A stretch of 64,000 nt of DNA from a virus (Duplodnaviria; Caudoviricetes): IMG/VR virus record IMGVR_UViG_3300031519_004326, positions 8,380-72,379 of that record. The stretch is one strand, 5' to 3'. Below the pieces are notes generated by a model, which ran no database searches, was not told the origin of the DNA, and was given only the letters and a program-made list of their open reading frames with translations. Numbering within the stretch: position 1 is the first letter of the stretch; every line of letters begins with the position of its first letter. Shown here one piece after another: positions 1 through 64,000 of the stretch. The position numbers were made by a program, and so were the translations under genes.

Positions 1-2
1 TC

Positions 3-161
3 AGTTATATAGGAATACATATAGTGTTTGAGAAAGATGCAAAGAAAAGCATTCCTTTAATTTGGGAGAAAGGCGGATTACTTCACAAGCTACTTAATCC
101 TAGAGACTACGAAGTTTTTGATAAGTCTAAAATTAAATATAGAGATGGAGATAACACTTGA
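3..161 (+). CDS. 3' end of a hypothetical protein (starts before the window)
   Basis: Open frame from position 3 (SYIGIHIVFEK...RDGDNT) to TGA 159-161, overlapping the TTG start of the next ORF. Confidence 0.5.
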   Translation, partial: SYIGIHIVFEKDAKKSIPLIWEKGGLLHKLLNPRDYEVFDKSKIKYRDGDNT

Positions 162-406
162 AAAAATTTATATACTTCCTTAAATGGAACTTCACTGATA
201 TGCAACCGTTTACAAAGCGATACATTGCATATTTTACAGCAGGTATAATTGCTGCATTTATATTCGGTGGACAATCTGGTGCATTTTTTATTGCACCGCT
301 ATTAATGTTTATTGACTTTACTGTAGATATGGTTAGTTCACGTTATAAAGAATTTACAAAAGAACAACAAGACCTTATTGACACTTTATCAGAAAGTAAA
401 AAGTAA
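158..406 (+). CDS. hypothetical membrane protein
   Basis: 82 aa, hydrophobic IAYFTAGIIAAFIFGG...FFIAPLLMFIDF; coupled to both neighbours. Confidence 0.65.
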   Translation: MKKFIYFLKWNFTDMQPFTKRYIAYFTAGIIAAFIFGGQSGAFFIAPLLMFIDFTVDMVSSRYKEFTKEQQDLIDTLSESKK

Positions 407-594
407 TGAGTATGAACCACGATGCGAAACCTAAAGACGATGAACTAGAACGAATGAAGGCAGAGTTTCTTGCTAAAGGTGGTGAGATTACTAAAGGCAA
501 AACAAAACCTATGCCTCCAGAACTCGGGATTAGTAACAGCAGTTGGAATAATAAACTAACTAAAGCTGAGAAAGAAGCTAAAAACAGTAAGTGA
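406..594 (+). CDS. small hypothetical protein (EFLxxGGxI type)
   Basis: KAEFLAKGGEITK; similar motif in 30208-30399. Confidence 0.65.
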   Translation: MSMNHDAKPKDDELERMKAEFLAKGGEITKGKTKPMPPELGISNSSWNNKLTKAEKEAKNSK

Positions 595-632
595 TCTAAA
601 TATTTAATGGCACCCCTGCTTATGGAAATATC

Positions 633-661
633 TTGACATTTGCTAACTAATGCTATATAAT
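633..661 (+). promoter_or_regulatory. sigma70-type promoter for the topoisomerase genes
   Basis: TTGACA (633-638), 17 nt, TATAAT (656-661). Confidence 0.85.
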
Positions 662-692
662 GTACATATAACACAAACAAGGGCAGACATTA

Positions 693-2483
693 ATGACTGA
701 CAATTTTAAATTATTATCGGATTCTGAACATATCCGTAAACGTTTCTCTATGTACGGCGGCAGTCAAGTTGTACAACAGGAACTAACATTTGTAAATGCC
801 GAGTTTACAAAAGTAAACATAGTTGGTGGCTTACTTAAAGTAATCAATGAAATCATTGATAACAGTGTAGACGAATACGTTCGCACTAAAGGCAAGTATG
901 CTACACGCATTGATGTAGACATTGAAGCAGACGGTACTATTATAGTAAGCGACAACGGTCGTGGCATTCCTAGTGTAGAGATTGATACTCCGGATGGTAA
1001 AGAATACCAAATGGTAAGTGCATTTACGCGAGCCCGAGCAGGTAGTAACTTTGATGATGACAACCGTGACAGCATTGGTATGAACGGCGTAGGGTCAATG
1101 ATTACATTTGTGACATCGTCTTTGTTTGATGCTAAAAGCAGTGACGGCAACCTGCAAGTACAAATGGTAGGCAAGAACGGCCAAATAGATCGAATCCGTA
1201 CTAAAGAAACATCACTGAAGGGTACAACTGTTAAGTTCCGTCCTGATTATGAGTTCTTTGGTATGGAGACCATTGACGAAGCACATACATCAATGATTGA
1301 AGAACGTGTGCGTTCACTTGCACTAGCATTTGATGGTGTGCGTTTCCGCTTTAACAAAAAGATTGTTAGACTAAAGTTTGCAGATTACTTTGGTAACTGT
1401 GATATGTTTAATACAGAAAACGCCATCTTTGGCATTGCAAAATCAGATGGTAGTCATCAGTCAGCTAGTCTAGTAAACGGACTAAGTGTAAAGAGCGGTA
1501 CACATATTGATTACCTCTTAAACACTATTATGCAAGACTTTCGCGATGCACTGAAGCGTAGGCGCAAAGTAGATATTACTGCGGCACGATTAAAGCAACA
1601 CTTGCGAGTACACGCTATTATAAACGGCTTTCCGGCACTAAAGTTTGACTCGCAGACTAAAGAGCGTGTAACAAATAGTGCGGCAGAATGTCGTAATGCA
1701 ATTGGCGAGTTTGACACTAAAAAAGTTATTGCTAAGTTAATGAAGAACGAAGATTTGATTAACGAAATTTGTGCATACACTAAAATGCAAGAAGACTTAC
1801 TTGCTAAGAAAGACTTAGGCAAACTTGAAAAGAAAAAGAAAGTAAAGAGCGACAAATACTTTGCAGCAATTGGTCATCGTACTGACAGGATCTTTGTTGT
1901 AGAAGGTGACTCAGCAAGCGGCGGCTTAATTAAATGTTTAGGACGCAAAGGTAATGCGTTTTATGCACTTAAAGGTGTTCCGCTTAATGTACTAGAAGTG
2001 TCGCATCAGAAGTTTATGGCGAACAAAGAACTTAGCGAACTGTACAGCATTATTACAATGTTTCCAGAAGCAGAGATTTGTTTAGCAACTGACGCAGACG
2101 CTGACGGTATGCGTATTACAGGACTAGTATCGTTGTTTATGTTTAAGTACTTTCCGGAGCATTTGAACAATGGCAAGATGAAGATCCTACGTACACCTAT
2201 TGCAATTGGCAAGAAGAGCAACCAAGTTAAAGAATGGGCGTACACGTTTGCAGATGTAAATAAGATTGATCACAAGCTAGACGTAAGCTATGTAAAGGGC
2301 TTAGGTAGTTGGAGTGAGAAAGACTTGAAGCACATCATCAGTCAAGACACAATGGATGAAATGTTGCCAACAGTAAGTATTGCTGATACTGATCTCTTTA
2401 CAAATTGGTTTAGTAGTAGTACAATTGATTATCGCAAGGAGCAATTGCTTCAGAGTGCGCCATTTGATATTATGAAGGTATAA
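693..2483 (+). CDS. type IIA DNA topoisomerase large subunit (GHKL ATPase + TOPRIM; T4 gp39+gp60-like)
   Basis: EIIDNSVDE, DNGRGIP, GMNGVG, VVEGDSA, LKGVPLN, ATDADADG, KGLGS motifs. Confidence 0.95.
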   Translation: MTDNFKLLSDSEHIRKRFSMYGGSQVVQQELTFVNAEFTKVNIVGGLLKVINEIIDNSVDEYVRTKGKYATRIDVDIEADGTIIVSDNGRGIPSVEIDTPDGKEYQMVSAFTRARAGSNFDDDNRDSIGMNGVGSMITFVTSSLFDAKSSDGNLQVQMVGKNGQIDRIRTKETSLKGTTVKFRPDYEFFGMETIDEAHTSMIEERVRSLALAFDGVRFRFNKKIVRLKFADYFGNCDMFNTENAIFGIAKSDGSHQSASLVNGLSVKSGTHIDYLLNTIMQDFRDALKRRRKVDITAARLKQHLRVHAIINGFPALKFDSQTKERVTNSAAECRNAIGEFDTKKVIAKLMKNEDLINEICAYTKMQEDLLAKKDLGKLEKKKKVKSDKYFAAIGHRTDRIFVVEGDSASGGLIKCLGRKGNAFYALKGVPLNVLEVSHQKFMANKELSELYSIITMFPEAEICLATDADADGMRITGLVSLFMFKYFPEHLNNGKMKILRTPIAIGKKSNQVKEWAYTFADVNKIDHKLDVSYVKGLGSWSEKDLKHIISQDTMDEMLPTVSIADTDLFTNWFSSSTIDYRKEQLLQSAPFDIMKV

Positions 2484-2486
2484 AGA

Positions 2487-3815
2487 ATGACAAAGCAGAT
2501 TCCACTAGAAGGCTTCTTTAAGAACGAATATATCGACTTTTCAGTATACGACAATGTCCGTAAACTAGGAAACTACATTGATGGGCAAAAGAATGCAAGC
2601 CGTAAGATTGTACACACAGTCCTACAACAGAACATTGACAAGTTTGTTAAAGTAAGTAACTTAGGTCCTAAGGTACAAGACTATGCACAGTATTTGCACG
2701 GAAGCCTTGAAGGTACTATTGTTAATATGACTGCAAACTATGTAGGTAGCGGTAACAATGTTCCACTACTAGAAGGCGATGGTAACTTTGGTAGTTCGTT
2801 TATTAATGATGCGGCTGCTACACGTTATATCTTTGCACGTATGAATCCAATCTTAAAGCAACTGTACAACAAAGATGACTTTGTAAATCTTGAACATCAG
2901 AACTTTGAGGGTGCTAAGATTGAGCCACGCTTTTATGTACCAGTACTTCCTATGCTTGCTATCAACGGCAGTGAAGGTGTGAGTATTGGATTTGCACAAA
3001 AGATCCTTCCACGTGATCCTAAGCAGATCTTTAAGTGGGTACAACAACGTGCTGAAGGTTCTAAAATTACTGCTCGACTGACACCTTATTGGGAAGGAAT
3101 GTCGTGTAAAGTTGCTAAAGGTGAAAGTTCAACACAGTGGGAAATCCACGGATCGTTTGTACGCAAATCTAAGCACCGTATAACTATTGATTCGTTACCC
3201 GTAGGGTACACCCTTAAACAATATCAAGCAGTATTAGAGAAGCTAGTTGAAGATAAAGTGATTAAAGACTATGACGACTTATCAGATAACGATGTGTTTG
3301 AATTTGAAATCCAAGTAGATCGTGCGTTCGGTGAACGAACAGATGAATGGATTATGACCAAGCTAAAGTTGATTAAAAAGGTAAGTGAAAACTTTACTTG
3401 TATTGATGAGCACAATAAGATTGTTATCTTTAAAGGTCTTAAAGAGTTGTTAGAAGCTTGGTATGTAAAACGTATTGAGTACAACGACAAGCGTAAACAA
3501 CACTTGCTATCTAGTATGCAAGAAGAAATGGATTACACTAATGCAAGAGCTAAGTTTATACAAGGCGTTGTAGATGGTGCCATAGAGCTTCGTAATGCTA
3601 AAGAGACAGCAGTTATTACACAAGCTGAAGCATATGACGTTATACTACAAGGGCGTGTTAAGGGCTTCTTAGGGCTTCCTATGCGTAGTTTAACAACAGA
3701 AGAAATAGCAAAGCTCAAAGCAAAAGCAAAAGGCCTCAAAACACAAATTGCAGACTACAGCAAGTTGACTTTTGAAAATATCTTGCTACAAGACTTAGAT
3801 AATATTAAAATTTAG
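2487..3815 (+). CDS. type IIA DNA topoisomerase DNA-cleavage subunit (T4 gp52-like)
   Basis: DGQKNASRK, YLHG, GNFG, AAATRY (catalytic Tyr), EPRFYVPVLPMLAING. Confidence 0.95.
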   Translation: MTKQIPLEGFFKNEYIDFSVYDNVRKLGNYIDGQKNASRKIVHTVLQQNIDKFVKVSNLGPKVQDYAQYLHGSLEGTIVNMTANYVGSGNNVPLLEGDGNFGSSFINDAAATRYIFARMNPILKQLYNKDDFVNLEHQNFEGAKIEPRFYVPVLPMLAINGSEGVSIGFAQKILPRDPKQIFKWVQQRAEGSKITARLTPYWEGMSCKVAKGESSTQWEIHGSFVRKSKHRITIDSLPVGYTLKQYQAVLEKLVEDKVIKDYDDLSDNDVFEFEIQVDRAFGERTDEWIMTKLKLIKKVSENFTCIDEHNKIVIFKGLKELLEAWYVKRIEYNDKRKQHLLSSMQEEMDYTNARAKFIQGVVDGAIELRNAKETAVITQAEAYDVILQGRVKGFLGLPMRSLTTEEIAKLKAKAKGLKTQIADYSKLTFENILLQDLDNIKI

Positions 3816-3842
3816 TGCTGTAACACTTCTTTAGTTAAACTG

Positions 3843-3849
3843 ATAAATA
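3843..3849 (+). promoter_or_regulatory. T4-late-like promoter motif ATAAATA (representative; about 15 further copies listed in findings)
   Basis: Lies 5 nt before the ATG of a structural gene; recurs in intergenic positions before structural genes. Confidence 0.65.
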
Positions 3850-3854
3850 GTTAT

Positions 3855-4958
3855 ATGAGCAATATATCCGATCCAGAAATCCAACGTATACGCCAAGGTT
3901 TAAACGACCTAGGAGATGCAATATATCAGTTATCAAGAACTGAGGCACCGACACCTGAAATTAATAACAGAAGTCTTACCGGCGATGCAATACACGGTGG
4001 AAAGATTACTGCATTCCAGAGTGTAGGAATTAGAGATGATAGTTCAAGGTTAGTTGTCGTTATTGACGATGACGGCATTGTTACGGATAACATTGATGTA
4101 GAAACTATTGTAGGTGCTACAACAGTAAGTGGTGATTTAACTGTACAAGGTCTAATTACTGCAACAAGACTTCACGTAAATGAAATTACAGCAGATATAA
4201 GACAAGAGCGTACTAGTTCACTTGAGTATACTGACGATGTATATCATAAAGGTTTAGTTTGGCGCACACCAAACGGTAGTAAGCAGTTTTCATTAAAGCC
4301 GCAACCAGACAGACTTTGGTCTGATCTTCCAATAGACGTTCATAGAGATTCATATTATAGTATTGATAATGTAAGTGTACTTACAATGAATGAACTAGGA
4401 CCAACTGTTACACGCAGTAGTCTAACACAAGTTGGCGTATTACAAAATCTAGCAATAGAAGGTAATATGAACATTGACGAATACGTGTTTTGGAACAGTG
4501 ACTTTATGCGTTTTGGCATTGGTACTGAGACACCAAATGGTACATTCGGAATTGTGCAAGACGATGCAGAATTTATTATCGACACTCAAGGCAGAACGGC
4601 AACGTTCGGCACATATACAACTACAGACCTAAACATCATTACAGATAATACTACACGCATTAGTGTAAATGCTACAGGTAGAATTATACTTGGTGCTGAC
4701 ACTAATAGTAAAACTACTGTTAAAGGCAAACTAGGTATAAATGTTGAGAACCCTACAGCAGACATTGAAACTGCTGGACCTGTTAGCTTTGAAGGCAAAC
4801 GATTTGAAGTTGCTGCAGGCGCACCAACTAACGGTTCTTATAGACAAGGTGATATTGTTTGGAACACATCACCTCGCCCAACAGGTTATGTAGGATGGAT
4901 TTGTACCCAGGCTGGAACTCCAGGAATTTGGAAAACGTTCGGTCAAATTGCTTCATAA
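3855..4958 (+). CDS. virion structural/tail-fibre-like protein
   Basis: Beta-rich G/T/V repeats; C-terminal APTNGSYRQGDIVWN...GWICTQAGTPGIWKTFG typical of phage tail proteins; late motif upstream. Confidence 0.7.
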   Translation: MSNISDPEIQRIRQGLNDLGDAIYQLSRTEAPTPEINNRSLTGDAIHGGKITAFQSVGIRDDSSRLVVVIDDDGIVTDNIDVETIVGATTVSGDLTVQGLITATRLHVNEITADIRQERTSSLEYTDDVYHKGLVWRTPNGSKQFSLKPQPDRLWSDLPIDVHRDSYYSIDNVSVLTMNELGPTVTRSSLTQVGVLQNLAIEGNMNIDEYVFWNSDFMRFGIGTETPNGTFGIVQDDAEFIIDTQGRTATFGTYTTTDLNIITDNTTRISVNATGRIILGADTNSKTTVKGKLGINVENPTADIETAGPVSFEGKRFEVAAGAPTNGSYRQGDIVWNTSPRPTGYVGWICTQAGTPGIWKTFGQIAS

Positions 4959-4999
4959 ACCTGTAACTTTACGTAACACCCGACTGCCATAAATACAGT

Positions 5000-5311
5000 A
5001 TGGATAAAGTCAAAAATCAAAAAATTGCAAGACAAGTTGAACGCTGGGATCTATTTGCCCGGCTAACTCCTACTCTCTTCTTAGTAACAACTATGACGCT
5101 AATATTGTTTGATTTAGTAAAAGTGGAATACGCATTTTACGTAGGTCTAACAGGATTTGCTGTTACGGCAGTTACTTGGTGGTGGTGGGCAATCTTTACT
5201 ATAAGATACTTAATAACTACACTGAGTAGAGCTAGTTCTACCTTGACTGAAGTCAGCGAAGAATTTAAAGTAGTTAAAAAGGAATTAGCGGAGTTAAAGG
5301 ATGAACAATAA
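5000..5311 (+). CDS. membrane protein with two TM helices and a coiled-coil tail
   Basis: Hydrophobic segments, WWWW, C-terminal heptads; ATAAATA at 4989-4995. Confidence 0.7.
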   Translation: MDKVKNQKIARQVERWDLFARLTPTLFLVTTMTLILFDLVKVEYAFYVGLTGFAVTAVTWWWWAIFTIRYLITTLSRASSTLTEVSEEFKVVKKELAELKDEQ

Positions 5312-5777
5312 ATCATACAAAATATTAAAAGCCGCGACTAATATAGTTAGCGGATTAAGTATGTCGACACTTATTATTTTAGGTGTAGCGTATATGGGAT
5401 TTAATAATGCGTTTGTGTTTAATAATGCAGGTATTTCAGTAACAAACAATCCAGTTACTGGAGACCAGATTAATTTTATTCTAGAAGGCAGTCGACGCCA
5501 CGAATGTGTACTAACAAGAGTACACACAGATGCAACTAATAATGAAACTAATGAAAGATTTGAATTAGACTTTGCTAGAAAAGTATATCTAAGATCAGAT
5601 GACTATCTTGGCAATGCAACAGGCATAGTTGACCATCAGTGGGGAGTGCCAAAGCCAGACGGTATGCTACCAGGCGTATACAGAGTAAGCCTATACAGCG
5701 AGTTTGATTGCGTATACTTACTTTTCAAAACATCTAAAGTCCAAATTTTTGATAACATCTCACTCATCATAGAATAA
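5301..5777 (+). CDS. N-terminally anchored hypothetical protein
   Basis: One TM segment then a beta-rich domain with two Cys; overlaps previous stop. Confidence 0.7.
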   Translation: MNNKSYKILKAATNIVSGLSMSTLIILGVAYMGFNNAFVFNNAGISVTNNPVTGDQINFILEGSRRHECVLTRVHTDATNNETNERFELDFARKVYLRSDDYLGNATGIVDHQWGVPKPDGMLPGVYRVSLYSEFDCVYLLFKTSKVQIFDNISLIIE

Positions 5778-5785
5778 ATAAATTT

Positions 5786-6388
5786 ATGTTAGCAATCGGA
5801 AACGGCGAAAGTCGTGCATCTATCGATATAGACAAAATTAATGGGCCAAAAGTAGGCTGTAATGCGTTATGGCGAGACTATCACACAGACTATCTTGTAT
5901 GTGTAGACCGACGAATGGTTGACGAAAGTGTACGTGGCAAAGTGAACTTAAACGATACACTAATATACACTCGAGAAGATTGGTATGATAGATATCAAAG
6001 ATTGCCTAAAGTTAGAAAATTACCTCCACTTCCTTATAATGGCGAACAACGCTGGGACGAACCGTTTCAATGGGGTAGCGGTCCTTATGCAGTTTTTATT
6101 AGTGCATTGTTTGCGAAAGAAGGCTATGTAAATCTAATTGGTTTCGACTTGTGGAGTAACACCAAGCAAGTTAATAACATATACAAAGACTCACCAAATT
6201 ATGACGATGCCAACAAGAGTGCTGTCGATCCACGTTACTGGTTACACCAAATTGGAATGGTGTTTAACTGCTTTCCTAAAATACAATTTACTGTATATCA
6301 AACCCCGTCCTGGGAATTACCTAAAGTCTGGAATTATTCTAATGTTTCGGTTGACACACTAAGTAATATAAGTTATAATAATACTTAA
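5786..6388 (+). CDS. MptE/DUF115/sialyltransferase-like Rossmann-fold protein
   Basis: AIGNGESR, GCNALWRD, LVCVD, SGPYA, LIGFDL motifs. Confidence 0.55.
   Translation: MLAIGNGESRASIDIDKINGPKVGCNALWRDYHTDYLVCVDRRMVDESVRGKVNLNDTLIYTREDWYDRYQRLPKVRKLPPLPYNGEQRWDEPFQWGSGPYAVFISALFAKEGYVNLIGFDLWSNTKQVNNIYKDSPNYDDANKSAVDPRYWLHQIGMVFNCFPKIQFTVYQTPSWELPKVWNYSNVSVDTLSNISYNNT
6351..6379 (+). promoter_or_regulatory. sigma70-type promoter for queD operon
   Basis: TTGACA (6351-6356), 17 nt, TATAAT (6374-6379). Confidence 0.85.
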
Positions 6389-6395
6389 CAAGGAC

Positions 6396-6446
6396 TTGGC
6401 GTCACCCCTTCTAACTCTGCCGCCCATACAATTATTAAAACAGGAG
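6396..6446 (+). ncRNA. candidate riboswitch-like H-type pseudoknot in the queD 5' UTR
   Basis: GGCG/CGCC stem; loop CUUCU complementary to SD AGGAG; A-rich linker; not a canonical preQ1-I match. Confidence 0.3.
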
Positions 6447-6452
6447 ATAATA

Positions 6453-6902
6453 ATGGGGAAATATTTAAGCACAAAACACTACGGACACAACATTGGTCTT
6501 TCGGCAGTATTCCGTCAACCTAATGCAGATCATTCACACTGTCATCTATTACACGGTTACAGTTTAGCATTTACATTTAAGTTTGGATGTACCGAACTAG
6601 ATCATAAAAACTGGGCTGTAGACTTTGGAGGTCTTAAACCTTTAAAGAAATGGCTAGAAGACAACTTTGATCACAAGACAGCAATTGACAAAGATGATCC
6701 GTACTTAGATAAGTTTATGGAACTACAAGAACTTGACCTAGCAGAAATTGTTGTTATGGATGGTGTCGGTGCAGAGAAGTTTGCAGAACACGCATTTAAC
6801 TTTGCAGATAAACTAGTGCGCGAAATAAGCAATAATCGTTGTTATTGCGTAAGTGCAGAATGTGCAGAACACGGAGCAAACTCAGCGATATACGAGGTGT
6901 AA
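6453..6902 (+). CDS. queD: 6-carboxy-5,6,7,8-tetrahydropterin synthase (QueD/PTPS, T-fold)
   Basis: HCHLLHGYS, VDFGGLKPLK, FDHK, GAEKFAE, EHGANSA; start chosen at ATG 6453 after AGGAG. Confidence 0.85.
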   Translation: MGKYLSTKHYGHNIGLSAVFRQPNADHSHCHLLHGYSLAFTFKFGCTELDHKNWAVDFGGLKPLKKWLEDNFDHKTAIDKDDPYLDKFMELQELDLAEIVVMDGVGAEKFAEHAFNFADKLVREISNNRCYCVSAECAEHGANSAIYEV

Positions 6903-6903
6903 G

Positions 6904-7713
6904 TTGGTTAAAAAGCATATCGAGGGCGAATCTAAAGAACACCGCAAGCGCAGAAAAGCTCTTGAAAAAATGGCAAAGTTAGATGGTCCGACTTTTACTA
7001 ACGAAGAAAAATATTATATAGTGTGCTTAAAGCACGGCACACTATATTCTGCAGATTATGTAAACCGTTTGTATAATATGGTTAAACGTAATTGTACACT
7101 TGATTACGAATTTGTTTGTTTAACTGATGAGCCTAAAGGCATTGACTCTAATGTTAAAATTCTTCCACTACCGGGTGGTATTGCCGGATGGTGGTGCAAG
7201 CCTTATATGTTTTCAAAAGACTTGCCATTAAACGGCACTGTACTTTATATGGATCTTGATGTAGTTATTTCAAGTAACATTGATAAACTAATCACCTGGC
7301 AACCAAATCAATGGTGTACTATTAGAGACTTTACTCGAGTAATGCGACCCAAGTGGCAAAAGTATAATAGTAGTGTAGTAAGATTTAAAACAGGTGATTT
7401 GGATTTTGTTTGGACCGAATACGAAAAAAATAAAGTTGAGATACAAAAGAGATTACACGGCGACCAAGACTGGTTATGGGAAGCAACTAGACATAAACAA
7501 GCAATGTTGTATCCTGACAGTTGGATACAAAGTTGGAAATGGGAAGTACGCAAAGACAAAGCATTTAAGCCTGGTGGCTTACGAGGCCGAAGAACGTTTA
7601 ATAAAATTGACAATCTTGCTAAACCCAATATTGAATGTTCTATTTGTGTCTTCCACGGAGACCCTAATCCAGAAATGGTAGAAGACAAATGGGTAGTCGA
7701 CAATTGGAAATAA
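6904..7713 (+). CDS. GT-A (GT8-like) glycosyltransferase
   Basis: VCLKHG, WWCKPYMF, YMDLDVVI (DxD), NSSV, GDQDW, VFHGDPNP; TTG start after GAGGTG. Confidence 0.75.
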   Translation: MVKKHIEGESKEHRKRRKALEKMAKLDGPTFTNEEKYYIVCLKHGTLYSADYVNRLYNMVKRNCTLDYEFVCLTDEPKGIDSNVKILPLPGGIAGWWCKPYMFSKDLPLNGTVLYMDLDVVISSNIDKLITWQPNQWCTIRDFTRVMRPKWQKYNSSVVRFKTGDLDFVWTEYEKNKVEIQKRLHGDQDWLWEATRHKQAMLYPDSWIQSWKWEVRKDKAFKPGGLRGRRTFNKIDNLAKPNIECSICVFHGDPNPEMVEDKWVVDNWK

Positions 7714-7714
7714 A

Positions 7715-8437
7715 ATGTTACTGACAGTAATTGATGTTACCCACTACACAGATACCCTGTTTAGAATACGAGTTGAACGTCCGCGGACATATAGATTTAC
7801 AGCAGGTGAGTTTGTAATGATCGGGTTAGACAACTGGTCAGAAAAACTACAAAAGAACAAACCTATAATGAGAGCATACAGTATATCAAGTGGTCCGTAT
7901 GATGACTGGATTGAATTTTACAGTATCAAAGTACCAGGTGGACCACTTACAAGTAAACTACAGCATATTAAAGTAGGCGATATGTTAGAAGTGGGCGAGA
8001 AACCAACTGGTACATTATTGCTTGCTAACTTAGAACTAGGTGGTCACTTAGTAATGATGGCAAGTGGCACCGGCATTGCTCCGTTTATTAGTTTACTACG
8101 TGATCCTGAAACATATGACTTATTTGAAAACATAACAGTAACCTGGACAACTAGATTAAATGCTGAACAGGATTCTTATAGAGACTTTTTAAACGAAATG
8201 CCTATTGAATATATTAGTACAGTAACACAAGAAGATGCTGAACTAAAAGGACGTATTCAAACATTTATGGAGGATGGCACTGTTAAGATCAACGATCCAT
8301 CTTATCAGCGTATTATGTTATGTGGTAGTATAGGATTTAACAATGACCTAAAAGAACATTTTAGTACATTAGGCTTTTGTGAAGGTAATAAAAAGACACA
8401 AGGTACGTTTGTGCAAGAGCGGGCGTTTGTGGGTTGA
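7715..8437 (+). CDS. fpr: ferredoxin--NADP+ reductase (bacterial Fpr type)
   Basis: RAYSI, GPLTSKLQ, KPTGTL, GTGIAPF, MLCGS, C-terminal ERAFV. Confidence 0.93.
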   Translation: MLLTVIDVTHYTDTLFRIRVERPRTYRFTAGEFVMIGLDNWSEKLQKNKPIMRAYSISSGPYDDWIEFYSIKVPGGPLTSKLQHIKVGDMLEVGEKPTGTLLLANLELGGHLVMMASGTGIAPFISLLRDPETYDLFENITVTWTTRLNAEQDSYRDFLNEMPIEYISTVTQEDAELKGRIQTFMEDGTVKINDPSYQRIMLCGSIGFNNDLKEHFSTLGFCEGNKKTQGTFVQERAFVG

Positions 8438-8462
8438 CAAAGATACGCAAACGTGTTATACT
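8434..8462 (+). promoter_or_regulatory. sigma70-type promoter with extended -10, upstream of uvsE
   Basis: TTGACA (8434-8439), 17 nt, TATACT (8457-8462) preceded by TG. Confidence 0.75.
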
Positions 8463-8580
8463 ATATAAACAATGGTACAAGCAACTACGACAGCAAGGCT
8501 ACAAGTGGCACAACTGTATAGAATGGGCAATACACAACTCAGGCACACACGAACTAGACGGTTCCTATAGGAAGTTTTAA
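8434..8580 (+). CDS. unannotated 48-aa basic protein
   Basis: TTG start overlapping the fpr TGA; MTKIRKRVILYKQWYKQLRQQGYKWHNCIEWAIHNSGTHELDGSYRKF; stop 1 nt before uvsE ATG. Confidence 0.45.
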   Translation: MTKIRKRVILYKQWYKQLRQQGYKWHNCIEWAIHNSGTHELDGSYRKF

Positions 8581-8581
8581 T

Positions 8582-9718
8582 ATGAATGATTTGAAGTTTA
8601 CAACTTGCGGCGACTATGTTAACGACCAACAAACTATACAACGTATAGGTTTTGCTTGTAAATATATGCACCCAGATCAAACACAGAAGAAAAAGATACT
8701 TGAAGAGATTCAGCGGCCGCTAAATACTCGTAGTACAACAGTACAGTGGCTTAACCGTCAGACTCGCGAAGTTGCAGAGCAACGACTGTGGGATATTATG
8801 GTACACAATATACAAGCGTACTATAACTTGATTGAATATGTAGGGAGTTTACCTAATGAATTACGAATGGTTCGTCTTGGCAGTGACGTACTTCCTGTAT
8901 ATACTCAGCGTGACTGGGCTTATTATTGGCAGCAGGCTGATGTTATTGCGTATGCGGAAACACACTTCGCAAAAGTCGGTGAGCTTGCAAGAACCCTCGA
9001 TGTCCGACTATCGATGCACCCAGGCCAATTTACTGTACTTGCGAGCGACAACGCCGACATTGTAGATAGGAGCATAGAAGAATTTGAATATCACACCGAT
9101 GTCATCCGCTATATGGGTTACGGCAGACAGTTCCAAGACTTTAAGTGCAACGTACATATATCAGGCCGCAATGGTCCAGCAGGTATCAAAGCCTCCCTCA
9201 AGCGGTTATCGCAAGAAGCGCGAAACGTTATCACAATCGAGAATGACGAAAACAAATGGGGCATCGCAGACAGCCTTGAACTTGCAGACGACCTCGCACT
9301 TGTCCTCGACGTACACCATCACTGGTGCAGAGAAGGTGAATACATACTACCCACCGACGATAGATTTAAACGCATAGTTGATAGCTGGCGTGGTGTTCGT
9401 CCTGCAATGCATTATAGCTACAGCAGAGACACAGCATTACCAGAAGGCTTTGCACACGACAGTATGCTACACTTTCCAGACTTGCTAGAAGCAGGACACA
9501 AGAAAGGCAAACTACGGGCGCACAGTGATTGGTATCCTAACGCACAAGTAAATGATTGGGCACTGAGCTTCTTGCCTTACACCGATATTATGTGTGAGAG
9601 CAAGTGTAAGAACTTAGCAAGTATAGAACTGTATAAATATTATAAAGGAAACGAATATGAATTACCTAGCGAAAATGTACGGACGCAGCAAGCCGACACC
9701 AGAGAGCTCGTCCTCTGA
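8582..9718 (+). CDS. uvsE: UV-damage endonuclease (UvsE/UVDE)
   Basis: IGFACKY, RLGSD, RLSMHPGQF, HISG, IENDE, LDVHHH, HYS, AHSD, DIMCESKCK. Confidence 0.93.
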   Translation: MNDLKFTTCGDYVNDQQTIQRIGFACKYMHPDQTQKKKILEEIQRPLNTRSTTVQWLNRQTREVAEQRLWDIMVHNIQAYYNLIEYVGSLPNELRMVRLGSDVLPVYTQRDWAYYWQQADVIAYAETHFAKVGELARTLDVRLSMHPGQFTVLASDNADIVDRSIEEFEYHTDVIRYMGYGRQFQDFKCNVHISGRNGPAGIKASLKRLSQEARNVITIENDENKWGIADSLELADDLALVLDVHHHWCREGEYILPTDDRFKRIVDSWRGVRPAMHYSYSRDTALPEGFAHDSMLHFPDLLEAGHKKGKLRAHSDWYPNAQVNDWALSFLPYTDIMCESKCKNLASIELYKYYKGNEYELPSENVRTQQADTRELVL

Positions 9719-9944
9719 TAAGAATCCAAATCGTGTTAGTGGTGGCTTAAAAGCACAAGGTGGTGATCACTTTACTATGATTGCTGAGAATGGCTTAGAG
9801 CAGCAGATACCTACACAACGCTATGTGCAGAGTTTAGAAGAGCAGTCAAGAAAACAACGAGCTGCTATCACTGTATTAGAGCGTAAGCTGACTCGTGTTG
9901 AAGCTGCTCTTGAACAAATGAAGGGTGTTATTTCGCGCTCTTAA
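9657..9944 (+). CDS. hypothetical coiled-coil protein
   Basis: 95 aa ORF with C-terminal heptads; RBS-like GGAAA upstream. Confidence 0.7.
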   Translation: MNYLAKMYGRSKPTPESSSSDKNPNRVSGGLKAQGGDHFTMIAENGLEQQIPTQRYVQSLEEQSRKQRAAITVLERKLTRVEAALEQMKGVISRS

Positions 9945-10191
9945 CTTTACTTAAAATGTCAGCTTTACTCATACTGGCATTTGCTTTTACACCACGGTGT
10001 TTTGCTTCTGCTAATAACTGAGTTTTAGTTAATTTATCAAAGTCGCAAGCCTTGCTTGAAGACTTTTTACTCTTTGGGGTCTTAGGTGCATATCCTACAC
10101 CATTTTTCGTAATTGTTTTTTCAATTACTTTAGCTTCATCCTGTGCTACTTTTACACTAGGTGTAAATAGTTTTGCTATCCATTTAAACAT
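9928..10191 (-). CDS. small basic protein with C-terminal Rho-N/HeH-like helical domain
   Basis: FDKLTKTQLLAEAKHRGVKANASMSKADILSKV; likely start MFKWIAKLF; GTAAATA upstream on minus strand. Confidence 0.6.
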   Translation of the reverse strand: MFKWIAKLFTPSVKVAQDEAKVIEKTITKNGVGYAPKTPKSKKSSSKACDFDKLTKTQLLAEAKHRGVKANASMSKADILSKVKSAK

Positions 10192-10248
10192 AATTATTCT
10201 CCTGTTGGAATAATTATTTACTAAATACATATAACGTAGGAGACAGAT

Positions 10249-10437
10249 ATGGCTAGAAACAACAGTTCAAGTTATTCAGGAAAACTAGTACTTGATAAAA
10301 TTACAGGTATTCGGTCTGATAGACTAAAAATTGCTACACCAATACAAGAGTTAGTTAAACCTGATACATCATTCAAAGCGGCACCAATCGCAAGAAAGAC
10401 TGTTGCTAATGTTACCAGCGACGGTCTTAAAAGATAA
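10249..10437 (+). CDS. hypothetical protein
   Basis: AGGAGA RBS and CTAAATA motif upstream. Confidence 0.65.
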   Translation: MARNNSSSYSGKLVLDKITGIRSDRLKIATPIQELVKPDTSFKAAPIARKTVANVTSDGLKR

Positions 10438-10449
10438 CGGAGATATACT

Positions 10450-10614
10450 ATGAAAAATTGGATTAAAGATAGAATAGAAGAACGTACATCTTGGAACGGA
10501 GCAGCATTAATTGCTGTTGGCGTTGTTGTACTAATTGCAGGACCATTTGCTAAACTGGCGGCATATGCAGCTATTGCATACGGTGCTTGGGCAATTTATA
10601 GTAAAGAAGACTAA
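10450..10614 (+). CDS. unannotated 54-aa membrane protein
   Basis: GGAGA RBS; MKNWIKDRIEERTSWNGAALIAVGVVVLIAGPFAKLAAYAAIAYGAWAIYSKED. Confidence 0.7.
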   Translation: MKNWIKDRIEERTSWNGAALIAVGVVVLIAGPFAKLAAYAAIAYGAWAIYSKED

Positions 10615-10898
10615 AGTTTACCAATAGGCGTAGTACTAGAAGCACTCATATTCCAAACTTGCTTCCTTTCTACGCCTTTCTTTTGAGCAAAAACCTTACT
10701 ATCACAGTTCTTACATACGTGAAAGTAGTTATTGCTTAGGCGTTTAGGATCCATACTACCTCTAGCACGTTCAAACTCAGCATCACAATTATCACACCTA
10801 AACACACAAATAGTCGATTCGCGCTTATAGGTATGTTCCTTGCCGGTCTTACTAGGCCGTACGTGTGTCTTCTTTAATGTGTAATCTCTTATGAACAT
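10611..10898 (-). CDS. zinc-ribbon protein
   Basis: CDNC...CKNC; start MFIRDY just after minus-strand GTAAATA (10904-10910). Confidence 0.7.
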   Translation of the reverse strand: MFIRDYTLKKTHVRPSKTGKEHTYKRESTICVFRCDNCDAEFERARGSMDPKRLSNNYFHVCKNCDSKVFAQKKGVERKQVWNMSASSTTPIGKL

Positions 10899-10960
10899 AT
10901 AAGTATTTACATAAAGATTATAGAATAAAGAAATAAATACATACAACAAAAGGACAATCA

Positions 10961-11341
10961 ATGAGCATTTGTACACTAACTGACACAGCAAAACAGCAAA
11001 TTACTACAATTTGTAACGAAAATGAAGTTTATGCAGTAACGCTAAACTTAAAAGGTGGCGGATGCGCTGGGTTTGAGTACGATTGGTCAACATACAAAAC
11101 TGCCGATGAGTTACTTGATGATGATACAATAATTTACGGCGTTGACGGCGCTACGTTTGTTGTAGGCGCTATGAGTTTAATGTACTTATTTGGAACTGAA
11201 ATAGATTATGTAAAGTCGATAATTGGATCGTCTTTTGAAATTAGAAACCCTAATGCACAATCCGCTTGCGGTTGTGGTGTTAGTGTAAATTTTAACTTGG
11301 AAAAAGTTGAAGAGAACGCAATGATAACGGAGCTCACATAA
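10961..11341 (+). CDS. iscA: A-type Fe-S carrier (IscA/HesB family), copy 1
   Basis: GGGCAGFEY, IDY, NPNAQSACGCG: three conserved Cys. Confidence 0.9.
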   Translation: MSICTLTDTAKQQITTICNENEVYAVTLNLKGGGCAGFEYDWSTYKTADELLDDDTIIYGVDGATFVVGAMSLMYLFGTEIDYVKSIIGSSFEIRNPNAQSACGCGVSVNFNLEKVEENAMITELT

Positions 11342-11342
11342 A

Positions 11343-14300
11343 ATGGCTAAGAAAGAAATTAACATCGGTGTTGAAGGAAACGACGGAACAGGCGATAGTA
11401 TACGCGAGTCGTTTCGTAAAACGAATGAAAACTTTAACGAACTTTATGCTGTAATTGGCGAAGGTGGACAAATTGGCCTTACTGATTTAAGTGGAGTAGC
11501 AATTGACAGTTTTGAAAACTTTCCAAGTACAGATTCAGCTCCGGTACTAGCAGGTATTAATAACGATACACAAGGTAGTCAATTAGAATTTTTTAGACTT
11601 GTTAGTGATAATTTTGTTGATCCGGCAATTGATGATAGTATTGCATTTGATGTGTCAAGAACTGATACTGACGGACGTCCTGTTATTGTTGTTAAATCTG
11701 TAAAAAGTTCTGTTTCAAGTGATCCTAATCCAACACTAGCAGGTAACTTAAACTTATCTGGCAAAATTGCATACAACACTGCAAGTTCTGCACTATGGAA
11801 ACAACTAGCTGAAGATGACGGATTTACTGAAGATGACGTTCTTATTGATAAAGCATTTGCTGATGCAACTTATCTAAAATCAACAGGTTCGGGAACAGGT
11901 TCGCAACTACGAGTACGCACAGAAGGCGATGTTAACATCGAAGATTATGCATACACTATTGCTAGTTACGATGCTAGTGGTAGGATAGTTATTAACGATA
12001 GATACCAAAGCGGCGTTCTTATTGTTGGTGACGGACACGGTCTTGATACAGCAGCAAACGGAGCTCCGTTTGCATATTCTACTACCGGCACTAGTGCTGT
12101 AGATACTAGTATATCTCCGAGTAGAACACTTAATGATATTACAGAATTTCCAGAAAGTAAGTTCTTTATAAGAGTTGTCGATAGTACAACACTAAGTTTA
12201 CACATAACAGAAGCTGATGCAAAAGCAGGTGCTAATGTACTTAATGCAGCTGGCGGCAGTGGCGTACAGGCATTAACAGATTTTTTCTATCAACCAGACG
12301 ACTTATCAGGTAAGTTTTTAGCTAATGAAGCTATTCCAAGACAAAGTGCTGTTCGTAGACAAGGCGATCAAATGGACGGCGCTTTATATCTAAAAGATCA
12401 TCCAGGTGAACTTGCTGGTGTAGGCACTCCAAACGGCTTAGAAGATTTACAAGCAGCTACAAAATTTTATGTAGACAACACTAGTTTTGCTTCTAACATT
12501 AATATATTTGTAAGTACTTCAGGTGACGATACACAGGCAAGTACACCGGCAGGAAAAGAAGGTAGATCACTTGCATATGCATATAAGTCAGTTAATGCTG
12601 CGGCAAGAAAAGCTGAAGAAATTGTTATTGCAAGCAGAGTTGAGCCTGGCCCGTATATGCAGACAATTAAGTACGGTGTAAACGATGCTAGTCTTGTACC
12701 TGCAAAAGTTTACAGCGCAGTGTTCGATGCTGCACTTAAAGCCGACTATGGCGCACAGACTGAAAAGTTTAATCTTCTTATTAATCAAAACTTAGACTTT
12801 GTTGTAGCAGAAACTATTGATTGGGTAACAGCTCAAATTACAGCAGCGAACGCTGATATAACACTTACTCCAGATGATGACGAATATATTTGGAAAAACT
12901 TTGCATACAATGAAGAAACGTGTGCAAGAGATTTAAGATTAATTATTGGTGCTGTAAGACTTGATACATTGTCAGGATTAACTGCAAACAAGCTATCAAG
13001 AAATGCAGGTATTAGATACTATAGTAATTCAAGTGGCAGACTAGCAGTAACAGCACAGTTACCGCAAACAGTTGCTACAATTAATAAAGCAAAAGAATTA
13101 GTTACTAGTTATGTTTTAACAAATGATGCTTATCCTAATCCATTAAACTCTGACTTCAGTCAATATTTTGATGTTGGATTGGTTGATGCACCTAGTGCAG
13201 CAGTTGACAGATTTGAATCGTTGGTCGGTAACATTGTTAGTATTATGACAAACGGATTGCCAGCATATGATGCAATTGACTTGAACGAAGGTGCTCCGTA
13301 TGTTATCAAAATTACCAATGGCGGTAATGATAGTGTATGGCAAGGTAAAGCATCTAATACAGATTTAATTCCAGGTAAGGTTATTACAGGATCACGTAGT
13401 GGTGCAATTGGACGTATTGTATCGTATGATAGAGATCAAAACGATGGTACTAATACAGATGTTATAGAACTTATTTTAGAAGAACCAATTGAATTCTTAA
13501 TAGACAATGCCGGTAGAGATATTCAAAACACCGAAGTTGCAAATGCACTTGGTGATGTATTAGAATATGGTAATAGAGTTAGTGAAAAACAAATTGCAAT
13601 AAAAATTGAGTCAGGTATCTATTACGAAGACTATCCAATTAAAGTTTCATCACAAGTATCAATTGTTGGTGACGAAATGAGACGTAGTATTATACGTCCA
13701 AAAAATCGTGTATCGCAATCAAAATGGGCAGACACTTATTTCTATCGTGACAAGTATTTTGATGGATTAACACTACACAATAACACAGTAACATATGAAA
13801 ACGAAGCAACACTTTCACTTGCTGGCGGAGTACTAAATGCATATATAGGTGATATATTAACACAAGCAAATAGTTTCTCATATAACGAAGCTAAATGTCG
13901 TCGAGATCTTGATTACATCTTAACACAAGCCGGATTTGATATTACTCTTGGAACAAACTATAATGCAGTAACACAAGGTCTTGCATATCAAAGAGCAAGT
14001 GGTGCAGTTGTACAAGCAAGTCAGCTTTCACAAGAATTAGCAGCAGTTGGATTTGCAGGAAATTTAGTTGCACAACTTACTGAAGTAGCTGATAACTCTA
14101 CTACATTATCACGTTCATCAGCATACTTTGCCGAAGTACTTGATATTATTGAAAACGGTACAGTAGACACTGAAAATTCTGCAAATAGTTTAATATTCCC
14201 AGATGATGCAAGTTTTGATAGCAACTTAGTTGCTGCAAGAGATAAGCTACAAGCAAACAGAGCATTCTTAAAAGCAGAAGTAATTGCTCACATAACAAAT

Positions 14301-17300
14301 AATACTAGTCCTCCAGCAGGTTGGGATACTAGTTTACTTAATTTACACGTTGGCTTTTGGACAGATGCATTAACATATGATGTTTTATACGGTGGTAATG
14401 ACGCCAGTACAACACAAGCAAGATTGTACTTCACAGGTGGTGCACCAACAGGCGGAACAATAAATCTTAGTGCTGCACAACAAACTGTAGTTGTCGGAGC
14501 TGTTAATCACTTACAAAGCATTATTAGTAATATAGTTACTGGTGTTGCAATTACTAAGGCAACAGGAAACTCAGCAAGTCAAATTACATCAGGCTCAAAT
14601 GCATCAGCATCACAGGGTTCTACTATAAATGCTAATCTTGCAATTATAAAAACTGCTGTATCAGGACAAAGTGATAGTACTTTAGGTACACCTACACTAC
14701 CAAGTGTAACCTTTGCAGCACAATCTCTAAGAGATGCCAAAGGTGATATCGAAGCAAATCTACTATCAGGTGATGCTGCGGTTAATATTGTCGACAGAAC
14801 AATAGAATTTATTGATAGCAACTCTGGTATTAGAGCAACAGTATTAGAAAATGTTACAAATGCAACGTCAGTTGCTATTAGATACAGCGATGGATACAAT
14901 CCAGCAGGTGCTGATGTTAGTGCAAGTTCGCAGTTTAACTTCAACGACGATGTTGTATTAAATGGCGTTACGCAAACATCATTAAAAGTAACAAGTCAAG
15001 ATACGACTAGAACAATTGATTTTGATATGGGCTGGCATTATGCTTCAGACTCTACAAAACCTATTAACACTTCTTCAGCAACTAGTATTAATAACATAGG
15101 TCTTAGAGATCAAGCTGCTGAATTAATGCGTCAAAATAAAATTAATATTCAAGACGAAGTATATTCTTGGATGGACGAACAAGCCACAGCAGCTCAAGCA
15201 ACTGGATTTGGCACGTGGGCTCAGGTTACTTTAGAATTAGCTGGTACTGTTGCTGTTGTCAAAGGCGAAACAATAACACAAACAACTACAGGAGCGAGTG
15301 GTGTTGTTAAAGAAGCACCAATTAATGCTGGTGGTCAAACAACTGTTATACTAGTATCACCGTCATCAGCCTTTAGTCTTGCTAATGCAATGACAGGGTC
15401 TGTAAGTGGTACATTAGGAGTTGGTAGTGTTCCGGTTTCTGCAACAGTTGGTAAATTTACCTTTACTACTAAGTGTTATAGAGACATTGGTTACATTGTA
15501 GATGCTCTTGCAAATGACTTACTTAAAGGACGTAATGAAGATTCAATGGAAGTACAGGGATTGTACTACGAAGGTGCTGTTGAAACTGGACAAGAAGAAA
15601 TTACAACACAAGCAATTAGTCATATTAAATCTATTGCTGAATCACTATTAAATATTGCTGCGCCGCAAGCACCAGCAGGATCTACACTGACTTGGAAGCT
15701 AGGCTATCCGGCGGCAGAAGCAGGAGCAAGTGGTGTTGTAACTAACTTAATTGATACTATTGTATATGCATTTAATCCTGAATACAACGCTCCTAAAAAT
15801 AACAGAGAAATGGATGTGTTCTTAATGAATGATGCTACAATTATACGTAATTGTACAGTTCAAGGACACGGCGGATTTATGACAGTACTTGATCCGAATG
15901 GACAAATTCTTACTAAATCACCGTACATTCAAACTGGTTCAAGTTTTGCACAATCAGCTAACAAGCAAGCATTTAGAGGTGGTATGTTTGTTGACGGATT
16001 TAACGGCAATATGCCACTCGAAATTGTTGAAGTAAAGAACGGTGATCCGTTTAGATTGTATGCAAGAAGTAAAAGATCGCAAGTACAAGTTAATGGCGTC
16101 GGAGTAGGACACGGATTATTTACAAGACGTCCGGAATTACCAGCACCGTTTTATGTTAACGGCGTTAGATATCAAGTTAATGCTATTAGTGCTTACAACA
16201 GTACACTAGGAACTTGTGAACTTATCCTAGATAAAAACTCAGGAACAAAAGACGGTAACGAAAATGGTGAAGGTTGGTTAGGACCAGTAACTAATTATAC
16301 ACTAGTAGGTGGTGTTAGAACTCCAGTATATGGCCCAGCAACAAATTATCCAACAATACTACAAACTGCTGGTAACAGATCGCAGCTAGGAAATGACTTT
16401 ACACAAATTAACGACCTAGGCTATGGTTTACTTGTTACTAACACAGGTTTATCAGAGATGGTTGGTATGTTCACATACTACTGTCACGCTGCATATTATG
16501 CAAACAATGGTTCTGAAATTAGATCCGTAGGTGGTTCAAATGCTTATGGTAACTTTGGACTTGTTGCAGCAGGCAGTGATCCTAACGAAGTTGCACAAAC
16601 TGGTACACTAGCATACAATACTGCACAAACAGCAAAGGTATACAGAAATGACGGCGGGCAGTTTTATGCAGAAGCAGAACAAAATTATGTATATGTTTAC
16701 GATACAGACTTTACACCATTACCTGAAGGTGAAATTGATATCACCTTTACTAATAGAAAAGCATTAATATCGTTTACTGGTACGAACACTGTTAATCTTA
16801 CAGGACACGGTTATAAAACTGGTCAAAAGATTACTATTTCAGACACTGCTGGTGTTACTGGGTTAAATGACGATCACTATATTACAGCAGTTGATGCAAA
16901 CTCCTTTACATTGTTCAGTGATGCTGCACTAAGTTCAGCAAGAAGTTTCACAGGAAGCCTTTCAACACTTGGTACTGCGTACCCAGCAGACGAAGAAGGC
17001 ACTGATATAAGAAAATTTGAAGTTGTAAATGTTATTCCAGCAGTTATTGAAGATGGTATTCCGGCTGTTAATCAACAAGAATTTACTCTATCAAGTGGAA
17101 TTACTGCATACTATGGAGATACTGTAACTCAACAAACTTCCGGAGCAGTTGGTACAGTTGTTAGACCACAACGTACAGCAGATGTTGATGGAAATGTTGT
17201 TGGCGGTACAACATTGTTTGTTACACAGCCAGACGGCGCAACAGCATTTAATACTACTAATGCAATTAAAGTTACAGATGTGTACGAAGGTACTGACTCT

Positions 17301-20300
17301 ACAGAATTTACAGATGCTGTAACTATATCTACAATTGATAGTACAGCTGATACTAGTGGCTTGCCTCTAAAAGGCGGCAATGGTGCTGTTTGGAAACTTA
17401 CATTCTCAAACCAAACTACTGATAATACTAGTGCAACAGGCGGATTACTTTATAAACTATACGGTGGTGAACGTGTTGTAGTTAGACAACGTGCTAAACT
17501 AACACTTGAAAATATTGAGTCTGTACCAATTCGTCCATCAACTGCGGTTGTGTTTGCTGAATCTTCAAAAGTTTATAGATCATTAAACTTTGACAGAGCA
17601 ACTATTAGTAACTGGAACAGTACAGCAGATGCAGAAATGCCAGCAGGATTTAATACACTAACGTTTGATAACAATTATCAATATATCCTTAGTACAGTAA
17701 GTTATGACAGATACTCTGCTAATGTACTATTAGAACTAGGTGCTGCTGTTAGTGTTACTAAGGGTGACATTATTACCCAAGGTAGTGCAAGCGGCGTTGC
17801 TACAGAAACTGTTGTAGGAACTACTACAATATATGTAGGTGGTTGGAACGGAACATCATATACAGCAGTATCGGGTGGTGACATAAGCATTGCTGGAGTT
17901 GCAGCAGCTGGATCACAACCAAGTGCAGTAACAGAATTTAGTGCATCTAGCACGTTTGGTAGCACAGCAGGTGATACACTTATTGCAATAACATCTCCAA
18001 TTACTGATCCAGACGGTTTAAACAGATTAAAAAATGCTGATATGATCTTTGGTTGGAAAGACAGAGTACACGTAATAAAAGCATATCACGATGGTGCAGG
18101 AACTGCTACAGGAGCGCCAGCAGGTAGTTCACTAGTAACAGGATTTGCATATTTAGAAATTGACTCAACTCCGTTAGTAAATAAAAATACACAATCAAGT
18201 CCAACACCTCCAGGAACAGGTATTGCTCGTCCTCTACGCTTAGGTGGTGAGATTGGTCAAGTAGTATTAAGTATTGGTACACAGAGTGGTGAGTCTGCAG
18301 AAATTACTGTTAATATTTCACTTAACAGAGCAACAGGACACGACTTTAGTAACATTGGTACTGGTGGATTTAACACAAGTAACTATCCAAACATTATCTT
18401 TGGACAGCCTGCAGAATCAAAAGCCGAAGCATACACCAACGAAGACATTGCTGAAAAATCTCAAGTTTGGGAAAAAGGCAAAGGGCGTGTGTTTGTTATG
18501 TCAACAGACGAAGACGGATTCTTTAGAGTTGGTAAGTTCTTTGAAGTTGACCAAGGTACTGGTACAGTTAAGTTTGCAGCGCAAATTAATATCTCAGGAC
18601 TAGACGGACTTGGATTTAGAGATGGTGAAACAATTAATAAATTCACTGGCGATAGCGGTATGTCACCAATTGATAATAGTACTGTTCCAACATCATATGC
18701 TGTTGAACAATACCTAGACAGGCGTTTAGGTTTTGATAGAAATATGAATGCTAAGACAGCAATATTAGGTGACGGTTTCCTACCACAAAAGAATCCACTA
18801 CTTACACAAACACTTGATGTAAATGGCAATCCTGATCATACTCTTAATATGGTTAGTGGTCGAGTTGTTCAATTAGGCGATCCAGTTCAAGACTTAGATG
18901 CTGCTAACAAACAGTATGTTGATAAGCGTGTTTTTGCTAACGATGAAATTCAAGAACTTAGAGATATCGAACTTAACAATACTAGCTTTGAAAACGAGTA
19001 TGGTAAAAACGATATGATAGTTCTTACTGGTAACAAGCGTGTTTATGTTAAACAAACAACTGGTAACCCAGATGATTGGAGAGTTGGTAATTTAGTTACA
19101 GGTGTTGCAACAGACACCGCAGCATATATTGAAGACTTAGAAGCCAAGACACTTGATAATGGGGAAGAAATTTGGATACTATCTTACAAACCATTACAAA
19201 TTACAAGTGTAACAACTAGTGGTAATAACGGCAATCTTGATGCACAAAGAGGCTATAAACTTGTACAGTTGAATAGTGGTGCAACTGGTGAGATATTATG
19301 GTCACAGGGCCAAAGTAGTACCAACGAATCAAGATCCAAAACACAAGGTAACCAGTTTAAATTAATTAATGTTACTGGCACATTTACTACAAATACAGCT
19401 GATACACTTTCTGTTTTAAACTTAGTAAATGCTGATGCAACTGAGACAGCTAGTATATATCCATTAGCTGTTACAGTTCAAGGGTTGCAAGATTTTGACA
19501 ACGAGAAAATTGAAGACACTAATGGTGCATATGGTGATACTACAGGCGGCTTTGACGGTGCTCCAGTTACTACAACATTAGAATTTGGTAACGCAAGTGA
19601 AGCAAATAGTACAGCTGATGACGGAGCTCCAGGTACTGCAACAAGAAGTGATATTAACATTGAAGTTGAAAGAGTACGAGCAACACAAAATAATACTACT
19701 GGTGACATTACTGATCCAGGAAGTGTTAAAGTTAATCTACAATTGCAGGATGAGGCAATTGTAAATACTGATGTTAATAACTCAGCAGATATTGCGCAAA
19801 GCAAATTGTTAATGAATAACGCTCCAGTACTTGCAAACTCAGACTCACTAGACGATGGAAGTACATCAGGACAACGTACAAAACAAGCAAATCAAGGTTT
19901 AGCAGCATTTGACTCAAGTGCGTTTGCTGAAGATCAAGTATGGACTTTAATTGGTACTGATGCGCAAGCATTTGTATCAGCATTATCAGTTGATGACATT
20001 ATTACACAGAACAGTGGTACTAAAGTTGCATATGTAGATGCGATTATTAACAGTTCTAATCCATATCAAATTAGAGTAAGAACTGCAAGTAGTTTTGTAA
20101 TTGGTAACGCAGGTGTAAATAGACTTACAAGAATTACTGTAAACGAAGGCGATTATACTAAAAATGCAGCAGCACAGAGCTTAACAACAGTTAGTGCAGT
20201 TTTAAATACTGGCTTTATTAATATTAAAGACAGAGGTATTACTTTTGATAAGATACAAGATTTACCAGAAAAAACTGTAATTGGTCGTGCAGACATTGAC

Positions 20301-23036
20301 TTTGATGGCAATCAAGAAGGTGCAGGCGAAAACGGTATTACTAGAGCTGTATCATTTAGTCAAATTGTTGACGAAGGCGGAGCACTACAAGATAAAGACT
20401 TTAACAACAGTCAACTAGTAACTATTGCTGGAACGATTATTACTACTACTGGTGAAATTACTTTACCAGACGGTACTAACATTACACAGGTAGGTAATGC
20501 AGGAGCTACAGGTACTGTACAAGGTGACGTTAATACAGAGAACAAAGTAGTATTAGTTAGCGTAAGTGGAACCTTTAATACCACTGGACAACTTCAAATT
20601 GTTAGCGGCAGCGCCCAAGGCGTAGCTAGTGTTCCAACTGGTGTTGTTAGTTCACAAAACTTGTTAGGATCAGCATTAACTAAAATTGCTGACGGTATAT
20701 ACGGCGCAACACCAATAACTAACGTTGGTGCAGATGATAGTCTTGTTAGAACACTACAAACAGGTGATACATATGCTACTATTGATAACAATCTTGATAT
20801 TGGTGGTTGGATTGATGTTAGAGGTTTAATTGTAGACGGTCGACGTGCTGTTGACTTTAACCCAAGTACTTCACAGTTAGAACTTTGGACACCGGGTGAT
20901 CAACTTTCGTTGACATTAGAAGGTTCAACGCCAGGTGCTGGACAATCTGTCAAGCATAACATTAAAGCACCTACATCAAGTTTACAACTTGGTAGTACAA
21001 TAATTGATAAGAGTGAAGTTGACTATGCAGGGTTTGCAAGTGACTTTATGGCTAACAGTGGTATACATAAAGATGAGCCGTATTTAAATACTCCTTGGAT
21101 GTTTACAAATTATATCCAGGCGCCAGGAGACCTAGGCCAAACAGGTACAGGTATTTCAATTGGTGCAGGAGGTAGACATACTGCTGCTGATGAAATTGCA
21201 CTTGTAGTTAACGGTGCAGGGTCTGACAGTGTTCTTATTAAATATGCACAAATTACACTAGGTGTAAACGGTGCGATTCGTCAAACTATTGCAGACGGTA
21301 CAACTACTATTAATAATAGTTTAAATGTTAATAGTGGTGCTAATACTAAGTTTAGTGTTGCTAATGCTACAGGTAATACAAGAGTATACGGTACATTCCG
21401 CGCAGACGGTGCTACTACATTAAACGGCAACGTTACATTAGGTAATGCTGCTTCTGACACTGTAACATTTACAGCTGATGTTGCAAGTAATATGATACCA
21501 AGTGTAAACGATACTTATGATTTAGGTGCTGGTACTATGGCGTGGAAGGATTTATATCTTTCCGAAAGTATAAACTTTAAAGGTGCAACAGGCGAAAACG
21601 AAATTGTAGTTCCAACTAACCTAGCAGATGCATTAAGCATCAAAGATAGTGCAGGCGACTTAATTGTATTAACAACTACAACAAATGGGCAACGTGTAAC
21701 TGTTACACCAAACACTACTATTAGTGGTACACTGGACGTAACCGGCGCAGTAAACTTAAACGCCACTACAGCTAGTTCAAGTACTGCTACTGGTGCATTG
21801 ATTGTAGACGGTGGTGTAGGTATTGCTGAAAACACACATATTGGCGGTACACTGAACGTAACTGGTACAATTACTGGTAGTGTAACTGGCAACATTGATG
21901 GACAAGTAACTGACATATCAAACCACAATACTAGTAACTTATCTGAAGATCCTGATGCAACAGGAGCAACTGGTACAATGTACCATACGACTGCAAGAGC
22001 TAGAGGAGCCATAAGTGCGAGTGGTTCTTTATCATATGTTGCTTCAACTGGAATTATGTCATACACTGAACGTACTGATGCAACCATACGTGGATTGATT
22101 AGTGCAAGTGGTGATATATCATACAACAATACAACTGGTGTTATTAGTTATAGTGACCCAGCACCTAGAACTGATGCTGCCATACGTGGATTGATTAGTG
22201 CAACTGGTGATATTAGTTATGACGAATCCACTGGTGTTATTAGTTACACAGATTCAGATAGAAGTGATGCAACAATTAGAGGTTTGTTGAGTGCTGCAAA
22301 TTCCGGCACCGGATATGGTAGTCTATCATATGCTGCCGCAACTGGTGTGTTTACTTTTGCAAAAGTAACTTCAGCTAATATTAGAGATCAATTTAGTGCT
22401 AGTACAGGTATTGAAATTAGTGCTGCTGGTGCGATATCGGCCACTGGTGCAGGTACAGCAGCTAGTGCATCAGCAATAACTACAACTAATGCTAATGCAG
22501 CCAGTGCAAGTACTTGGTACCCTACATTTGTTGACGGAGCTGGTGCTACTAAAGCAATGCAAGTTGATACTAATGCTGCAACCGGACTAAGTTATGTTCC
22601 TAGTAGTTCGACACTAAAAGCAAGTGTTTTTAGTGGTACAGCATCATCTGCAAATTATGCGGATTTGGCGGAGAAATATGTTGCAGATATTGCATACGAG
22701 CCAGGCACAGTATTAGTATTTGGTGGTGACAACGAAGTTACAATTTGTGCAGAAAAAGGTGATCGTAAGGTTGCTGGTATTGTGTCAACAGATCCAGCTT
22801 ACTTAATGAACAATGCACTAGAAGGTGACACTGTTGTACCATTAGCACTAACAGGGCGTGTGCCGTGTAATGTAATTGGTACAGTTGCTAAAGGCGATAT
22901 GCTTGTAACTAGTGCTGTTCCAGGATATGCTATTGTAAATAATGATCCTAAACTAGGTACAGTACTTGGTAAAGCAGTAGGCACAAAAGATACCGAAGGC
23001 AGAGGTGTTGTTGAAGTCGTTGTAGGGCGTATGTAA
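11343..23036 (+). CDS. giant (3897 aa) baseplate-anchored tail fibre/structural protein
   Basis: N-terminal INIG..NDGTGDSIRESFRKTNENF (T4 gp9/gp10-like), beta-helix-like FVSTSGDD...VGDEMRRSIIRP, repeated GxxITQ modules, C-terminal NYADLAEKY...GRVPC chaperone-like domain. Confidence 0.85.
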   Translation: MAKKEINIGVEGNDGTGDSIRESFRKTNENFNELYAVIGEGGQIGLTDLSGVAIDSFENFPSTDSAPVLAGINNDTQGSQLEFFRLVSDNFVDPAIDDSIAFDVSRTDTDGRPVIVVKSVKSSVSSDPNPTLAGNLNLSGKIAYNTASSALWKQLAEDDGFTEDDVLIDKAFADATYLKSTGSGTGSQLRVRTEGDVNIEDYAYTIASYDASGRIVINDRYQSGVLIVGDGHGLDTAANGAPFAYSTTGTSAVDTSISPSRTLNDITEFPESKFFIRVVDSTTLSLHITEADAKAGANVLNAAGGSGVQALTDFFYQPDDLSGKFLANEAIPRQSAVRRQGDQMDGALYLKDHPGELAGVGTPNGLEDLQAATKFYVDNTSFASNINIFVSTSGDDTQASTPAGKEGRSLAYAYKSVNAAARKAEEIVIASRVEPGPYMQTIKYGVNDASLVPAKVYSAVFDAALKADYGAQTEKFNLLINQNLDFVVAETIDWVTAQITAANADITLTPDDDEYIWKNFAYNEETCARDLRLIIGAVRLDTLSGLTANKLSRNAGIRYYSNSSGRLAVTAQLPQTVATINKAKELVTSYVLTNDAYPNPLNSDFSQYFDVGLVDAPSAAVDRFESLVGNIVSIMTNGLPAYDAIDLNEGAPYVIKITNGGNDSVWQGKASNTDLIPGKVITGSRSGAIGRIVSYDRDQNDGTNTDVIELILEEPIEFLIDNAGRDIQNTEVANALGDVLEYGNRVSEKQIAIKIESGIYYEDYPIKVSSQVSIVGDEMRRSIIRPKNRVSQSKWADTYFYRDKYFDGLTLHNNTVTYENEATLSLAGGVLNAYIGDILTQANSFSYNEAKCRRDLDYILTQAGFDITLGTNYNAVTQGLAYQRASGAVVQASQLSQELAAVGFAGNLVAQLTEVADNSTTLSRSSAYFAEVLDIIENGTVDTENSANSLIFPDDASFDSNLVAARDKLQANRAFLKAEVIAHITNNTSPPAGWDTSLLNLHVGFWTDALTYDVLYGGNDASTTQARLYFTGGAPTGGTINLSAAQQTVVVGAVNHLQSIISNIVTGVAITKATGNSASQITSGSNASASQGSTINANLAIIKTAVSGQSDSTLGTPTLPSVTFAAQSLRDAKGDIEANLLSGDAAVNIVDRTIEFIDSNSGIRATVLENVTNATSVAIRYSDGYNPAGADVSASSQFNFNDDVVLNGVTQTSLKVTSQDTTRTIDFDMGWHYASDSTKPINTSSATSINNIGLRDQAAELMRQNKINIQDEVYSWMDEQATAAQATGFGTWAQVTLELAGTVAVVKGETITQTTTGASGVVKEAPINAGGQTTVILVSPSSAFSLANAMTGSVSGTLGVGSVPVSATVGKFTFTTKCYRDIGYIVDALANDLLKGRNEDSMEVQGLYYEGAVETGQEEITTQAISHIKSIAESLLNIAAPQAPAGSTLTWKLGYPAAEAGASGVVTNLIDTIVYAFNPEYNAPKNNREMDVFLMNDATIIRNCTVQGHGGFMTVLDPNGQILTKSPYIQTGSSFAQSANKQAFRGGMFVDGFNGNMPLEIVEVKNGDPFRLYARSKRSQVQVNGVGVGHGLFTRRPELPAPFYVNGVRYQVNAISAYNSTLGTCELILDKNSGTKDGNENGEGWLGPVTNYTLVGGVRTPVYGPATNYPTILQTAGNRSQLGNDFTQINDLGYGLLVTNTGLSEMVGMFTYYCHAAYYANNGSEIRSVGGSNAYGNFGLVAAGSDPNEVAQTGTLAYNTAQTAKVYRNDGGQFYAEAEQNYVYVYDTDFTPLPEGEIDITFTNRKALISFTGTNTVNLTGHGYKTGQKITISDTAGVTGLNDDHYITAVDANSFTLFSDAALSSARSFTGSLSTLGTAYPADEEGTDIRKFEVVNVIPAVIEDGIPAVNQQEFTLSSGITAYYGDTVTQQTSGAVGTVVRPQRTADVDGNVVGGTTLFVTQPDGATAFNTTNAIKVTDVYEGTDSTEFTDAVTISTIDSTADTSGLPLKGGNGAVWKLTFSNQTTDNTSATGGLLYKLYGGERVVVRQRAKLTLENIESVPIRPSTAVVFAESSKVYRSLNFDRATISNWNSTADAEMPAGFNTLTFDNNYQYILSTVSYDRYSANVLLELGAAVSVTKGDIITQGSASGVATETVVGTTTIYVGGWNGTSYTAVSGGDISIAGVAAAGSQPSAVTEFSASSTFGSTAGDTLIAITSPITDPDGLNRLKNADMIFGWKDRVHVIKAYHDGAGTATGAPAGSSLVTGFAYLEIDSTPLVNKNTQSSPTPPGTGIARPLRLGGEIGQVVLSIGTQSGESAEITVNISLNRATGHDFSNIGTGGFNTSNYPNIIFGQPAESKAEAYTNEDIAEKSQVWEKGKGRVFVMSTDEDGFFRVGKFFEVDQGTGTVKFAAQINISGLDGLGFRDGETINKFTGDSGMSPIDNSTVPTSYAVEQYLDRRLGFDRNMNAKTAILGDGFLPQKNPLLTQTLDVNGNPDHTLNMVSGRVVQLGDPVQDLDAANKQYVDKRVFANDEIQELRDIELNNTSFENEYGKNDMIVLTGNKRVYVKQTTGNPDDWRVGNLVTGVATDTAAYIEDLEAKTLDNGEEIWILSYKPLQITSVTTSGNNGNLDAQRGYKLVQLNSGATGEILWSQGQSSTNESRSKTQGNQFKLINVTGTFTTNTADTLSVLNLVNADATETASIYPLAVTVQGLQDFDNEKIEDTNGAYGDTTGGFDGAPVTTTLEFGNASEANSTADDGAPGTATRSDINIEVERVRATQNNTTGDITDPGSVKVNLQLQDEAIVNTDVNNSADIAQSKLLMNNAPVLANSDSLDDGSTSGQRTKQANQGLAAFDSSAFAEDQVWTLIGTDAQAFVSALSVDDIITQNSGTKVAYVDAIINSSNPYQIRVRTASSFVIGNAGVNRLTRITVNEGDYTKNAAAQSLTTVSAVLNTGFINIKDRGITFDKIQDLPEKTVIGRADIDFDGNQEGAGENGITRAVSFSQIVDEGGALQDKDFNNSQLVTIAGTIITTTGEITLPDGTNITQVGNAGATGTVQGDVNTENKVVLVSVSGTFNTTGQLQIVSGSAQGVASVPTGVVSSQNLLGSALTKIADGIYGATPITNVGADDSLVRTLQTGDTYATIDNNLDIGGWIDVRGLIVDGRRAVDFNPSTSQLELWTPGDQLSLTLEGSTPGAGQSVKHNIKAPTSSLQLGSTIIDKSEVDYAGFASDFMANSGIHKDEPYLNTPWMFTNYIQAPGDLGQTGTGISIGAGGRHTAADEIALVVNGAGSDSVLIKYAQITLGVNGAIRQTIADGTTTINNSLNVNSGANTKFSVANATGNTRVYGTFRADGATTLNGNVTLGNAASDTVTFTADVASNMIPSVNDTYDLGAGTMAWKDLYLSESINFKGATGENEIVVPTNLADALSIKDSAGDLIVLTTTTNGQRVTVTPNTTISGTLDVTGAVNLNATTASSSTATGALIVDGGVGIAENTHIGGTLNVTGTITGSVTGNIDGQVTDISNHNTSNLSEDPDATGATGTMYHTTARARGAISASGSLSYVASTGIMSYTERTDATIRGLISASGDISYNNTTGVISYSDPAPRTDAAIRGLISATGDISYDESTGVISYTDSDRSDATIRGLLSAANSGTGYGSLSYAAATGVFTFAKVTSANIRDQFSASTGIEISAAGAISATGAGTAASASAITTTNANAASASTWYPTFVDGAGATKAMQVDTNAATGLSYVPSSSTLKASVFSGTASSANYADLAEKYVADIAYEPGTVLVFGGDNEVTICAEKGDRKVAGIVSTDPAYLMNNALEGDTVVPLALTGRVPCNVIGTVAKGDMLVTSAVPGYAIVNNDPKLGTVLGKAVGTKDTEGRGVVEVVVGRM
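22071..22293 (+). repeat. intragenic tandem repeats encoding R(T/S)DA(T/A)IRGL(I/L)SA
   Basis: Identical 24-mer ccatacgtggattgattagtgcaa at 22084 and 22180 (96-nt period); degenerate third copy near 22260. Confidence 0.85.
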
Positions 23037-23061
23037 TAAATACAGTATAGGAGACAAGTAT

Positions 23062-23787
23062 ATGGCGATTCAAACAATAAACCTTGGCAGTGTAGCAAAC
23101 GACGGCACAGGTGATGATCTAAGAGAAGCGTTTGAAAAGATAGTTTTTAATTTTGACGACCTTGACAATCGTACACCTGAAGCAACTACAGTAGTTAATT
23201 TAGGAACTGGTGAGGGGCTGTTTTCAAACAAAAGTGATGCAGAACTAAGATTCAAATCATTAGTAGGCGGAAACAATGTTACCCTTTCGTCTGATACAAA
23301 CGAACTCACTGTTAACGTTGATGCTGGGGTTACTCAGTTTGATGTTGCAGCTGATACTGGTAGTGTCACTATTACAGAAAATGCTACACTAACTATAGCC
23401 GGCGGAACCCTTATAAGCACATCTAGAGCTGGTAATATTATTACTGTAAACTCTAGTGCGTTAAGTAAGGTTGAAGACGACCCTGCACCAAAGTTAGCAG
23501 CAGGATTAAATGCTGATGGAAACAATTTGGGCAACGTTGGATTAATAAATGCAACAACAGTAACAGCAAATTTTAACGGAAACCTTACAGGAAATGTACA
23601 CGGTATTGACGTACGAGATCTTAATTATTATAGGCAGAGCGAAAATAGTTGGGACTTTAGCAGCATTGCACCTGTAGCAGTAACAACGTTATGGGACTTC
23701 TTATTTGCTACTAATGACGTTGATTTTGGCAGCATTGCCGGTAATAACCTTAATGTAAGTTTAGATCTTGGCACTATCAACATCTAA
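23062..23787 (+). CDS. baseplate protein, T4 gp9/gp10-like N-terminus
   Basis: MAIQTINLGSVANDGTGDDLREAFEKI; DPAPKLAAGLNA motif also present in the giant fibre. Confidence 0.75.
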   Translation: MAIQTINLGSVANDGTGDDLREAFEKIVFNFDDLDNRTPEATTVVNLGTGEGLFSNKSDAELRFKSLVGGNNVTLSSDTNELTVNVDAGVTQFDVAADTGSVTITENATLTIAGGTLISTSRAGNIITVNSSALSKVEDDPAPKLAAGLNADGNNLGNVGLINATTVTANFNGNLTGNVHGIDVRDLNYYRQSENSWDFSSIAPVAVTTLWDFLFATNDVDFGSIAGNNLNVSLDLGTINI

Positions 23788-23824
23788 TTTTTCGATAAAT
23801 ATTGCTATATAAAGGAATTCGTGT

Positions 23825-26770
23825 ATGGCATTATGGACCGCATCTAATAACTTACTACTTCGACAAATTGAAGAAGGTAAAACTCTTAGAGAACCAACCG
23901 AAGGTGAATCTCGAGCAGCCAATCTTCAACCAATTGATCTCGATGTTGTATCAGGCTCCGCTTTAAAAATAATTGGCGGTACGCTTCCTCCTGGGTTAAG
24001 GATTGTAGATCAAAAAATACAAGGAACACCTTTTGAGGTTGCACGAGAAACAGAATTTAAATTCGTAGTTAGGGCAAGCAAAGATAGCGAAATAGATGAT
24101 CGAACATTTAGAATAAATGTTGTTGGTGCAGATTTACCTGTATGGGGAACAAGTGCTGGTTCATTGCCAATCGGTAAGAACAACACATACTACATACTTG
24201 ATAACAGTCCTATAGATTTTCAGTTAATTGCAACTGACAGTGACATTGCAGCAGGACAAACATTAGAATATTTTGTTGCAAGCGGCGACGGTGAACTTCC
24301 GCCAGGAATACAACTTACCCGAGACGGACGAATAGTAGGTGTTGTAGATCCTGTTCTTGCAATTGATACACTTGCAAATAGCGGATACTATGATTCAAAT
24401 TCTTACGGTGAATATCCTTTTGATTTTGGTGTAAGAAGTGCTAATGGGTACGACAGCTTTTTTTACGATATTAAATTTTATGACAAAAGTATTGCTACTA
24501 AATCACCTAAGAAATTAAACAGAAACTATCAATTCCGTGTTAGTGTCAGCGACGGTGATACAATTGAGAAAAGATTATTTAGAATATTTGTTGTGGGGGA
24601 TGACTTCCTACGTGCAGATAATACTATTATGCAATCAGGCAATACGTTGTTTGGTGCTGACGCTTCTCATATTAGAACTCCAATATGGTTAACACCTGCA
24701 GATTTAGGATACAGACGAGCTGACAACTATGTTACTTTATATATGGACATAATTGATGCTTCTGATATTGTAGGATTTGTAAATTATACCCTTGAAGATT
24801 TTAATGATGACGGTAGTGAAAGTATTATACCTCCAGGAATAGAACTAGATTCCGGAAGTGGCGAATTAGCTGGCGTTGTACCATATCAGCCTAGTGTTAC
24901 TAAAGAATATAAGTTTACTGTACGTGCTACTCGATACGTAGGTCCTGCTACTAATACTGCACAGATTAATTTTACAACATACGAAGAAACATTTGCTCAA
25001 ACAAGAACACCGGCTGTTAAAATAATAAGAAACAACTTGTACGAGATTTTAACTGTTGAAAATACAGACTTTACAACAATAGGTGCTCCTAATAATACTG
25101 TTGGAACACAATTTAGAGCATCGGGTGCAACTTCAGGAAAAGGTACTGTTAAACAAGCATCAGGCCCATACAAGTTAAAAATTAATAAAAAATCTAATAT
25201 TGAAGTATTGCTAGACCAAACCTTTAATATTAAAGGTACTATTTTTAAAATTACAACAATTAATAATAAAAATCCATTATACGATGTACTAACACTTTCT
25301 AAGCCTTTAGATGCATATCTAAAGAAAGATGAAACGTTTACTAAAACAATAGTAACTGCAACAGTAGACACAAACTCTGCATTTAAAAATAAAACATTCA
25401 CTGTTAAACTGCTAGGCAAGATTGACTCACGTATTGTTTGGCAAAGCGTTAAAGCACTAGGTACAATTAATGCAAACTTAACTAGTACACTTAATGTCCG
25501 GGCAACTACTAGCGTTCCTAATGCTGTTGTAAGATATAGTAAAATTAGTGGAAGATTGCCAAATGGGTTACGTATATCAATTGATGGTGAGATCTCTGGC
25601 AAGGTACAACAGTTTGGCGAAAACGTATATAAAAGTTTTTGGAAACCTGCTAGAAATTATGTAGCAAATGACATTGTAAAAGTTAATACAACTTTATATA
25701 AATGCTTAATTGCTCATACGTCAGATGCTGACTTTGTTACTGATACAGCCAAGTGGGAAGTGTACGAAGCATTTGCAGTATCTGGGCTAACAACATTTGA
25801 CGGGAATGATAATATTCTTGATTCCGGCACAACTTCAATTGACAAAACATACACGTTTACTGTTCAAGCAGAAGATCAGTTTGGCTTTAGTGCTACTACT
25901 AAGTCGTTTACTATAGCAATTAACGATCCAAACGAATTAACATTTAGTAACATTTATATTAAACCATTTTTAGGTGCATCGCAACAATTTATATACAATA
26001 GTTTTATTAGTGATCCTATTGTGTTTACTCCGTCTTCAATCTATCGACCAAACGATACAGAATTTGGTTTACAGAAAGATTTACGGATGTTAATGTATGC
26101 AGGTATTGAAAATGTTGAAATGGATAAATTTGTTGGTGCTGCTGCAAAAAATCATCGTAAAAAACAGTTTCAATTTGGTGAAGTAAAAACAGCAGTAGCA
26201 TACGCTCCGGGTACACGAGATGCAGTATACGAAGTAGTATATGTTGATATCATTGATCCACTAGACAGTAATAGCGGCACTGTTAAACAAAGTATTAATG
26301 TAAAAACAAATAACAAACGTCTTATAAACAATGGTAGTTACGAAGAAAATGATAATACTTCAACTACTATAAACCAAGAGCCGGATAGGTTTCGACCAAT
26401 TACAAATACACTAAAAATTGACAGTGATGCCATAAGCATTGACGAATCTACGCAAACTAAAAAATATATTAGTAATATTACTAATATGCGAGATAGAATT
26501 GCTCAAGTCGGAGTAACCGATAATAACTTTTTACCACTGTGGATGCGTACACCGCAGTTAAATAACATCGAAGAACTAGGGTATATTCCTTGTGTTGTTC
26601 TTGCATATTGTAAGCCCGGCACATCGAGAGATATATTCTTAAATATAAAAAATAATAATTTTATATTTAATTCAATCAATTTTGAAATAGATAGATACAT
26701 TATAGACAGCACTAAAGGTAAGAGCAATGAGCAGTACATTGTTTTCGCAAATTATGATTTTAATATTTGA
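23825..26770 (+). CDS. baseplate wedge/structural protein with Ig-like repeats
   Basis: Repeated GxLPPG(L/I)xL...G and Y/F-x-F-T-V-x-A modules; a carbohydrate-binding-like WKPARNYVANDIV segment; late motif upstream. Confidence 0.7.
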   Translation: MALWTASNNLLLRQIEEGKTLREPTEGESRAANLQPIDLDVVSGSALKIIGGTLPPGLRIVDQKIQGTPFEVARETEFKFVVRASKDSEIDDRTFRINVVGADLPVWGTSAGSLPIGKNNTYYILDNSPIDFQLIATDSDIAAGQTLEYFVASGDGELPPGIQLTRDGRIVGVVDPVLAIDTLANSGYYDSNSYGEYPFDFGVRSANGYDSFFYDIKFYDKSIATKSPKKLNRNYQFRVSVSDGDTIEKRLFRIFVVGDDFLRADNTIMQSGNTLFGADASHIRTPIWLTPADLGYRRADNYVTLYMDIIDASDIVGFVNYTLEDFNDDGSESIIPPGIELDSGSGELAGVVPYQPSVTKEYKFTVRATRYVGPATNTAQINFTTYEETFAQTRTPAVKIIRNNLYEILTVENTDFTTIGAPNNTVGTQFRASGATSGKGTVKQASGPYKLKINKKSNIEVLLDQTFNIKGTIFKITTINNKNPLYDVLTLSKPLDAYLKKDETFTKTIVTATVDTNSAFKNKTFTVKLLGKIDSRIVWQSVKALGTINANLTSTLNVRATTSVPNAVVRYSKISGRLPNGLRISIDGEISGKVQQFGENVYKSFWKPARNYVANDIVKVNTTLYKCLIAHTSDADFVTDTAKWEVYEAFAVSGLTTFDGNDNILDSGTTSIDKTYTFTVQAEDQFGFSATTKSFTIAINDPNELTFSNIYIKPFLGASQQFIYNSFISDPIVFTPSSIYRPNDTEFGLQKDLRMLMYAGIENVEMDKFVGAAAKNHRKKQFQFGEVKTAVAYAPGTRDAVYEVVYVDIIDPLDSNSGTVKQSINVKTNNKRLINNGSYEENDNTSTTINQEPDRFRPITNTLKIDSDAISIDESTQTKKYISNITNMRDRIAQVGVTDNNFLPLWMRTPQLNNIEELGYIPCVVLAYCKPGTSRDIFLNIKNNNFIFNSINFEIDRYIIDSTKGKSNEQYIVFANYDFNI

Positions 26771-26801
26771 TAACATAAATACTGTACTAGGAGAATAAAC
26801 A

Positions 26802-27422
26802 ATGTCAGCCATACCAGGAAATAATATAGTAAACGTTGCAGATTTGGACACAGCTTTCCCTGTTCCGGGGCAAGACAACGATTCGCAAGGTTTTAGAGAT
26901 AACTTTACAGTAATTGATAATAACTTTACATCAACAAAAGCAAGACTTGAAGATTTAGAAGCAAATGCAGTACGTGTTGATTCAACAGGTGCTGGCACTT
27001 ATGCAACCACAAACGTGTTTGAAGACCTAAGTAGCGGCGGAACTGCAAGACTCACTAAGCCTACACTACAGGCTCAGAGAGAAGTTGTAAAATCTTATTC
27101 TAGTGTAACCGGAACACAAATTGTAGATTTTGACGAAGGTAACTTCCATACTATTGCAATGACTGGTAATACTACACTTAACTTTAGTAATGTTCCAGAT
27201 AGCGGATATTACGGGAAATTTATATTACACATTACTTCAACTGGCACTAATAACTTAGAGTTTAGTAGTAGTCTTACACTACGAGTATTACAAGATAGCG
27301 CATCCCCGGCATTCTTTAACGGTACTACTCCTATCGCTCAAGGCGAAATGCACGTTGTAGAAATTTATACATATACAGGCAGTACTGAATACTTTGGTAG
27401 ATATATTGGTCAATACTCGTAA
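26802..27422 (+). CDS. virion structural protein
   Basis: FPVPGQDNDSQGFRDNF N-terminus, beta-sandwich C-terminus; late motif and AGGAG. Confidence 0.65.
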   Translation: MSAIPGNNIVNVADLDTAFPVPGQDNDSQGFRDNFTVIDNNFTSTKARLEDLEANAVRVDSTGAGTYATTNVFEDLSSGGTARLTKPTLQAQREVVKSYSSVTGTQIVDFDEGNFHTIAMTGNTTLNFSNVPDSGYYGKFILHITSTGTNNLEFSSSLTLRVLQDSASPAFFNGTTPIAQGEMHVVEIYTYTGSTEYFGRYIGQYS

Positions 27423-27655
27423 TGCACCCATTATTTGAAGATACAACTGAACTATCTGACAATGACCTAGAAGAAAAAGTTATTGATTTAACTAAACGTT
27501 ATTGGCAAACTTCTAATCCGCAAGCACAACAACAAATAACATTACTGATTGATAGCTATAGACTTGATTTAGAAACAAGAAGATCTCGTCAAAAACTTGC
27601 AAATGAAGCAATAAATAGTCAATCAGAGCTTGACAAACTAATCAAAGTACGTTAA
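27422..27655 (+). CDS. hypothetical protein
   Basis: 77 aa helical ORF coupled to the previous gene. Confidence 0.7.
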   Translation: MHPLFEDTTELSDNDLEEKVIDLTKRYWQTSNPQAQQQITLLIDSYRLDLETRRSRQKLANEAINSQSELDKLIKVR

Positions 27656-27658
27656 ACT
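27630..27658 (+). promoter_or_regulatory. probable sigma70-type promoter
   Basis: TTGACA (27630-27635), 17 nt, TAAACT. Confidence 0.55.
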
Positions 27659-27664
27659 ATATGT

Positions 27665-28186
27665 ATGCTTATGAAAACAGACTCTCTAGGAATACCACGA
27701 TTTACAAATAAAGACTTAGTTGATATGATCTATTCAGGTCACGTTGACAAATGTCACGTTGTATTGTGTGATCCTTCAGATGATATTGATAAGTTTAACG
27801 CAGCAATGCGTGAACAATACCTCCCCGAGCTTAAACAGTATATTCCAATAGATGTAGAACAGAAAGACTTTGACAATGCGTTACAGTCTGAATGGTTTAT
27901 GCCTGATGAATATAAAACCCTTAGTGTAAATGAACTTGTGTTTGATCGCTGTAATACTCCAGAAGAACAAGAACGAGCTTATGAAGAATTACAAGAGTTT
28001 GGAAAGCGCGGTATGTACAATCTATTACGTTATATGATCTATCTTGTAGACTTTATGCGTAAAAATAATATTGTATGGGGTGTAGGTAGAGGTTCAAGTG
28101 TAGCATCATATGTGCTATACTTAATAGGCGTACACAGAATTGATTCAATCCAGTATGACCTGGACTGGAGAGAGTTCTTGAGATAA
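27665..28186 (+). CDS. stand-alone fragment of DNA polymerase III alpha (DnaE) palm region
   Basis: ERAYEEL...YLVDFMRKNNIVWGVGRGSSVASYVLYLIGVHRIDSIQYDLDWREFLR matches the DnaE GxGRGS...ID....L.FERFL region; no PDIDxD. Confidence 0.8.
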   Translation: MLMKTDSLGIPRFTNKDLVDMIYSGHVDKCHVVLCDPSDDIDKFNAAMREQYLPELKQYIPIDVEQKDFDNALQSEWFMPDEYKTLSVNELVFDRCNTPEEQERAYEELQEFGKRGMYNLLRYMIYLVDFMRKNNIVWGVGRGSSVASYVLYLIGVHRIDSIQYDLDWREFLR

Positions 28187-28215
28187 ATACGTATATAATT
28201 CATAGGAGAATTAAA

Positions 28216-28638
28216 ATGGCACTTAAAAATAATGCAAGACAAACTTATAGAACTATGCGAGGAAAAACTGTTGATATGGATTTGTTACAACAACGTAACG
28301 AATTAACTCCAGCAGTTGGCAATGCTCGTGTAAACGCACGTGGCGACGAATTAGGTCCTGGTGGGAAAATTATTCGAAAGAAAGAAGATATCCTTAACGA
28401 CTATTATGAAAATTCTGATCGTTTACCTGATGTACCGATGCCTACTAAGGCAGCAGACGCAGCAGTAAAAACAGATCCAGAGTCTAGTAAAGCAGCACCT
28501 AAAGGAAAATCCAGAGCTCAACAAAAAGTTGAAGCAAAAGGTATTGAAGAAGATCCTAAAATGGCTGCTGAATTTGGCGACGATGACGAATGGGTTGAAG
28601 ACGACAGCGGGAATTTTGTACCAAAAAGCGAGGCGTAA
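28216..28638 (+). CDS. hypothetical phage protein
   Basis: AGGAGA RBS, late motif; AVGNARVNARGDELGPGG. Confidence 0.75.
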   Translation: MALKNNARQTYRTMRGKTVDMDLLQQRNELTPAVGNARVNARGDELGPGGKIIRKKEDILNDYYENSDRLPDVPMPTKAADAAVKTDPESSKAAPKGKSRAQQKVEAKGIEEDPKMAAEFGDDDEWVEDDSGNFVPKSEA

Positions 28639-29061
28639 ATGGAAACTAGTGGCGGTAGTAACGGTCTTACGACACGAATTAAAGGTAGTGTAAGACCAAT
28701 TCGTAATCGTGTAATTGTAAATAATATGGAGTTCGGTGCTCAAACTACATCGGGCGGAATTATTCTTGCAAGCGACGACGGTAAAGATCAAGGAATTAAA
28801 CCTCGTTGGGGTTGTGTAGTTTCAAAAGGCGACGAAAATGCAGATCCATACAATATCGGAGATTGGATATTAGTTCAACACGGTAGATGGACTCGCGGAT
28901 TTGAAGTTGAAATGGAAGACGGTACTGTTGAAATGATGAGAACTGTAGAATCCGAAAGTGTATTAGGATGGCAAAGTGAAATGCCTGCAAATACATTGTT
29001 TGGAGATAAATCAGGTGTAGGAAAAAGCACAGTACGGCCAGAAGATTTTGGCGCAAACTAA
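28639..29061 (+). CDS. groES: co-chaperonin GroES-like
   Basis: RPIRNRVIV, TSGGIIL mobile loop, GxVVSKG, GDWILV. Confidence 0.85.
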   Translation: METSGGSNGLTTRIKGSVRPIRNRVIVNNMEFGAQTTSGGIILASDDGKDQGIKPRWGCVVSKGDENADPYNIGDWILVQHGRWTRGFEVEMEDGTVEMMRTVESESVLGWQSEMPANTLFGDKSGVGKSTVRPEDFGAN

Positions 29062-29070
29062 GAGGTAACA

Positions 29071-29430
29071 ATGACTAACACATTTAAAGATATTGACACA
29101 TTTGCAACAGCGTGTGATCAACCAGCAAGCCCTGAAAACTACAAAATGTATCTTGGTCTAGTTGACGAAGAATACGGCGAACTTGTAGAAGCAGTTATTG
29201 CAGACGACAAAGTCGAACAACTTGATGCACTAGTTGACATCCTTGTTGTTACTATGGGTGCTATTCGTGCCGCAGGGTGGGACGGAGAAGCAGCCTGGAA
29301 AGAAGTAATGGACACTAATTTTGCAAAGATTGATGCAACAACAGGCAAAGTACGTAAACGCGAAGATGGAAAAGTACTAAAGCCAGAAGGCTGGAAGGCT
29401 CCTGAACTATCGCAATTCATCGACAAGTAA
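29071..29430 (+). CDS. MazG/PRA-PH-like all-alpha NTP pyrophosphohydrolase
   Basis: LVDEEYGEL, QLDALVDILVV, EVMDTNFAK, REDGKVLKPEGW. Confidence 0.85.
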   Translation: MTNTFKDIDTFATACDQPASPENYKMYLGLVDEEYGELVEAVIADDKVEQLDALVDILVVTMGAIRAAGWDGEAAWKEVMDTNFAKIDATTGKVRKREDGKVLKPEGWKAPELSQFIDK

Positions 29431-29447
29431 ATGATTTAAAAAACTAC

Positions 29448-29476
29448 TTGACTCCTTAGTTACTTTATGCTATAAT
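29448..29476 (+). promoter_or_regulatory. sigma70-type promoter with extended -10
   Basis: TTGACT (29448-29453), 17 nt, TATAAT (29471-29476) preceded by TG. Confidence 0.85.
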
Positions 29477-29504
29477 ATACATATAATAACTAAGGAGTTT
29501 TCTT

Positions 29505-29675
29505 ATGATGTTTCCAACACCACAAAGCAGTGGCTTAGGCACAACTGGTGCAACAGGTATTGCACTTATGATTTTACACACAACAGGATTTCTTGTAGGT
29601 TGGGCTTGGCCACTACTTTATGTTTTTCTTATTATTTCTGGCATTGGTCAAGAAAATAGAAAAGGCAAAAAATAA
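29505..29675 (+). CDS. unannotated 56-aa membrane protein
   Basis: TAAGGAG RBS; MMFPTPQSSGLGTTGATGIALMILHTTGFLVGWAWPLLYVFLIISGIGQENRKGKK; TAATG coupling to next gene. Confidence 0.75.
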   Translation: MMFPTPQSSGLGTTGATGIALMILHTTGFLVGWAWPLLYVFLIISGIGQENRKGKK

Positions 29676-30211
29676 TGGCAACACACGGCACTATTGACCT
29701 AGAGACTATTGACACTAGCCCGAGCGCAACTGTACTATCACTAGGAGCAGTTAAGTTTAATCCGCTAGATGACAGCGAACCGCACTCAGAGCTTTACTTA
29801 AAAATTAATATTGACGAACAAGATGCACTTGGCCGTACTGCAAGTGACAGCACTATTGAATGGTGGGGTAAACAAGATCCTGCTATTATGGAAGAAGCAT
29901 TTGACCAAACCGGAGCAGTAAGTGTTCAAGAAGCACTACGTCAAATTAGCAAGTGGGTCGTTGGTGTTGATACATTATGGGGTCAAGGTTACGGCTTTGA
30001 CTACACAATATTAGAAGATATGTTCCGCAAAGCAGGAATGAATATTCCTTGGAACTTTTGGATCATTAGAGATTCACGCACACTATTTGGATGTTGTCAA
30101 AAAGATCCACGTAAAGCAATGCAAAACAATTTACATAATGCATTAGCAGATGCATACTTTCAATCAAAAGCAATTCAAATTGCATACAGCGAACTAGGAC
30201 TAAAAAGATGA
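29675..30211 (+). CDS. DEDDh 3'-5' exonuclease (T4 DexA/Rv2179c-like)
   Basis: IDLET, WGQGYGFD, RDSRT, HNALADA. Confidence 0.88.
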   Translation: MATHGTIDLETIDTSPSATVLSLGAVKFNPLDDSEPHSELYLKINIDEQDALGRTASDSTIEWWGKQDPAIMEEAFDQTGAVSVQEALRQISKWVVGVDTLWGQGYGFDYTILEDMFRKAGMNIPWNFWIIRDSRTLFGCCQKDPRKAMQNNLHNALADAYFQSKAIQIAYSELGLKR

Positions 30212-30399
30212 ACCCGGAACCAAAACCACAAAACGCAAGCGACAAAGCGATACAAGAATTTTTAGACAATGGCGGAAAAATACAACACATAGAACCAGGT
30301 GTTACTAGCGGTATTGAATATAAGTCTAGCTTCTACGGCAAGAGAAATAAAAAAGCAGAACAAGCCAACGAAACATCCGTCGACAAAGAAAAAAAGTAA
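30208..30399 (+). CDS. small hypothetical protein (EFLxxGGxI type)
   Basis: IQEFLDNGGKIQ; similar to 406-594. Confidence 0.65.
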   Translation: MNPEPKPQNASDKAIQEFLDNGGKIQHIEPGVTSGIEYKSSFYGKRNKKAEQANETSVDKEKK

Positions 30400-30417
30400 A
30401 AAGATTAGGATTTAGTA

Positions 30418-30579
30418 ATGAAGGACTCAAAACAGAAATTGCAAGATGTAATAGATAAGACTATACATCAAAAACAACAGTTACAGTTTCAAGAGAAAAC
30501 AGTTAAAGATCAAGCAAAGTCTATCGAAGAGCAACGCAAGCTAATAGATAAATTGAATCAGGAGAAACCAGATGGCTAG
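30418..30579 (+). CDS. unannotated 53-aa coiled-coil protein
   Basis: AGGA RBS; MKDSKQKLQDVIDK...LNQEKPDG; overlaps aldolase start. Confidence 0.6.
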   Translation: MKDSKQKLQDVIDKTIHQKQQLQFQEKTVKDQAKSIEEQRKLIDKLNQEKPDG

Positions 30580-31393
30580 ATTTATTGCAGCAATGGATCA
30601 CAGTGGTGGTTCAACCGGAGGCGTACTAGAACGCTACGGACAACCCTACACAGAAGCAGACAAGATGATAAAAGTACACGCAATGCGTATGCGTATGGTT
30701 AACTCACCTGACTTCAACGACAAAAACATCTGGGGAGCAATCCTCTACAGTGACACAGTTACACGTGGAATGGTTGACATCTTGGACGATATGGGTATTG
30801 AAACATTTCTAAAGATTGACAGTGGCTGTGAAGAAAACGGTATGCTCAAACAGTTTCCAATAAAGCAAATGTTAGAGTTTGCTACAAGACGTACTCCGGA
30901 AGACGGATCTATCGGTGCTCAAATTTATGGCACAAAAATGCGTAGTATTGTTAAGAGGAAAGATATGGTTAGGTCAGTTCTTACACAACAGTTTCAACTA
31001 GCAGAAACTATTTGTAGTTACGGACTTGTGCCTATTATTGAACCAGAGGTTCCTATTGATCATCCTGAGAAGGCAGAGATCGAACGCGAGCTACACGAAC
31101 TATTAGAGAAGTTTTTAAATGAGAAAAAATTTAAAGTTATTCTTAAACTAACACCACCTGAAATTCCTAACTTGTATTATAACTTAACAGTACATCGTAA
31201 TGTACGCAAGGTTGTTTTCCTAAGCGGCGGATACAGTACAGGAGTAGCGTGTAATAAACTTAGCCTTAATGAAAATGTAACTGCAAGTTTCAGTAGAGCA
31301 TTATCACAAGATTTACTTTACGACTTGACAGACGACGAGTTTAATGCTACAATAAGAAATAATATTAACCTAATAACAGAGGCAAGTGAATGA
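30572..31393 (+). CDS. fda: class I fructose-bisphosphate aldolase
   Basis: FIAAMDHSGGST, FLKIDSG, GTKMRS, PIIEPEV, ILKL, LSGGYS, ASFSRAL. Confidence 0.9.
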   Translation: MARFIAAMDHSGGSTGGVLERYGQPYTEADKMIKVHAMRMRMVNSPDFNDKNIWGAILYSDTVTRGMVDILDDMGIETFLKIDSGCEENGMLKQFPIKQMLEFATRRTPEDGSIGAQIYGTKMRSIVKRKDMVRSVLTQQFQLAETICSYGLVPIIEPEVPIDHPEKAEIERELHELLEKFLNEKKFKVILKLTPPEIPNLYYNLTVHRNVRKVVFLSGGYSTGVACNKLSLNENVTASFSRALSQDLLYDLTDDEFNATIRNNINLITEASE

Positions 31394-32304
31394 AAGATTT
31401 ATGGGTAGAAAAGTATCGTCCTAAAACAGTGGACGGCTATGTGTTTCGTGATGATGCACAGCGTAATCAGGTAAATACCTGGATTAAAGACAAAACTATT
31501 CCGCATTTGCTGTTTAGTGGTAATGCAGGTATTGGTAAAACAACACTTGCAAAATTATTGTTTAATGAATTAGAAGTAAATGATTTAGACATTTTAGAAA
31601 TTAACGCATCGCGAACAAACTCAGTAGATGACGTTCGTGATAAAATTGTAAACTTTGTACAGATGATCCCATTCGGGGACTTTAAGGTTGTATTACTAGA
31701 TGAGGCAGACTACTTATCTCCCAACGCTCAAGCGGCACTTCGTGGTGTTATGGAAGAGTATCATACTACTTCTCGTTTCATTCTTACTTGTAACTACCCA
31801 AATCGTGTTATTCCCGCTTTGCATAGTAGGTGTCAAGGTTTCCACATTGCTAAAATTGACCAAACTGAGTTCACAGCTCGAGTTGCTGAAATACTTATTA
31901 CTGAAGGTGTTACTCCTGATTTGGATACGCTCGATACCTACGTAAAAGCAACATACCCAGACTTGCGTAAGTGTATTAACACAGTACAAATGAACAGTGT
32001 AGACGGTGTACTTACTAAGCCAAATGAAGGTGATACAGGCACAAGCGACTGGAAACTTGAAATGGTCGAACTGTTTAAAGCAGGTAAGATACAGGCAGCA
32101 CGTAAATTATTATGTGGAGCAATTCGTCCAGAAGAAATGGAAGAAGTATATCGTTGGCTTTATGATAATATCGAGCTGTTCGGAAGTGACGAGCAACAAG
32201 ATACAGCAGTAATAATTATTAAACAAGGACTAGTAGATCATACACTAGTTGTTGATCCAGAAATTAATTTGGCAGCAACGTTAATTAAACTAGCAAGAAT
32301 ATGA
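31390..32304 (+). CDS. clamp loader AAA+ subunit (RFC/T4 gp44-like)
   Basis: LWVEKYRP, GNAGIGKTT, LDEAD, AQAALR, SRC, DLR. Confidence 0.93.
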   Translation: MKDLWVEKYRPKTVDGYVFRDDAQRNQVNTWIKDKTIPHLLFSGNAGIGKTTLAKLLFNELEVNDLDILEINASRTNSVDDVRDKIVNFVQMIPFGDFKVVLLDEADYLSPNAQAALRGVMEEYHTTSRFILTCNYPNRVIPALHSRCQGFHIAKIDQTEFTARVAEILITEGVTPDLDTLDTYVKATYPDLRKCINTVQMNSVDGVLTKPNEGDTGTSDWKLEMVELFKAGKIQAARKLLCGAIRPEEMEEVYRWLYDNIELFGSDEQQDTAVIIIKQGLVDHTLVVDPEINLAATLIKLARI

Positions 32305-32432
32305 AAATAAACAAACAACTTAAAAACTTAGGCTTAGTTGCCGGTAAGAAAAAAACAAAACAAATGATATATGTTGGCACGGCTAGTATTATTGTACTCG
32401 GATTATGTGTGTTATTTAATATACTATCATAA
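32301..32432 (+). CDS. unannotated 43-aa protein with C-terminal TM helix
   Basis: MKINKQLKNLG...IYVGTASIIVLGLCVLFNILS fills the gap exactly. Confidence 0.55.
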   Translation: MKINKQLKNLGLVAGKKKTKQMIYVGTASIIVLGLCVLFNILS

Positions 32433-32441
32433 GGAAACCTA

Positions 32442-32795
32442 ATGACATACTTAGTAACAGATAACTGCATTAAGTGTAAACATACCGACTGTGTTGCAGT
32501 TTGTCCTGTAGACTGTTTTTACGAAGCCGACGGCTTCCTTGCAATTAATCCAGACGAATGTATCGACTGCGGAGTCTGCGAGCCAGAATGCCCTGTAGGA
32601 GCAATTGTTGCAGACAATGCAATATCATTCGAAGAGCGAGAAAAATGGGACCAAATTAACAGGCAAGTTTCAGATTGGAATGTAAACATTGTTGATCAAA
32701 AAGATCCATTGCCAGATGCAGCAAATTGGGATGGGTATCCTAACAAATACGAAGAATTTGGTATAATACCAATTAAGGACATTACAAATGGGTAA
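32442..32795 (+). CDS. fdxA: 7Fe ferredoxin (FdxA type)
   Basis: [18 protein letters not shown] and [12 protein letters not shown]. Confidence 0.92.
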
Positions 32796-32982
32796 AGGCA
32801 GTAAAAGACGATTACAACAGATTGCAGATTCACAGATGGAAAGTAACTGGGATGTAATTTTTAATAAAGATAAAAAAACATACAAAGACGTACAACAGGA
32901 CCTTACCGAGTTAAACAGTGACGGTAATAGAACCCGCGGAAGGAACGGAGAAGATAATGATAAAAGCAATTCTAGCCTGTGA
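32788..32982 (+). CDS. hypothetical protein
   Basis: MGKGSKRR...NWDVIF; coupled ORF. Confidence 0.6.
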
Positions 32983-33451
32983 CGATTACGGTGGCGTAAG
33001 TAAAAACGGCACACTACCTTGGCCACACAATAGCGTAGACCTTAAATGGTTTAAAAGCAATACTGTTAATAGTATTGTTATAATGGGATCTACTACTTGG
33101 GAAGATCCTGGTATGCCGCGACCATTACCAAAACGTACTAACGTACTAGCAACTACTCGTCCAGACGCTTATAGCGGTGCTGATATGTATATTAGTGGCA
33201 ACTTAAACAACGAAATAACTCACATTGATTATATTAATGAAGGCGTTAATACTTGGATCATTGGTGGCCCTAAAATTATTGAACAAACACTAGGCGTTAT
33301 TGACGAGTTTTATATTAGCCGTATACCTGGTGCATATGCGTGTGATACGTTTTTACCTTTAAAGAAAATTGAATCATTATTTGAATGTACTTGGAAGGAA
33401 GATCACGGCGATGTAGAATTTCAAATTTGGAAGAAGAGATTAACTAAATGA
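32957..33451 (+). CDS. folA: dihydrofolate reductase
   Basis: GTLPWPH, DLKWFK, IMGSTTW, PLPKRTN, IIGG, CDTF; ATG after GGAG. Confidence 0.92.
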   Translation: MIKAILACDDYGGVSKNGTLPWPHNSVDLKWFKSNTVNSIVIMGSTTWEDPGMPRPLPKRTNVLATTRPDAYSGADMYISGNLNNEITHIDYINEGVNTWIIGGPKIIEQTLGVIDEFYISRIPGAYACDTFLPLKKIESLFECTWKEDHGDVEFQIWKKRLTK

Positions 33452-34314
33452 AAGAATACCTAACAGCACTTGAATATATTTTAGAAAATGGCAAAGACCG
33501 TGACGACCGTACTGGTGTAGGCACACGTGGTGTGTTTGGCTATCAAATGCGCTTCAACTTGCGTGATGAGTTCCCCGCAGTAACTACTAAGCGACTAGCG
33601 TGGAAAAGCGTTGTAAGCGAACTACTGTGGTTCTTAGAAGGTAGTACAGACGAACGTAGACTAGCTGAAATACACTACGGCGATGTGCGTGAAAACCTAA
33701 TAGGCAAGAGTACTATTTGGACTGCTAATGCAGATAAACAAGGAAAGGCTCTAGGGTATGTAAACGACGATATGGCAAAGAACTTAGGCCCAGTATACGG
33801 CAGTCAATGGCGTAGTTGGAATGCTCGGGGTCATCACGTGGATCAAATTATTGAAGTTATGAAAAGTATCTACAACGATCCTACTAGTCGTAGACACATT
33901 GTTAGTGCGTGGAATGCAGGTGAAATAGATAAGATGGCGTTGCCACCGTGTCATACTATGTTTCAATTTTATGTACAAGACGGAGAACTAAGTTGTCAAC
34001 TGTATCAACGAAGTGCTGATATGTTCTTAGGTGTACCATTTAATATTGCAAGTTATAGTTTGCTTACACATATTATGGCTAAGATGCTAGGACTTAAAGT
34101 AGGCGACTTTGTATGGACTGGCGGGGACTGTCATATCTACCAAAACCATTTTGATCAAGTTAAAGAACAAATTAATCGTGTACCAGTAAAGGGTCCTAAA
34201 CTATTAATGCCAGAGTTTGGTACATTGTTTGAGATTCTCGAAGCTGACCCTACAATGTTTGTATTAAAGGATTACAATCCAATGGACAGTATTAAGGCGC
34301 CAATGGCTGTATAA
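33448..34314 (+). CDS. thyA: thymidylate synthase
   Basis: DRTGVGT, ELLWF, GPVYG, SRR, LPPCH, YQRSAD, PFNIASY, HIY. Confidence 0.97.
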   Translation: MKEYLTALEYILENGKDRDDRTGVGTRGVFGYQMRFNLRDEFPAVTTKRLAWKSVVSELLWFLEGSTDERRLAEIHYGDVRENLIGKSTIWTANADKQGKALGYVNDDMAKNLGPVYGSQWRSWNARGHHVDQIIEVMKSIYNDPTSRRHIVSAWNAGEIDKMALPPCHTMFQFYVQDGELSCQLYQRSADMFLGVPFNIASYSLLTHIMAKMLGLKVGDFVWTGGDCHIYQNHFDQVKEQINRVPVKGPKLLMPEFGTLFEILEADPTMFVLKDYNPMDSIKAPMAV

Positions 34315-34317
34315 AAT

Positions 34318-34548
34318 ATGATGGGCCACGGCTACTACGGCAGCTCGCTTTCAGACCAACATTCGTATGAACGTAAGTTTGCCTGGCTGCCTGTAGTAAC
34401 TAATAGTAGAAAACGGGTGTGGCTAAAGTATTATTGCATTAGACACACCTACTACGATAATATGGGCAAGCCTCCTATAAAGGGTCTTTGTTGGGATTGT
34501 ATTTTTACCGAAAATGAATACTTAATGGAATTGTTAAAAAATGAATAA
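34318..34548 (+). CDS. hypothetical protein
   Basis: KFAWLPV...VWLKYY; coupled ORF. Confidence 0.65.
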   Translation: MMGHGYYGSSLSDQHSYERKFAWLPVVTNSRKRVWLKYYCIRHTYYDNMGKPPIKGLCWDCIFTENEYLMELLKNE

Positions 34549-34705
34549 ATTAATGGCGTTAACAATTATATGTATAATGACAACAGGATGTTCGGCAATT
34601 GCAGTCGTAGATGTTGCTGCTTCAACAGCAATATATGCAGGTAAAACAGTTGTAAACACTGTAGACTTAATAACTCCTGATATAATTAACTACGACGATG
34701 ACTAA
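34541..34705 (+). CDS. unannotated small lipoprotein
   Basis: MNKLMALTIICIMTTG-C signal peptide II/lipobox; fills the gap with overlaps at both ends. Confidence 0.65.
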   Translation: MNKLMALTIICIMTTGCSAIAVVDVAASTAIYAGKTVVNTVDLITPDIINYDDD

Positions 34706-34916
34706 GCATAAGCTAACTGATGCGCAAAAAGAAGAGGATCGCAGGACTAGGATTCAACATCCTCATATGATTAAATCTAAAGCACATTGGGATTGGGAAT
34801 CAGGATACGGTAATATGGAAGTGCCAGTAGTAATACCTGAGCCTGCTAGTCATACAAAAAAGATTGCGGTACTTGTTATCGCTATAATTGCACTAATAAT
34901 TTGGATAATTAAATGA
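34698..34916 (+). CDS. hypothetical protein with C-terminal TM helix
   Basis: KKIAVLVIAIIALIIWIIK. Confidence 0.65.
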   Translation: MTKHKLTDAQKEEDRRTRIQHPHMIKSKAHWDWESGYGNMEVPVVIPEPASHTKKIAVLVIAIIALIIWIIK

Positions 34917-35347
34917 AGAATAAGTTTATAAAAACATATATGGATGTTGCAGAAAGTTTTGCAAAACTAAGTTCAGCAGTACGATTACAAGTTGGCGCTA
35001 TTGTTGTTAAAGATGATCGTATTATTAGTATCGGTTATAATGGTATGCCTAGTGGATGGGATAACTGTTGTGAAGAAGTATTACGAGAAGACGAAGTAGG
35101 GTTTCAAGTAACGAAAACTAAACCTGAAGTACTACACGCTGAAGCAAATGCAATTACTAAACTTGCTCGCAGTAGTGAAAGCGGATTAGGTGCAACTATT
35201 TTTGTTACTCACTCACCGTGTATCGAATGTGCTAAGTTGATCTATCAAAGTGGTATAAGTACCGTATATTATAAAACTAGCTATCGAAACGACGACGGTA
35301 TTAACTTTTTAAAAAAATCAAAGGTAGAAGTTATTAAAAATGGATAA
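34913..35347 (+). CDS. dCMP deaminase
   Basis: VGAIVV, GYNGMPSG, HAEANAI, SPCIECAK. Confidence 0.93.
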   Translation: MKNKFIKTYMDVAESFAKLSSAVRLQVGAIVVKDDRIISIGYNGMPSGWDNCCEEVLREDEVGFQVTKTKPEVLHAEANAITKLARSSESGLGATIFVTHSPCIECAKLIYQSGISTVYYKTSYRNDDGINFLKKSKVEVIKNG

Positions 35348-35376
35348 CACCATAAACACAATAGAGAGAACTTGAT

Positions 35377-36564
35377 ATGAGAGATAGATTTCCATTTTTT
35401 AGTAGTAATACTGATATAACTTATTTAGATAGTGCAGCAACAAGTCAAACACTTGACACTGTAATTAACGATAGTGTAGATTTTTTATTAAATAGAAAAT
35501 CAAATAGACACACTAATCATAATATGGGTGTTTGGGTTAATGACAAGTATCATATTGCAAAAGAAAAAGTAGGACAGTGGTTAGACATTAAAGACCCTGC
35601 AAAGAGAATTGCGTTTAACAGCGGTGCATCACAAGGACTATATGATGCCGTACAGCTAGTAAAACAACGCTATACAGGGCATATAAGCGTGTACGTAGGC
35701 ATTGATGCCCACCATAGCCTGTTACTGCCTCTTAGAGACGCTAGTAATGATATTAAATATATCAATGTACGCAATAACGGTATACTAGATTTAGATGCTG
35801 TAGAAGACGCGATTAAGGAAGATTCTGCAACCTGTAAAGTAATAGCAATAAATGCTGTAGGCAATGTATTAGGAACTAAACAAGATTTAGATAGAGTTAG
35901 ATCATTATGTGAAAAGTATGATGCAATATCAATAATTGATGCTTGCCAAAGTATGGGTAAGATAAAACACAACTATGACGGATTTGACTTTGTTACGTGG
36001 AGTTGGCATAAAATATACGGGCCGACCGGCTTAGGTTGTTTAATGCTAGACGAAAAATGGCTATGGTATAATCCAGTTCATCCAGGCGGCAGCAGTGCAT
36101 CAAGTGTTACTCTTACAGATGTTACCTACCTTGACAATGCTGGAAGATTTGAAAGTGGTACACATAACTTTCAAGCAATATGCACATTGCCAAATTTACT
36201 AGATTGGTTAATAGAAAATCAAGAAGCAATAACAGCACACGACGAAATGCTTGCTGAATATGCAAATGAACTTTGCAATACTAAGGTAGTTCCTTCACAC
36301 ACTGGATTAATAAGTTTTGCATCACAATATAGCACCGCCAATGATATATCAACGATGTTAGGTACAGATAGTATATGTGTTAGAGGTGGCAACTTATGTG
36401 CCGAGCCACTAGTTGCCGGAATAACAAATAAAAATAATTTAGTTAGAGTTAGTTGGGGTGCCTATACTACTAAAGAAGAAATTAAATTTGTATTTGATAA
36501 ACTTAAAGAAATTGATAAAAGAACAGAAGATTGGGGCAACACTTTGCCACCCCAATCAACTTAG
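35377..36564 (+). CDS. sufS: group II (SufS/CsdA-like) PLP-dependent cysteine desulfurase
   Basis: YLDSAATSQ, DACQ, SWHKIYGPTG (PLP Lys), RFESGT, VRGGNLCA (catalytic Cys), RVSWGAY. Confidence 0.85.
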   Translation: MRDRFPFFSSNTDITYLDSAATSQTLDTVINDSVDFLLNRKSNRHTNHNMGVWVNDKYHIAKEKVGQWLDIKDPAKRIAFNSGASQGLYDAVQLVKQRYTGHISVYVGIDAHHSLLLPLRDASNDIKYINVRNNGILDLDAVEDAIKEDSATCKVIAINAVGNVLGTKQDLDRVRSLCEKYDAISIIDACQSMGKIKHNYDGFDFVTWSWHKIYGPTGLGCLMLDEKWLWYNPVHPGGSSASSVTLTDVTYLDNAGRFESGTHNFQAICTLPNLLDWLIENQEAITAHDEMLAEYANELCNTKVVPSHTGLISFASQYSTANDISTMLGTDSICVRGGNLCAEPLVAGITNKNNLVRVSWGAYTTKEEIKFVFDKLKEIDKRTEDWGNTLPPQST

Positions 36565-36565
36565 G

Positions 36566-37291
36566 TCATTCGTCGCCGTAAACTTGTAAAACTTCTTTTA
36601 CAGCATCGTGCCTTTCAATATCTCCTTGTTCAAATCGGACTACGTCCAGGTGCTTGTTAGTGCCGCGGTTTTCGAGGTGGCCTATAAAGTCAAGTAAACC
36701 ATTATCTTTCAATCGGTCTGCTTGAGCTAGGTCACCGGTCACGACCATTTCAGAGTTTTCGCCTAACCGCGTTAATAACATCTTCATTTGGTTAGGTGTT
36801 GCGTTTTGCATTTCATCTGCAATAATAATTGCATCTTTAAAAGTACGTCCTCGCATATATGCAAGTGGCGCAATTTCAATTATGCCTTCTTCAATCATCC
36901 CTGTAATTTGTCGTGCTTCGAAATAGTCTCGTAACACATCAAAAATTGGTCTGGTCCAAGGCGCCATTTTTTCTTCTAGCGTTCCTGGTAAAAACCCAAG
37001 ATCTTCGTCAACCGATACTGCTGGTCGTGTTACTATGATCTTGTCAACAGATCCTTCCTTGAATTTTTTTACAGCTGCCTGTACAGCAAGCATCGTTTTA
37101 CCTGTACCGGCTGGGCCGATAGCAAAAAGTATTGACTTTTCAGCGTCAAGTAATTTTAGGATATACGTTTCTTGATGTTTATTTCTTGGAAGTAATTGTA
37201 CTGTTTGTTTTTTTGAAAAAGTGTTGAATTCGATAACATTGCTGTTACCTTGAGTTGTTGCCCGTTTCTGAGCTTTTCTTTTTGCACCCAT
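36566..37291 (-). CDS. phoH: PhoH-family ATPase
   Basis: GPAGTGKT, TRPAV, LGFLPG, AYMRGRT, DEMQN, LTRLG, GDLAQAD. Confidence 0.96.
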   Translation of the reverse strand: MGAKRKAQKRATTQGNSNVIEFNTFSKKQTVQLLPRNKHQETYILKLLDAEKSILFAIGPAGTGKTMLAVQAAVKKFKEGSVDKIIVTRPAVSVDEDLGFLPGTLEEKMAPWTRPIFDVLRDYFEARQITGMIEEGIIEIAPLAYMRGRTFKDAIIIADEMQNATPNQMKMLLTRLGENSEMVVTGDLAQADRLKDNGLLDFIGHLENRGTNKHLDVVRFEQGDIERHDAVKEVLQVYGDE

Positions 37292-37320
37292 TAAGTCCTC
37301 CTATTGAGCTATGGATTTGA

Positions 37321-37350
37321 TAGGACTGTGCCAAGGTAGGCATCGTCCTA
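37321..37350 (-). promoter_or_regulatory. stem-loop in the phoH 5' leader
   Basis: TAGGAC-N2-TGCC-N6-GGCA-N2-GTCCTA between the late-like motif (37357-37363, minus) and the phoH RBS. Confidence 0.6.
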
Positions 37351-37443
37351 CAAAAGTATTTACCATTTGCTGCGCATCGTAAAAGTATAGTTTATGTTTT
37401 CGTTCCGGATAAATAAGTATGTAACCAAATAGGACTCTCACAT

Positions 37444-37986
37444 ATGCAAGACGTATTAGATATTATAAAAAATGTTGAATCAATTTACGATAGTAATACT
37501 TCATTCAATATATTAAAAGACTTTGAAAAAGTTCTAGACGAATTAGATTTGTACGTCTATAAAAATTGGGAAGACGGAGAATTGTGCGAAGGGCCTATTA
37601 TAGATAGACACTGGGTTGCTTGTTCGTTTATGTGGGATAGAGCTGATATGCCAGACCCAACGGGCGGAAAACGCTTGCTTGATTATGACTGCAAGGTATC
37701 CTATGCTAAAGACTCACTGATAGTTCCGAGAAAAATTACTAAGCCCGATGATATGCGTCCTGGTAGTAAAAAAGGTAAACTAGATCGTAAAGATATTTGG
37801 ATTGTAGAAATAAAGATGCCTAAAAAACTTATTGCTGATATTGGTGGGGCATCGGATTTAAATAGCTATGCTGAAGAACCGGCAAACGATGCTCAGAGTC
37901 AAGCACAAGCCGAAGCACAACCTGCAGATGTAGCAGTAGCTGATCCAGCAGTAGCTGATCCAGCAGTAGCACAGGAGACAATTTAA
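37444..37986 (+). CDS. hypothetical phage protein
   Basis: 180 aa; YKNWEDGEL, MPDPTGGKRL; late motif upstream. Confidence 0.8.
   Translation: MQDVLDIIKNVESIYDSNTSFNILKDFEKVLDELDLYVYKNWEDGELCEGPIIDRHWVACSFMWDRADMPDPTGGKRLLDYDCKVSYAKDSLIVPRKITKPDDMRPGSKKGKLDRKDIWIVEIKMPKKLIADIGGASDLNSYAEEPANDAQSQAQAEAQPADVAVADPAVADPAVAQETI
37933..37970 (+). repeat. 15-bp tandem repeat x2.5 (AVADP)
   Basis: gcagtagctgatcca gcagtagctgatcca gcagtagc. Confidence 0.9.
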
Positions 37987-38702
37987 TGGGATTACGTCAA
38001 GGCGCATTAAAAGATATGATGGATAATATCTTTGAAATAGATTCATTTGCTAGTAAAATGGGTGCTGATAAAGATATTATTACACTAAGTTTTAGCGTAA
38101 AAGAAAAAGCCCCAGCAGATGATTTAATGCACTTCTTAGAAAGAGGTTATAACTTTATCTTAGATGCAGATGTCACAGCTGGTGAACAATCAGACGGTAC
38201 ATATAAAGTATTTGTAGAAATGGCAAGAGATAAAAAAACATACGAAAATATACTAGAAATTATAGGTGGTGTTAAAAACCTTACTGAAATAGATAATTTC
38301 AAATTTAGATATTATAAGAATTGGCGGTCGCAAGATTTGTCACAAGAAACATTAGAAGAACTAGTTCCAAACGATCCAGATAATTACGGCATCAAAGTAG
38401 AAGAATCACGTATGGAAAACTATAAACAATTTTTTAATAAAAGTTTTGTAGATCAAGTTAATCTAAAAGAAACTACTTTAACTATCAAAAAAGCGTATGC
38501 AGATCCGTTAGCTTTTGAATTTATTGATTTTGGTGATGTTAATCCAATCAAAGATAACATTGATGGTAAGTTTGACATAATGGAAAGTTATCCTGAAATA
38601 CTCTTTTTAACCAAGTACATCGGCGACTACAACATAAGTAAGTATGGAGACAAACTTGTTTTTGAAAATGAAGGCAAGGGTCTAGTATTAAAAAGGATCT
38701 AA
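37986..38702 (+). CDS. hypothetical phage protein
   Basis: 238 aa coupled ORF; IDSFASKMG, FLERGY. Confidence 0.8.
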   Translation: MGLRQGALKDMMDNIFEIDSFASKMGADKDIITLSFSVKEKAPADDLMHFLERGYNFILDADVTAGEQSDGTYKVFVEMARDKKTYENILEIIGGVKNLTEIDNFKFRYYKNWRSQDLSQETLEELVPNDPDNYGIKVEESRMENYKQFFNKSFVDQVNLKETTLTIKKAYADPLAFEFIDFGDVNPIKDNIDGKFDIMESYPEILFLTKYIGDYNISKYGDKLVFENEGKGLVLKRI

Positions 38703-38703
38703 A

Positions 38704-39573
38704 ATGTTTGAATTACAAAAAGAACAACTAGCACAATTAATTCCAGGTAACAAAGAAGTTGACGCTTGGTACGAAGCTCTAGTAGCAGTTATGCCTAAAT
38801 ATGGTATTAACACAGAAAGAAGAGCTGCACACTTTATCAGTCAGTGCGCTCACGAAAGTAACAACTTTCGTTCATTACAAGAAAATTTAAACTATAGTGA
38901 AAAAGCACTCAAGGCTGTGTTTGGACGTTACTTTGGTGATGCTCCAAAAGCTAATGCAGCAGAATATGCACGTAACCCAGAAAAGATTGCAAACCGTGTT
39001 TACTTTGACAAATATCGTAAGTACAAGATGGGCAATACAAACGAAGGTGACGGTTGGTTATTCCGCGGACGTGGACTAAAACAACTTACTGGTCGCGAGA
39101 ACTACACCAAGTTTGGTGCTAGTGTAAATATGACAGCAGAAGAAGCAGCAGAATATGTTGCAACTCCAGCTGGTGCAGTAGAGTCAGCTTGCTGGTTCTG
39201 GGACACTAAGAAACTTAATAACATTGCGGACACAGACAACGTTACAAAGATGACTAAAGTTATTAACGGCGGCAACATTGGTCTTGCAGATCGACAACAG
39301 CGTTATGCTAAAGCAATGGAAGTATTTGGTAACCCCGTAAGTATTGTAGAAGATGACGGCGATGACAACTTTGACATCGACGAAATTGGTGTACTACGTA
39401 AAGGCTCACGTGGCGAAGGCGTTAAGATGATGCAAGAAGCATTAGGCGTTGGAGCAGACGGAGCATTTGGTCCAGGAACAGAACGTGCGCTTAAAGCGTG
39501 GCAAACAGCTAACGGATTAACTGCCGATGGCATTGCTGGTCCTGCAACACTCGGAGTACTCTTAGGAGACTGA
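38704..39573 (+). CDS. endolysin: GH19 lysozyme/chitinase-like domain + C-terminal peptidoglycan-binding domain
   Basis: QCAHES, FRGRGLKQLTGRENY, SACWFW, INGG; LRKGSRG...ADGAFGPGT...DGIAGPAT. Confidence 0.92.
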   Translation: MFELQKEQLAQLIPGNKEVDAWYEALVAVMPKYGINTERRAAHFISQCAHESNNFRSLQENLNYSEKALKAVFGRYFGDAPKANAAEYARNPEKIANRVYFDKYRKYKMGNTNEGDGWLFRGRGLKQLTGRENYTKFGASVNMTAEEAAEYVATPAGAVESACWFWDTKKLNNIADTDNVTKMTKVINGGNIGLADRQQRYAKAMEVFGNPVSIVEDDGDDNFDIDEIGVLRKGSRGEGVKMMQEALGVGADGAFGPGTERALKAWQTANGLTADGIAGPATLGVLLGD

Positions 39574-39574
39574 T

Positions 39575-40006
39575 ATGTTTGGCTCATTAAAAATTGCTAT
39601 TATTTTTGTTATTATCGGCTTAGCTGGTGGTGGAGTATTGTATGTTAAAAAACTGCAAAACGACCTAGAAACAGCACAAGCAAATGTTGCAAAAATGGAA
39701 GTAGCTGTTCAAATAAGTGAAGCAAGTTTAAAACTTGTAAACGACGAAACAGCAAGACTGGGTGATCTAAATACACAACTCAGTACAGATTTACAAAAAG
39801 CAGAGCAGTACGGAGATGAACTTCGTGCTACTCTACAACGTCATAATTTGACACACTTGGCTACTAAGAAGCCAGGTTTAATTCAACCAAGAATGCAAGG
39901 TGCAACGGATGAACTTTGGAATGACTTGGAGTCTATTACTAGCAATACCGCTACTAGCGAGTTGCAGTCTACTGACTCCGGAAGCACAGATACAAATAGT
40001 AACTAA
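39575..40006 (+). CDS. inner-membrane spanin (Rz-like)
   Basis: N-terminal TM then a long coiled coil, directly after the endolysin. Confidence 0.75.
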   Translation: MFGSLKIAIIFVIIGLAGGGVLYVKKLQNDLETAQANVAKMEVAVQISEASLKLVNDETARLGDLNTQLSTDLQKAEQYGDELRATLQRHNLTHLATKKPGLIQPRMQGATDELWNDLESITSNTATSELQSTDSGSTDTNSN

Positions 40007-40283
40007 TACAGTAAAAACTACTGTACCAATAGTTGCTCACCCTAAGCCTGTTCAAATGAACAGAGTTAAAATCTATGTGGTTAACGAAGATAACTTCGAA
40101 GAGTTTAAAGAAACGTTTTATGCTAAGAATGGCGAAACTGCCTGGATTGCAATTAGTGTAAAAGATTACGAAAATCTTTCGTTAAACTTTGCTGAGCTTC
40201 GCAGATACATTCAACAACAAAAAGAAGTTATTGTATACTACGAAGAAGCTGTTAAACCTGAAGAGGTTGACAAACAAGAATAG
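39900..40283 (+). CDS. outer-membrane spanin lipoprotein (Rz1-like)
   Basis: Lipobox LLAS-C; overlaps the 3' end of the i-spanin in another frame; start may be 39921. Confidence 0.75.
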   Translation: MQRMNFGMTWSLLLAIPLLASCSLLTPEAQIQIVTNTVKTTVPIVAHPKPVQMNRVKIYVVNEDNFEEFKETFYAKNGETAWIAISVKDYENLSLNFAELRRYIQQQKEVIVYYEEAVKPEEVDKQE

Positions 40284-40295
40284 TTTTGTTATACT
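40267..40295 (+). promoter_or_regulatory. sigma70-type promoter for iscU copy 1
   Basis: TTGACA (40267-40272), 17 nt, TATACT (40290-40295) with TG extension. Confidence 0.8.
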
Positions 40296-40318
40296 ATTAA
40301 AATAATAACTAAAAATTT

Positions 40319-40747
40319 ATGGCATATTCACAAAAAGTAGTAGATCGTTTTGAAGACGTTCTAAACAACCCGGCAAAGCACGGCGTAGGCCGCTTTGATC
40401 CAAAAGATCCTAATGTAGCAACAGGAATGACAGGAGCACCGGCGTGTGGCGATGTTATGAAACTTGATTTAAAAGTTAATCCTGACACTGATGTTATTGA
40501 AGATGTAAAATTTAAAACATACGGATGTGGCAGTGCAATAGCAAGTTCGACAATGTTTGTTGAAATGCTTACTGGTCTTACAATGACAGAAGCATTAGAA
40601 ATCAAAGATAGAGATATTGCTGAAGCATTAGAACTTCCTCCAATTAAATTACATTGTTCAGTGTTAGCTGAAGATTCAATTAAACGTGCCCTACAAGACT
40701 GGGACGAAAAGAAAGCGAAGCGTAAACATAACGGAGGACCAAAATAA
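40319..40747 (+). CDS. iscU: Fe-S scaffold IscU, divergent copy 1
   Basis: GAPACGD, TYGCGSA, LPPIKLHCS; N-terminus DRFEDVLNNP instead of DHYENP. Confidence 0.92.
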   Translation: MAYSQKVVDRFEDVLNNPAKHGVGRFDPKDPNVATGMTGAPACGDVMKLDLKVNPDTDVIEDVKFKTYGCGSAIASSTMFVEMLTGLTMTEALEIKDRDIAEALELPPIKLHCSVLAEDSIKRALQDWDEKKAKRKHNGGPK

Positions 40748-40932
40748 TGCCATTAAAATTTAAACCAAGCCAAACAATTAGAGATAAATCTGGTAAAACT
40801 AGAACCGAACACTTTTATATGAAGTCTACGTTGATGTCTGATTTAACCGAGGCGTTAGAAAATAAGAACACACATCCTAAAAGACGTCAGAAAATTCGTA
40901 ATGAACTTTTTAAACGCTCCATAAAAGAGTGA
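40747..40932 (+). CDS. hypothetical basic protein
   Basis: 61 aa coupled ORF. Confidence 0.65.
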   Translation: MPLKFKPSQTIRDKSGKTRTEHFYMKSTLMSDLTEALENKNTHPKRRQKIRNELFKRSIKE

Positions 40933-41094
40933 AAGAACGATTAGGAAATTTAATTAATCGTTTCCTAGAATGGTCTTTCCAACGTAACGCTACCAAGCAA
41001 TTCAACAAGTCTCAAAAAAACAATAAATAACTATTAAGCTAGTTCATACTAGCAATAGAAGATACACTAAAAACTAAAATAAGGGGACGCAGCC

Positions 41095-41463
41095 GTGGCG
41101 TATTCAGATAAAGTGTTAGATCATTACGAAAATCCTCGTAATGTTGGTAAGTGGGATCCGGCAGACAACATCGGAACTGGAATGGTAGGTGCTCCAGCTT
41201 GTGGTGATGTTATGCGGTTACAAATTAAAGTAGAAGAAGGCATTATTGTTGATGCTAAATTTAAAACATATGGTTGTGGTAGTGCTATTGCAAGTAGTAG
41301 CTTACTCACTGAATGGGTTAAAGGTATGACATTAGAAACAGCAGGTGAGATAAAGAATACCGATCTTGCAACTGAACTTGCTCTTCCACCAGTTAAAATA
41401 CATTGTAGTGTACTAGCAGAAGATGCTATTAAATCTGCAATAGCAGATTATAAATCAAAGTGA
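41095..41463 (+). CDS. iscU: Fe-S scaffold IscU, canonical copy 2
   Basis: [45 protein letters not shown]; GTG start after AGGGG. Confidence 0.96.
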
Positions 41464-41786
41464 TAACAATTACTGAGGTTGGTGCAGAACGTGTAACTGG
41501 CTTCTTAGAAACCCGTGGCAAAGGCCTAGGACTTAGAGTTAAGATAAAAACTACTGGGTGTTCGGGGTATGCGTATGTTTTAGAATTCGTTGATGCACTT
41601 AATGATGACGATACTATGTTTGACTCTAATGGTATAAAAATTATTGTTGATAAAAAGTCACTAGTAATGATAGATGGAACTCATCTAGATTATGTCAAAG
41701 AAGGACTCAACGAAGGGTTTCAATTCAAAAATCCCTGGGAAGACGCAACTTGCGGATGTGGCGAATCATTCACTCTTAAACAGTAA
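41460..41786 (+). CDS. iscA: A-type Fe-S carrier IscA, copy 2
   Basis: [28 protein letters not shown]. Confidence 0.94.
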
Positions 41787-41827
41787 ATAATAATAAATAC
41801 ACATAGTAAAATAAAAAAGGGTTTATT

Positions 41828-42118
41828 ATGTGGGATTTAATCGAAAGACTAACGGGCGATACTTTGTGGATTTACACAAGTATACTTGGCGCAATAGCTG
41901 GCGCTGCATTTCTAGCTTATTTCAAAGATACAACAGCAGGGCTTTGGTGCTATGCTAAACTAGATCAATTCTTAGACTTCTTAGTTGTAAGATGGGGGTT
42001 GACTTGGTTCGAACAGCCTGCTGACGCCTGGCGTAAAAAATATCCCCACGTTACTAAAAAGATTGATGAGTTAGAAGCTCGTCTTGCTAAACTAGAGGGA
42101 AAGAAAAATGGCAAATAA
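41828..42118 (+). CDS. membrane protein
   Basis: TM segment plus short C-terminal coiled coil; late motif upstream. Confidence 0.7.
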   Translation: MWDLIERLTGDTLWIYTSILGAIAGAAFLAYFKDTTAGLWCYAKLDQFLDFLVVRWGLTWFEQPADAWRKKYPHVTKKIDELEARLAKLEGKKNGK

Positions 42119-42443
42119 GAAAACAATAACAGTTGATGATTCAGTTGCAGCAGCAATGGATGCAAACGGAGATGGACATATCTCCGCAGAAGAAATGGCA
42201 ATGGACCTTGAGTTCAAACGCAAGCGTTTAGAAGATCAAGATGCTATGCGTGACGCACAGCGCAATATGGCCTGGTTCGCATTGTTTGGTATGCTACTAT
42301 ACCCGTTCGCCGTTGTACTAGCAGTTTTAGCGGGCTTAGACCAGGCTGCAACAGTACTAGGGTCAATGGCTCCTACATACTTTGTATCTGTAGCAGCAAT
42401 TGTAGCAGCGTTTTATGCTAAAGAAGCTGTAGTCAATAAGTAA
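42108..42443 (+). CDS. EF-hand-containing membrane protein (holin-like topology)
   Basis: DANGDGHISAEE loop followed by 2 TM helices. Confidence 0.6.
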   Translation: MANKKTITVDDSVAAAMDANGDGHISAEEMAMDLEFKRKRLEDQDAMRDAQRNMAWFALFGMLLYPFAVVLAVLAGLDQAATVLGSMAPTYFVSVAAIVAAFYAKEAVVNK

Positions 42444-42475
42444 AAACTCTAATAGTCCGTGCGATAAGTAATTGT

Positions 42476-43285
42476 ATGGACTATTATTCTATCTTAGGTG
42501 TTCCTAAGAACGCTTCCGAAAAAGATTTAAAAAAGGCATACAAGAAAGCAAGTATGCAGCACCATCCTGACAGGGGTGGCAACGAAGAAACCTTTAAACA
42601 GGTAAACGAAGCATACTCTACATTAAAAGATCCGCAAAAACGTGCAGCGTACGACAATCCTCAACCACAGTACAATTTTAATACAGGCAATATGCAAGGT
42701 CATCCGTTTGAAGATATGTTTTCAGGTTTTGGTTTTGGCGCACAACGTGGTAGACAAAGACGCAATAGTGATGTTACAATAGGACTTAACTTAGATTTAA
42801 AAGATGTATTAACCGGTAAGAATCTTACTACAAGATATAGACTAGCAAACAATAGAATTAAGGAAGCAGACATAGATATACCAATTGGCGTTCCAGACGG
42901 GATTGGTATTCAGTTTCGCGGATTAGGAGATGATACAATTCCTAATATAGCGCCCGGAGATTTAATTGTTAAGATAAAAATTAAAAATCCACCAGGTTGG
43001 AGTCGGACAGGAAATGATTTGAAGACAAGTGTTTTTATTACTATCTTTGATTGTTTGTTAGGCGGAGCGGTAGAACTTGTTACACTTGATGGGAAAAGAA
43101 TAAGAATTACTATACCAAGAGGAACACAGCCAGGAGCAGTATTTAATGTAGCCGGTCACGGCATTCGTGATATGCAACTAGGCCATCGAGGTAATTTATT
43201 TGTAGAAATAAAACCTGTTGTACCAAATATTAAAAATGAAATTATACTACAAGACATAGAGAGAATAAAAAATGCACTTAATTAA
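42476..43285 (+). CDS. dnaJ: DnaJ-class chaperone lacking the zinc finger (CbpA-like)
   Basis: DYYSILGV, HPDRGG, F-rich linker, PGDL C-terminal domain. Confidence 0.92.
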   Translation: MDYYSILGVPKNASEKDLKKAYKKASMQHHPDRGGNEETFKQVNEAYSTLKDPQKRAAYDNPQPQYNFNTGNMQGHPFEDMFSGFGFGAQRGRQRRNSDVTIGLNLDLKDVLTGKNLTTRYRLANNRIKEADIDIPIGVPDGIGIQFRGLGDDTIPNIAPGDLIVKIKIKNPPGWSRTGNDLKTSVFITIFDCLLGGAVELVTLDGKRIRITIPRGTQPGAVFNVAGHGIRDMQLGHRGNLFVEIKPVVPNIKNEIILQDIERIKNALN

Positions 43286-43778
43286 ATCACCAGATCCGTG
43301 GTTACAGAAAAAAGTTGAACCATTTGACTTTGATTCGAACGATGCTGACACTATAAGTAAGGAAATGGTCGAGCTTATGACCACTTCAGGAGGCATTGGC
43401 CTAAGTGCTAATCAAGTAGGACTAGATGCACAAATATTTGTATTAAAACCGCATTTATTAGAAGACAACAATCCGCTTACTATAATTAACCCTGAACTAG
43501 TAAGTGTAACAGTTAACTACGAAGATATGCCGGAAGGATGTTTAAGTCATCCTGATTTATATTTAAAAGTTAAACGTCCACGCGGATTGGTTGCAAAGTA
43601 TCTTGACATTAACGCAAAAGAGTGTAAAATAGAACTATACGATATAGATGCAAGATGTTTTTTACACGAGTATGATCATCTTCAAGGTATAGAATTTACT
43701 GATAGAGTGTCACGTCTTAAAATAGATATGGCAAAGAAAAAACAAAGAAAATTACAGAGGAATAAGATAAATGGTTGA
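43272..43778 (+). CDS. def: peptide deformylase
   Basis: GIGLSANQ, EGCLS, HEYDH. Confidence 0.95.
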   Translation: MHLIKSPDPWLQKKVEPFDFDSNDADTISKEMVELMTTSGGIGLSANQVGLDAQIFVLKPHLLEDNNPLTIINPELVSVTVNYEDMPEGCLSHPDLYLKVKRPRGLVAKYLDINAKECKIELYDIDARCFLHEYDHLQGIEFTDRVSRLKIDMAKKKQRKLQRNKING

Positions 43779-46032
43779 ACCAAGTGCAACACTACAATTA
43801 GTATTTGATAAATCTATCAAGGATGCGAAAAAATTACAGCACGAATATGTTACACTAGAACATCTAGTGTTTGCAATGTTATGTGAGGAAAACTTTCATA
43901 ATCTAGTAACAGGGTTTGGAGCCGATGTTGATTTTCTTAAATCAAATTTAGAGCATTATTTAAAAAATAATCTAGACGAAATTAAAATTGAAGAGAAAAA
44001 ATATAAGCCTAAAAAAACACAGACTGTAGAGCGTGTTCTTAATAGAGCATTTACTCAAGTATTATTTCACGGACGTCCAGAAATTGAATTAACAGATGTA
44101 TTAATTAGTGTGCTATCTGAAAAGAAAGCAATGGCTACATATTACTTAGAGCAATCTAAAATAACAAAAGAATCATTTGCAGAATATGTTAGTTCTGAAT
44201 TAGGTGATCCTGAAGAAGAAGCTGAAATGTCAGGTGCTTCACAAAAAGCACTTCGTGCATTTACTACTAACCTTAATGACGAAGTAAAACAAAATAAAAT
44301 TGATCCTGTTATCGGACGTTCAGAAGAACTAGAAAGTATTGCACTTGCACTAGGTCGTCGAGCAAAGAATAATGTACTGATGGTAGGCGAGCCGGGTGTT
44401 GGTAAAACTGCTATTGCAGAAGGACTAGCTTGGAAAATTGTTAACGGCGATGTGCCAGAGTTTCTAAAAGAATATGCAGTATACAATCTAGACATTGGAT
44501 CACTACTAGCAGGTTCGAAATATAGAGGCGACTTTGAAGAACGTTTTAAACTTGTACTTGCCGGATTAAAAGGCAAAGGTAAAACTATTATGTTCATCGA
44601 CGAAGCACATATGATTAGCGGTGCTGGCGCAGGTGGCGGAAATAGTTCTAACGATCTTGCAAATATGTTAAAGCCTGCATTAAGTAAAGGTAACATTAAA
44701 GTTGTTGCATCAACTACTTGGGAAGAATATCGTAAGTACTTTGAAAAGGATCGTGCATTAATGCGTCGATTCCAACGTGTAACTGTTGATGAACCTACAC
44801 CAGAAGTAACTAAGGATATCTTGCGTGGCATTAAGAAATACTACGAAGATTATCACGCAACTGAAATTACAGAAAGTGCTATCGAAGCGGCTGTTAAACT
44901 TTCAGTTAAGTATCAAGCAGACAAAAAACTACCTGACAAAGCAATTGACTTAATTGATGTTGCGTGTTCACGTTTTAATTTAATTAAAGTAGTTGGTGAT
45001 AAAATTGTAACCGAAAGTAGTATTCAGTTTGAACTTGCTAAAATGCTTAACTTACCTGAAGAACAGGTTGCAGAAAAAGAAACAGAGAATCTTGCAAATC
45101 TTGATAAAAACTTAAAGTCTACAGTATACGGACAAGATGATGCTATTGATTCAATTGTTGATAAAATTCTTGTAAGTCAAGCAGGACTCAAAGCAGACGA
45201 TAAGCCAGTAGGTTCGTTTGTGTTTATGGGACCAACTGGTACAGGTAAAACTGAAACTGCTAAACAGTTAAGTGCGGCACTAGGTGTTAAACTTGTACGC
45301 TTTGATATGAGTGAATACCAAGAGAAGCACAGTGTATCTAAACTATTAGGTTCGCCTCCAGGGTATGTTGGACACGATGAAAAGGGAGGACTGTTGATTG
45401 AAAAGATTCAAGAGTCTCCTAACTGTGTACTATTACTTGACGAAATAGAAAAGGCACACCCAGACGTATCGCAGATACTATTGCAGATTATGGACAATGG
45501 TAAAGTAACTGGTGCTAATGGTAAGGAAGCTGATGCACGTAATTGTATTCTAATTCTTACTACTAACTTAGGTGCTAAAGATGCTGAGAAGAACACTATT
45601 GGATTTAGTGAAGACTTTGATGTTGAAAACTACGAAGACAAAGAACTTAAGAAATTCTTTGCACCAGAGTTTAGAAACAGACTTGATGGAGTAATTACAT
45701 TTGCTAAACTAGGCAAAGAAGTAATGATGAAGATTGTTGGCAAGTTCCTACTAGAACTTAAAAATATGGTTACTGAGAAAAATGTAATAATTGATATCAC
45801 TGACGAAGCACTAGACTACTTAGTTGACAAAGGCTTTGATCCTAAAATGGGTGCAAGACCATTACAGCGTGTAATTGATAAAGATATTAAACGCCCGCTG
45901 TCAAGAGAACTGTTGTTTGGTAATCTTAAAAATGGTGGAAATGTAACCGTAGATGTTAAGGACGGAGAATTAGTATTAAATACTACTAGTATTCCGGAGG
46001 AAGCAACTGTTGCAGAATCATCAGACAACTAA
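43771..46032 (+). CDS. clpA: ClpA-type AAA+ chaperone/protease ATPase
   Basis: HEYVTLEH N-domain, DPVIGR, GEPGVGKT, FIDEAH, GPTGTGKT, RFDMSEY, DEIEKAH, GARPL. Confidence 0.95.
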   Translation: MVEPSATLQLVFDKSIKDAKKLQHEYVTLEHLVFAMLCEENFHNLVTGFGADVDFLKSNLEHYLKNNLDEIKIEEKKYKPKKTQTVERVLNRAFTQVLFHGRPEIELTDVLISVLSEKKAMATYYLEQSKITKESFAEYVSSELGDPEEEAEMSGASQKALRAFTTNLNDEVKQNKIDPVIGRSEELESIALALGRRAKNNVLMVGEPGVGKTAIAEGLAWKIVNGDVPEFLKEYAVYNLDIGSLLAGSKYRGDFEERFKLVLAGLKGKGKTIMFIDEAHMISGAGAGGGNSSNDLANMLKPALSKGNIKVVASTTWEEYRKYFEKDRALMRRFQRVTVDEPTPEVTKDILRGIKKYYEDYHATEITESAIEAAVKLSVKYQADKKLPDKAIDLIDVACSRFNLIKVVGDKIVTESSIQFELAKMLNLPEEQVAEKETENLANLDKNLKSTVYGQDDAIDSIVDKILVSQAGLKADDKPVGSFVFMGPTGTGKTETAKQLSAALGVKLVRFDMSEYQEKHSVSKLLGSPPGYVGHDEKGGLLIEKIQESPNCVLLLDEIEKAHPDVSQILLQIMDNGKVTGANGKEADARNCILILTTNLGAKDAEKNTIGFSEDFDVENYEDKELKKFFAPEFRNRLDGVITFAKLGKEVMMKIVGKFLLELKNMVTEKNVIIDITDEALDYLVDKGFDPKMGARPLQRVIDKDIKRPLSRELLFGNLKNGGNVTVDVKDGELVLNTTSIPEEATVAESSDN

Positions 46033-46681
46033 ACTATTTTGGGGGGAATACCTATACAAATTTACATTTAATAATAGTATAGGATATATATTTCGTGACA
46101 AGAACTTTTCTAGAGCTAGAGAAGTTCTTGATCAACTCCAAACTGATTACGAACGCGGCAACCCATTAATAATAAAAAAATGGAGTCGCGAAGTTCCACT
46201 AAGTGAGCTTTCATTTCTTGATGCTAAAACACTTTATAAATTTCTAAGTCGAGCAAACAACTATCAACTTAGAATTGAAGGTAATTCTACTAACATCTAT
46301 TCAAATAATAAAGAGTGGTTGCATACTATTAAATGTGCAATTAATAAATCTAATTGGGTAGGATTTTGGGAACCTAGTGAGTATAGTATTAATATTCTTA
46401 CTCCAAATACTATAATGGTTGACAAAGCCAATGGTTACGAATTTAAAGTTACATTAGGTCCTAAACAAAGCGATACGCACGGATTTGCCAACTGGGCTCG
46501 AGGAAATCCAAACCAAGTACGTGTTGGTCCTGTATTAATGAATAATTTAGAAAGCCAAGGATTTGTTAGTGATTTATACTTTTATGCTAGAGACGAAAAA
46601 ACTGTACAATTATGTAGCCTAATGTTATCTAATATAAGGAGAGTTGATAAATTAGTTGTGCAACCTATTAATGATAAATAG
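46010..46681 (+). CDS. hypothetical protein
   Basis: 223 aa ORF overlapping the clpA end. Confidence 0.75.
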   Translation: MQNHQTTKLFWGEYLYKFTFNNSIGYIFRDKNFSRAREVLDQLQTDYERGNPLIIKKWSREVPLSELSFLDAKTLYKFLSRANNYQLRIEGNSTNIYSNNKEWLHTIKCAINKSNWVGFWEPSEYSINILTPNTIMVDKANGYEFKVTLGPKQSDTHGFANWARGNPNQVRVGPVLMNNLESQGFVSDLYFYARDEKTVQLCSLMLSNIRRVDKLVVQPINDK

Positions 46682-46685
46682 TTGT

Positions 46686-47021
46686 ATGAACAGTGAAACC
46701 ATCTTATCAGCAAATACACATCTAGGGGACAGTACTATAGAGACTGTAACTGGAGAGAAATTCAAAGGCGACGGTTACTACGGACGTAGTGACGGTTTCC
46801 ATACCGTACAATACAGCTACGCTGGGTTAACAGGAACAATAACTATACAAGGCACCCTTGCTACTAGTCCTGTTGATAGCGACTGGTTCGATGTACATAC
46901 ATATACAGCATCACAAGAAACAGCAAGTAAAGTAGCTAACTTTACGGGCAACTATGTATGGATTAGATCAAAAGTAGTATATACTGATGGCACTGTAACC
47001 AAGATTCAACTAAATCATTAA
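46686..47021 (+). CDS. probable virion beta-sandwich protein
   Basis: GTITIQGTL...DWFDV, WIRSKV; ATG 5 nt after ATAAATA. Confidence 0.65.
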   Translation: MNSETILSANTHLGDSTIETVTGEKFKGDGYYGRSDGFHTVQYSYAGLTGTITIQGTLATSPVDSDWFDVHTYTASQETASKVANFTGNYVWIRSKVVYTDGTVTKIQLNH

Positions 47022-47032
47022 AGGTAGTAATA

Positions 47033-47629
47033 ATGGAACATTTTGTAAGAGTAGTAATGGAGAAGCAAGATAATTTAAACGAAAGTTTAAATGAGTCAGT
47101 ATTTCCAGGAAGTGCAATATACGAATCCGAACAAGGTGCTAGTATATTTGAAATGCCTTTACCAGCAGAGCTAAGTGAAGAACAAGCAGAAGAATTTGCT
47201 AACAAACTAGCAGATTATGTTTTTGAACAAGGTTATGAAGACTTTGATATTGAAATTAGTGCTGACGGTGATGTATCTGAAGAAGAAGAAACATACGAAG
47301 ACGATGATGATTTCTTTGCCGAGTACGGTGAAATGTGGTACAACGAAGACGATGATCCAATTGACGAAGCAGAGTACCAAGGTCGTAAAGTTAAACTAGG
47401 CAAGCCTATGCAAGGTGATGTTAAGAAGTTTAAAGTTTATGTTAAAGATCCCAAGACAGGCAATACTAAAAAAGTAAACTTTGGACACGGCGGTAGCAGT
47501 GTTAAAGGTAAGGCTATGAAAATTAAGAAAAATAATCCAGCACGTAGACGTTCGTTTAGAGCAAGACATAATTGTGATAATCCAGGGCCACGTACTAAAG
47601 CAAGATATTGGAGTTGTAGAAAATGGTAA
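47033..47629 (+). CDS. modular acidic/basic protein, probably head-associated
   Basis: Acidic N-terminal half with LNE/DEA junctions; basic C-terminal module with RARHNC...RYWSC. Confidence 0.7.
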   Translation: MEHFVRVVMEKQDNLNESLNESVFPGSAIYESEQGASIFEMPLPAELSEEQAEEFANKLADYVFEQGYEDFDIEISADGDVSEEEETYEDDDDFFAEYGEMWYNEDDDPIDEAEYQGRKVKLGKPMQGDVKKFKVYVKDPKTGNTKKVNFGHGGSSVKGKAMKIKKNNPARRRSFRARHNCDNPGPRTKARYWSCRKW

Positions 47630-47847
47630 AATCCGTAGCAGAAGAAATTAGAGAACTAGGCGATCGTTTAGCAGCACTGTACGACAAGCCAACAGCAGTT
47701 GACGAAGCAGGTGGATACTACACTAAAGATGTATTTGCAATGATTGAAAAAGTTGGCGTTGAACAAGTAATGCGTGATCTTTTAGAATTCCTAGATGGTG
47801 ATGCAATACAAGACTTTGTAAATCATATGGCTAACAAAGAAGAATAA
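47623..47847 (+). CDS. hypothetical protein
   Basis: 74 aa coupled ORF with VDEA junction. Confidence 0.65.
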   Translation: MVKSVAEEIRELGDRLAALYDKPTAVDEAGGYYTKDVFAMIEKVGVEQVMRDLLEFLDGDAIQDFVNHMANKEE

Positions 47848-47848
47848 A

Positions 47849-48190
47849 ATGAAATTATTTGAACTAGATAATCAACAAGATGAAATTCCATTTGACGTAG
47901 TAGACGATCTTGCTATCTTTATGCGCAACGATCCTATGTTTTATCGTAAGACATTCTTTCCAGCAATGGCAGATGCTAGTGATAAAATAGAAAGAGGTCA
48001 AAGTGTTGATCCTGTTATTTTTATAAAACCAGTTGTTGATAAGGCTGTTAAAAGTTATTGCAGTACTTTTATTAGAGATAGACGTTCTGATGATGTGTTT
48101 ACCGAAAAAGATAAAAAGGCGTGTGTTGATAAGATTAGTGCAGAAGAAATGCCTAACATCAAAAAAGGTATGTATAAGGACAAGGTCTAA
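47849..48190 (+). CDS. hypothetical protein (MKLFE N-terminus)
   Basis: DDLAIFMRNDPMFYRK. Confidence 0.75.
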   Translation: MKLFELDNQQDEIPFDVVDDLAIFMRNDPMFYRKTFFPAMADASDKIERGQSVDPVIFIKPVVDKAVKSYCSTFIRDRRSDDVFTEKDKKACVDKISAEEMPNIKKGMYKDKV

Positions 48191-49173
48191 TGTTATTAAG
48201 AGAATTATACGAAGCACAAGCAAAACGTATTGTAGCAGTTATGCCAGGTGGATTTCATCCGTTTCATCCTGGGCATAAAAGTCTTTATGATTGGGCAGTA
48301 AAAACATTTGGTCAAGGCAATGTTTATGTTGCTGCAACTAACGACACCGCAGCTAGACCTTTTCCGTTTGATGTAAAGAAGAAACTAGCTTCAATGGCAG
48401 GTGTTCCCGAAAGCAATTTCATACAAGTCAAGTCGCCTTTTAATGCTATGAGCTACCAAGACATTGTAGACGACAATACTGCACTTGTATTTGTACGCAG
48501 TGAAAAAGACAAAGCTGAACATCCTAAGCCAGACCAAACTAAGAAGAATGGCGAGCCAGGATATTTAAGAACATACACAGGCAAAGATTTAAATTCATCA
48601 AACGAAATGGGCTATATGGCATACGGTCCTACTATTAACTTTGACTTTAGTGGTATGCAAATTAAGAGTGCAAGCGAGTTACGTTCAACTTGGCCTAATA
48701 TGAGTGACGAAGATAAACATAAAGCTGCTGCTCTTATGTACGGCGACGGACACGATGAAGCAGTACAGTTGCTTGATAAAGCCCTTGGCGGTTCTGATGC
48801 ACCAGTTGAAGAATGGGCAATGCCTGCACTAAAAGGTGCAAAGTATGCATTTCAAATTTCTAAATGGCTATGGAATAATAAATGGGCTATTACATTCTTT
48901 ATGGGTGCTTGGAAAACTATTGACTGGGCTAGTGATGCAATTGAGTTTACTAGAAAGTATTTAGATAACCCGATTGTACGTGCTATGACAAAATATGCCT
49001 TACCAGCAGTAGGTGTTGCTATTGCATTATACGGCGGCAAGAAACTGTATGACGAACTAATTCAAATCAAAGACGAACGTGAACTAGATAAAATGATTAG
49101 AGATTTTCAACCTGATATGGATGAGTTAGAAACGCTTAAAGCAGAACTTCAATCAATGATTGCTGAGAAATAG
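48190..49173 (+). CDS. HIGH-family nucleotidyltransferase-like protein with an extra C-terminal module
   Basis: PGGFHPFHPGH, SASELR; N-terminus MLLRELYEA. Confidence 0.75.
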   Translation: MLLRELYEAQAKRIVAVMPGGFHPFHPGHKSLYDWAVKTFGQGNVYVAATNDTAARPFPFDVKKKLASMAGVPESNFIQVKSPFNAMSYQDIVDDNTALVFVRSEKDKAEHPKPDQTKKNGEPGYLRTYTGKDLNSSNEMGYMAYGPTINFDFSGMQIKSASELRSTWPNMSDEDKHKAAALMYGDGHDEAVQLLDKALGGSDAPVEEWAMPALKGAKYAFQISKWLWNNKWAITFFMGAWKTIDWASDAIEFTRKYLDNPIVRAMTKYALPAVGVAIALYGGKKLYDELIQIKDERELDKMIRDFQPDMDELETLKAELQSMIAEK

Positions 49174-49174
49174 T

Positions 49175-49399
49175 ATGGACGATTTAGAGTATATTAAAAA
49201 ACTAGCAGGTGTAAACGAATACAAAGGTTACACTGAATATACTCTAGAAAATATCAGTGACGCTGCTAATGCAAATGCTAAGAAGATGCGTAAAGATAAT
49301 ATTAAGCCTGGCGACAAAGAATGGTTTGAACTTTGGTTTAGTCAACCTAAAATGATGAATCAAAATATGCCACGTGGATTTAGAGGACGAACAAAATGA
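49175..49399 (+). CDS. small head-associated hypothetical protein
   Basis: LEYIKKLAGVNE; IKPGDKEWFELWF. Confidence 0.7.
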   Translation: MDDLEYIKKLAGVNEYKGYTEYTLENISDAANANAKKMRKDNIKPGDKEWFELWFSQPKMMNQNMPRGFRGRTK

Positions 49400-50961
49400 G
49401 ATTGCGTGACATATTTGAGGATGGAAGAATTGTAAAAGGCGTTAACACTACTCCAGATGTTGATGTAAATTCTATTTCTAAAGAAGCAGCAAAGTTTGGA
49501 TTTAAGGTAGACAAAGACGGACGTCCGCAAAATCATCCTAGTAATGTAAAAGGCAGCAAAACAAATGTGTTGTTTAACTTAGGTATGGTAACAGAGTCAA
49601 AAGACTTTGCAGAAGCACTTGGTGAAATTGCAAGTGCTACAGAAATTTATGTTGATATGGACGGTGTGCTTGCAGACTTCTTTGGTGACTGGGCTAAACT
49701 AATGGGTGTGGATAGTTTCCGTGATATTAAAGATGTAAATGCAGCCTTAGAAAAAATTAAAGATACAAATGATTTTTGGTTAAACTTGCCTGTAACAGAC
49801 AATGCAAAACCGTTACTAGAATTAATTAAAAAAGTAAAAGGCGAATATAGCATTTGTAGTTCACCATTACCGGGTGATAAAAATAGCGAGCCACACAAGC
49901 GCGAATGGATTAAAAAGCATCTAGCGTTTTTTCCACCTAAAGAAATTATTATTACACACGACAAAGCAAAGTATGCAACACAGCCAGACGGTACATCTAA
50001 CATACTAATTGACGACTATGGTGTAAACATTAACAAATGGGAAGCTGCTGGCGGTATAGGATTTAAACACAAAGATCATAAGTTTGAGCGTACTGCTAAA
50101 AATATTAAGCAACATATGGATGCCGATGTAGAAGAAGGCAGTTTAATACCAAATCCTGCAAATACATTTATTGCAAAAGCAGATACAGCATATGATCATT
50201 ATAAGTTAGGTACTAATATAGCCAACTTAAAAAGCGTCAAGAAGGGTGGTAACTATGACGAGCCTGATGTAGTTATTGCTCCTTATGCCGGTAAGAAAGA
50301 AATGAAATACTTGCAAAAGCAACTTACACGTATTGGGTACGATGTACAAGATGCCGACGGCTATCAAGACGCACATTATGACGATGAGCCAACAGGCGGA
50401 GAAGCACCTCCACAAATGAAGGGGCAAGGTCCACTAGGTAAAGTTAAAGTAAGTAAACTTAAAGGTGTTCAAAAAGAAAGATCATACGAAAAGTTAGCAA
50501 AGCAACTTGAGCGTGTACTAGAAGACGACTATGCTCCATTACAGATTGATCGCAAAGGTAGAGTAGTTAACGGACATCATAGACTTGACGCATTGCGTTT
50601 AGTAGGTGAAGAATATGCTCGTGTACATATGATTGATGACGTAGTAGAAAACGTAAAAGAAACATATGCTGATGATCAAAGAGAGAAAACAAAACGTACA
50701 CTTGCTAAACACGAAAAAGCAATGATTCAAAAAGCTCGTGATTCTATTAAGAAGTACGAGAAAGATAAAGAAGATAAAGAAACTAATGAAAACTTTGCAG
50801 ACGGTAAGAAAAAAGGTAAAAGCAAACCAGGCAGAGTAAAGAAGTCTGGTGCTAGTTGTAATGGTAGCGTAACTGAACTACGTAAAAAAGCAAAGAACGC
50901 AAGCGGTGAACGTGCTAAAATGTATCATTGGTGTGCAAATATGAAGGGTGGTAAAAAATGA
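49396..50961 (+). CDS. multi-module protein: HAD 5'(3')-nucleotidase-like domain + ParB/Srx-like domain + small modules
   Basis: YVDMDGVLADF...ILIDD...WEAAGGIG (HAD); IDRKGRVVNGHHRLDAL (ParB-like); N-terminus MRLRDIFED. Confidence 0.8.
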   Translation: MRLRDIFEDGRIVKGVNTTPDVDVNSISKEAAKFGFKVDKDGRPQNHPSNVKGSKTNVLFNLGMVTESKDFAEALGEIASATEIYVDMDGVLADFFGDWAKLMGVDSFRDIKDVNAALEKIKDTNDFWLNLPVTDNAKPLLELIKKVKGEYSICSSPLPGDKNSEPHKREWIKKHLAFFPPKEIIITHDKAKYATQPDGTSNILIDDYGVNINKWEAAGGIGFKHKDHKFERTAKNIKQHMDADVEEGSLIPNPANTFIAKADTAYDHYKLGTNIANLKSVKKGGNYDEPDVVIAPYAGKKEMKYLQKQLTRIGYDVQDADGYQDAHYDDEPTGGEAPPQMKGQGPLGKVKVSKLKGVQKERSYEKLAKQLERVLEDDYAPLQIDRKGRVVNGHHRLDALRLVGEEYARVHMIDDVVENVKETYADDQREKTKRTLAKHEKAMIQKARDSIKKYEKDKEDKETNENFADGKKKGKSKPGRVKKSGASCNGSVTELRKKAKNASGERAKMYHWCANMKGGKK

Positions 50962-51299
50962 AAATGTTAGATTTAATCAACGAAGCTGAAACTGATAAAG
51001 ATAAGAATAAGCGTCATCGTATGGATTTAGACGACCTTGAAAGAGAAATTCGTAAATCAAAAGATGGTATGGACAAAGATACACAAGCTCACATTGATAA
51101 AAAACGCAAAGGGCTTGCAGCGAATAAAGCAAAGATGGACGAAACTACAAGTGCGGGAGATGTTGGAGCAGTTGCTGCTCCAGTAGGCGGAATGGTTAGT
51201 CGTCAAATGAAAAACAAAGACGGTACTGTAAAGAACGCTCTTGATATTGATACAAATATCCTAGGACAGAAAAAGAAGAAGAAGACTGGGAAGCGATAA
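50958..51299 (+). CDS. probable head-packaged hypothetical protein
   Basis: MKMLDLINEA; DETTSAGDVG module. Confidence 0.7.
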   Translation: MKMLDLINEAETDKDKNKRHRMDLDDLEREIRKSKDGMDKDTQAHIDKKRKGLAANKAKMDETTSAGDVGAVAAPVGGMVSRQMKNKDGTVKNALDIDTNILGQKKKKKTGKR

Positions 51300-51306
51300 A
51301 TACATT

Positions 51307-52350
51307 ATGCGTAGAAAAGATATATTAGAAGGTCCACTTAAAAACTTCCAGCAAGATATTGCTAAAGGATTCAATGCCACACAAAAAGGCGGCATTCTTG
51401 CTCCTGACAGTGTAGAACAGGGTATTAAGAAGTTTTTTACTAAGGTAGATAAGCCTGACACAGATAAAGATAAAGAAGCTGCTAAAGGCGGTGCTGGTAC
51501 AAAAGACAGTGTTACTAAAGCAGATGCAAAAAAAGTAAAAGGCGACGGCGAAGGCATACTTAATCAAATGGCTGCTAAAAGAAAATATAGTAAAGAACTA
51601 GCAGGTTATAAAAATTCAAAAGCAGATCGCACTCCTCCACAGGATGCTAGACTTATTGGAAACGACGGTAAATTATATCACTGGAGCGGAAATAAATGGT
51701 TAGTAAGAAATGATACTAACGGACGTTATGAAGTAACAAAGGACCAAGAGTCAATAAAAGCAAGTTGGATAGATGCCGCTGCAAAAGGTAAAACAACATA
51801 CATTAAGGAAGAAGCAATGAGCAAAGCAATTAAAGAAGGATTAGCCGATTTAGCCGATATGGCTGAAAGAGACCACGAAGTGCAAATGGCACGTGCCGAT
51901 CTTTATAAGATTGCAAAATATGCTATTAAACTACACGATATGATGAAAAATGTTAGTGAAGCTGAAGGACTTGAAGGATGGCAGCAAGCTAAAATTACTA
52001 AAGCAGCAGACTATATCGGAAGTGTATATCACAACCTAGAATACGATTTAAAATTTGCAGACGGAGGCGAAATGCCTGCTGATGCACTAGCAGGTATTTC
52101 AGAATCAAAGAAAGACACACATTGCTCAGATAAGTGCTGTGGTGCAGAAGTAAAAAGAGAAGATTGCAAATGTCCTCCAGACTGTGAACATTGTAACTGT
52201 AACGATCCTAAGGTTGCAGAAGGTAAAAGCCCACACGCAAAAGGTACTAAGAAGTACAAAAAGCATATGGCAGCAATACACGCCGAGGGTGTTCAAGATA
52301 CGTATAAACTAAAAATTGCTGAGCAATTGAATAAAAAATTAGGCAAGTAA
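51307..52350 (+). CDS. modular, probably head-packaged protein with a Cys-rich module
   Basis: MRRKDILEG; DHEVQMAR...LEGWQQAKIT module; HCSDKCCG...CKCPPDCEHCNC. Confidence 0.7.
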   Translation: MRRKDILEGPLKNFQQDIAKGFNATQKGGILAPDSVEQGIKKFFTKVDKPDTDKDKEAAKGGAGTKDSVTKADAKKVKGDGEGILNQMAAKRKYSKELAGYKNSKADRTPPQDARLIGNDGKLYHWSGNKWLVRNDTNGRYEVTKDQESIKASWIDAAAKGKTTYIKEEAMSKAIKEGLADLADMAERDHEVQMARADLYKIAKYAIKLHDMMKNVSEAEGLEGWQQAKITKAADYIGSVYHNLEYDLKFADGGEMPADALAGISESKKDTHCSDKCCGAEVKREDCKCPPDCEHCNCNDPKVAEGKSPHAKGTKKYKKHMAAIHAEGVQDTYKLKIAEQLNKKLGK

Positions 52351-52351
52351 T

Positions 52352-52981
52352 ATGGACTTTCACGATTTACAAAAGAAACTCTTTGATATAGAACCAACTG
52401 ATATTGCTGCTGATAAAGCAAGGATGATGGCAGAACTTCAGGGCGGTGCAAATGTTCCTGCTCCTGCTCCGTCAATTCCCGAACAAGTAACTGAAAGTTA
52501 TACTGTTAATGAAGGTTCATTACAAATGGACAAAGACTATTCTGTAAATGAGTTTGCTGCACTAGCAGGTATAAAATTAACTGAAGCACCAATTGCTCCA
52601 GCAGTAGCGCCGGATGCAAATAAAGTAGGAATGGGCGCAAAACAAGTTGGTAATAAACTAGGTGCTAAAGGTGGCGCAGGTATGATGTCTAAAGCATTGG
52701 GCAAAGTTGCACAAGGTGGTGCATTACCAGCAAATCTTTCTAAACAAATTGCTCCTTTTGCTGCACAACTAGAAGTAATCTTAGGTGATCCAGGATTACG
52801 TAATAAGTTTATGGCTATTGTTAAAGCAGCCGAAGCAGTTAGTAAGAAAAATGCAGCAGCAGCGCCAGCACAACCTGTAGAAAGAACATTTACTAGAGAC
52901 AAGATACAAAAAGAGTCATTTGTCAAAGATGAGCTCTACCGTAGACTAGCAGAGTACGAATTTAAATCTGCAAAAAAGTAA
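52352..52981 (+). CDS. probable head-associated protein
   Basis: FAALAGIKLTE; C-terminal KDELYRRLAEY. Confidence 0.7.
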   Translation: MDFHDLQKKLFDIEPTDIAADKARMMAELQGGANVPAPAPSIPEQVTESYTVNEGSLQMDKDYSVNEFAALAGIKLTEAPIAPAVAPDANKVGMGAKQVGNKLGAKGGAGMMSKALGKVAQGGALPANLSKQIAPFAAQLEVILGDPGLRNKFMAIVKAAEAVSKKNAAAAPAQPVERTFTRDKIQKESFVKDELYRRLAEYEFKSAKK

Positions 52982-52991
52982 CCATTTCAGG

Positions 52992-53020
52992 TTGACTTTT
53001 CCCTAAACATCCGCTATAAT
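52992..53020 (+). promoter_or_regulatory. sigma70-type promoter
   Basis: TTGACT (52992-52997), 17 nt, TATAAT (53015-53020). Confidence 0.85.
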
Positions 53021-53049
53021 ATAAGTTAAACTAACACAGGAGTTTAATA

Positions 53050-53310
53050 ATGAGTGATCGTACCTACGGCGCAGAAGAAAAAGCAAAACTTGGAAGACTA
53101 GTTAGCGAAGGCGTAACAGTATTACAAGAAGTTGAAGATTTAAATATGGGGTTAAAAGAAACAGTTAAGGCTGTTGCAGAAGAACTTGATATCAAACCAA
53201 GTCTAATTAACAAAGCAATTAAAATTGCAAAGAACCGAGATTGGGATAATCACGTAGATGCATACGATGATCTCGAAACACTTATAGCCACGTTAGGTTA
53301 TGATAAGTGA
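53050..53310 (+). CDS. dsDNA-binding protein, T4 DsbA/GapR-like
   Basis: EVEDLNMGLKETVKAVAEELDIKPSLINKAIKIA helical pattern; 86 aa; AGGAG RBS. Confidence 0.65.
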   Translation: MSDRTYGAEEKAKLGRLVSEGVTVLQEVEDLNMGLKETVKAVAEELDIKPSLINKAIKIAKNRDWDNHVDAYDDLETLIATLGYDK

Positions 53311-53585
53311 TTGCAAAAACAATACAGTTTTTTAAAGATAGTAAAGAATCTAGCCCATTAGCATTTTATTGCGAAATGGTAGAAGCGTTGTTTTTAATTA
53401 CAGCAAGCGCAATACTTAGCTTTACTATTCTTGATCCGGCTACAAAACTATTTGTGCCTATGTACCTTATTGGTAGTGTACTAGGTATTATAAGTGCTGT
53501 AATTAGACAAGCAGCATTTGTAATAGTGCTGTGTAGCTGGTTTACTGCTATGAATTTATTTGCCTTGGTGCAATTATTTTTATAA
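53307..53585 (+). CDS. multi-TM membrane protein
   Basis: 3 hydrophobic helices; GTGA overlap with the previous gene. Confidence 0.7.
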   Translation: MIAKTIQFFKDSKESSPLAFYCEMVEALFLITASAILSFTILDPATKLFVPMYLIGSVLGIISAVIRQAAFVIVLCSWFTAMNLFALVQLFL

Positions 53586-53636
53586 ATAGATTTACGCCAA
53601 TAGCAAATAGCTAGGCAAGTTAACGGTTAAGTTGGC
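53581..53636 (+). promoter_or_regulatory. TATAAATA motif plus structured leader upstream of DNA polymerase
   Basis: TATAAATA 53581-53588; GCC-AA-TAGC/GCTA-GGC hairpin; GCCAA/TTGGC long-range pair. Confidence 0.5.
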
Positions 53637-53659
53637 CATAAGCAACGAAGGAGAAATGA

Positions 53660-56329
53660 ATGCCATACGTAGATGCGATGTTTGATCGCGATCAGGATAT
53701 TATTCGTGCCGTTGAACGCAAGGACGGAAAACGACACTTCCACGAATATCAAGCAAAATATACATTTTATTATAAAGACCCTAAGGGCAAATACAAAAGC
53801 GTTTATGGTGATCCTTTAAGTCGTATTGTGTGCAAAAACACAAAAGACTTCCGCAAAGAAGTTGCTATTAACAGAGACAAAATACTGTTTGAAAGCGACA
53901 TTAATCCTATCTTCCAATGTTTAAGTGAAAACTATCTTAACCAAGACGCACCTAAATTGAACATTGCGTTCTTCGATATTGAGACTGATTTTGATCCAGA
54001 GAGAGGCTTTGCTGATCCTAGTGATCCGTTTATGCCTATTACAAGTATCTCTGTATATCTACAGTGGTTAGACACTATGGTGTGTATTGCTGTACCTCCA
54101 AAGACACTTACTATGGAGCAAGCACGTAAAGAAGTCGAAGGCATAGACAATGTAATGCTAGTTGAAAAAGAAAGTGAAATGATTGATACTTTCTTAACGT
54201 TAATTGAAGACAGTGACGTACTAAGTGGTTGGAACAGTGAAGGTTATGATATTCCGTATACTGTAAACAGAACTGCTAGAGTACTAAGCAAAGATGACAC
54301 ACGTAGATTCTGCTTATGGGGACAACTTCCTAAGAAGCGTATGTACGAAAAGTTTGGCAAGGAAAGTCAAACATTTGATCTAGTAGGGCGTGTACACTTA
54401 GACAGTCTTAATTTATATCGCAAATACACATATGAAGAACGCCATAGTTATCGTCTAGATGCTATTGGTGAGATTGAAGTAGGTGAGAACAAAGTTGCGT
54501 ACGAAGGTACGCTAGATCAGTTATACAATCAAGACTTCCGTAAGTTTATTGAATATAACATTCAAGATACTGCATTGCTTGACAAACTAGACAAGAAGCT
54601 ACGATTTATTGACTTGTCTAATACTATTGCACACGAGAACACTGTTCTTATTCAAACTACAATGGGTGCTGTTGCTGTTACGGAGCAAGGTATTATTAAC
54701 GAAGCACATCATAGAGGCTTACAAGTTCCTAATCGCAAACAGCGTGATGAGGAAAACACACAAGCAGCCGGTGCATATGTTGCGTTTCCTAAGAAAGGTT
54801 TGCACAAATGGATTGCTTCAATGGATTTGAACTCACTGTATCCTTCAGTGATTCGTGCATTAAATATGGCTCCGGAAACTGTAATAGGACAAATACGTCC
54901 TGTGATTAGTGATGCTCGTGTACACGAAGATATGACTTTAAAGAAAAAGAGCTTTGCTGGTAGTTGGGAAGGACGTTTTAGTACAGAAGAATACGAAGCA
55001 GTTATGGAGCAAAAACGTGACGTTGCATTAAGTATTGATTGGGAAGACGGGCGTAGTGACGTTCTAAGTGGTGCTGAAATTTATCAGCTAGTGTTTGATA
55101 GTAATATGCCTTGGATGCTTAGTGCAAACGGTACAATCTTTACAACAGAGTTTGAAGGTGTTATTCCAGGTATCTTAAAGCGTTGGTATGCTGAACGTAA
55201 AGAATTACAGAAAAAACTAAAGAAAGCAAAAGACGCAGGCAATGCTGTAGAGATTGAGTATTGGGACAAGCGACAGCTAGTTAAGAAGATTTTGCTTAAC
55301 AGTTTGTATGGTGCTATTCTTAATCCAGGTTGTAGATTCTTTGACAAACGTATTGGACAGAGTACAACACTTACTGGACGTACTATTGTTAAACATATGA
55401 GTGCAGAAGTTAACAACGTTATTACAGGCACATATGATCACGTAGGTAAGTCAATGATCTACGGCGACACTGACTCTTGTTATTTTAGTGCTTGGCCAAT
55501 ACTTAAAGATGATGTTAACAGCGGAAAGCTGGAATGGTCAAAAGAAAAGTGCATTACACTTATGGATCAAGTGTGTGAACAAGCAAATACAACTTTTCCA
55601 GACTTTATGATGAAGGCATTTCATTGTCCAAAGAGCAGGTCAGATGTTATTGCGGCAGGACGTGAAATCATTGCACAGTCGGGATTGTTTATTACTAAGA
55701 AGCGTTATGCGGCTCTAGTAATTGACAACGAAGGATTTAGAACAGATATTGACGGTAAGGCTGGTAAAGTTAAAGCAATGGGCTTAGACTTGCGTAGATC
55801 AGATACGCCTGTGTTTATGCAAGAGTTTTTAAGTGAACTTTTGCTTATGGTACTTACAGATAAGCCGCAAAGTGATGTGCTTGAACGTATCACAGAGTTC
55901 CGTCAACAATTCCACGAACGGCCTGGTTATGAGAAAGGTAGTCCGAAACGTGCAAACAAAGTCGGACACTATCGACGCTTAGAAGAAAAACAAGGCAAGG
56001 CAAATATGCCGGGCCACGTAAGGGCAAGCATTAACTGGAATACACTAAAACGTATGAACGGCGACAAATATTCGCAAGAGATCGTTGACGGTATGAAAGT
56101 TATTGTTTGTAAATTAAAACAGAATCCGCTGGGATATACAAGTGTTGCATATCCTACAGATGAGATGCGTATCCCGCAGTGGTTCAAAGAACTACCGTTT
56201 GATGATGCAGCTATGGCGGAGACAATTATTGATAACAAACTAGACAACTTAATTGGTGTGCTTAACTATCCGTTACAAGATACCAAGCGACACAATACGT
56301 TTACGAGTTTGTTTGATTTCGGAGAATAA
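53660..56329 (+). CDS. family B DNA polymerase (T4 gp43-like)
   Basis: FFDIET exonuclease, MDLNSLYPS, KILLNSLYG, YGDTDS, KKRYA; no intein or intron. Confidence 0.97.
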   Translation: MPYVDAMFDRDQDIIRAVERKDGKRHFHEYQAKYTFYYKDPKGKYKSVYGDPLSRIVCKNTKDFRKEVAINRDKILFESDINPIFQCLSENYLNQDAPKLNIAFFDIETDFDPERGFADPSDPFMPITSISVYLQWLDTMVCIAVPPKTLTMEQARKEVEGIDNVMLVEKESEMIDTFLTLIEDSDVLSGWNSEGYDIPYTVNRTARVLSKDDTRRFCLWGQLPKKRMYEKFGKESQTFDLVGRVHLDSLNLYRKYTYEERHSYRLDAIGEIEVGENKVAYEGTLDQLYNQDFRKFIEYNIQDTALLDKLDKKLRFIDLSNTIAHENTVLIQTTMGAVAVTEQGIINEAHHRGLQVPNRKQRDEENTQAAGAYVAFPKKGLHKWIASMDLNSLYPSVIRALNMAPETVIGQIRPVISDARVHEDMTLKKKSFAGSWEGRFSTEEYEAVMEQKRDVALSIDWEDGRSDVLSGAEIYQLVFDSNMPWMLSANGTIFTTEFEGVIPGILKRWYAERKELQKKLKKAKDAGNAVEIEYWDKRQLVKKILLNSLYGAILNPGCRFFDKRIGQSTTLTGRTIVKHMSAEVNNVITGTYDHVGKSMIYGDTDSCYFSAWPILKDDVNSGKLEWSKEKCITLMDQVCEQANTTFPDFMMKAFHCPKSRSDVIAAGREIIAQSGLFITKKRYAALVIDNEGFRTDIDGKAGKVKAMGLDLRRSDTPVFMQEFLSELLLMVLTDKPQSDVLERITEFRQQFHERPGYEKGSPKRANKVGHYRRLEEKQGKANMPGHVRASINWNTLKRMNGDKYSQEIVDGMKVIVCKLKQNPLGYTSVAYPTDEMRIPQWFKELPFDDAAMAETIIDNKLDNLIGVLNYPLQDTKRHNTFTSLFDFGE

Positions 56330-56330
56330 T

Positions 56331-56441
56331 ATGAGAATTAAAGTTGAGGCAGAAATTGATACAGATAATGCCAACGACCTAAATACTATCGAAGAGCTAA
56401 TACAGCTATTAAGATCGTTAGCAGAAAATTACGAGGACTAA
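56331..56441 (+). CDS. 36-aa hypothetical protein
   Basis: GGAG RBS; MRIKVEAEIDTD. Confidence 0.6.
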   Translation: MRIKVEAEIDTDNANDLNTIEELIQLLRSLAENYED

Positions 56442-56442
56442 A

Positions 56443-56856
56443 ATGAAAGTAGGATTTACTTGTTCAACATTTGACTTATGTCACGCAGGACACGTACAAA
56501 TGTTACGTGAAGCAAAAGACCAGTGCGATTATTTGATATGTGGATTACAAGTAGATCCTAGTAATGATCGTCCAGAAAAAAACGCACCTATTCAAACTAT
56601 TGTCGAGCGTTATACGCAACTTAAAGCAATTAGTTATGTAGATGAAATCATTCCATACGGCACAGAGCAAGACCTAGAAGATATCTTGACAATGTACAAT
56701 ATTGATGTTAGAGTATTAGGAGAAGAGTATCGCGACAAAGACTTTACAGGTAAAGATATCTGTAGGCGCCGTGATATTGAATTATACTTTAACAAAAGAG
56801 ATCATAGATTTAGTTCAAGTGATTTACGTAAACGAGTAACAGAGAGAGAAAATTAA
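56443..56856 (+). CDS. tagD: TagD-like (glycerol-3-phosphate) cytidylyltransferase
   Basis: FTCSTFDLCHAGH, ER, YVDEI, GEEY, RDHRFSSSDLR. Confidence 0.85.
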   Translation: MKVGFTCSTFDLCHAGHVQMLREAKDQCDYLICGLQVDPSNDRPEKNAPIQTIVERYTQLKAISYVDEIIPYGTEQDLEDILTMYNIDVRVLGEEYRDKDFTGKDICRRRDIELYFNKRDHRFSSSDLRKRVTEREN

Positions 56857-57017
56857 TGTGGTTCCTATTAATCCTTAGTATGACCCAAGGTGAATTAAAG
56901 TACACAGCAGTTGATTCTTATGATACTGTAGAAGAATGTCATTTGGCATTATTCGATACGTATTTTGAAGATTATCAAGAAGCAATCTGTCTTAAGAGTT
57001 ATCATAATGATGAATAA
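56856..57017 (+). CDS. unannotated 53-aa protein
   Basis: TAATG coupling; MWFLLILSMTQG...EECHLAL...AICLKSYHNDE. Confidence 0.6.
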   Translation: MWFLLILSMTQGELKYTAVDSYDTVEECHLALFDTYFEDYQEAICLKSYHNDE

Positions 57018-57711
57018 ATTTATATTTGATGTAGACGGTACACTAACACCTAGTCGTGGTATTATTGATCTAGAGTTTAAAGCGTTCTTTAATAGTTTCT
57101 GTTTAATGAATGATGTATACTTAGTTACTGGTAGTGATAAACCTAAAACAGTAGAACAGATTAGTGAAGGAACTTATAACTTATGTAAACGTGTTTACAA
57201 CTGTTCAGGTGGTGATGTTTATGAAGGCGAACAGAACATAAGATCAAGTGATTGGAAATTGCCTGACCTGGCAAGAACATTTTTAATTAGTTGCGAGTAT
57301 GAAAGTTTGTTTGATCTACGCACAGGAAATCATATCGAAGAACGTTCTGGACTAGTAAATTTTAGTGTTGTAGGTCGTAATGCTAATGCCGAAGAACGTG
57401 CAAAGTATGTAGAATACGATTCATTTGAAGAAGAACGAAATATAATAGCAAACTCGTTTAATATAATGTTTCCTGAATTACAAGCAACTGTAGGCGGGGA
57501 TACCGGCATTGATATTGCTCCTCGTGGATTAGATAAAAGTCAAATATTAAAAGACTTTAAAGATAACGACACAATACACTTTTACGGTGATGCAATGTTC
57601 GAAGGAGGCAATGATAAACCGTTAGCAGATGCACTAAAGAAGTACCAACTAGGTTTTTCACATCAAGTTAATAACTGGAAAGACACTTGGCAACTTCTAA
57701 AAGAATTATGA
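57007..57711 (+). CDS. eukaryote-type (HAD-IIB, PMM2-like) phosphomannomutase
   Basis: FDVDGTLTPSR, IEERSGLVNFSVVGRNA, GGDTGIDI, DKS, FYGDAMFEGGND. Confidence 0.85.
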   Translation: MMNKFIFDVDGTLTPSRGIIDLEFKAFFNSFCLMNDVYLVTGSDKPKTVEQISEGTYNLCKRVYNCSGGDVYEGEQNIRSSDWKLPDLARTFLISCEYESLFDLRTGNHIEERSGLVNFSVVGRNANAEERAKYVEYDSFEEERNIIANSFNIMFPELQATVGGDTGIDIAPRGLDKSQILKDFKDNDTIHFYGDAMFEGGNDKPLADALKKYQLGFSHQVNNWKDTWQLLKEL

Positions 57712-57746
57712 TTCAAAAGAAAAACCTAAATACCCTTATAAAATGC

Positions 57747-57775
57747 TTGACAACAAACAAATTAGGCAGTATAAT
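57747..57775 (+). promoter_or_regulatory. sigma70-type promoter for the clamp-dpdA operon
   Basis: TTGACA (57747-57752), 17 nt, TATAAT (57770-57775). Confidence 0.87.
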
Positions 57776-57799
57776 TTAACTAACAATGGAGAAAAATAA

Positions 57800-58528
57800 A
57801 TGAAAGATATCTTACAAGACGTAGTTGCACATACACACGCACTAGGCTTTTTAGCAATAGTTAAAATTAGTAACGACGAAGGCACACAAATTGACTCAAT
57901 GGCTGAAGACCGTAGTGTTATTTTAAGTGCATCAACACACAATAAAGTAAATGAATTTGTAGGCACATTTGGTATGCCTAACTTAGACAAGTTAGCATTA
58001 CATTTGAAAAACCCTGAATACAAAACAGATGCTAAAATTGATGTTATACAGGCAGAACGCAACGGCGAAACTATTCCAACACACATTCACTTTGAAAACG
58101 CAGCAGGTGACTTTGAAAATGATTATCGCTTTATGAACAAAGCAATTATCGAAGAGAAGTTAAAAACTGTTAAGTTTAAAGGTGCAACGTGGGAAGTTGA
58201 AGTTGATCCATCGCAGGCATCAATTGCACGTATGAAACTTATGAGTGCAGCACATTCCGAAGAACCTACATTTAACGTAAAGACTCGAGATGGTAACTTA
58301 GTGTTTAGTTTCGGTGATGCAAGTACACACGCAGGCGAATTTGTATTCCAACACGGTATTGAAGGTAAGTTACAACACACTTGGAGTTGGCCTGTAGCAC
58401 AAGTACAAGCAATTCTAAACTTAGACGGTGACGTTACTATGAGTATTAGTGATCAAGGTGCAATGAAAATTGCCGTAGACAGTGGTATGGTTAAGTACGA
58501 CTATATCTTGCCAGCGCAGAGCAAGTAA
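57800..58528 (+). CDS. sliding clamp (gp45/PCNA-like)
   Basis: 242 aa two-domain alternating beta/alpha pattern; C-terminal YDYILPAQ; polB and clamp loader in the same window. Confidence 0.7.
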   Translation: MKDILQDVVAHTHALGFLAIVKISNDEGTQIDSMAEDRSVILSASTHNKVNEFVGTFGMPNLDKLALHLKNPEYKTDAKIDVIQAERNGETIPTHIHFENAAGDFENDYRFMNKAIIEEKLKTVKFKGATWEVEVDPSQASIARMKLMSAAHSEEPTFNVKTRDGNLVFSFGDASTHAGEFVFQHGIEGKLQHTWSWPVAQVQAILNLDGDVTMSISDQGAMKIAVDSGMVKYDYILPAQSK

Positions 58529-58530
58529 CT

Positions 58531-60156
58531 ATGAACAAAGACCTAACAACAGCGCAACAAGATTACGCACATTTCTTACCTGCACTTAGTGGCTTCTATG
58601 CAACTTATGTGGGCAAGCAACGCTATCCTGATCCTGTCGACGGTCCTTACGTTCCTGACAACCGTATTCCAAGTAACTTTCAAAACAATGTCGAAAGTTT
58701 AAACTATCTTAATGCACAAGAAGGGGCATTCACATATAAGTGGTGCCTTTATAGTGCAGGACACGCTGACTTAGATACAACTAAAATTGTACCTAAAGAA
58801 GATATGGTTCGGAATAGAGATAGAGAAAATACTTGGTTGCTAGGCGACAGCGGAGGCTTCCAGATTGGTAAGGGTGTTTGGGAAGGTGATTGGAAAGATC
58901 CTAATTGTCCTAAAGCACAAAAGAAACGTGACGGAGTGTTACGTTGGATGGATGCATATATGGACTACGGAATGATACTTGATATTCCGGCGTGGGTTGC
59001 ACGTTCACCAGCAGGTGCCAAGGCAACTGGTATAAGTACGTATCAAGAAGCAGTAGTAGCAACACGTATTAACAACGACTATTGGATGAAACATAGAACA
59101 GGTGCTTGTAAGTTATTAAACGTATTGCAGGGTGAGAATCACGCAGACGCAGATGACTGGTATGAGCAAATGAAAGACTATTGTGATCCAGTTAAGTATC
59201 CTGACAAACACTTTAATGGTTGGTCAATGGGTGGGCAGAATATGTGCGATGTACACTTAGTACTCAAACGTATTGTTGCATTGCACTATGACGGGCTATT
59301 ACAAAGCGGTATACACGATGTAATGCACTTCTTAGGCACAAGTAAACTAGAGTGGGCTTGCTTGCTAACAGACGTACAGCGGGCTATACGCAAGTACTAT
59401 AACCCCACTATGATGCTTACATTTGATTGTGCAAGTCCGTTCTTAGCTACTGCTAATGGACAAGTATACACGTCAGTTGAAACACCGGATAGAGGTAAGT
59501 GGACATATCGAATGGTTCCTAGTGTAGACGAACTAAAGTATGCATCTGATACACGTACATTTAAAGATGCAACACTACAAGACGGAATCTTTAAAACCTT
59601 CGAAGACTCGCCATTAAGTGACGGACTATTAGTTAATGACATTTGTACATATAAAAAGGGTGATCGTAATAAAATTGGAACACCTAAAGTAAGTGCAGGC
59701 GAAGTTGAACTAGATAAAAATGATGATCCTGTGCTTGACGAAAACAAACAACCAATTGTACGTAAGAAAGATTCAACAAGTTGGGATAGTTTTAGTTATG
59801 CTATTCAAATGGGTCATAACGTATGGACACACATTAATGCTGTACAAGAAGCAAATAGACAGTACGATGCCGGTGTTATACCTAAGATGCTTGTACAAGA
59901 GCAGTTTGATAGAGTAATGTTTAGAGATGTTGTAGAAGAAATATTTTCAAAGACAACACGAGAAGAGTCATTAGAAACTATTGAAAAGTATACAAAGTTC
60001 TGGATGGCTATTCCGGGTACTAGAGGTGCTATTGGTAAAAAGACTGTAAACAGTTCAACATTCTTTGATGCACTATTTGATGTCGAAGCTCCAACTGTAA
60101 TTGAAGACGAGCTAGATGAAACTAAGTTAGAGGAACTCGAGGATGAGCAACTATGA
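58531..60156 (+). CDS. dpdA: TGT/DpdA-family 7-deazaguanine transglycosylase
   Basis: LGDSGGFQ, MILDIP, VLQG, GWSMGG, MHFLG, TFDCASP, GHN; no CxCxxC zinc site of tRNA TGT. Confidence 0.8.
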   Translation: MNKDLTTAQQDYAHFLPALSGFYATYVGKQRYPDPVDGPYVPDNRIPSNFQNNVESLNYLNAQEGAFTYKWCLYSAGHADLDTTKIVPKEDMVRNRDRENTWLLGDSGGFQIGKGVWEGDWKDPNCPKAQKKRDGVLRWMDAYMDYGMILDIPAWVARSPAGAKATGISTYQEAVVATRINNDYWMKHRTGACKLLNVLQGENHADADDWYEQMKDYCDPVKYPDKHFNGWSMGGQNMCDVHLVLKRIVALHYDGLLQSGIHDVMHFLGTSKLEWACLLTDVQRAIRKYYNPTMMLTFDCASPFLATANGQVYTSVETPDRGKWTYRMVPSVDELKYASDTRTFKDATLQDGIFKTFEDSPLSDGLLVNDICTYKKGDRNKIGTPKVSAGEVELDKNDDPVLDENKQPIVRKKDSTSWDSFSYAIQMGHNVWTHINAVQEANRQYDAGVIPKMLVQEQFDRVMFRDVVEEIFSKTTREESLETIEKYTKFWMAIPGTRGAIGKKTVNSSTFFDALFDVEAPTVIEDELDETKLEELEDEQL

Positions 60157-60352
60157 TGAAGTCGAAGCTAAACTTCGCGCACACTACGACGAACTAAAAC
60201 GGAAACACAGAGAGCTTGACGAAGAGCTTGAAACCAAGTATAATAATATGACAGTTACCGAAGAAGTTCGTAGAATGAAAACTATGAAACTTTATCTTAA
60301 AGATGAAATGCATCGTATTAATGCATATTTGATACAAAAAGGCTTAGAATGA
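60143..60352 (+). CDS. DUF465/YdcH-like coiled-coil protein
   Basis: HRELDEEL...MKTMKLYLKDEM. Confidence 0.7.
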   Translation: MSNYDEVEAKLRAHYDELKRKHRELDEELETKYNNMTVTEEVRRMKTMKLYLKDEMHRINAYLIQKGLE

Positions 60353-60870
60353 AAAGAGATTACGATACAGGCACATCAGACAGTATTACATTCTTTACAG
60401 GTGTAGAAGTTGAAAAGACTCCTGCATATGGTATGAAGACGCTGTTTGTTACTGGTCATCAAGACTACAACGAAATTATGAAGTACTATAAGGAAGAAAA
60501 ATGTGAACATATCTTCTTTGGTGCTAATCATAGTTATGCTCCTGTTACATCAGATAATTTTGAAGACTGGGATCTAATGATTCGTGCGTTTACAGATCAA
60601 GGTATTATGTGTAGCTTAGATATTCCAAGTACAATTAATTTGGAATGGTTCTTAGACGGAGGTCTAGTTGAAAGTGATAACTTTATTCCTCAACTACGTG
60701 TTGTAGTTCCATATGTTAAACAATGGGGATACAATGCAATGATTAAAATTGACGATAAAGATTTTAAAGCATCTAATCCAGGCGTTTGGTGTCATAGCTT
60801 ACACGATTTAATGGATAGAGAAAAATTTACCGATTGGGGCAAATATGGCCTTGACAAAGTCCTAAAGTGA
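60349..60870 (+). CDS. hypothetical alpha/beta protein in the dpdA cluster
   Basis: GVEVEKTPAYG, HIFFGANHS, NPGVWCH; coupled to the dpdA operon. Confidence 0.75.
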   Translation: MKRDYDTGTSDSITFFTGVEVEKTPAYGMKTLFVTGHQDYNEIMKYYKEEKCEHIFFGANHSYAPVTSDNFEDWDLMIRAFTDQGIMCSLDIPSTINLEWFLDGGLVESDNFIPQLRVVVPYVKQWGYNAMIKIDDKDFKASNPGVWCHSLHDLMDREKFTDWGKYGLDKVLK

Positions 60871-60879
60871 AAGTATACT
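60851..60879 (+). promoter_or_regulatory. sigma70-type promoter for the QueD-like/GT operon
   Basis: TTGACA (60851-60856), 17 nt, TATACT (60874-60879). Confidence 0.82.
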
Positions 60880-60885
60880 AGTAAT

Positions 60886-61323
60886 ATGCAAGAACGCTAT
60901 CATAACTATATGTTACGCAGAATGAAGGAAGACAGAATGACACAAGAAGCAAGCAGAAGTGTATGGGTAACCTTTCGTAAAGAAGGTGTTCATATGTACC
61001 CAGGTGCAGACACTGACCCAAAATTAGCAACAGGCGAGTGGGATGATGTATCATTCCTAGGTATTCCGCATCGTCATATTTTCCACTTTAAAGTTCGCAT
61101 CGAAGTATTTCACAACGATCGCGATATTGAGTTTATTCAGTTTAAACGCTGGATGGAACGGTTGTATGCGCAGGATGTAATACAACTGAATCACAAGAGC
61201 TGCGAAATGATTGCAGATGACTTGTATGAAGAAATCACTACAAAGTACCCCGGCCGCTTTGTAGAAATTGATGTCGCTGAAGATGGCGAAAATGGCTGTT
61301 CAATTTATTATCCTAAATGCTAA
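60886..61323 (+). CDS. QueD-like T-fold protein (second, divergent)
   Basis: PHRHIFHFKV, DIEFIQFKR, SCEMIA, VAEDGENG; lacks the CxxxHGH of canonical QueD. Confidence 0.7.
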   Translation: MQERYHNYMLRRMKEDRMTQEASRSVWVTFRKEGVHMYPGADTDPKLATGEWDDVSFLGIPHRHIFHFKVRIEVFHNDRDIEFIQFKRWMERLYAQDVIQLNHKSCEMIADDLYEEITTKYPGRFVEIDVAEDGENGCSIYYPKC

Positions 61324-61339
61324 AAGAGAGTAAACTACA

Positions 61340-61546
61340 ATGGCAAATAACTTCCCTCCTGTCAATAAGATTTTTGACGATTTGGATAAGTTCCGCGACT
61401 ACTGTCGCTTCGAAGGTAAACCGTTTAATGAAAAGGATCTTTATAAAAGAGATGCGTGGGTGTGGCAAGCCTATGGAAAGTACCAAAACTACCTTCGTGC
61501 AAAGGCTCGCAATGGCGGGCGTGATTTTCAACAACGGAGAACCTAA
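61340..61546 (+). CDS. hypothetical protein
   Basis: FRDYCRFEG...FNEKDLY; coupled to the GT. Confidence 0.7.
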   Translation: MANNFPPVNKIFDDLDKFRDYCRFEGKPFNEKDLYKRDAWVWQAYGKYQNYLRAKARNGGRDFQQRRT

Positions 61547-62602
61547 ATGACTATCTTCATCGTAGATATTGAAGCAGTAGATACACGTTACACTAAACAG
61601 TGGAAGGAGTATTTACCTAAACAACTGCAACGAGCTACGAGTGAAGATGTTGTTGTTATTAGTGGTGGCGAAACTCCTCAGGCAACTACGCCTGGGGCGT
61701 TTTTAAACTTTGGTGGTACAAACGTTTACAAGAGTAAACAACTAGAAACTATCGGTGAGATGTTCTGCAAAGGACAAGTAACCGATGGGGACTATTTCTT
61801 ATACACAGATGCTTGGAACCCTACTGTTATACAATTGAAGTATATGGCAGAACTTCTAGGTGTTGACATTAATATTGGCGGCTTATGGCACGCCGGTAGT
61901 TATGATCCACAAGACTTCTTAGGAAGACTTATAGGTGATAAACCTTGGGTACGTCACGCTGAAATGTCAATGTATGAATGTTATGATGATAACTTTTATG
62001 CTACTAACTATCATATTGACTTGTTTACAGATACTATGATGGACAATTATAATGTTGATATGGACAAAGCAATTAAAGTTGGCTGGCCTATGGAGTACCT
62101 AAAAGATAGTTTAATTAGCTACAAAGGTATGGAGAAGCGAGACTTGATCTTGTTTCCACACCGTGTTGCTCCTGAGAAGCAAGTTGAAATCTTTAGAGAC
62201 TTAGCACAGCGGTTGCCGCAATATGAGTTTGTTGTTTGTCAAGAACAAGAACTTACAAAGAACGAATATCACAACTTGCTAGGTGAAGCTAAGATGGTGT
62301 TTAGTGCTAACTTGCAAGAAACACTTGGTATTAGCTGGTATGAAGGAGCATTAGTTGATGCTATTCCTATGATGCCTAATAGACTAAGCTATAGTGAAAT
62401 GGCACTACCTGAGTTTTTATATCCAAGTGAATGGACTGAAAACTACGATACATACTTGCATCACAGAGACAAAGTAGTTGCACAAATTGTAAACTATATG
62501 GAAAACTTTGATGATTTACAAGTGTCTTTGGAAAAGCAACGCACAAAACTAAACAAAGAGTTTTTTAGTGGAGCAGCATTATATGACACAATCAAAAGAT
62601 AA
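61547..62602 (+). CDS. GT-B (GT4-like) glycosyltransferase resembling GTDC1/QTMAN
   Basis: ILFPHRVAPEKQ, QETLGISWYEG (ExxG..E), PNRLSYSEM..PEFLY. Confidence 0.8.
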   Translation: MTIFIVDIEAVDTRYTKQWKEYLPKQLQRATSEDVVVISGGETPQATTPGAFLNFGGTNVYKSKQLETIGEMFCKGQVTDGDYFLYTDAWNPTVIQLKYMAELLGVDINIGGLWHAGSYDPQDFLGRLIGDKPWVRHAEMSMYECYDDNFYATNYHIDLFTDTMMDNYNVDMDKAIKVGWPMEYLKDSLISYKGMEKRDLILFPHRVAPEKQVEIFRDLAQRLPQYEFVVCQEQELTKNEYHNLLGEAKMVFSANLQETLGISWYEGALVDAIPMMPNRLSYSEMALPEFLYPSEWTENYDTYLHHRDKVVAQIVNYMENFDDLQVSLEKQRTKLNKEFFSGAALYDTIKR

Positions 62603-63044
62603 CATCCTTTCTACCTTAATGGACAAACTTGGTAGACGTCGAGTAATTACAGAGCGCGACAGTAACGTGCCGTATCTTGTACGTTACTATTTGTTTTTAA
62701 AAGAACGAAAGAACTTTCCGTTTAATCTTACTTTACACAAAGTATTAGTAAGTGACGAGCCTACACTACACGATCATCCGTGGAGTTATGCTACATTTAT
62801 TATTGCAGGCGGCTACTATGAAAACACTCCTAAAGGGCGGTTTTGGAGAGGCCCAGGACACTTCCGTTATCGTAGTGCTAACGACTTACATTTCTTAGAA
62901 CTTGATAAAGATTCAAATGGAAATGAGATACCTTGTTGGAGTTTATTCTTTATGGGTAAAAAGGCAGGAGCCTGGGGCTTCTTAAAAAATGGTGTTTGGA
63001 TACACAACAAAAATTATTTGGCGAGAGGAGCAAAAGACGAATGA
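62583..63044 (+). CDS. cupin-fold metalloprotein
   Basis: LHDHPW, GGYYE, distal LHFLEL His. Confidence 0.75.
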   Translation: MTQSKDNILSTLMDKLGRRRVITERDSNVPYLVRYYLFLKERKNFPFNLTLHKVLVSDEPTLHDHPWSYATFIIAGGYYENTPKGRFWRGPGHFRYRSANDLHFLELDKDSNGNEIPCWSLFFMGKKAGAWGFLKNGVWIHNKNYLARGAKDE

Positions 63045-63379
63045 GTAGTGACACTATTACTTTGGATTATAATGTAAATCCGTATACTATTTCTACTGTT
63101 GATTCCGGCTATGTTACTACATCAAGTATAACTGGACTTAATAGTAATATATGGACTGATGATGTTTCTGCCAAACCTTCGATCAAGTGTGATGGCACTC
63201 TTGAAGTACAAGGTAGAGATGTTCTAGCAGAACTTGACGAAATGCGTGATGCACTAATGTTAATCAAGCGTGACGTAGATATGGAAGCTAAGTATCCTAA
63301 GCTAAAAGAACTAAAAGACGAGTATGCAAAGCAACTTGCAAAGTATGCTACATTTGACACAATTAAGGAATCAAAATGA
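63041..63379 (+). CDS. hypothetical protein
   Basis: ATG after GAGGAG; C-terminal EAKYPKLKELKDEY. Confidence 0.7.
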   Translation: MSSDTITLDYNVNPYTISTVDSGYVTTSSITGLNSNIWTDDVSAKPSIKCDGTLEVQGRDVLAELDEMRDALMLIKRDVDMEAKYPKLKELKDEYAKQLAKYATFDTIKESK

Positions 63380-63942
63380 TTAAAAAACATTATTATAGCT
63401 GGACTGATATTGAACGTATGTGTGTAAGCATTGTTAATCAAATGTACGCTGACAACTGGCGTCCTGATTACATTGTAGGTGTTACACGCGGTGGCAATGT
63501 ACCCGCTACTATTATTAGTAATATGACTGGCATTCGTTGCGAAGCACTTAAAGTAAGTTTGCGTGACGATGACATAGGCCCTGAAAGTAACTTGTGGATG
63601 AGCGAAGATGCATTTGGATATGTGAACGAAGACGAACGAGACGTAGCTGGATGTCGTTGGGACAATACAAAGCGAAAGAAAATCCTTATTGTAGACGATA
63701 TTAACGACACTGGTGCTACATTTAATTGGATCAAAGAAGACTGGCCAAAAAGTTGTTTGCCAATGGAACACGAGGGATGGAATACTGTTTGGAATGATGA
63801 AATTGCAAATGTAAGATTTGCTACACTAACTGAAAATTTATCTAGTAACTTTGACGGTGTAAGGTATACTTGTCACGAAGTTAACAAAGCAGAAGAAGAC
63901 ATTTGGTTAGTTTACCCTTGGGAGAATGTAAGTGAGTATTAA
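63376..63942 (+). CDS. type I purine phosphoribosyltransferase (Gpt/XGPRT-like)
   Basis: IVGVTRGG, ILIVDDINDTGAT PRPP loop, WLVYPWE. Confidence 0.88.
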   Translation: MIKKHYYSWTDIERMCVSIVNQMYADNWRPDYIVGVTRGGNVPATIISNMTGIRCEALKVSLRDDDIGPESNLWMSEDAFGYVNEDERDVAGCRWDNTKRKKILIVDDINDTGATFNWIKEDWPKSCLPMEHEGWNTVWNDEIANVRFATLTENLSSNFDGVRYTCHEVNKAEEDIWLVYPWENVSEY

Positions 63943-64000
63943 TACAAACAAAACATTTAACGATTTTACATACAGACCGTTACCAGAAGGCTTAACAATT
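63932..64000 (+). CDS. 5' end of a truncated ORF
   Basis: GTG start, MSINTNKTFNDFTYRPLPEGLTI, open to the window end. Confidence 0.45.
   Translation, partial: MSINTNKTFNDFTYRPLPEGLTI

Follow-up and report, generated by a model that had tools for sequence, protein, structure and literature searches.

NlaIII, FatI and CviAII are restriction-modification (R-M) enzymes specific for the tetranucleotide CATG, and chloroviruses carry R.CviAII. Loss of restriction sites is a textbook counter-defence of phages, as exemplified by Staphylococcus phages of the K/Twort group, which lack the 4-bp palindrome GATC over more than 100 kb, an absence attributed to a host 4-cutter of the Sau3AI type. For orthodox type II sites, about one in ten genomes of prokaryotic viruses has been reported to have lost all or almost all copies, avoidance being essentially confined to this class of sites (Rusinov 2018, PMC6286503), and CATG adenine methylation has been reported in marine Phycodnaviridae (PMC9516812).

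How does the DNA described here compare with these systems? Our window, the whole stretch of 64,000 bases that was analysed, belongs to a contig of 72,379 bp, which represents about 20% of the roughly 350-kb genome of an uncultured marine jumbo phage. This phage is distantly related to Rak2/Atu_ph07-like phages and is part of a clade that is abundant in the ocean. As in the non-temperate dsDNA phages of the 2018 survey, a short type II palindrome has been eliminated from a dsDNA phage of lytic type, and as in the K/Twort phages, one 4-bp palindrome, here CATG, is wholly absent. The mechanism would thus not be new. In contrast to the surveyed phages, however, this is a jumbo genome that has lost some 700–1,000 sites of a 4-bp word, and several all-or-none purges of different words stand side by side in one close clade. 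Whereas the K/Twort phages have a cultured host, a known enzyme and a group-wide trait, the CATG-free state is found in about 6–16% of the clade's sampled contigs. The missing word is precisely what the enzymes of the NlaIII, FatI and CviAII systems recognize, and such a purge implies an agent of their type.

An earlier note, made by reading the letters of the window, had reported the total absence of CATG over 64 kb against about 200 copies expected from base composition, and both statements hold on computation. The exact count is zero throughout the window (1..64000, no strand assigned), and the CATG-free DNA reaches across the entire contig, where a Markov model expects 198 copies (z = −14). 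Within the window, the zero-order expectation is 214 and the maximal-order Markov expectation 170, and dinucleotide-preserving shuffles contain 251 ± 14 copies, with a minimum far above zero. In 300 synonymous-codon shuffles within the 89 called genes, 133 ± 8.6 copies arise against none observed (z = −16.6), the lowest count being 100. Across the nulls, some 170–250 copies are expected and z lies at about −14 to −17; under all four models (133–251) the depletion exceeds what composition, Markov structure and codon usage predict. All other 4-bp palindromes occur in the window, including those that the note had listed as present, the next lowest being CGCG with an observed/expected ratio (O/E) of 0.68.

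The avoidance of CATG is purely synonymous and operates in all three reading frames. Ahead of a codon starting with G, histidine is encoded 89 times by CAC and never by CAT, although CAT is the commoner histidine codon elsewhere; NCA is found at none of 89 positions ahead of TG, and NNC at none of 212 ahead of ATG, so that the note's remarks on histidine codons and on ATG never following C proved accurate. The proteins have paid no price: CATG-bearing relatives have dipeptides able to encode CATG at the same frequency, and their overall protein composition matches that found here. Avoidance at the protein level, through fewer His-Val/Ala/Asp/Glu/Gly and X-Met pairs, was considered and dropped, since CATG-bearing relatives give the same low ratios, which are therefore not an effect of CATG. 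In principle, CATG could always be avoided synonymously (CAT-G by CAC-G, NCA-TG by NCT-, NCG- or NCC-TG, and NNC-ATG by NNT-ATG), and therefore all sites could go with the proteins unchanged.

At positions where the nearest CATG-bearing relatives have CATG, the replacements are TATG (13), CACG (8) and CGTG (4), with no case of CATA. This spectrum depends on the coding strand, unlike the outcome of a strand-symmetric mutation process. It bears directly on whether the absence could be an artefact of assembly or of miscalls at a modified motif, or the outcome of a mutational bias such as deamination of a methylated C in CATG. Modified motifs can give systematic miscalls, which is why such a cause was considered, but we found no support for it, and it can hardly be credited: the replacements are frame-dependent and synonymous, TATG is common while its reverse complement CATA is missing, and the proteins are intact and no less conserved than those of relatives. 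An artefact of a single sample or assembly is ruled out, because many separate metagenomes have yielded CATG-free contigs of this clade, and one of them (3300021335) contains both a CATG-free and a CATG-bearing contig.

Cultured relatives of the phage are distant and were recognized by protein searches; a 6-kb megablast query had no match among 50,697 phage records. The family B DNA polymerase (PolB; 53660..56329, + strand; PF00136/PF03104) is 42–48% identical to those of Sinorhizobium phage Phosso, Agrobacterium phage Atu_ph07 and the 121Q/PBECO4 group. An assignment as an N4-like podovirus, suggested by a giant open reading frame (ORF) and a length of about 72 kb, was dropped, as the record is a fragment of about 20% and its polymerase is T4/Rak2-like. 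The giant ORF (11343..23036, + strand) encodes a lineage-private protein of 3,897 residues without an informative Pfam match or, across 4.7 Mb of CATG-bearing relatives, a full-length homologue; it has weak, patchy similarity to giant proteins of the CATG-free contig G012 and may be a virion or host-recognition protein. No tRNA genes were found in the window.

To gather related sequences and trace the trait among them, we used PolB, for which IMG/VR contains at least 599 relatives, with a ClpB/ClpA-like AAA+ chaperone (ClpB; 43771..46032, + strand; PF07724, PF10431) as a second marker. CATG content in the clade is all-or-none. Among 348 related sequences, 34 (726 kb) hold 5 sites where 2,029 are expected, 313 centre on an O/E of 0.76, and not one falls between 0.05 and 0.2; of the best 80 PolB loci, 12 are CATG-free. 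The long CATG-free contigs include G004 (42 kb), G012 (55 kb) and G011 (86 kb), and G006, at 134 kb, has 2 sites against 430 expected. Three sequences that look intermediate are products of recombination or of chimeric assembly. In L057, the DNA up to about 4 kb matches a CATG-free lineage at 100% identity and that beyond 6 kb is foreign; L107 has both its sites within its last 230 bases, and in L171 the lone site is close to the end.

CATG-free lineages are scattered on the gene trees. By ClpB, L107 and L108, which are CATG-free, fall into one group with the window, and their sisters L109 and L110 retain 35 and 34 sites. The trait changes five times on both the protein and the DNA tree of PolB, at least four of these changes being forced by well-supported branches, and three times on the ClpB tree. 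This suggests repeated independent purges but does not prove them, because an AU test on the PolB protein does not reject one common origin for all CATG-free lineages (p = 0.16). Once reached, the CATG-free state is actively maintained through heavy synonymous divergence. CATG-bearing pairs with 75–85% third-position identity have about 3.6 private CATG sites each per PolB gene, equally divergent CATG-free pairs lack such sites altogether, and the contig holds 495 synonymous one-step precursors of CATG. The long-term selection proposed in the note thus stands as maintenance, but not as a property of the clade, since the trait is lineage-specific.

Could the modification genes of the phage account for the loss? 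The note had linked it to a 'DpdA-like' protein and a glycosyltransferase. The gene in question (58531..60156, + strand) encodes a protein of 541 residues that has no match in Pfam, PHROG or PDB sequences, and the Pfam TGT model finds none in a six-frame translation. However, an invariant LGDSGGFQ motif (DSGGFQ-type) marks its family, and with an AlphaFold model (pLDDT 71), every one of the best 50 Foldseek matches listed is a tRNA-guanine transglycosylase (E about 1e-6, TM about 0.5). The product thus looks like an enzyme of the TGT fold, a prediction that fits a DNA as well as a tRNA substrate. A QueD-like 6-pyruvoyl-tetrahydropterin synthase of the 7-deazaguanine precursor pathway (6396..6902, + strand; phrog_2389, E = 2.8e-38) is present as a context gene, and FolE, QueE and QueC were not seen among the scanned proteins of this fragment of about 20% of the genome. 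Given a TGT-fold enzyme and a QueD-like gene, the DNA of the clade may be modified.

That CATG is avoided because such a transglycosylase or glycosyltransferase acts harmfully there, or because the modification fails at this word, would agree with the predicted fold, the motif and the QueD-like gene. The distribution of the cluster makes it highly improbable. The TGT-like gene occurs, clade-wide, at 38 CATG-bearing and 5 CATG-free loci, as do its PMM, clamp-like and glycosyltransferase-like neighbours; in G001 and G003, where CATG stands at an O/E of 0.65–0.69, gene and neighbours are 89–91% identical, and a protein 94% identical to that of the window occurs on a 354-kb contig. CATG avoidance therefore does not track the cluster, and lineages with the same cluster have purged other words. 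A modification that blocked restriction generally would make site avoidance needless, which counts against a role of restriction; if restriction is the cause, the clade's possible 7-deazaguanine modification does not render site avoidance unnecessary.

A further suggestion of the note, a phage-encoded nuclease specific for CATG, received no support. Here, CATG-free lineages would direct their own endonuclease against host or competitor DNA, with absence of the site in place of methylation as self-immunity. The all-or-none distribution is what a self-targeting nuclease would enforce, and protection by methylation is not evident, as neither Dam-type (PF02086) nor N4/N6 (PF01555) methylases are matched in fragments G000–G005. 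However, the ICEA/NlaIII-like family PF05315 likewise has no match in the five fragments searched with it (G000, G001, G003, G004 and G005), and in this respect the phage differs from the chloroviruses with their CviAII-type R-M. Moreover, no gene family is common to the independent CATG-free lineages (about 735 kb) yet absent from 4.7 Mb of CATG-bearing sequence. These CATG-free contigs cover about half of the genome map, and the negatives on gene tracking apply to that half; the other half leaves room for such a gene. Ten of the contig's 100 ORFs have no homologue in CATG-bearing relatives, and none of these is nuclease-like. The lineage-private ORFs include no recognizable nuclease; most resemble tail-fibre genes, as would be expected if the hosts differ.

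Individual candidates fared no better. The sole recognizable endonuclease in the window, the UV-damage endonuclease UvdE (8582..9718, + strand; PF03851, E = 3e-40), which had appeared as an 'endonuclease' of phrog_8420, is not a CATG enzyme and is also present in CATG-bearing relatives, at 77% identity in G003. A gene for a 327-residue cytidylyltransferase-like protein and one for a protein of 113 residues, found in the CATG-free G000 and G004 and not in G003, both occur at CATG-bearing loci as well. G006 has two private DUF6071 paralogues, one with a sub-threshold match to the ScaI endonuclease (E = 0.007), which would speak for a nuclease had the genes not been limited to G006 among the CATG-free lineages. 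A small family was found only in G006 and G011, and in no other CATG-free lineage. More generally, a genome with about 1,000 sites could not gain such a nuclease unless protected beforehand, and each further purge, of AGCT, GTAC, CTAG or GCGC, would call for another acquired nuclease. We therefore regard a nuclease of the phage's own as quite unlikely. Its most far-reaching form, in which the gene lies in the half of the roughly 350-kb genomes outside our contigs and shreds host and competing-phage DNA, with a different nuclease in each sister lineage, seems to us no more probable; if true, it would reveal a chlorovirus-like arsenal in bacteriophages and explain the strictness of the trait.

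These further purges are a feature of the clade. Across 345 related loci, 53 of the 57 flags for a strongly depleted 4-mer at a locus fall on palindromes, and other lineages have zero AGCT, GTAC, CTAG or GCGC, among them one free of GTAC (0 against 129 expected in 44 kb) and one free of CTAG (0 against 48). The palindromic hexamers GTGCAC, GCTAGC and AAGCTT are depleted across the clade. Both the tetranucleotide purges in sister lineages and this hexamer depletion support type II restriction as the cause. The selecting agent itself has never been observed, and the data on CATG tell us just that the word does strong harm, whichever strand or frame it falls in; another sequence-specific factor, be it a non-classical host defence or a phage signal for packaging, replication or transcription, could in principle act in this way. 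We hold this to be unlikely, as the avoided words are almost exclusively 4-bp palindromes that differ by lineage, the pattern of orthodox type II recognition to which published avoidance is essentially confined (PMC6286503), and as a signal internal to the phage should track a phage gene, which none does.

We thus favour restriction by the host, because the purge is synonymous, genome-wide, confined to lineages, maintained, and paralleled by purges of other palindromes in sisters. Most likely, the lineage keeps CATG eliminated because unmethylated CATG is cut by an orthodox type II enzyme of its host population, an isoschizomer of NlaIII, FatI or CviAII. A typical member of the clade would enter such a host with some 700–1,000 CATG sites per genome, each liable to be cut if the DNA is unmethylated, and every mutation removing a site would raise the odds of a successful infection. 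New sites, arising by mutation or by recombination with CATG-bearing relatives, would be removed by selection. Sister lineages that met hosts with other enzymes would have purged AGCT, GTAC, CTAG or GCGC in the same manner.

What sets this case apart is its scale and cleanness. A 4-bp word that should occur about a thousand times in each genome has vanished, hundreds of close relatives follow an all-or-none pattern, and neighbouring lineages have each erased a different palindrome. If host restriction is the cause, the missing word predicts the restriction system of the host strain and could be looked for among the methylated motifs in genomes of co-occurring bacteria; it would therefore be usable for assigning hosts to uncultured phages. 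CATG loss would also mark lineages that cannot freely exchange DNA, because imports from CATG-bearing relatives bring cut sites with them, and the clade would allow the splitting of phage populations by host defences to be studied in nature.

A host system of the NlaIII/CviAII type had also been among the causes listed in the note, and it is favoured by the synonymous, lineage-specific and maintained purge, but the host and its CATG-specific enzyme were not found by gene-homology leads. A scan of a genome collection with a cysteine-desulfurase-like gene returned matches of 21–30% identity to gut Firmicutes, the atlas and homologue searches with Pdf led to 'Pseudomonadota' or to variants from the phage clade itself, and literature searches on CATG systems in Rhodobacteraceae or on roseobacter jumbo phages turned up nothing usable. 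We infer a restriction enzyme, residing in the host, as the selecting agent, and a Rhodobacteraceae-like alphaproteobacterium as this host. The lead to the host comes from a single gene in another CATG-free lineage: the cytochrome oxidase subunit I of G006 is 80–84% identical to that of Rhodobacteraceae.

How far does the absence of CATG, claimed in the earlier note from reading the sequence alone, stand up to exact counting? The word occurs 0 times in the 64,000-base window and 0 times in the full 72,379-bp contig, against 133-251 expected copies in the window. The expectation is 214 from base composition, 251 +/- 14 from dinucleotide-preserving shuffles and 170 from a maximal-order Markov model (198 for the contig; z = -14), and it is 133 +/- 8.6 (minimum 100 in 300 shuffles; z = -16.6) when synonymous codons are shuffled inside 89 genes out of the 100 called ORFs, which render the stretch 95% coding and of which 88 lie on the + strand. 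After CATG, the lowest observed/expected ratio (O/E) is that of TCCC (0.43) among all tetranucleotides and that of CGCG (0.68) among the palindromes. The absence of CATG is fully confirmed as real and highly significant.

Codon-context tables of the window's genes show that CATG is avoided through synonymous choice in each of the three reading frames. As the first reading had it, histidine ahead of a G-starting codon is encoded by CAC and not by CAT (89 against 0 times), while elsewhere CAT is the commoner histidine codon; NCA precedes TG in 0 of 89 cases, A being the commonest third base (58%) ahead of other T-starting codons; and NNC precedes ATG in 0 of 212 cases, with C elsewhere at 24-28%. 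Avoidance at the protein level was considered, as CATG-capable dipeptides seemed slightly depleted, but CATG-bearing relatives have the same ratios, and the proteins are thus unaffected. Positions that read CATG in the nearest CATG-bearing relatives, loci L109 and L110, read TATG in the window 13 times, CACG 8 times, CGTG 4 times and CATA 0 times. Since TATG and CATA are reverse complements, the replacement asymmetry tracks the coding strand. A mutational process acting alike on both strands, deamination for instance, is thereby ruled out, and so is miscalling of bases at a modified motif.

The sequence belongs to a viral contig of IMG/VR that CheckV estimates as ~20% complete. The contig encodes T4-type topoisomerase II subunits, a clamp loader, thymidylate synthase, PhoH, a family B polymerase, a ClpB-like chaperone, DnaJ, peptide deformylase, IscU/NifU and UvdE, among others. 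Its polymerase shares 42-48% identity with the polymerases of jumbo myoviruses, namely Sinorhizobium phage Phosso, Agrobacterium phage Atu_ph07, a Vibrio jumbo phage and the 121Q/PBECO4 group, and IMG/VR relatives are as long as 357,559 bp, the length of G007, whose estimated completeness is 100%. Members of this clade are highly abundant: every marker gene drew at least about 600 matches. The window also carries auxiliary genes of host-like character, encoding IscU/NifU (E 4e-40), a candidate cysteine desulfurase (without a confirming family match), a ferredoxin-reductase-like protein, DnaJ and peptide deformylase (40319-40747, 35377-36564, 7715-8437, 42476-43285 and 43272-43778), several of which are missing from the syntenic relatives G003 and G004.

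How is the trait distributed among these relatives? From 345 loci fetched around five marker genes, together with eight longer contigs, we considered the 348 sequences with at least 10 expected CATG, some of which overlap one another. Below 0.05 of expectation lie 34 of the 348; together these span 726 kb, where 2,029 sites would be expected and 5 are present. The interval from 0.05 to 0.2 is empty, and the other 313 sequences form a single peak near 0.76. Among the longer contigs, CATG is observed 0 times against 100 expected in G004 (42 kb), 2 against 430 in G006 (134 kb), 0 against 220 in G011 (86 kb) and 0 against 143 in G012 (55 kb). In the CATG-bearing contigs G001 (200 kb) and G003 (83 kb), the latter syntenic with the window, O/E is 0.65-0.69 under the Markov model and 0.79-0.85 under codon shuffling, a mild depletion not beyond that of other palindromes, and in the complete G007 CATG is outside the five lowest tetranucleotides. 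CATG-free contigs are found around every marker (12/80, 5/79, 4/25, 5/80 and 5/79), and the purge is therefore genome-wide in those lineages. Apparent intermediates are few and all mosaics (L057, L107 and L171). Locus L057 (1-10181) matches the CATG-free loci L022 and L027 at 99.9-100% identity over positions 1,001-4,000 and lacks CATG in its first 6,018 bases; past 6 kb its best identity to any sequence drops to ~85% and CATG returns to normal density, the last 4.2 kb containing 17 sites. The changeover falls within the polymerase gene. In L107 and L171 the residual CATG sits at or near contig ends. The mosaics are either recombinants or assembly chimeras, and either way CATG status switches with ancestry.

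On the protein tree of the family B DNA polymerase (PolB; window 53660..56329), the trait has to change 5 times to account for the CATG-free lineages, and well-supported branches force at least 4 of these changes; 5 changes are needed on the PolB nucleotide tree and 3 on the tree of the ClpB chaperone. The window's lineage (with L001, L002, L107 and L108) has the CATG-bearing L109 and L110 as sisters, and over ~30 shared genes its contig is no nearer to CATG-free G004 than to CATG-bearing G003. A single clade of CATG-free lineages is not rejected by the AU test on PolB protein (p = 0.16), and repeated independent purging is thus suggested, though not proven; repetition is favoured in that, were recombination the source of the scatter on the gene trees, each allele from a CATG-bearing donor would have needed fresh purging. 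Maintenance of the CATG-free state is clear. At 75-85% third-position identity, pairs of CATG-bearing sequences have ~3.6 private CATG sites each per PolB gene, while CATG-free pairs have 0 in PolB and are CATG-free over their whole loci too, and 495 contig positions are one synonymous change away from CATG.

One proposed cause was that modification by a DpdA-like enzyme and its glycosyltransferase would be harmful at CATG. The protein in question (541 aa; window 58531-60156) has no match in Pfam, PHROG or PDB sequences. Its motif LGDSGGFQ is invariant in an alignment of 29 family members, and the top 50 Foldseek matches listed for its AlphaFold model (pLDDT 71) are all tRNA-guanine transglycosylases (TGTs; E ~1e-6, TM ~0.5). 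Together with a QueD-like gene (window 6396-6902), motif and model support its prediction as a TGT-superfamily enzyme. The gene adjoins a clamp-like gene, a phosphomannomutase and a glycosyltransferase-like gene, and with these neighbours and the QueD-like gene it may constitute a 7-deazaguanine modification system for DNA or RNA. Clustered at 90% identity, the family forms more than 7,000 clusters, and it occurs in ocean metagenomes. The gene and its neighbours are, however, present in 38 CATG-bearing as against 5 CATG-free loci, and CATG-bearing G001 and G003 carry the gene at 89-91% identity. The cluster thus does not track CATG loss, and the proposed link is rejected.

Could the CATG-free lineages instead encode a CATG nuclease of their own, as was also proposed, or a protective methylase? 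The sampled CATG-free contigs span about half of the reference genome map, which leaves such a gene some room; but the fragments searched gave no match to ICEA/NlaIII, Dam-type or N4/N6 methylase families, the sole recognisable endonuclease is UvdE, which CATG-bearing relatives have too, and no gene family is common to independent CATG-free lineages and missing from 4.7 Mb of CATG-bearing sequence. We regard this explanation, for nuclease and methylase alike, as unsupported and as having a small probability. Most lineage-private genes encode tail-fibre-like or giant proteins, and others are metabolic, a set that fits differences in host range. Apart from the giants, those of G011 and G012 are tail-fibre-like (Gly_rich_2, tail assembly chaperone and endosialidase chaperone). 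The window encodes a private giant of 3,897 aa (11343-23036) and G012 giants of 2,631 and 4,033 aa (L405:4245-12140 and the next ORF); their mutual similarity is merely patchy, and a domain search gave no informative match. Two small families are confined to CATG-free contigs. A DUF6071 paralogue pair is found in G006 only (L214:10452-11222, L216:9906-10628), one member with a sub-threshold ScaI-endonuclease match (E 0.007), and an unannotated small family is common to G011 (L400:10449-11240, L402:17867-18715) and G006 (L216:17493-18179); both are absent from the other CATG-free lineages.

CATG is not the only word purged. Palindromes make up 16/17 of the words flagged at O/E <0.2 in the first locus set, 21/21 of those flagged in the second and 16/19 of those at O/E <0.15 in the third. 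AGCT is absent from eight loci (L119, L121, L122, L155, L157, L166, L281 and L365) and near zero in three more; GTAC occurs 0 times against 129 expected in the 44-kb contig G010 (L219-L221, to which L164 also belongs), CTAG 0 times against 48 in L055 and against 15 in L283, and GCGC 0 times against 25 in L280. These lineages are sisters within the window's phage clade. The loss of different 4-bp palindromes in different sisters is the pattern expected of orthodox type II enzymes varying among host strains; site avoidance was essentially limited to such enzymes in a published survey, with complete or near-complete elimination in about one tenth of viral genomes (PMC6286503). Host restriction is favoured among the causes first offered. 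We consider it probable that CATG was lost as classical anti-restriction, in which a putative host type II enzyme would cut CATG and the phage would escape by loss of the sites. This would be an unusually clean case of an already known phenomenon, notable for the genome size, the strict all-or-none state and the parallel palindrome purges within a single abundant marine clade. Palindromic hexamers in the window's genome have a median O/E of 0.77 versus 1.00 for non-palindromes (p = 2.5e-7); over the whole contig GTGCAC (1 against 16 expected), GCTAGC (0 against 9.4) and AAGCTT (1 against 11.9) are nearly absent, and CATG-bearing G003 is equally short of them, which suggests older, clade-wide restriction pressures.

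As to the host, the nearest cultured relatives infect Alphaproteobacteria. CATG-free G006 carries genes for subunits II and I of cytochrome c oxidase (PF00116; PF00115, E 9e-159; L213:13989-14729 and L213:15234-16892), and its subunit I shares 80-84% identity with Rhodobacteraceae proteins, all named top matches coming from that family. By sequence similarity, this one lead points to a possible Rhodobacteraceae host. The same contig carries GAPDH, a Bmp-family ABC substrate-binding protein and a class II aminoacyl-tRNA-synthetase-like gene (L212:18338-19300, L213:10612-11712 and L213:9280-10176), and these, like the oxidase genes, are themselves CATG-free.

What the first reader, a model, noticed from the sequence alone, without database searches (positions are those of the whole stretch)
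56443..63942. Candidate glycosylated (mannosyl-) 7-deazaguanine nucleic-acid modification pathway
Seen: a contiguous + strand cluster of cytidylyltransferase, eukaryote-type phosphomannomutase, sliding clamp, TGT/DpdA transglycosylase, unknown protein, QueD-like T-fold protein, GT-B glycosyltransferase, cupin and purine PRTase; canonical queD lies at 6453. Established: phage DpdA plus Que enzymes insert 7-deazaguanine bases into DNA, and in animal tRNA queuosine is mannosylated by QTMAN (GTDC1) using GDP-mannose. Inference: the cluster makes a deazaguanine base, inserts it, then glycosylates it, with PMM and the nucleotidyltransferase feeding NDP-sugar, the cupin or T-fold protein creating an acceptor group, and the PRTase salvaging released guanine. 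I know of no described sugar-modified deazaguanine in DNA. The substrate could instead be tRNA.
Basis: partly seen in the sequence, partly recalled or inferred. Interest (0 to 1): 0.92.

Follow-up and report, generated by a model that had tools for sequence, protein, structure and literature searches.

The report
Sugar transferase inside phage deazaguanine genes
A fragment of an uncultured giant phage carries the known genes for swapping guanine in its DNA for 7-deazaguanine, and a genuine sugar-transferring enzyme travels with them in many unrelated phages and prophages, which predicts a sugar-bearing purine in DNA that I found in no paper and that nobody has measured.

Summary
Confirmed here:
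- cytidylyltransferase-like enzyme, phosphomannomutase-like enzyme and purine-type PRTase (Pfam);
- a 541-aa TGT-superfamily, DpdA-like enzyme;
- a 145-aa DpdL, the published QueD paralogue with motif LxxxHRHxF;
- a 351-aa GT4-like GT-B glycosyltransferase (AlphaFold pLDDT 96; Z 25-26 to SPS, BshA, MshA);
- QueD at 6396-6902.

'Sliding clamp' and 'cupin' stay unproven.

A 99%-identical contig runs past the contig end and adds HIT, FolE and QueE. A complete 357-kb relative has no QueC. So this is the QueC-less DpdA/DpdL (phiST-type, dDG) pathway.

New to the literature I could search: the glycosyltransferase sits beside DpdA and DpdL in 92 of 93 informative metagenomic loci. It does so too in PA5oct-like phages, ACP17, X1, BCSR5 and BUCT-ZZ01 (two transferases), beside DpdL in Phosso, and in prophage-like elements of alphaproteobacteria.

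Not supported: the mannose/QTMAN reading. The NTase and PMM genes are specific to this lineage; other lineages carry other sugar-tailoring genes.

The acceptor atom is unknown and no chemistry was tested. PA5oct DNA has a modified G of unknown identity.

This scan has noted the same module in over 300 other genomes, with the same reading.

The parts
6396..6902 (+). QueD (CPH4 synthase), canonical
   Evidence: PF01242 PTPS 5.3e-13
53660..56329 (+). Family B DNA polymerase (context). C-terminus ends ...TFTSLFDFGE.
   Evidence: PF00136 4.2e-37 and PF03104 1.8e-19; C-terminus
56443..56856 (+). Cytidylyltransferase-like nucleotidyltransferase (TagD / RfaE-domain-II-like); lineage-specific accessory gene
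   Evidence: PF01467 7.3e-15; TIGR01518 5.8e-19 and TIGR02199 4e-18, both below their equivalog cut-offs. Found in 69/80 close loci and 0/80 sister-set loci.
56965..57711 (+). Phosphomannomutase-like HAD-IIB enzyme (likely true start near 57007); lineage-specific accessory gene
   Evidence: PF03332 5e-23; DVDGT motif; 56/80 versus 0/80 loci
57747..57775 (+). Sigma-70-type promoter-like site, 12 of 12 consensus positions, just upstream of the clamp-like gene
   Evidence: The total count of such sites in the region is not above chance.
57800..58528 (+). Putative sliding clamp
   Evidence: 37% and 31% identical to genes annotated PCNA (PAC2) and beta clamp (Phosso), in the same position after the polymerase. 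No Pfam or PDB profile hit.
58531..60156 (+). DpdA-like DNA guanine transglycosylase of the TGT superfamily, a long subfamily (about 510-590 aa). It carries an FFDALFD motif like the polymerase tail, followed by an acidic tail.
   Evidence: Invariant DSGGFQ, D151, H266.LG and FDCASP; hhalign 91.2%, E 1e-6 to the ACP17/X1/BUCT-ZZ01/nt-1 DpdA alignment; Atlas 0.93 and 0.89; a homologue in Vibrio phage 2.275.O sits beside QueF, QueC and FolE; C-terminal motif
60143..60352 (+). Small DUF465 protein; accessory
   Evidence: PF04325 6.3e-8; found only in the close lineage, 75/80 loci
60349..60870 (+). p173: conserved protein of unknown fold and function that travels with DpdA, DpdL and the GT
   Evidence: Present in 48/48 and 43/45 informative loci. 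Homologue just upstream of dpdA in ACP17. AF2 pLDDT 91.6 with no clear fold match: best Z 6.8.
60851..60879 (+). Promoter-like site (11 of 12) just upstream of dpdL
60886..61323 (+). DpdL, a QueD paralogue and predicted CDG decarboxylase
   Evidence: FLGIPHRHIF fits LxxxHRHxF; tblastn to phiST gp040 2e-9; phrog_17812 2.5e-32
61340..61546 (+). p68: small basic protein (pI 9.7) conserved between dpdL and the GT
   Evidence: Found in 67/80 and 51/80 loci, always between DpdL and the GT
61547..62602 (+). GT4-like GT-B glycosyltransferase, expected to be retaining
   Evidence: AF2 pLDDT 96, pTM 0.93. Foldseek top hits are glycogen synthase, BshA and MshA, about 1e-10. VIA Z 26.3 (6kih), 25.5 (BshA), 25.0 (MshA). 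E258 is near-invariant and E266 invariant (E-x7-E); R206 and K211 are near-invariant. The family profile hits GT 8xsg at 4e-5.
62583..63044 (+). Cupin-like protein with an HDHPW motif; accessory and unproven
   Evidence: Weak PDB profile hits to Cupin_2, E 0.3-0.7. Present in 33/48 and 24/45 informative loci.
63041..63379 (+). Unknown 112-aa protein; accessory
63376..63942 (+). Type I purine phosphoribosyltransferase, xanthine/guanine PRTase-like
   Evidence: PF00156 2.8e-9; NF006613 2.4e-12. It recurs in PA5oct-like phages and BUCT-ZZ01 clusters.

Best explanation
The locus is the replication-linked DNA-modification module of an uncultured jumbo phage.

Proposed pathway:
1. FolE, QueD and QueE make 7-carboxy-7-deazaguanine (CDG). 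FolE and QueE lie just past the contig end.
2. There is no QueC, so the pathway does not go on to preQ0.
3. DpdL is predicted to turn CDG into 7-deazaguanine.
4. The DpdA-like transglycosylase swaps guanine in DNA for the deazaguanine base. It probably works at the replication fork, because it carries the polymerase's clamp-binding-like motif.
5. The GT4-like glycosyltransferase then adds a sugar from a nucleotide-sugar, either to that base in DNA or to the free base before insertion.
6. In this lineage the donor may be supplied or tailored by the NTase and the PMM-like enzyme. Other lineages use an SDR, a dehydrogenase or a deacetylase.
7. The PRTase recycles released guanine or phosphoribosylates the deazapurine.

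Shown here: gene identities and conserved linkage. Inferred: every chemical step, the acceptor atom and the sugar.
For: Pathway:
- QueD is in the window.
- FolE (PF01227, 5.8e-38) and a radical-SAM QueE-like gene follow the PRTase in the 99%-identical contig L002.
- QueC is absent from the 100%-complete relative G001 and from PAC2.

DpdL and DpdA:
- DpdL motif and homology.
- DpdA-like identity.

Glycosyltransferase fold and motifs.

Linkage:
- 48/48 and 44/45 loci with at least 4 kb downstream of the DpdA-like gene hold both DpdL and the GT.
- The GT abuts or overlaps dpdA and/or dpdL in PAC2/PA5oct, ACP17, X1, BCSR5 and BUCT-ZZ01, which has two GTs. In Phosso it abuts dpdL only; the DpdA-like gene lies about 170 kb away. 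ACP17, X1 and BUCT-ZZ01 use a different DpdA family (BCSR5's 446-aa neighbour was not classified).
- Prophage-like elements of isolate Alphaproteobacteria hold a DpdA-like gene directly upstream of the GT. DpdL lies between them in two of six, and no FolE, QueD or QueE is nearby.

Other points:
- ACP17 and X1 have no ThyA-type hydroxymethylase, so the GT is not a hydroxymethyl-pyrimidine enzyme there.
- Sugar-nucleotide genes recur inside the module at different positions.
- Virion DNA of PA5oct, whose TGT-like and GT genes are 32% and 44% identical to these, resists five G-containing restriction enzymes. The chemistry is undetermined (PMC12191111).
- ACP17 dpdL plus dpdA expressed in E. coli without the intervening GT gave no dDG (PMC10516641).
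Against: - No chemistry was tested.
- 7-Deazaguanine has no obvious hydroxyl acceptor, and DpdL as decarboxylase is only predicted. The acceptor is therefore unexplained.
- phiST makes plain dDG with DpdL and no GT. Five DpdL lineages have no GT within 7 kb.
- The GT shows no specific likeness to known DNA glucosyltransferases or to QTMAN.
- Its nearest structural relatives, BshA and MshA, glycosylate small molecules.
- The GT is acidic (pI 4.75), though so is the DpdA-like enzyme.
- A more distant GT clade (PhiXhv-15) sits in a non-deazaguanine context.
Confidence: 0.55

Rival explanations
1. The module makes plain 2'-deoxy-7-deazaguanosine (or dCDG) in DNA, as in phiST. The glycosyltransferase serves another purpose, such as glycosylating a small-molecule by-product, a protein or a host envelope component.
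For: - phiST reaches dDG with FolE, QueD, QueE, DpdL and DpdA3 and no GT.
- DG offers no obvious acceptor.
- The closest folds, BshA and MshA, act on small molecules.
- NTase and PMM resemble envelope-sugar genes and are shared with Vibrio phages at 73-75% nucleotide identity.
Against: - The GT is translationally coupled to dpdA or dpdL in at least seven lineages and in minimal prophage cassettes where nothing else explains it.
- 92 of 93 informative loci keep it.
- ACP17 dpdA plus dpdL without the GT gave no dDG.
Confidence: 0.2
2. The sugar is added to the free base or a nucleotide before incorporation. In one version DpdA inserts an already glycosylated base. In another the PRTase makes a deazapurine nucleotide that the phage polymerase incorporates.
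For: - A purine PRTase recurs in these clusters (PA5oct-like, BUCT-ZZ01, the marine lineages).
- PRTases build deazapurine nucleotides in toyocamycin and tubercidin pathways (my own knowledge).
- The GT's nearest folds act on small acceptors.
- Eukaryotic TGT accepts bulky 7-substituents (my own knowledge).
Against: - The PRTase is absent from many loci: 19/45 in the sister set. It is also absent from the fetched ACP17 and X1 regions and from the prophage cassettes.
- DpdA is nearly universal, and published phage 7-deazaguanines are inserted after replication (PMC10516641).
Confidence: 0.15
3. One reading: a QTMAN-like mannosyltransferase puts mannose, fed by PMM and the nucleotidyltransferase, on a deazaguanine whose acceptor group is made by the cupin or the T-fold protein.
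For: - PMM-family and nucleotidyltransferase genes lie 4 kb upstream in the same strand run.
Against: - NTase and PMM are absent from all 80 sister-set loci and from the fetched PAC2, ACP17 and X1 regions.
- The nucleotidyltransferase is of the cytidylyl/adenylyl class (TagD / RfaE-II-like), not a GDP-mannose pyrophosphorylase.
- X1 and BCSR5 carry LmbE/PIG-L-type deacetylase candidates, which points to HexNAc there.
- The GT has no Pfam hit, not even to the GTDC1 N-terminal domain family.
- The T-fold protein is DpdL.
- The cupin is dispensable.
Confidence: 0.08
4. The transglycosylase and the GT act on tRNA rather than DNA.
For: TGT enzymes are classically tRNA enzymes.
Against: - The genes sit between polymerase/clamp and FEN/helicase genes.
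- DpdA proteins share the polymerase's C-terminal clamp-binding-like motif.
- The enzyme is homologous to the phage DNA-acting DpdA family.
- PA5oct virion DNA is G-modified.
- No QueA, QueG or QueC genes were seen.
Confidence: 0.02

Closest known systems
phiST-type dDG system: FolE, QueD, QueE, DpdL and DpdA3 of Cellulophaga phage phiST (Hutinet, Cui et al., NAR 2023, PMC10516641)
   Same: - QueC-less CDG pathway.
- A DpdL with the LxxxHRHxF motif, homologous at 33% identity.
- A TGT-superfamily transglycosylase.
- Position next to the replication genes.
   Different: - The transglycosylase here is about 540 aa and is not clearly DpdA3: hhalign to phiST gp042 gives only 21%. It is nearer the nt-1/ACP17 DpdA family at 91%.
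- phiST has no GT4 enzyme, no p173, no p68 and no PRTase.
PA5oct-like Wroclawvirus phages (Arenbergviridae) of Pseudomonas aeruginosa
   Same: - Same order: polymerase, clamp, DpdA-like (32% identity), GT (44%), DpdL (53%), PRTase, QueE.
- Virion DNA carries a modified G (PMC12191111).
   Different: - No NTase or PMM in the fetched PAC2 region.
- A short SDR lies in the cluster.
- The p173 homologue lies elsewhere in the genome.
- The chemical identity of the modification is unpublished in the papers I could search.
T-even phage DNA glucosyltransferases (alpha- and beta-GT acting on 5-hydroxymethylcytosine)
   Same: GT-B fold enzymes encoded by phages that would decorate a non-canonical base in DNA using a nucleotide-sugar.
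   Different: - The acceptor would be a purine analogue, not hydroxymethylcytosine.
- ACP17 and X1 have no ThyA-type hydroxymethylase.
- The T4 enzymes are not among the top 50 structural matches.
BshA/MshA with BshB/MshB (GT4 GlcNAc transferase plus LmbE-type deacetylase)
   Same: - Best structural matches, Z about 25.
- BCSR5 has a PIG-L/LmbE-like gene two genes from the GT. X1 has unannotated ORFs at the same position.
   Different: - Those enzymes act on malate or inositol phosphate in thiol biosynthesis.
- No such context exists here, and the window's own lineage has no deacetylase.
QTMAN/GTDC1, the queuosine mannosyltransferase of animal tRNA
   Same: The concept only: a glycosyltransferase decorating a 7-deazaguanine derivative in a nucleic acid.
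   Different: - The substrate there is the cyclopentenediol of queuosine in tRNA.
- No queuine-forming genes are present here.
- No sequence-family link was found.
- A direct comparison with GTDC1 was not possible.

Membership tests
TGT superfamily / DpdA-like DNA transglycosylase | Catalytic aspartate in the D-S-G-G-(F/L)-Q motif | tested here: met
   DSGGFQ at residues 106-111 is invariant in 9 diverse homologues and aligns with DSGGLQ of the DpdA family.
TGT superfamily / DpdA-like DNA transglycosylase | Second catalytic (nucleophile) aspartate in the (F/Y)D(C/S)xxP-type motif, plus the substrate-binding Asp and the QG and GG motifs | tested here: met
   D299 (FDCASP), D151, G201 and G230/G235 are invariant. 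They align with SYDS, FDEIP and QG of the DpdA family.
TGT superfamily / DpdA-like DNA transglycosylase | Match to the curated family models (Pfam PF01702 TGT) | tested here: not met
   No Pfam hit at E up to 10, and PF01702 finds nothing in the genome. Support comes only from profile-profile comparison (91%) and Atlas features (0.93 and 0.89). I therefore file it as a divergent DpdA-like subfamily, not as a member of the curated family.
TGT superfamily / DpdA-like DNA transglycosylase | TIM-barrel fold | not tested
   Both structure-prediction slots went to the GT and p173.
DpdA3 subfamily (phiST, Campylobacter phages) | Detectable homology to phiST CGPG_00065 (gp042) | tested here: inconclusive
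   hhalign 21%, E 0.001. The family HMM does not hit it.
DpdL (proposed CDG decarboxylase) | Signature LxxxHRHxF in place of QueD's CxxxHGH | tested here: met
   L58-G-I-P-H62-R-H64-I-F66. L58, H62, H64 and F66 are invariant in 31 homologues. The motif definition comes from PMC10516641.
DpdL (proposed CDG decarboxylase) | Homology to phiST DpdL, and a genome with FolE, QueD, QueE and DpdA but no QueC | tested here: met
   tblastn 2e-9 to phiST gp040. FolE and QueE are in L002, QueD is in the window, and QueC is absent from complete relative G001.
DpdL (proposed CDG decarboxylase) | T-fold / QueD-like structure, and decarboxylase activity | tested here: inconclusive
   hhalign to a 4-sequence QueD alignment gives only 24%, and there is no Pfam hit. 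The activity has never been shown experimentally, even for phiST.
GT-B fold, GT4-like retaining glycosyltransferases | Two-Rossmann-domain GT-B fold | tested here: met
   AF2 pLDDT 96. VIA Z 26.3 (3.2 A over 318 residues), 25.5 and 25.0 to SPS, BshA and MshA, covering residues 1-351.
GT-B fold, GT4-like retaining glycosyltransferases | C-terminal E-x7-E motif and basic residues that bind the donor phosphates | tested here: met
   E258 is near-invariant and E266 invariant; R206 and K211 (FPHR..PEK) are near-invariant in 67 homologues. That these residues play the donor-binding role is inferred by analogy.
GT-B fold, GT4-like retaining glycosyltransferases | Match to Pfam Glycos_transf_1 (PF00534) | tested here: inconclusive
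   The window's protein has no hit. Its X1 homologue scores 45.5 bits against a cut-off of 26.4, and ACP17 and PAC2 score below the cut-off. The family profile hits PDB GT 8xsg at 4e-5.
QTMAN / GTDC1 | GTDC1-type N-terminal domain and specific sequence similarity | tested here: inconclusive
   No Pfam family matches at E up to 10. No QTMAN entry appears among the top 50 structural matches. No GTDC1 sequence was available for a direct comparison.
T4-type DNA glucosyltransferases | Closest structural similarity to alpha- or beta-GT | tested here: inconclusive
   Neither is among the top 50 Foldseek or VIA rows. That does not exclude a relationship.
Eukaryote-type phosphomannomutase (HAD-IIB) | Pfam PF03332 above its cut-off, and the DxDxT motif | tested here: met
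   82.5 bits against a cut-off of 22.4; FDVDGTLT. Substrate specificity was not tested.
Cytidylyltransferase-like nucleotidyltransferases | Pfam PF01467 above its cut-off, and the HxGH motif | tested here: met
   55.8 bits against a cut-off of 21; CHAGH. Scores fall below the equivalog cut-offs for TagD and RfaE-II, so the substrate is unknown.
Type I phosphoribosyltransferases | Pfam PF00156 above its cut-off | tested here: met
   36.9 bits against a cut-off of 26.3. The nearest family is xanthine PRTase, below its cut-off.
Sliding clamp (PCNA / gp45-like) | Clamp fold or a profile match | tested here: inconclusive
   No Pfam hit, an unknown-function PHROG only, and no PDB profile hit. The only support is homology to genes annotated as clamps, plus position.
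Cupin | Cupin barrel with metal-binding His and Glu motifs | tested here: inconclusive
   H68, H70 and E85 are invariant. PDB profile hits to Cupin_2 reach only E 0.3-0.7.

The most novel reading that the evidence does not exclude
These phages, including the culturable PA5oct, ACP17, X1, BCSR5, Phosso and BUCT-ZZ01, carry in their virion DNA a 7-deazaguanine that bears a sugar. As far as I could find, that would be the first glycosylated purine analogue described in any DNA. The sugar would vary by lineage (hexose, hexuronate or deoxyhexose types, HexNAc/HexN, perhaps a disaccharide where two transferases are present). The base would be installed at the replication fork by a clamp-tethered DpdA working with DpdL, the GT and the unknown p173.
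Probability: 0.5. Interest if true: 0.9.

Novelty: new variant of a known kind. Interest (0 to 1): 0.8.

Why it matters
- Every DNA glycosylation I know of is on hydroxymethyl-pyrimidines, and the eight natural 7-deazaguanine DNA bases listed by Hutinet et al. 2023 carry no sugar. A sugar on a 7-deazapurine would be a new class of DNA hypermodification.
- The module is very abundant. More than 7,000 DpdA-like and at least 8,000 GT homologues scored in the metagenome protein collection. It spans at least seven cultured phage lineages plus prophage-like elements.
- It would explain why PA5oct DNA resists restriction and is sensed by END nucleases.
- It would explain why ACP17 dpdA plus dpdL alone gave no product in E. 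coli.
- It could supply new enzymes for sequence-independent labelling of guanine positions in DNA.
- It can be tested at once in phages already in culture.

Tried and rejected
Searches that found nothing:
- Pfam, NCBIfam and PHROGs gave nothing informative for the DpdA-like protein, p173, the GT, the cupin-like protein, p112 or p68.
- PDB sequence and profile searches found nothing for the DpdA-like protein, DpdL or the clamp-like protein. They found only weak cupin hits.
- p173 has no fold match in the PDB: Foldseek best E 0.027, VIA best Z 6.8. In BFVD it matches only its ACP17 homologue. The Atlas gave only glycoside-hydrolase-like leads below 0.9.
- hhalign of DpdL against QueD reached only 24%.
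- hhalign of the DpdA-like family against phiST DpdA3 reached only 21%.
- The 201-aa ORF of the Methylobacterium element is not a p173 homologue.
- The Phosso 'glycosylase' is not similar to p173 by BLAST.
- QueC, FolE, radical-SAM and TGT Pfam models found nothing in the 72-kb contig itself. FolE and QueE were then found beyond its end in L002.

Tools or calls that failed:
- A single-protein scan of viral contigs with the PAC2 protein found nothing.
- A 13-sequence GT alignment was too divergent for a pattern scan.
GT-centred neighbourhoods of distant representatives were therefore checked through the phage records and the genome-contig scan instead.
- The MMBR 2024 review on 7-deazaguanines is not held.

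Readings rejected:
- Hydroxymethyl-pyrimidine glycosylation: ACP17 and X1 have no ThyA-family gene.
- tRNA as target.
- A QTMAN-specific relationship.

Full report
**What the DNA is.** The window is the last 64 kb of a 72,379-nt IMG/VR virus contig that CheckV rates about 20% complete, so it is a fragment of a jumbo phage. The contig ends at window position 64000, 58 nt after the PRTase gene. Composition is even, about 37% G+C, with a strong + strand coding bias.

**Observation.** From the clamp-like gene to the PRTase, neighbouring genes lie between -20 and +16 nt apart. A 12/12 sigma-70 consensus site sits before the clamp-like gene, and an 11/12 site sits before the QueD paralogue.
- Pfam confirms the cytidylyltransferase-like enzyme, the PMM-family enzyme, a DUF465 protein and the PRTase. 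It also confirms the family B polymerase upstream and QueD at 6396-6902.
- The 541-, 173-, 145-, 351-, 158- and 112-aa proteins have no Pfam hit.

**The transglycosylase.**
- The 541-aa protein has invariant DSGGFQ, LD.P, QG, GG, H.LG and FDCASP motifs across homologues down to 29% identity.
- A profile of it aligns with a profile of the phage DpdA family of ACP17, X1, BUCT-ZZ01 and nt-1 at 91% probability, E 1e-6, motif on motif.
- The protein Atlas places it next to viral TGT-like clusters (0.93) and the DpdA Pfam family (0.89).
- A homologue in Vibrio phage 2.275.O sits beside QueF, a YhhQ-like transporter, QueC, an amidotransferase and FolE.
- It is not detectably DpdA3: 21% to phiST gp042. 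It reaches no curated model. I call it a divergent, long DpdA-like subfamily.

**The QueD paralogue is DpdL.** Its sequence FLGIPHRHIF fits the LxxxHRHxF signature that Hutinet, Cui et al. give for DpdL, the proposed CDG decarboxylase of QueC-less phages (PMC10516641). It matches phiST gp040, which is that paper's CGPG_00067 by position next to MazG, at 2e-9. The motif is invariant in 31 homologues.

**The rest of the pathway.**
- A contig whose DpdA-like gene is 99% identical (L002) extends 6 kb further. After the PRTase it carries a HIT protein, FolE (5.8e-38), a radical-SAM QueE-like gene and a 5'-3' exonuclease.
- PA5oct-like phages have the same order.
- QueC is absent from a 100%-complete 357-kb relative and from PAC2.
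- The pathway therefore ends at CDG or at 7-deazaguanine.

**The glycosyltransferase.**
- A search of 1.84 billion representatives gave 1,179 related clusters.
- With 67 of them, AlphaFold gave pLDDT 96 and pTM 0.93.
- Foldseek and VIA-align put it squarely among retaining GT4 / GT-B enzymes: sucrose-phosphate synthase Z 26.3, BshA 25.5, MshA 25.0, with PimA and PglA further down the Foldseek and VIA lists. The matches run over the full length.
- E258 is near-invariant and E266 invariant (E-x7-E). R206 and K211 are near-invariant.
- The X1 homologue passes Pfam Glycos_transf_1.
- Nothing links it specifically to QTMAN or to T4 glucosyltransferases.

**Linkage, the main result.** I surveyed 160 IMG/VR loci centred on the DpdA-like gene: 80 close to the window, and 80 that are 40-52% identical to the PA5oct-type protein.
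- Every locus of the first set with at least 4 kb downstream (48/48) holds p173, DpdL and the GT.
- In the second set, 44/45 hold DpdL and the GT, and 43/45 hold p173.
- The usual order is polymerase, clamp, DpdA-like, p173, DpdL, p68, GT, FolE, cupin, PRTase, HIT, QueE.

In cultured phages the GT abuts or overlaps dpdA and/or dpdL in these lineages:
- PA5oct-like phages;
- ACP17: p173, DpdA, GT, DpdL, QueE;
- X1: GT, DpdA, DpdL, QueE;
- BCSR5;
- cyanophage BUCT-ZZ01, where two GT4-like genes flank DpdA and DpdL.

In Phosso the GT abuts DpdL next to polymerase, clamp and FolE, but the DpdA-like gene lies about 170 kb away. ACP17, X1 and BUCT-ZZ01 use the other DpdA family, so the GT tracks the DpdA/DpdL function, not one protein lineage.

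A scan of species-representative genomes found the GT in isolate Alphaproteobacteria: Ochrobactrum, Pelagibacterium, Devosia, Aurantimonas, Methylobacterium and a Rhizobiales isolate.
- In each it lies directly downstream of a DpdA-like gene. In two of them DpdL lies between.
- No FolE, QueD or QueE lies within 8 kb.
- The Methylobacterium element has a serine recombinase, a VapE-like protein and a phage endonuclease I, so it is an integrated mobile element.

The minimal unit is therefore DpdA-like, usually DpdL, and the GT.

**Limits of the linkage.** DpdL occurs without a GT within 7 kb in phiST-like phages (whose DNA is plain dDG), RHph_I1_18, Ahp1, Bakedbeans and D479. A more distant GT clade in PhiXhv-15 sits with GlmS and a BshB-like deacetylase, not with deazaguanine genes.

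**Sugar supply.**
- The NTase and PMM genes occupy a slot between polymerase and clamp that is filled only in the window's lineage: 69/80 and 56/80 loci, against 0/80 in the sister set. The median gap there is 2.3 kb against 66 nt.
- In relatives the same slot also holds an SDR epimerase/dehydratase (63/80) and sometimes a UDP-sugar-dehydrogenase-like gene.
- In the sister set a dehydrogenase-like gene follows the GT in six loci.
- PAC2 has a short SDR.
- BCSR5 has a PIG-L/LmbE-like gene, and X1 has unannotated ORFs at the same position.
- G001 adds a 2OG oxygenase.

Recurrent but varied sugar-nucleotide genes inside the module support a real sugar transfer. They argue against mannose as a general answer.

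**DNA or tRNA.** Three lines point to DNA.
- The genes lie in the replication block.
- The polymerases end in SLFDF-, SLFGW-, DLFTF- or LDDLFE-type tails, and the co-encoded DpdA proteins carry the matching motif. Examples: FFDALFD here, FNSLFD in PAC2, and LDELFE in ACP17 against the polymerase's LDDLFE. From memory this resembles the clamp-binding tail of T4-family polymerases.
[quoted passage not shown] Its chemistry was not determined (PMC12191111).

**Mechanism and its weak point.** Gene identity and linkage are shown; chemistry is inferred. If DpdL gives 7-deazaguanine, no hydroxyl is left for a sugar. Four possibilities remain:
1. C- or N-glycosylation of the electron-rich deazapurine.
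2. A different DpdL product in the GT-bearing lineages.
3. Action on CDG or on a precursor.
4. A role for p173, which has no recognisable fold.

ACP17 dpdA plus dpdL in E. coli gave no dDG when the intervening GT was left out. That fits an obligatory third partner but does not prove one.

**Literature.** Searches for deazaguanine together with glycosyltransferase or glycosylated, and for DpdA3 or PA5oct, found no report of a sugar-bearing deazaguanine in DNA.

**Earlier notes of this scan.** They show the same module in more than 300 genomes, with follow-up agents reaching the same reading. I reached mine before reading them. Their mention of bacterial islands prompted the genome scan, which confirmed that point.

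**Verdict.** This is a well-supported new variant of the known DpdA/DpdL system. The predicted glycosylated product is plausible, about even odds, and directly testable.

Noticed in passing
window 56290-56329 and 60040-60156; L083, L086, L001, L084: DpdA proteins carry the same short C-terminal motif as the co-encoded DNA polymerase. Here the polymerase ends TFTSLFDFGE and DpdA has TFFDALFDVE. In ACP17 the pair is SLDDLFE and TLDELFE; X1 DpdA ends SLEELFG; PAC2 has HFDSLFGW and SFNSLFDVD. This suggests that both bind the sliding clamp.
   Followed up: partly
L169 (Synechococcus phage BUCT-ZZ01) 3665-7822: Two GT4-like glycosyltransferases flank dpdA and dpdL, with QueE, an XGPRT, QueD and FolE upstream. 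A disaccharide or two alternative sugars may be made.
   Followed up: partly
L173 (BCSR5) 4242-8092; L086 (X1) 2843-5612: Between dpdL or FolE and the GT lie an AAA_28 protein, a PAPS-reductase-like (adenine-nucleotide alpha-hydrolase) protein and a PIG-L/LmbE-type deacetylase candidate. This echoes the BshA/BshB logic and a QueC-like ligase.
   Followed up: partly
L172 (Xanthomonas phage PhiXhv-15) 4669-7903: A distant member of the GT family sits with GlmS and a BshB-like deacetylase. No deazaguanine genes are nearby. This may be a different glycosylation system in about 228-kb Xanthomonas/Erwinia phages.
   Followed up: no
L185-L192 (isolate Alphaproteobacteria), about 5500-9100 in each locus: Integrated elements carry a DpdA-like gene, sometimes DpdL, and the GT, without FolE, QueD or QueE. 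In Methylobacterium the neighbours are a serine recombinase, a VapE-like protein and a phage endonuclease I.
   Followed up: partly
L039 (complete 357-kb relative) 41-1129, 7758-9261, 16268-16864: A protein with a pterin-4a-carbinolamine dehydratase domain lies upstream of the polymerase. A UDP-sugar-dehydrogenase-like gene and an SDR lie in the polymerase-clamp slot. A 2OG-Fe(II) oxygenase lies between the PRTase and HIT genes.
   Followed up: partly
L175 (Vibrio phage Bakedbeans) 6215-7366: DpdL is the C-terminal part of a 383-aa ORF, so it appears fused to an unknown N-terminal domain.
   Followed up: no
window 7715-8437 and 8582-9718: A ferredoxin-NADP-reductase-like protein (FAD_binding_6 / NAD_binding_1) and a UvdE UV-endonuclease (3.2e-40) lie shortly after QueD.
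   Followed up: no
window 11343-23036: A single 3,897-aa ORF on the + strand; not examined.
   Followed up: no
window 56443-56856: The nucleotidyltransferase gene is 73-75% identical at the DNA level to genes of about 190-kb Vibrio phages (Va1, phiKT1024, pv27). This is far more than the rest of the cluster, which suggests recent exchange.
   Followed up: no
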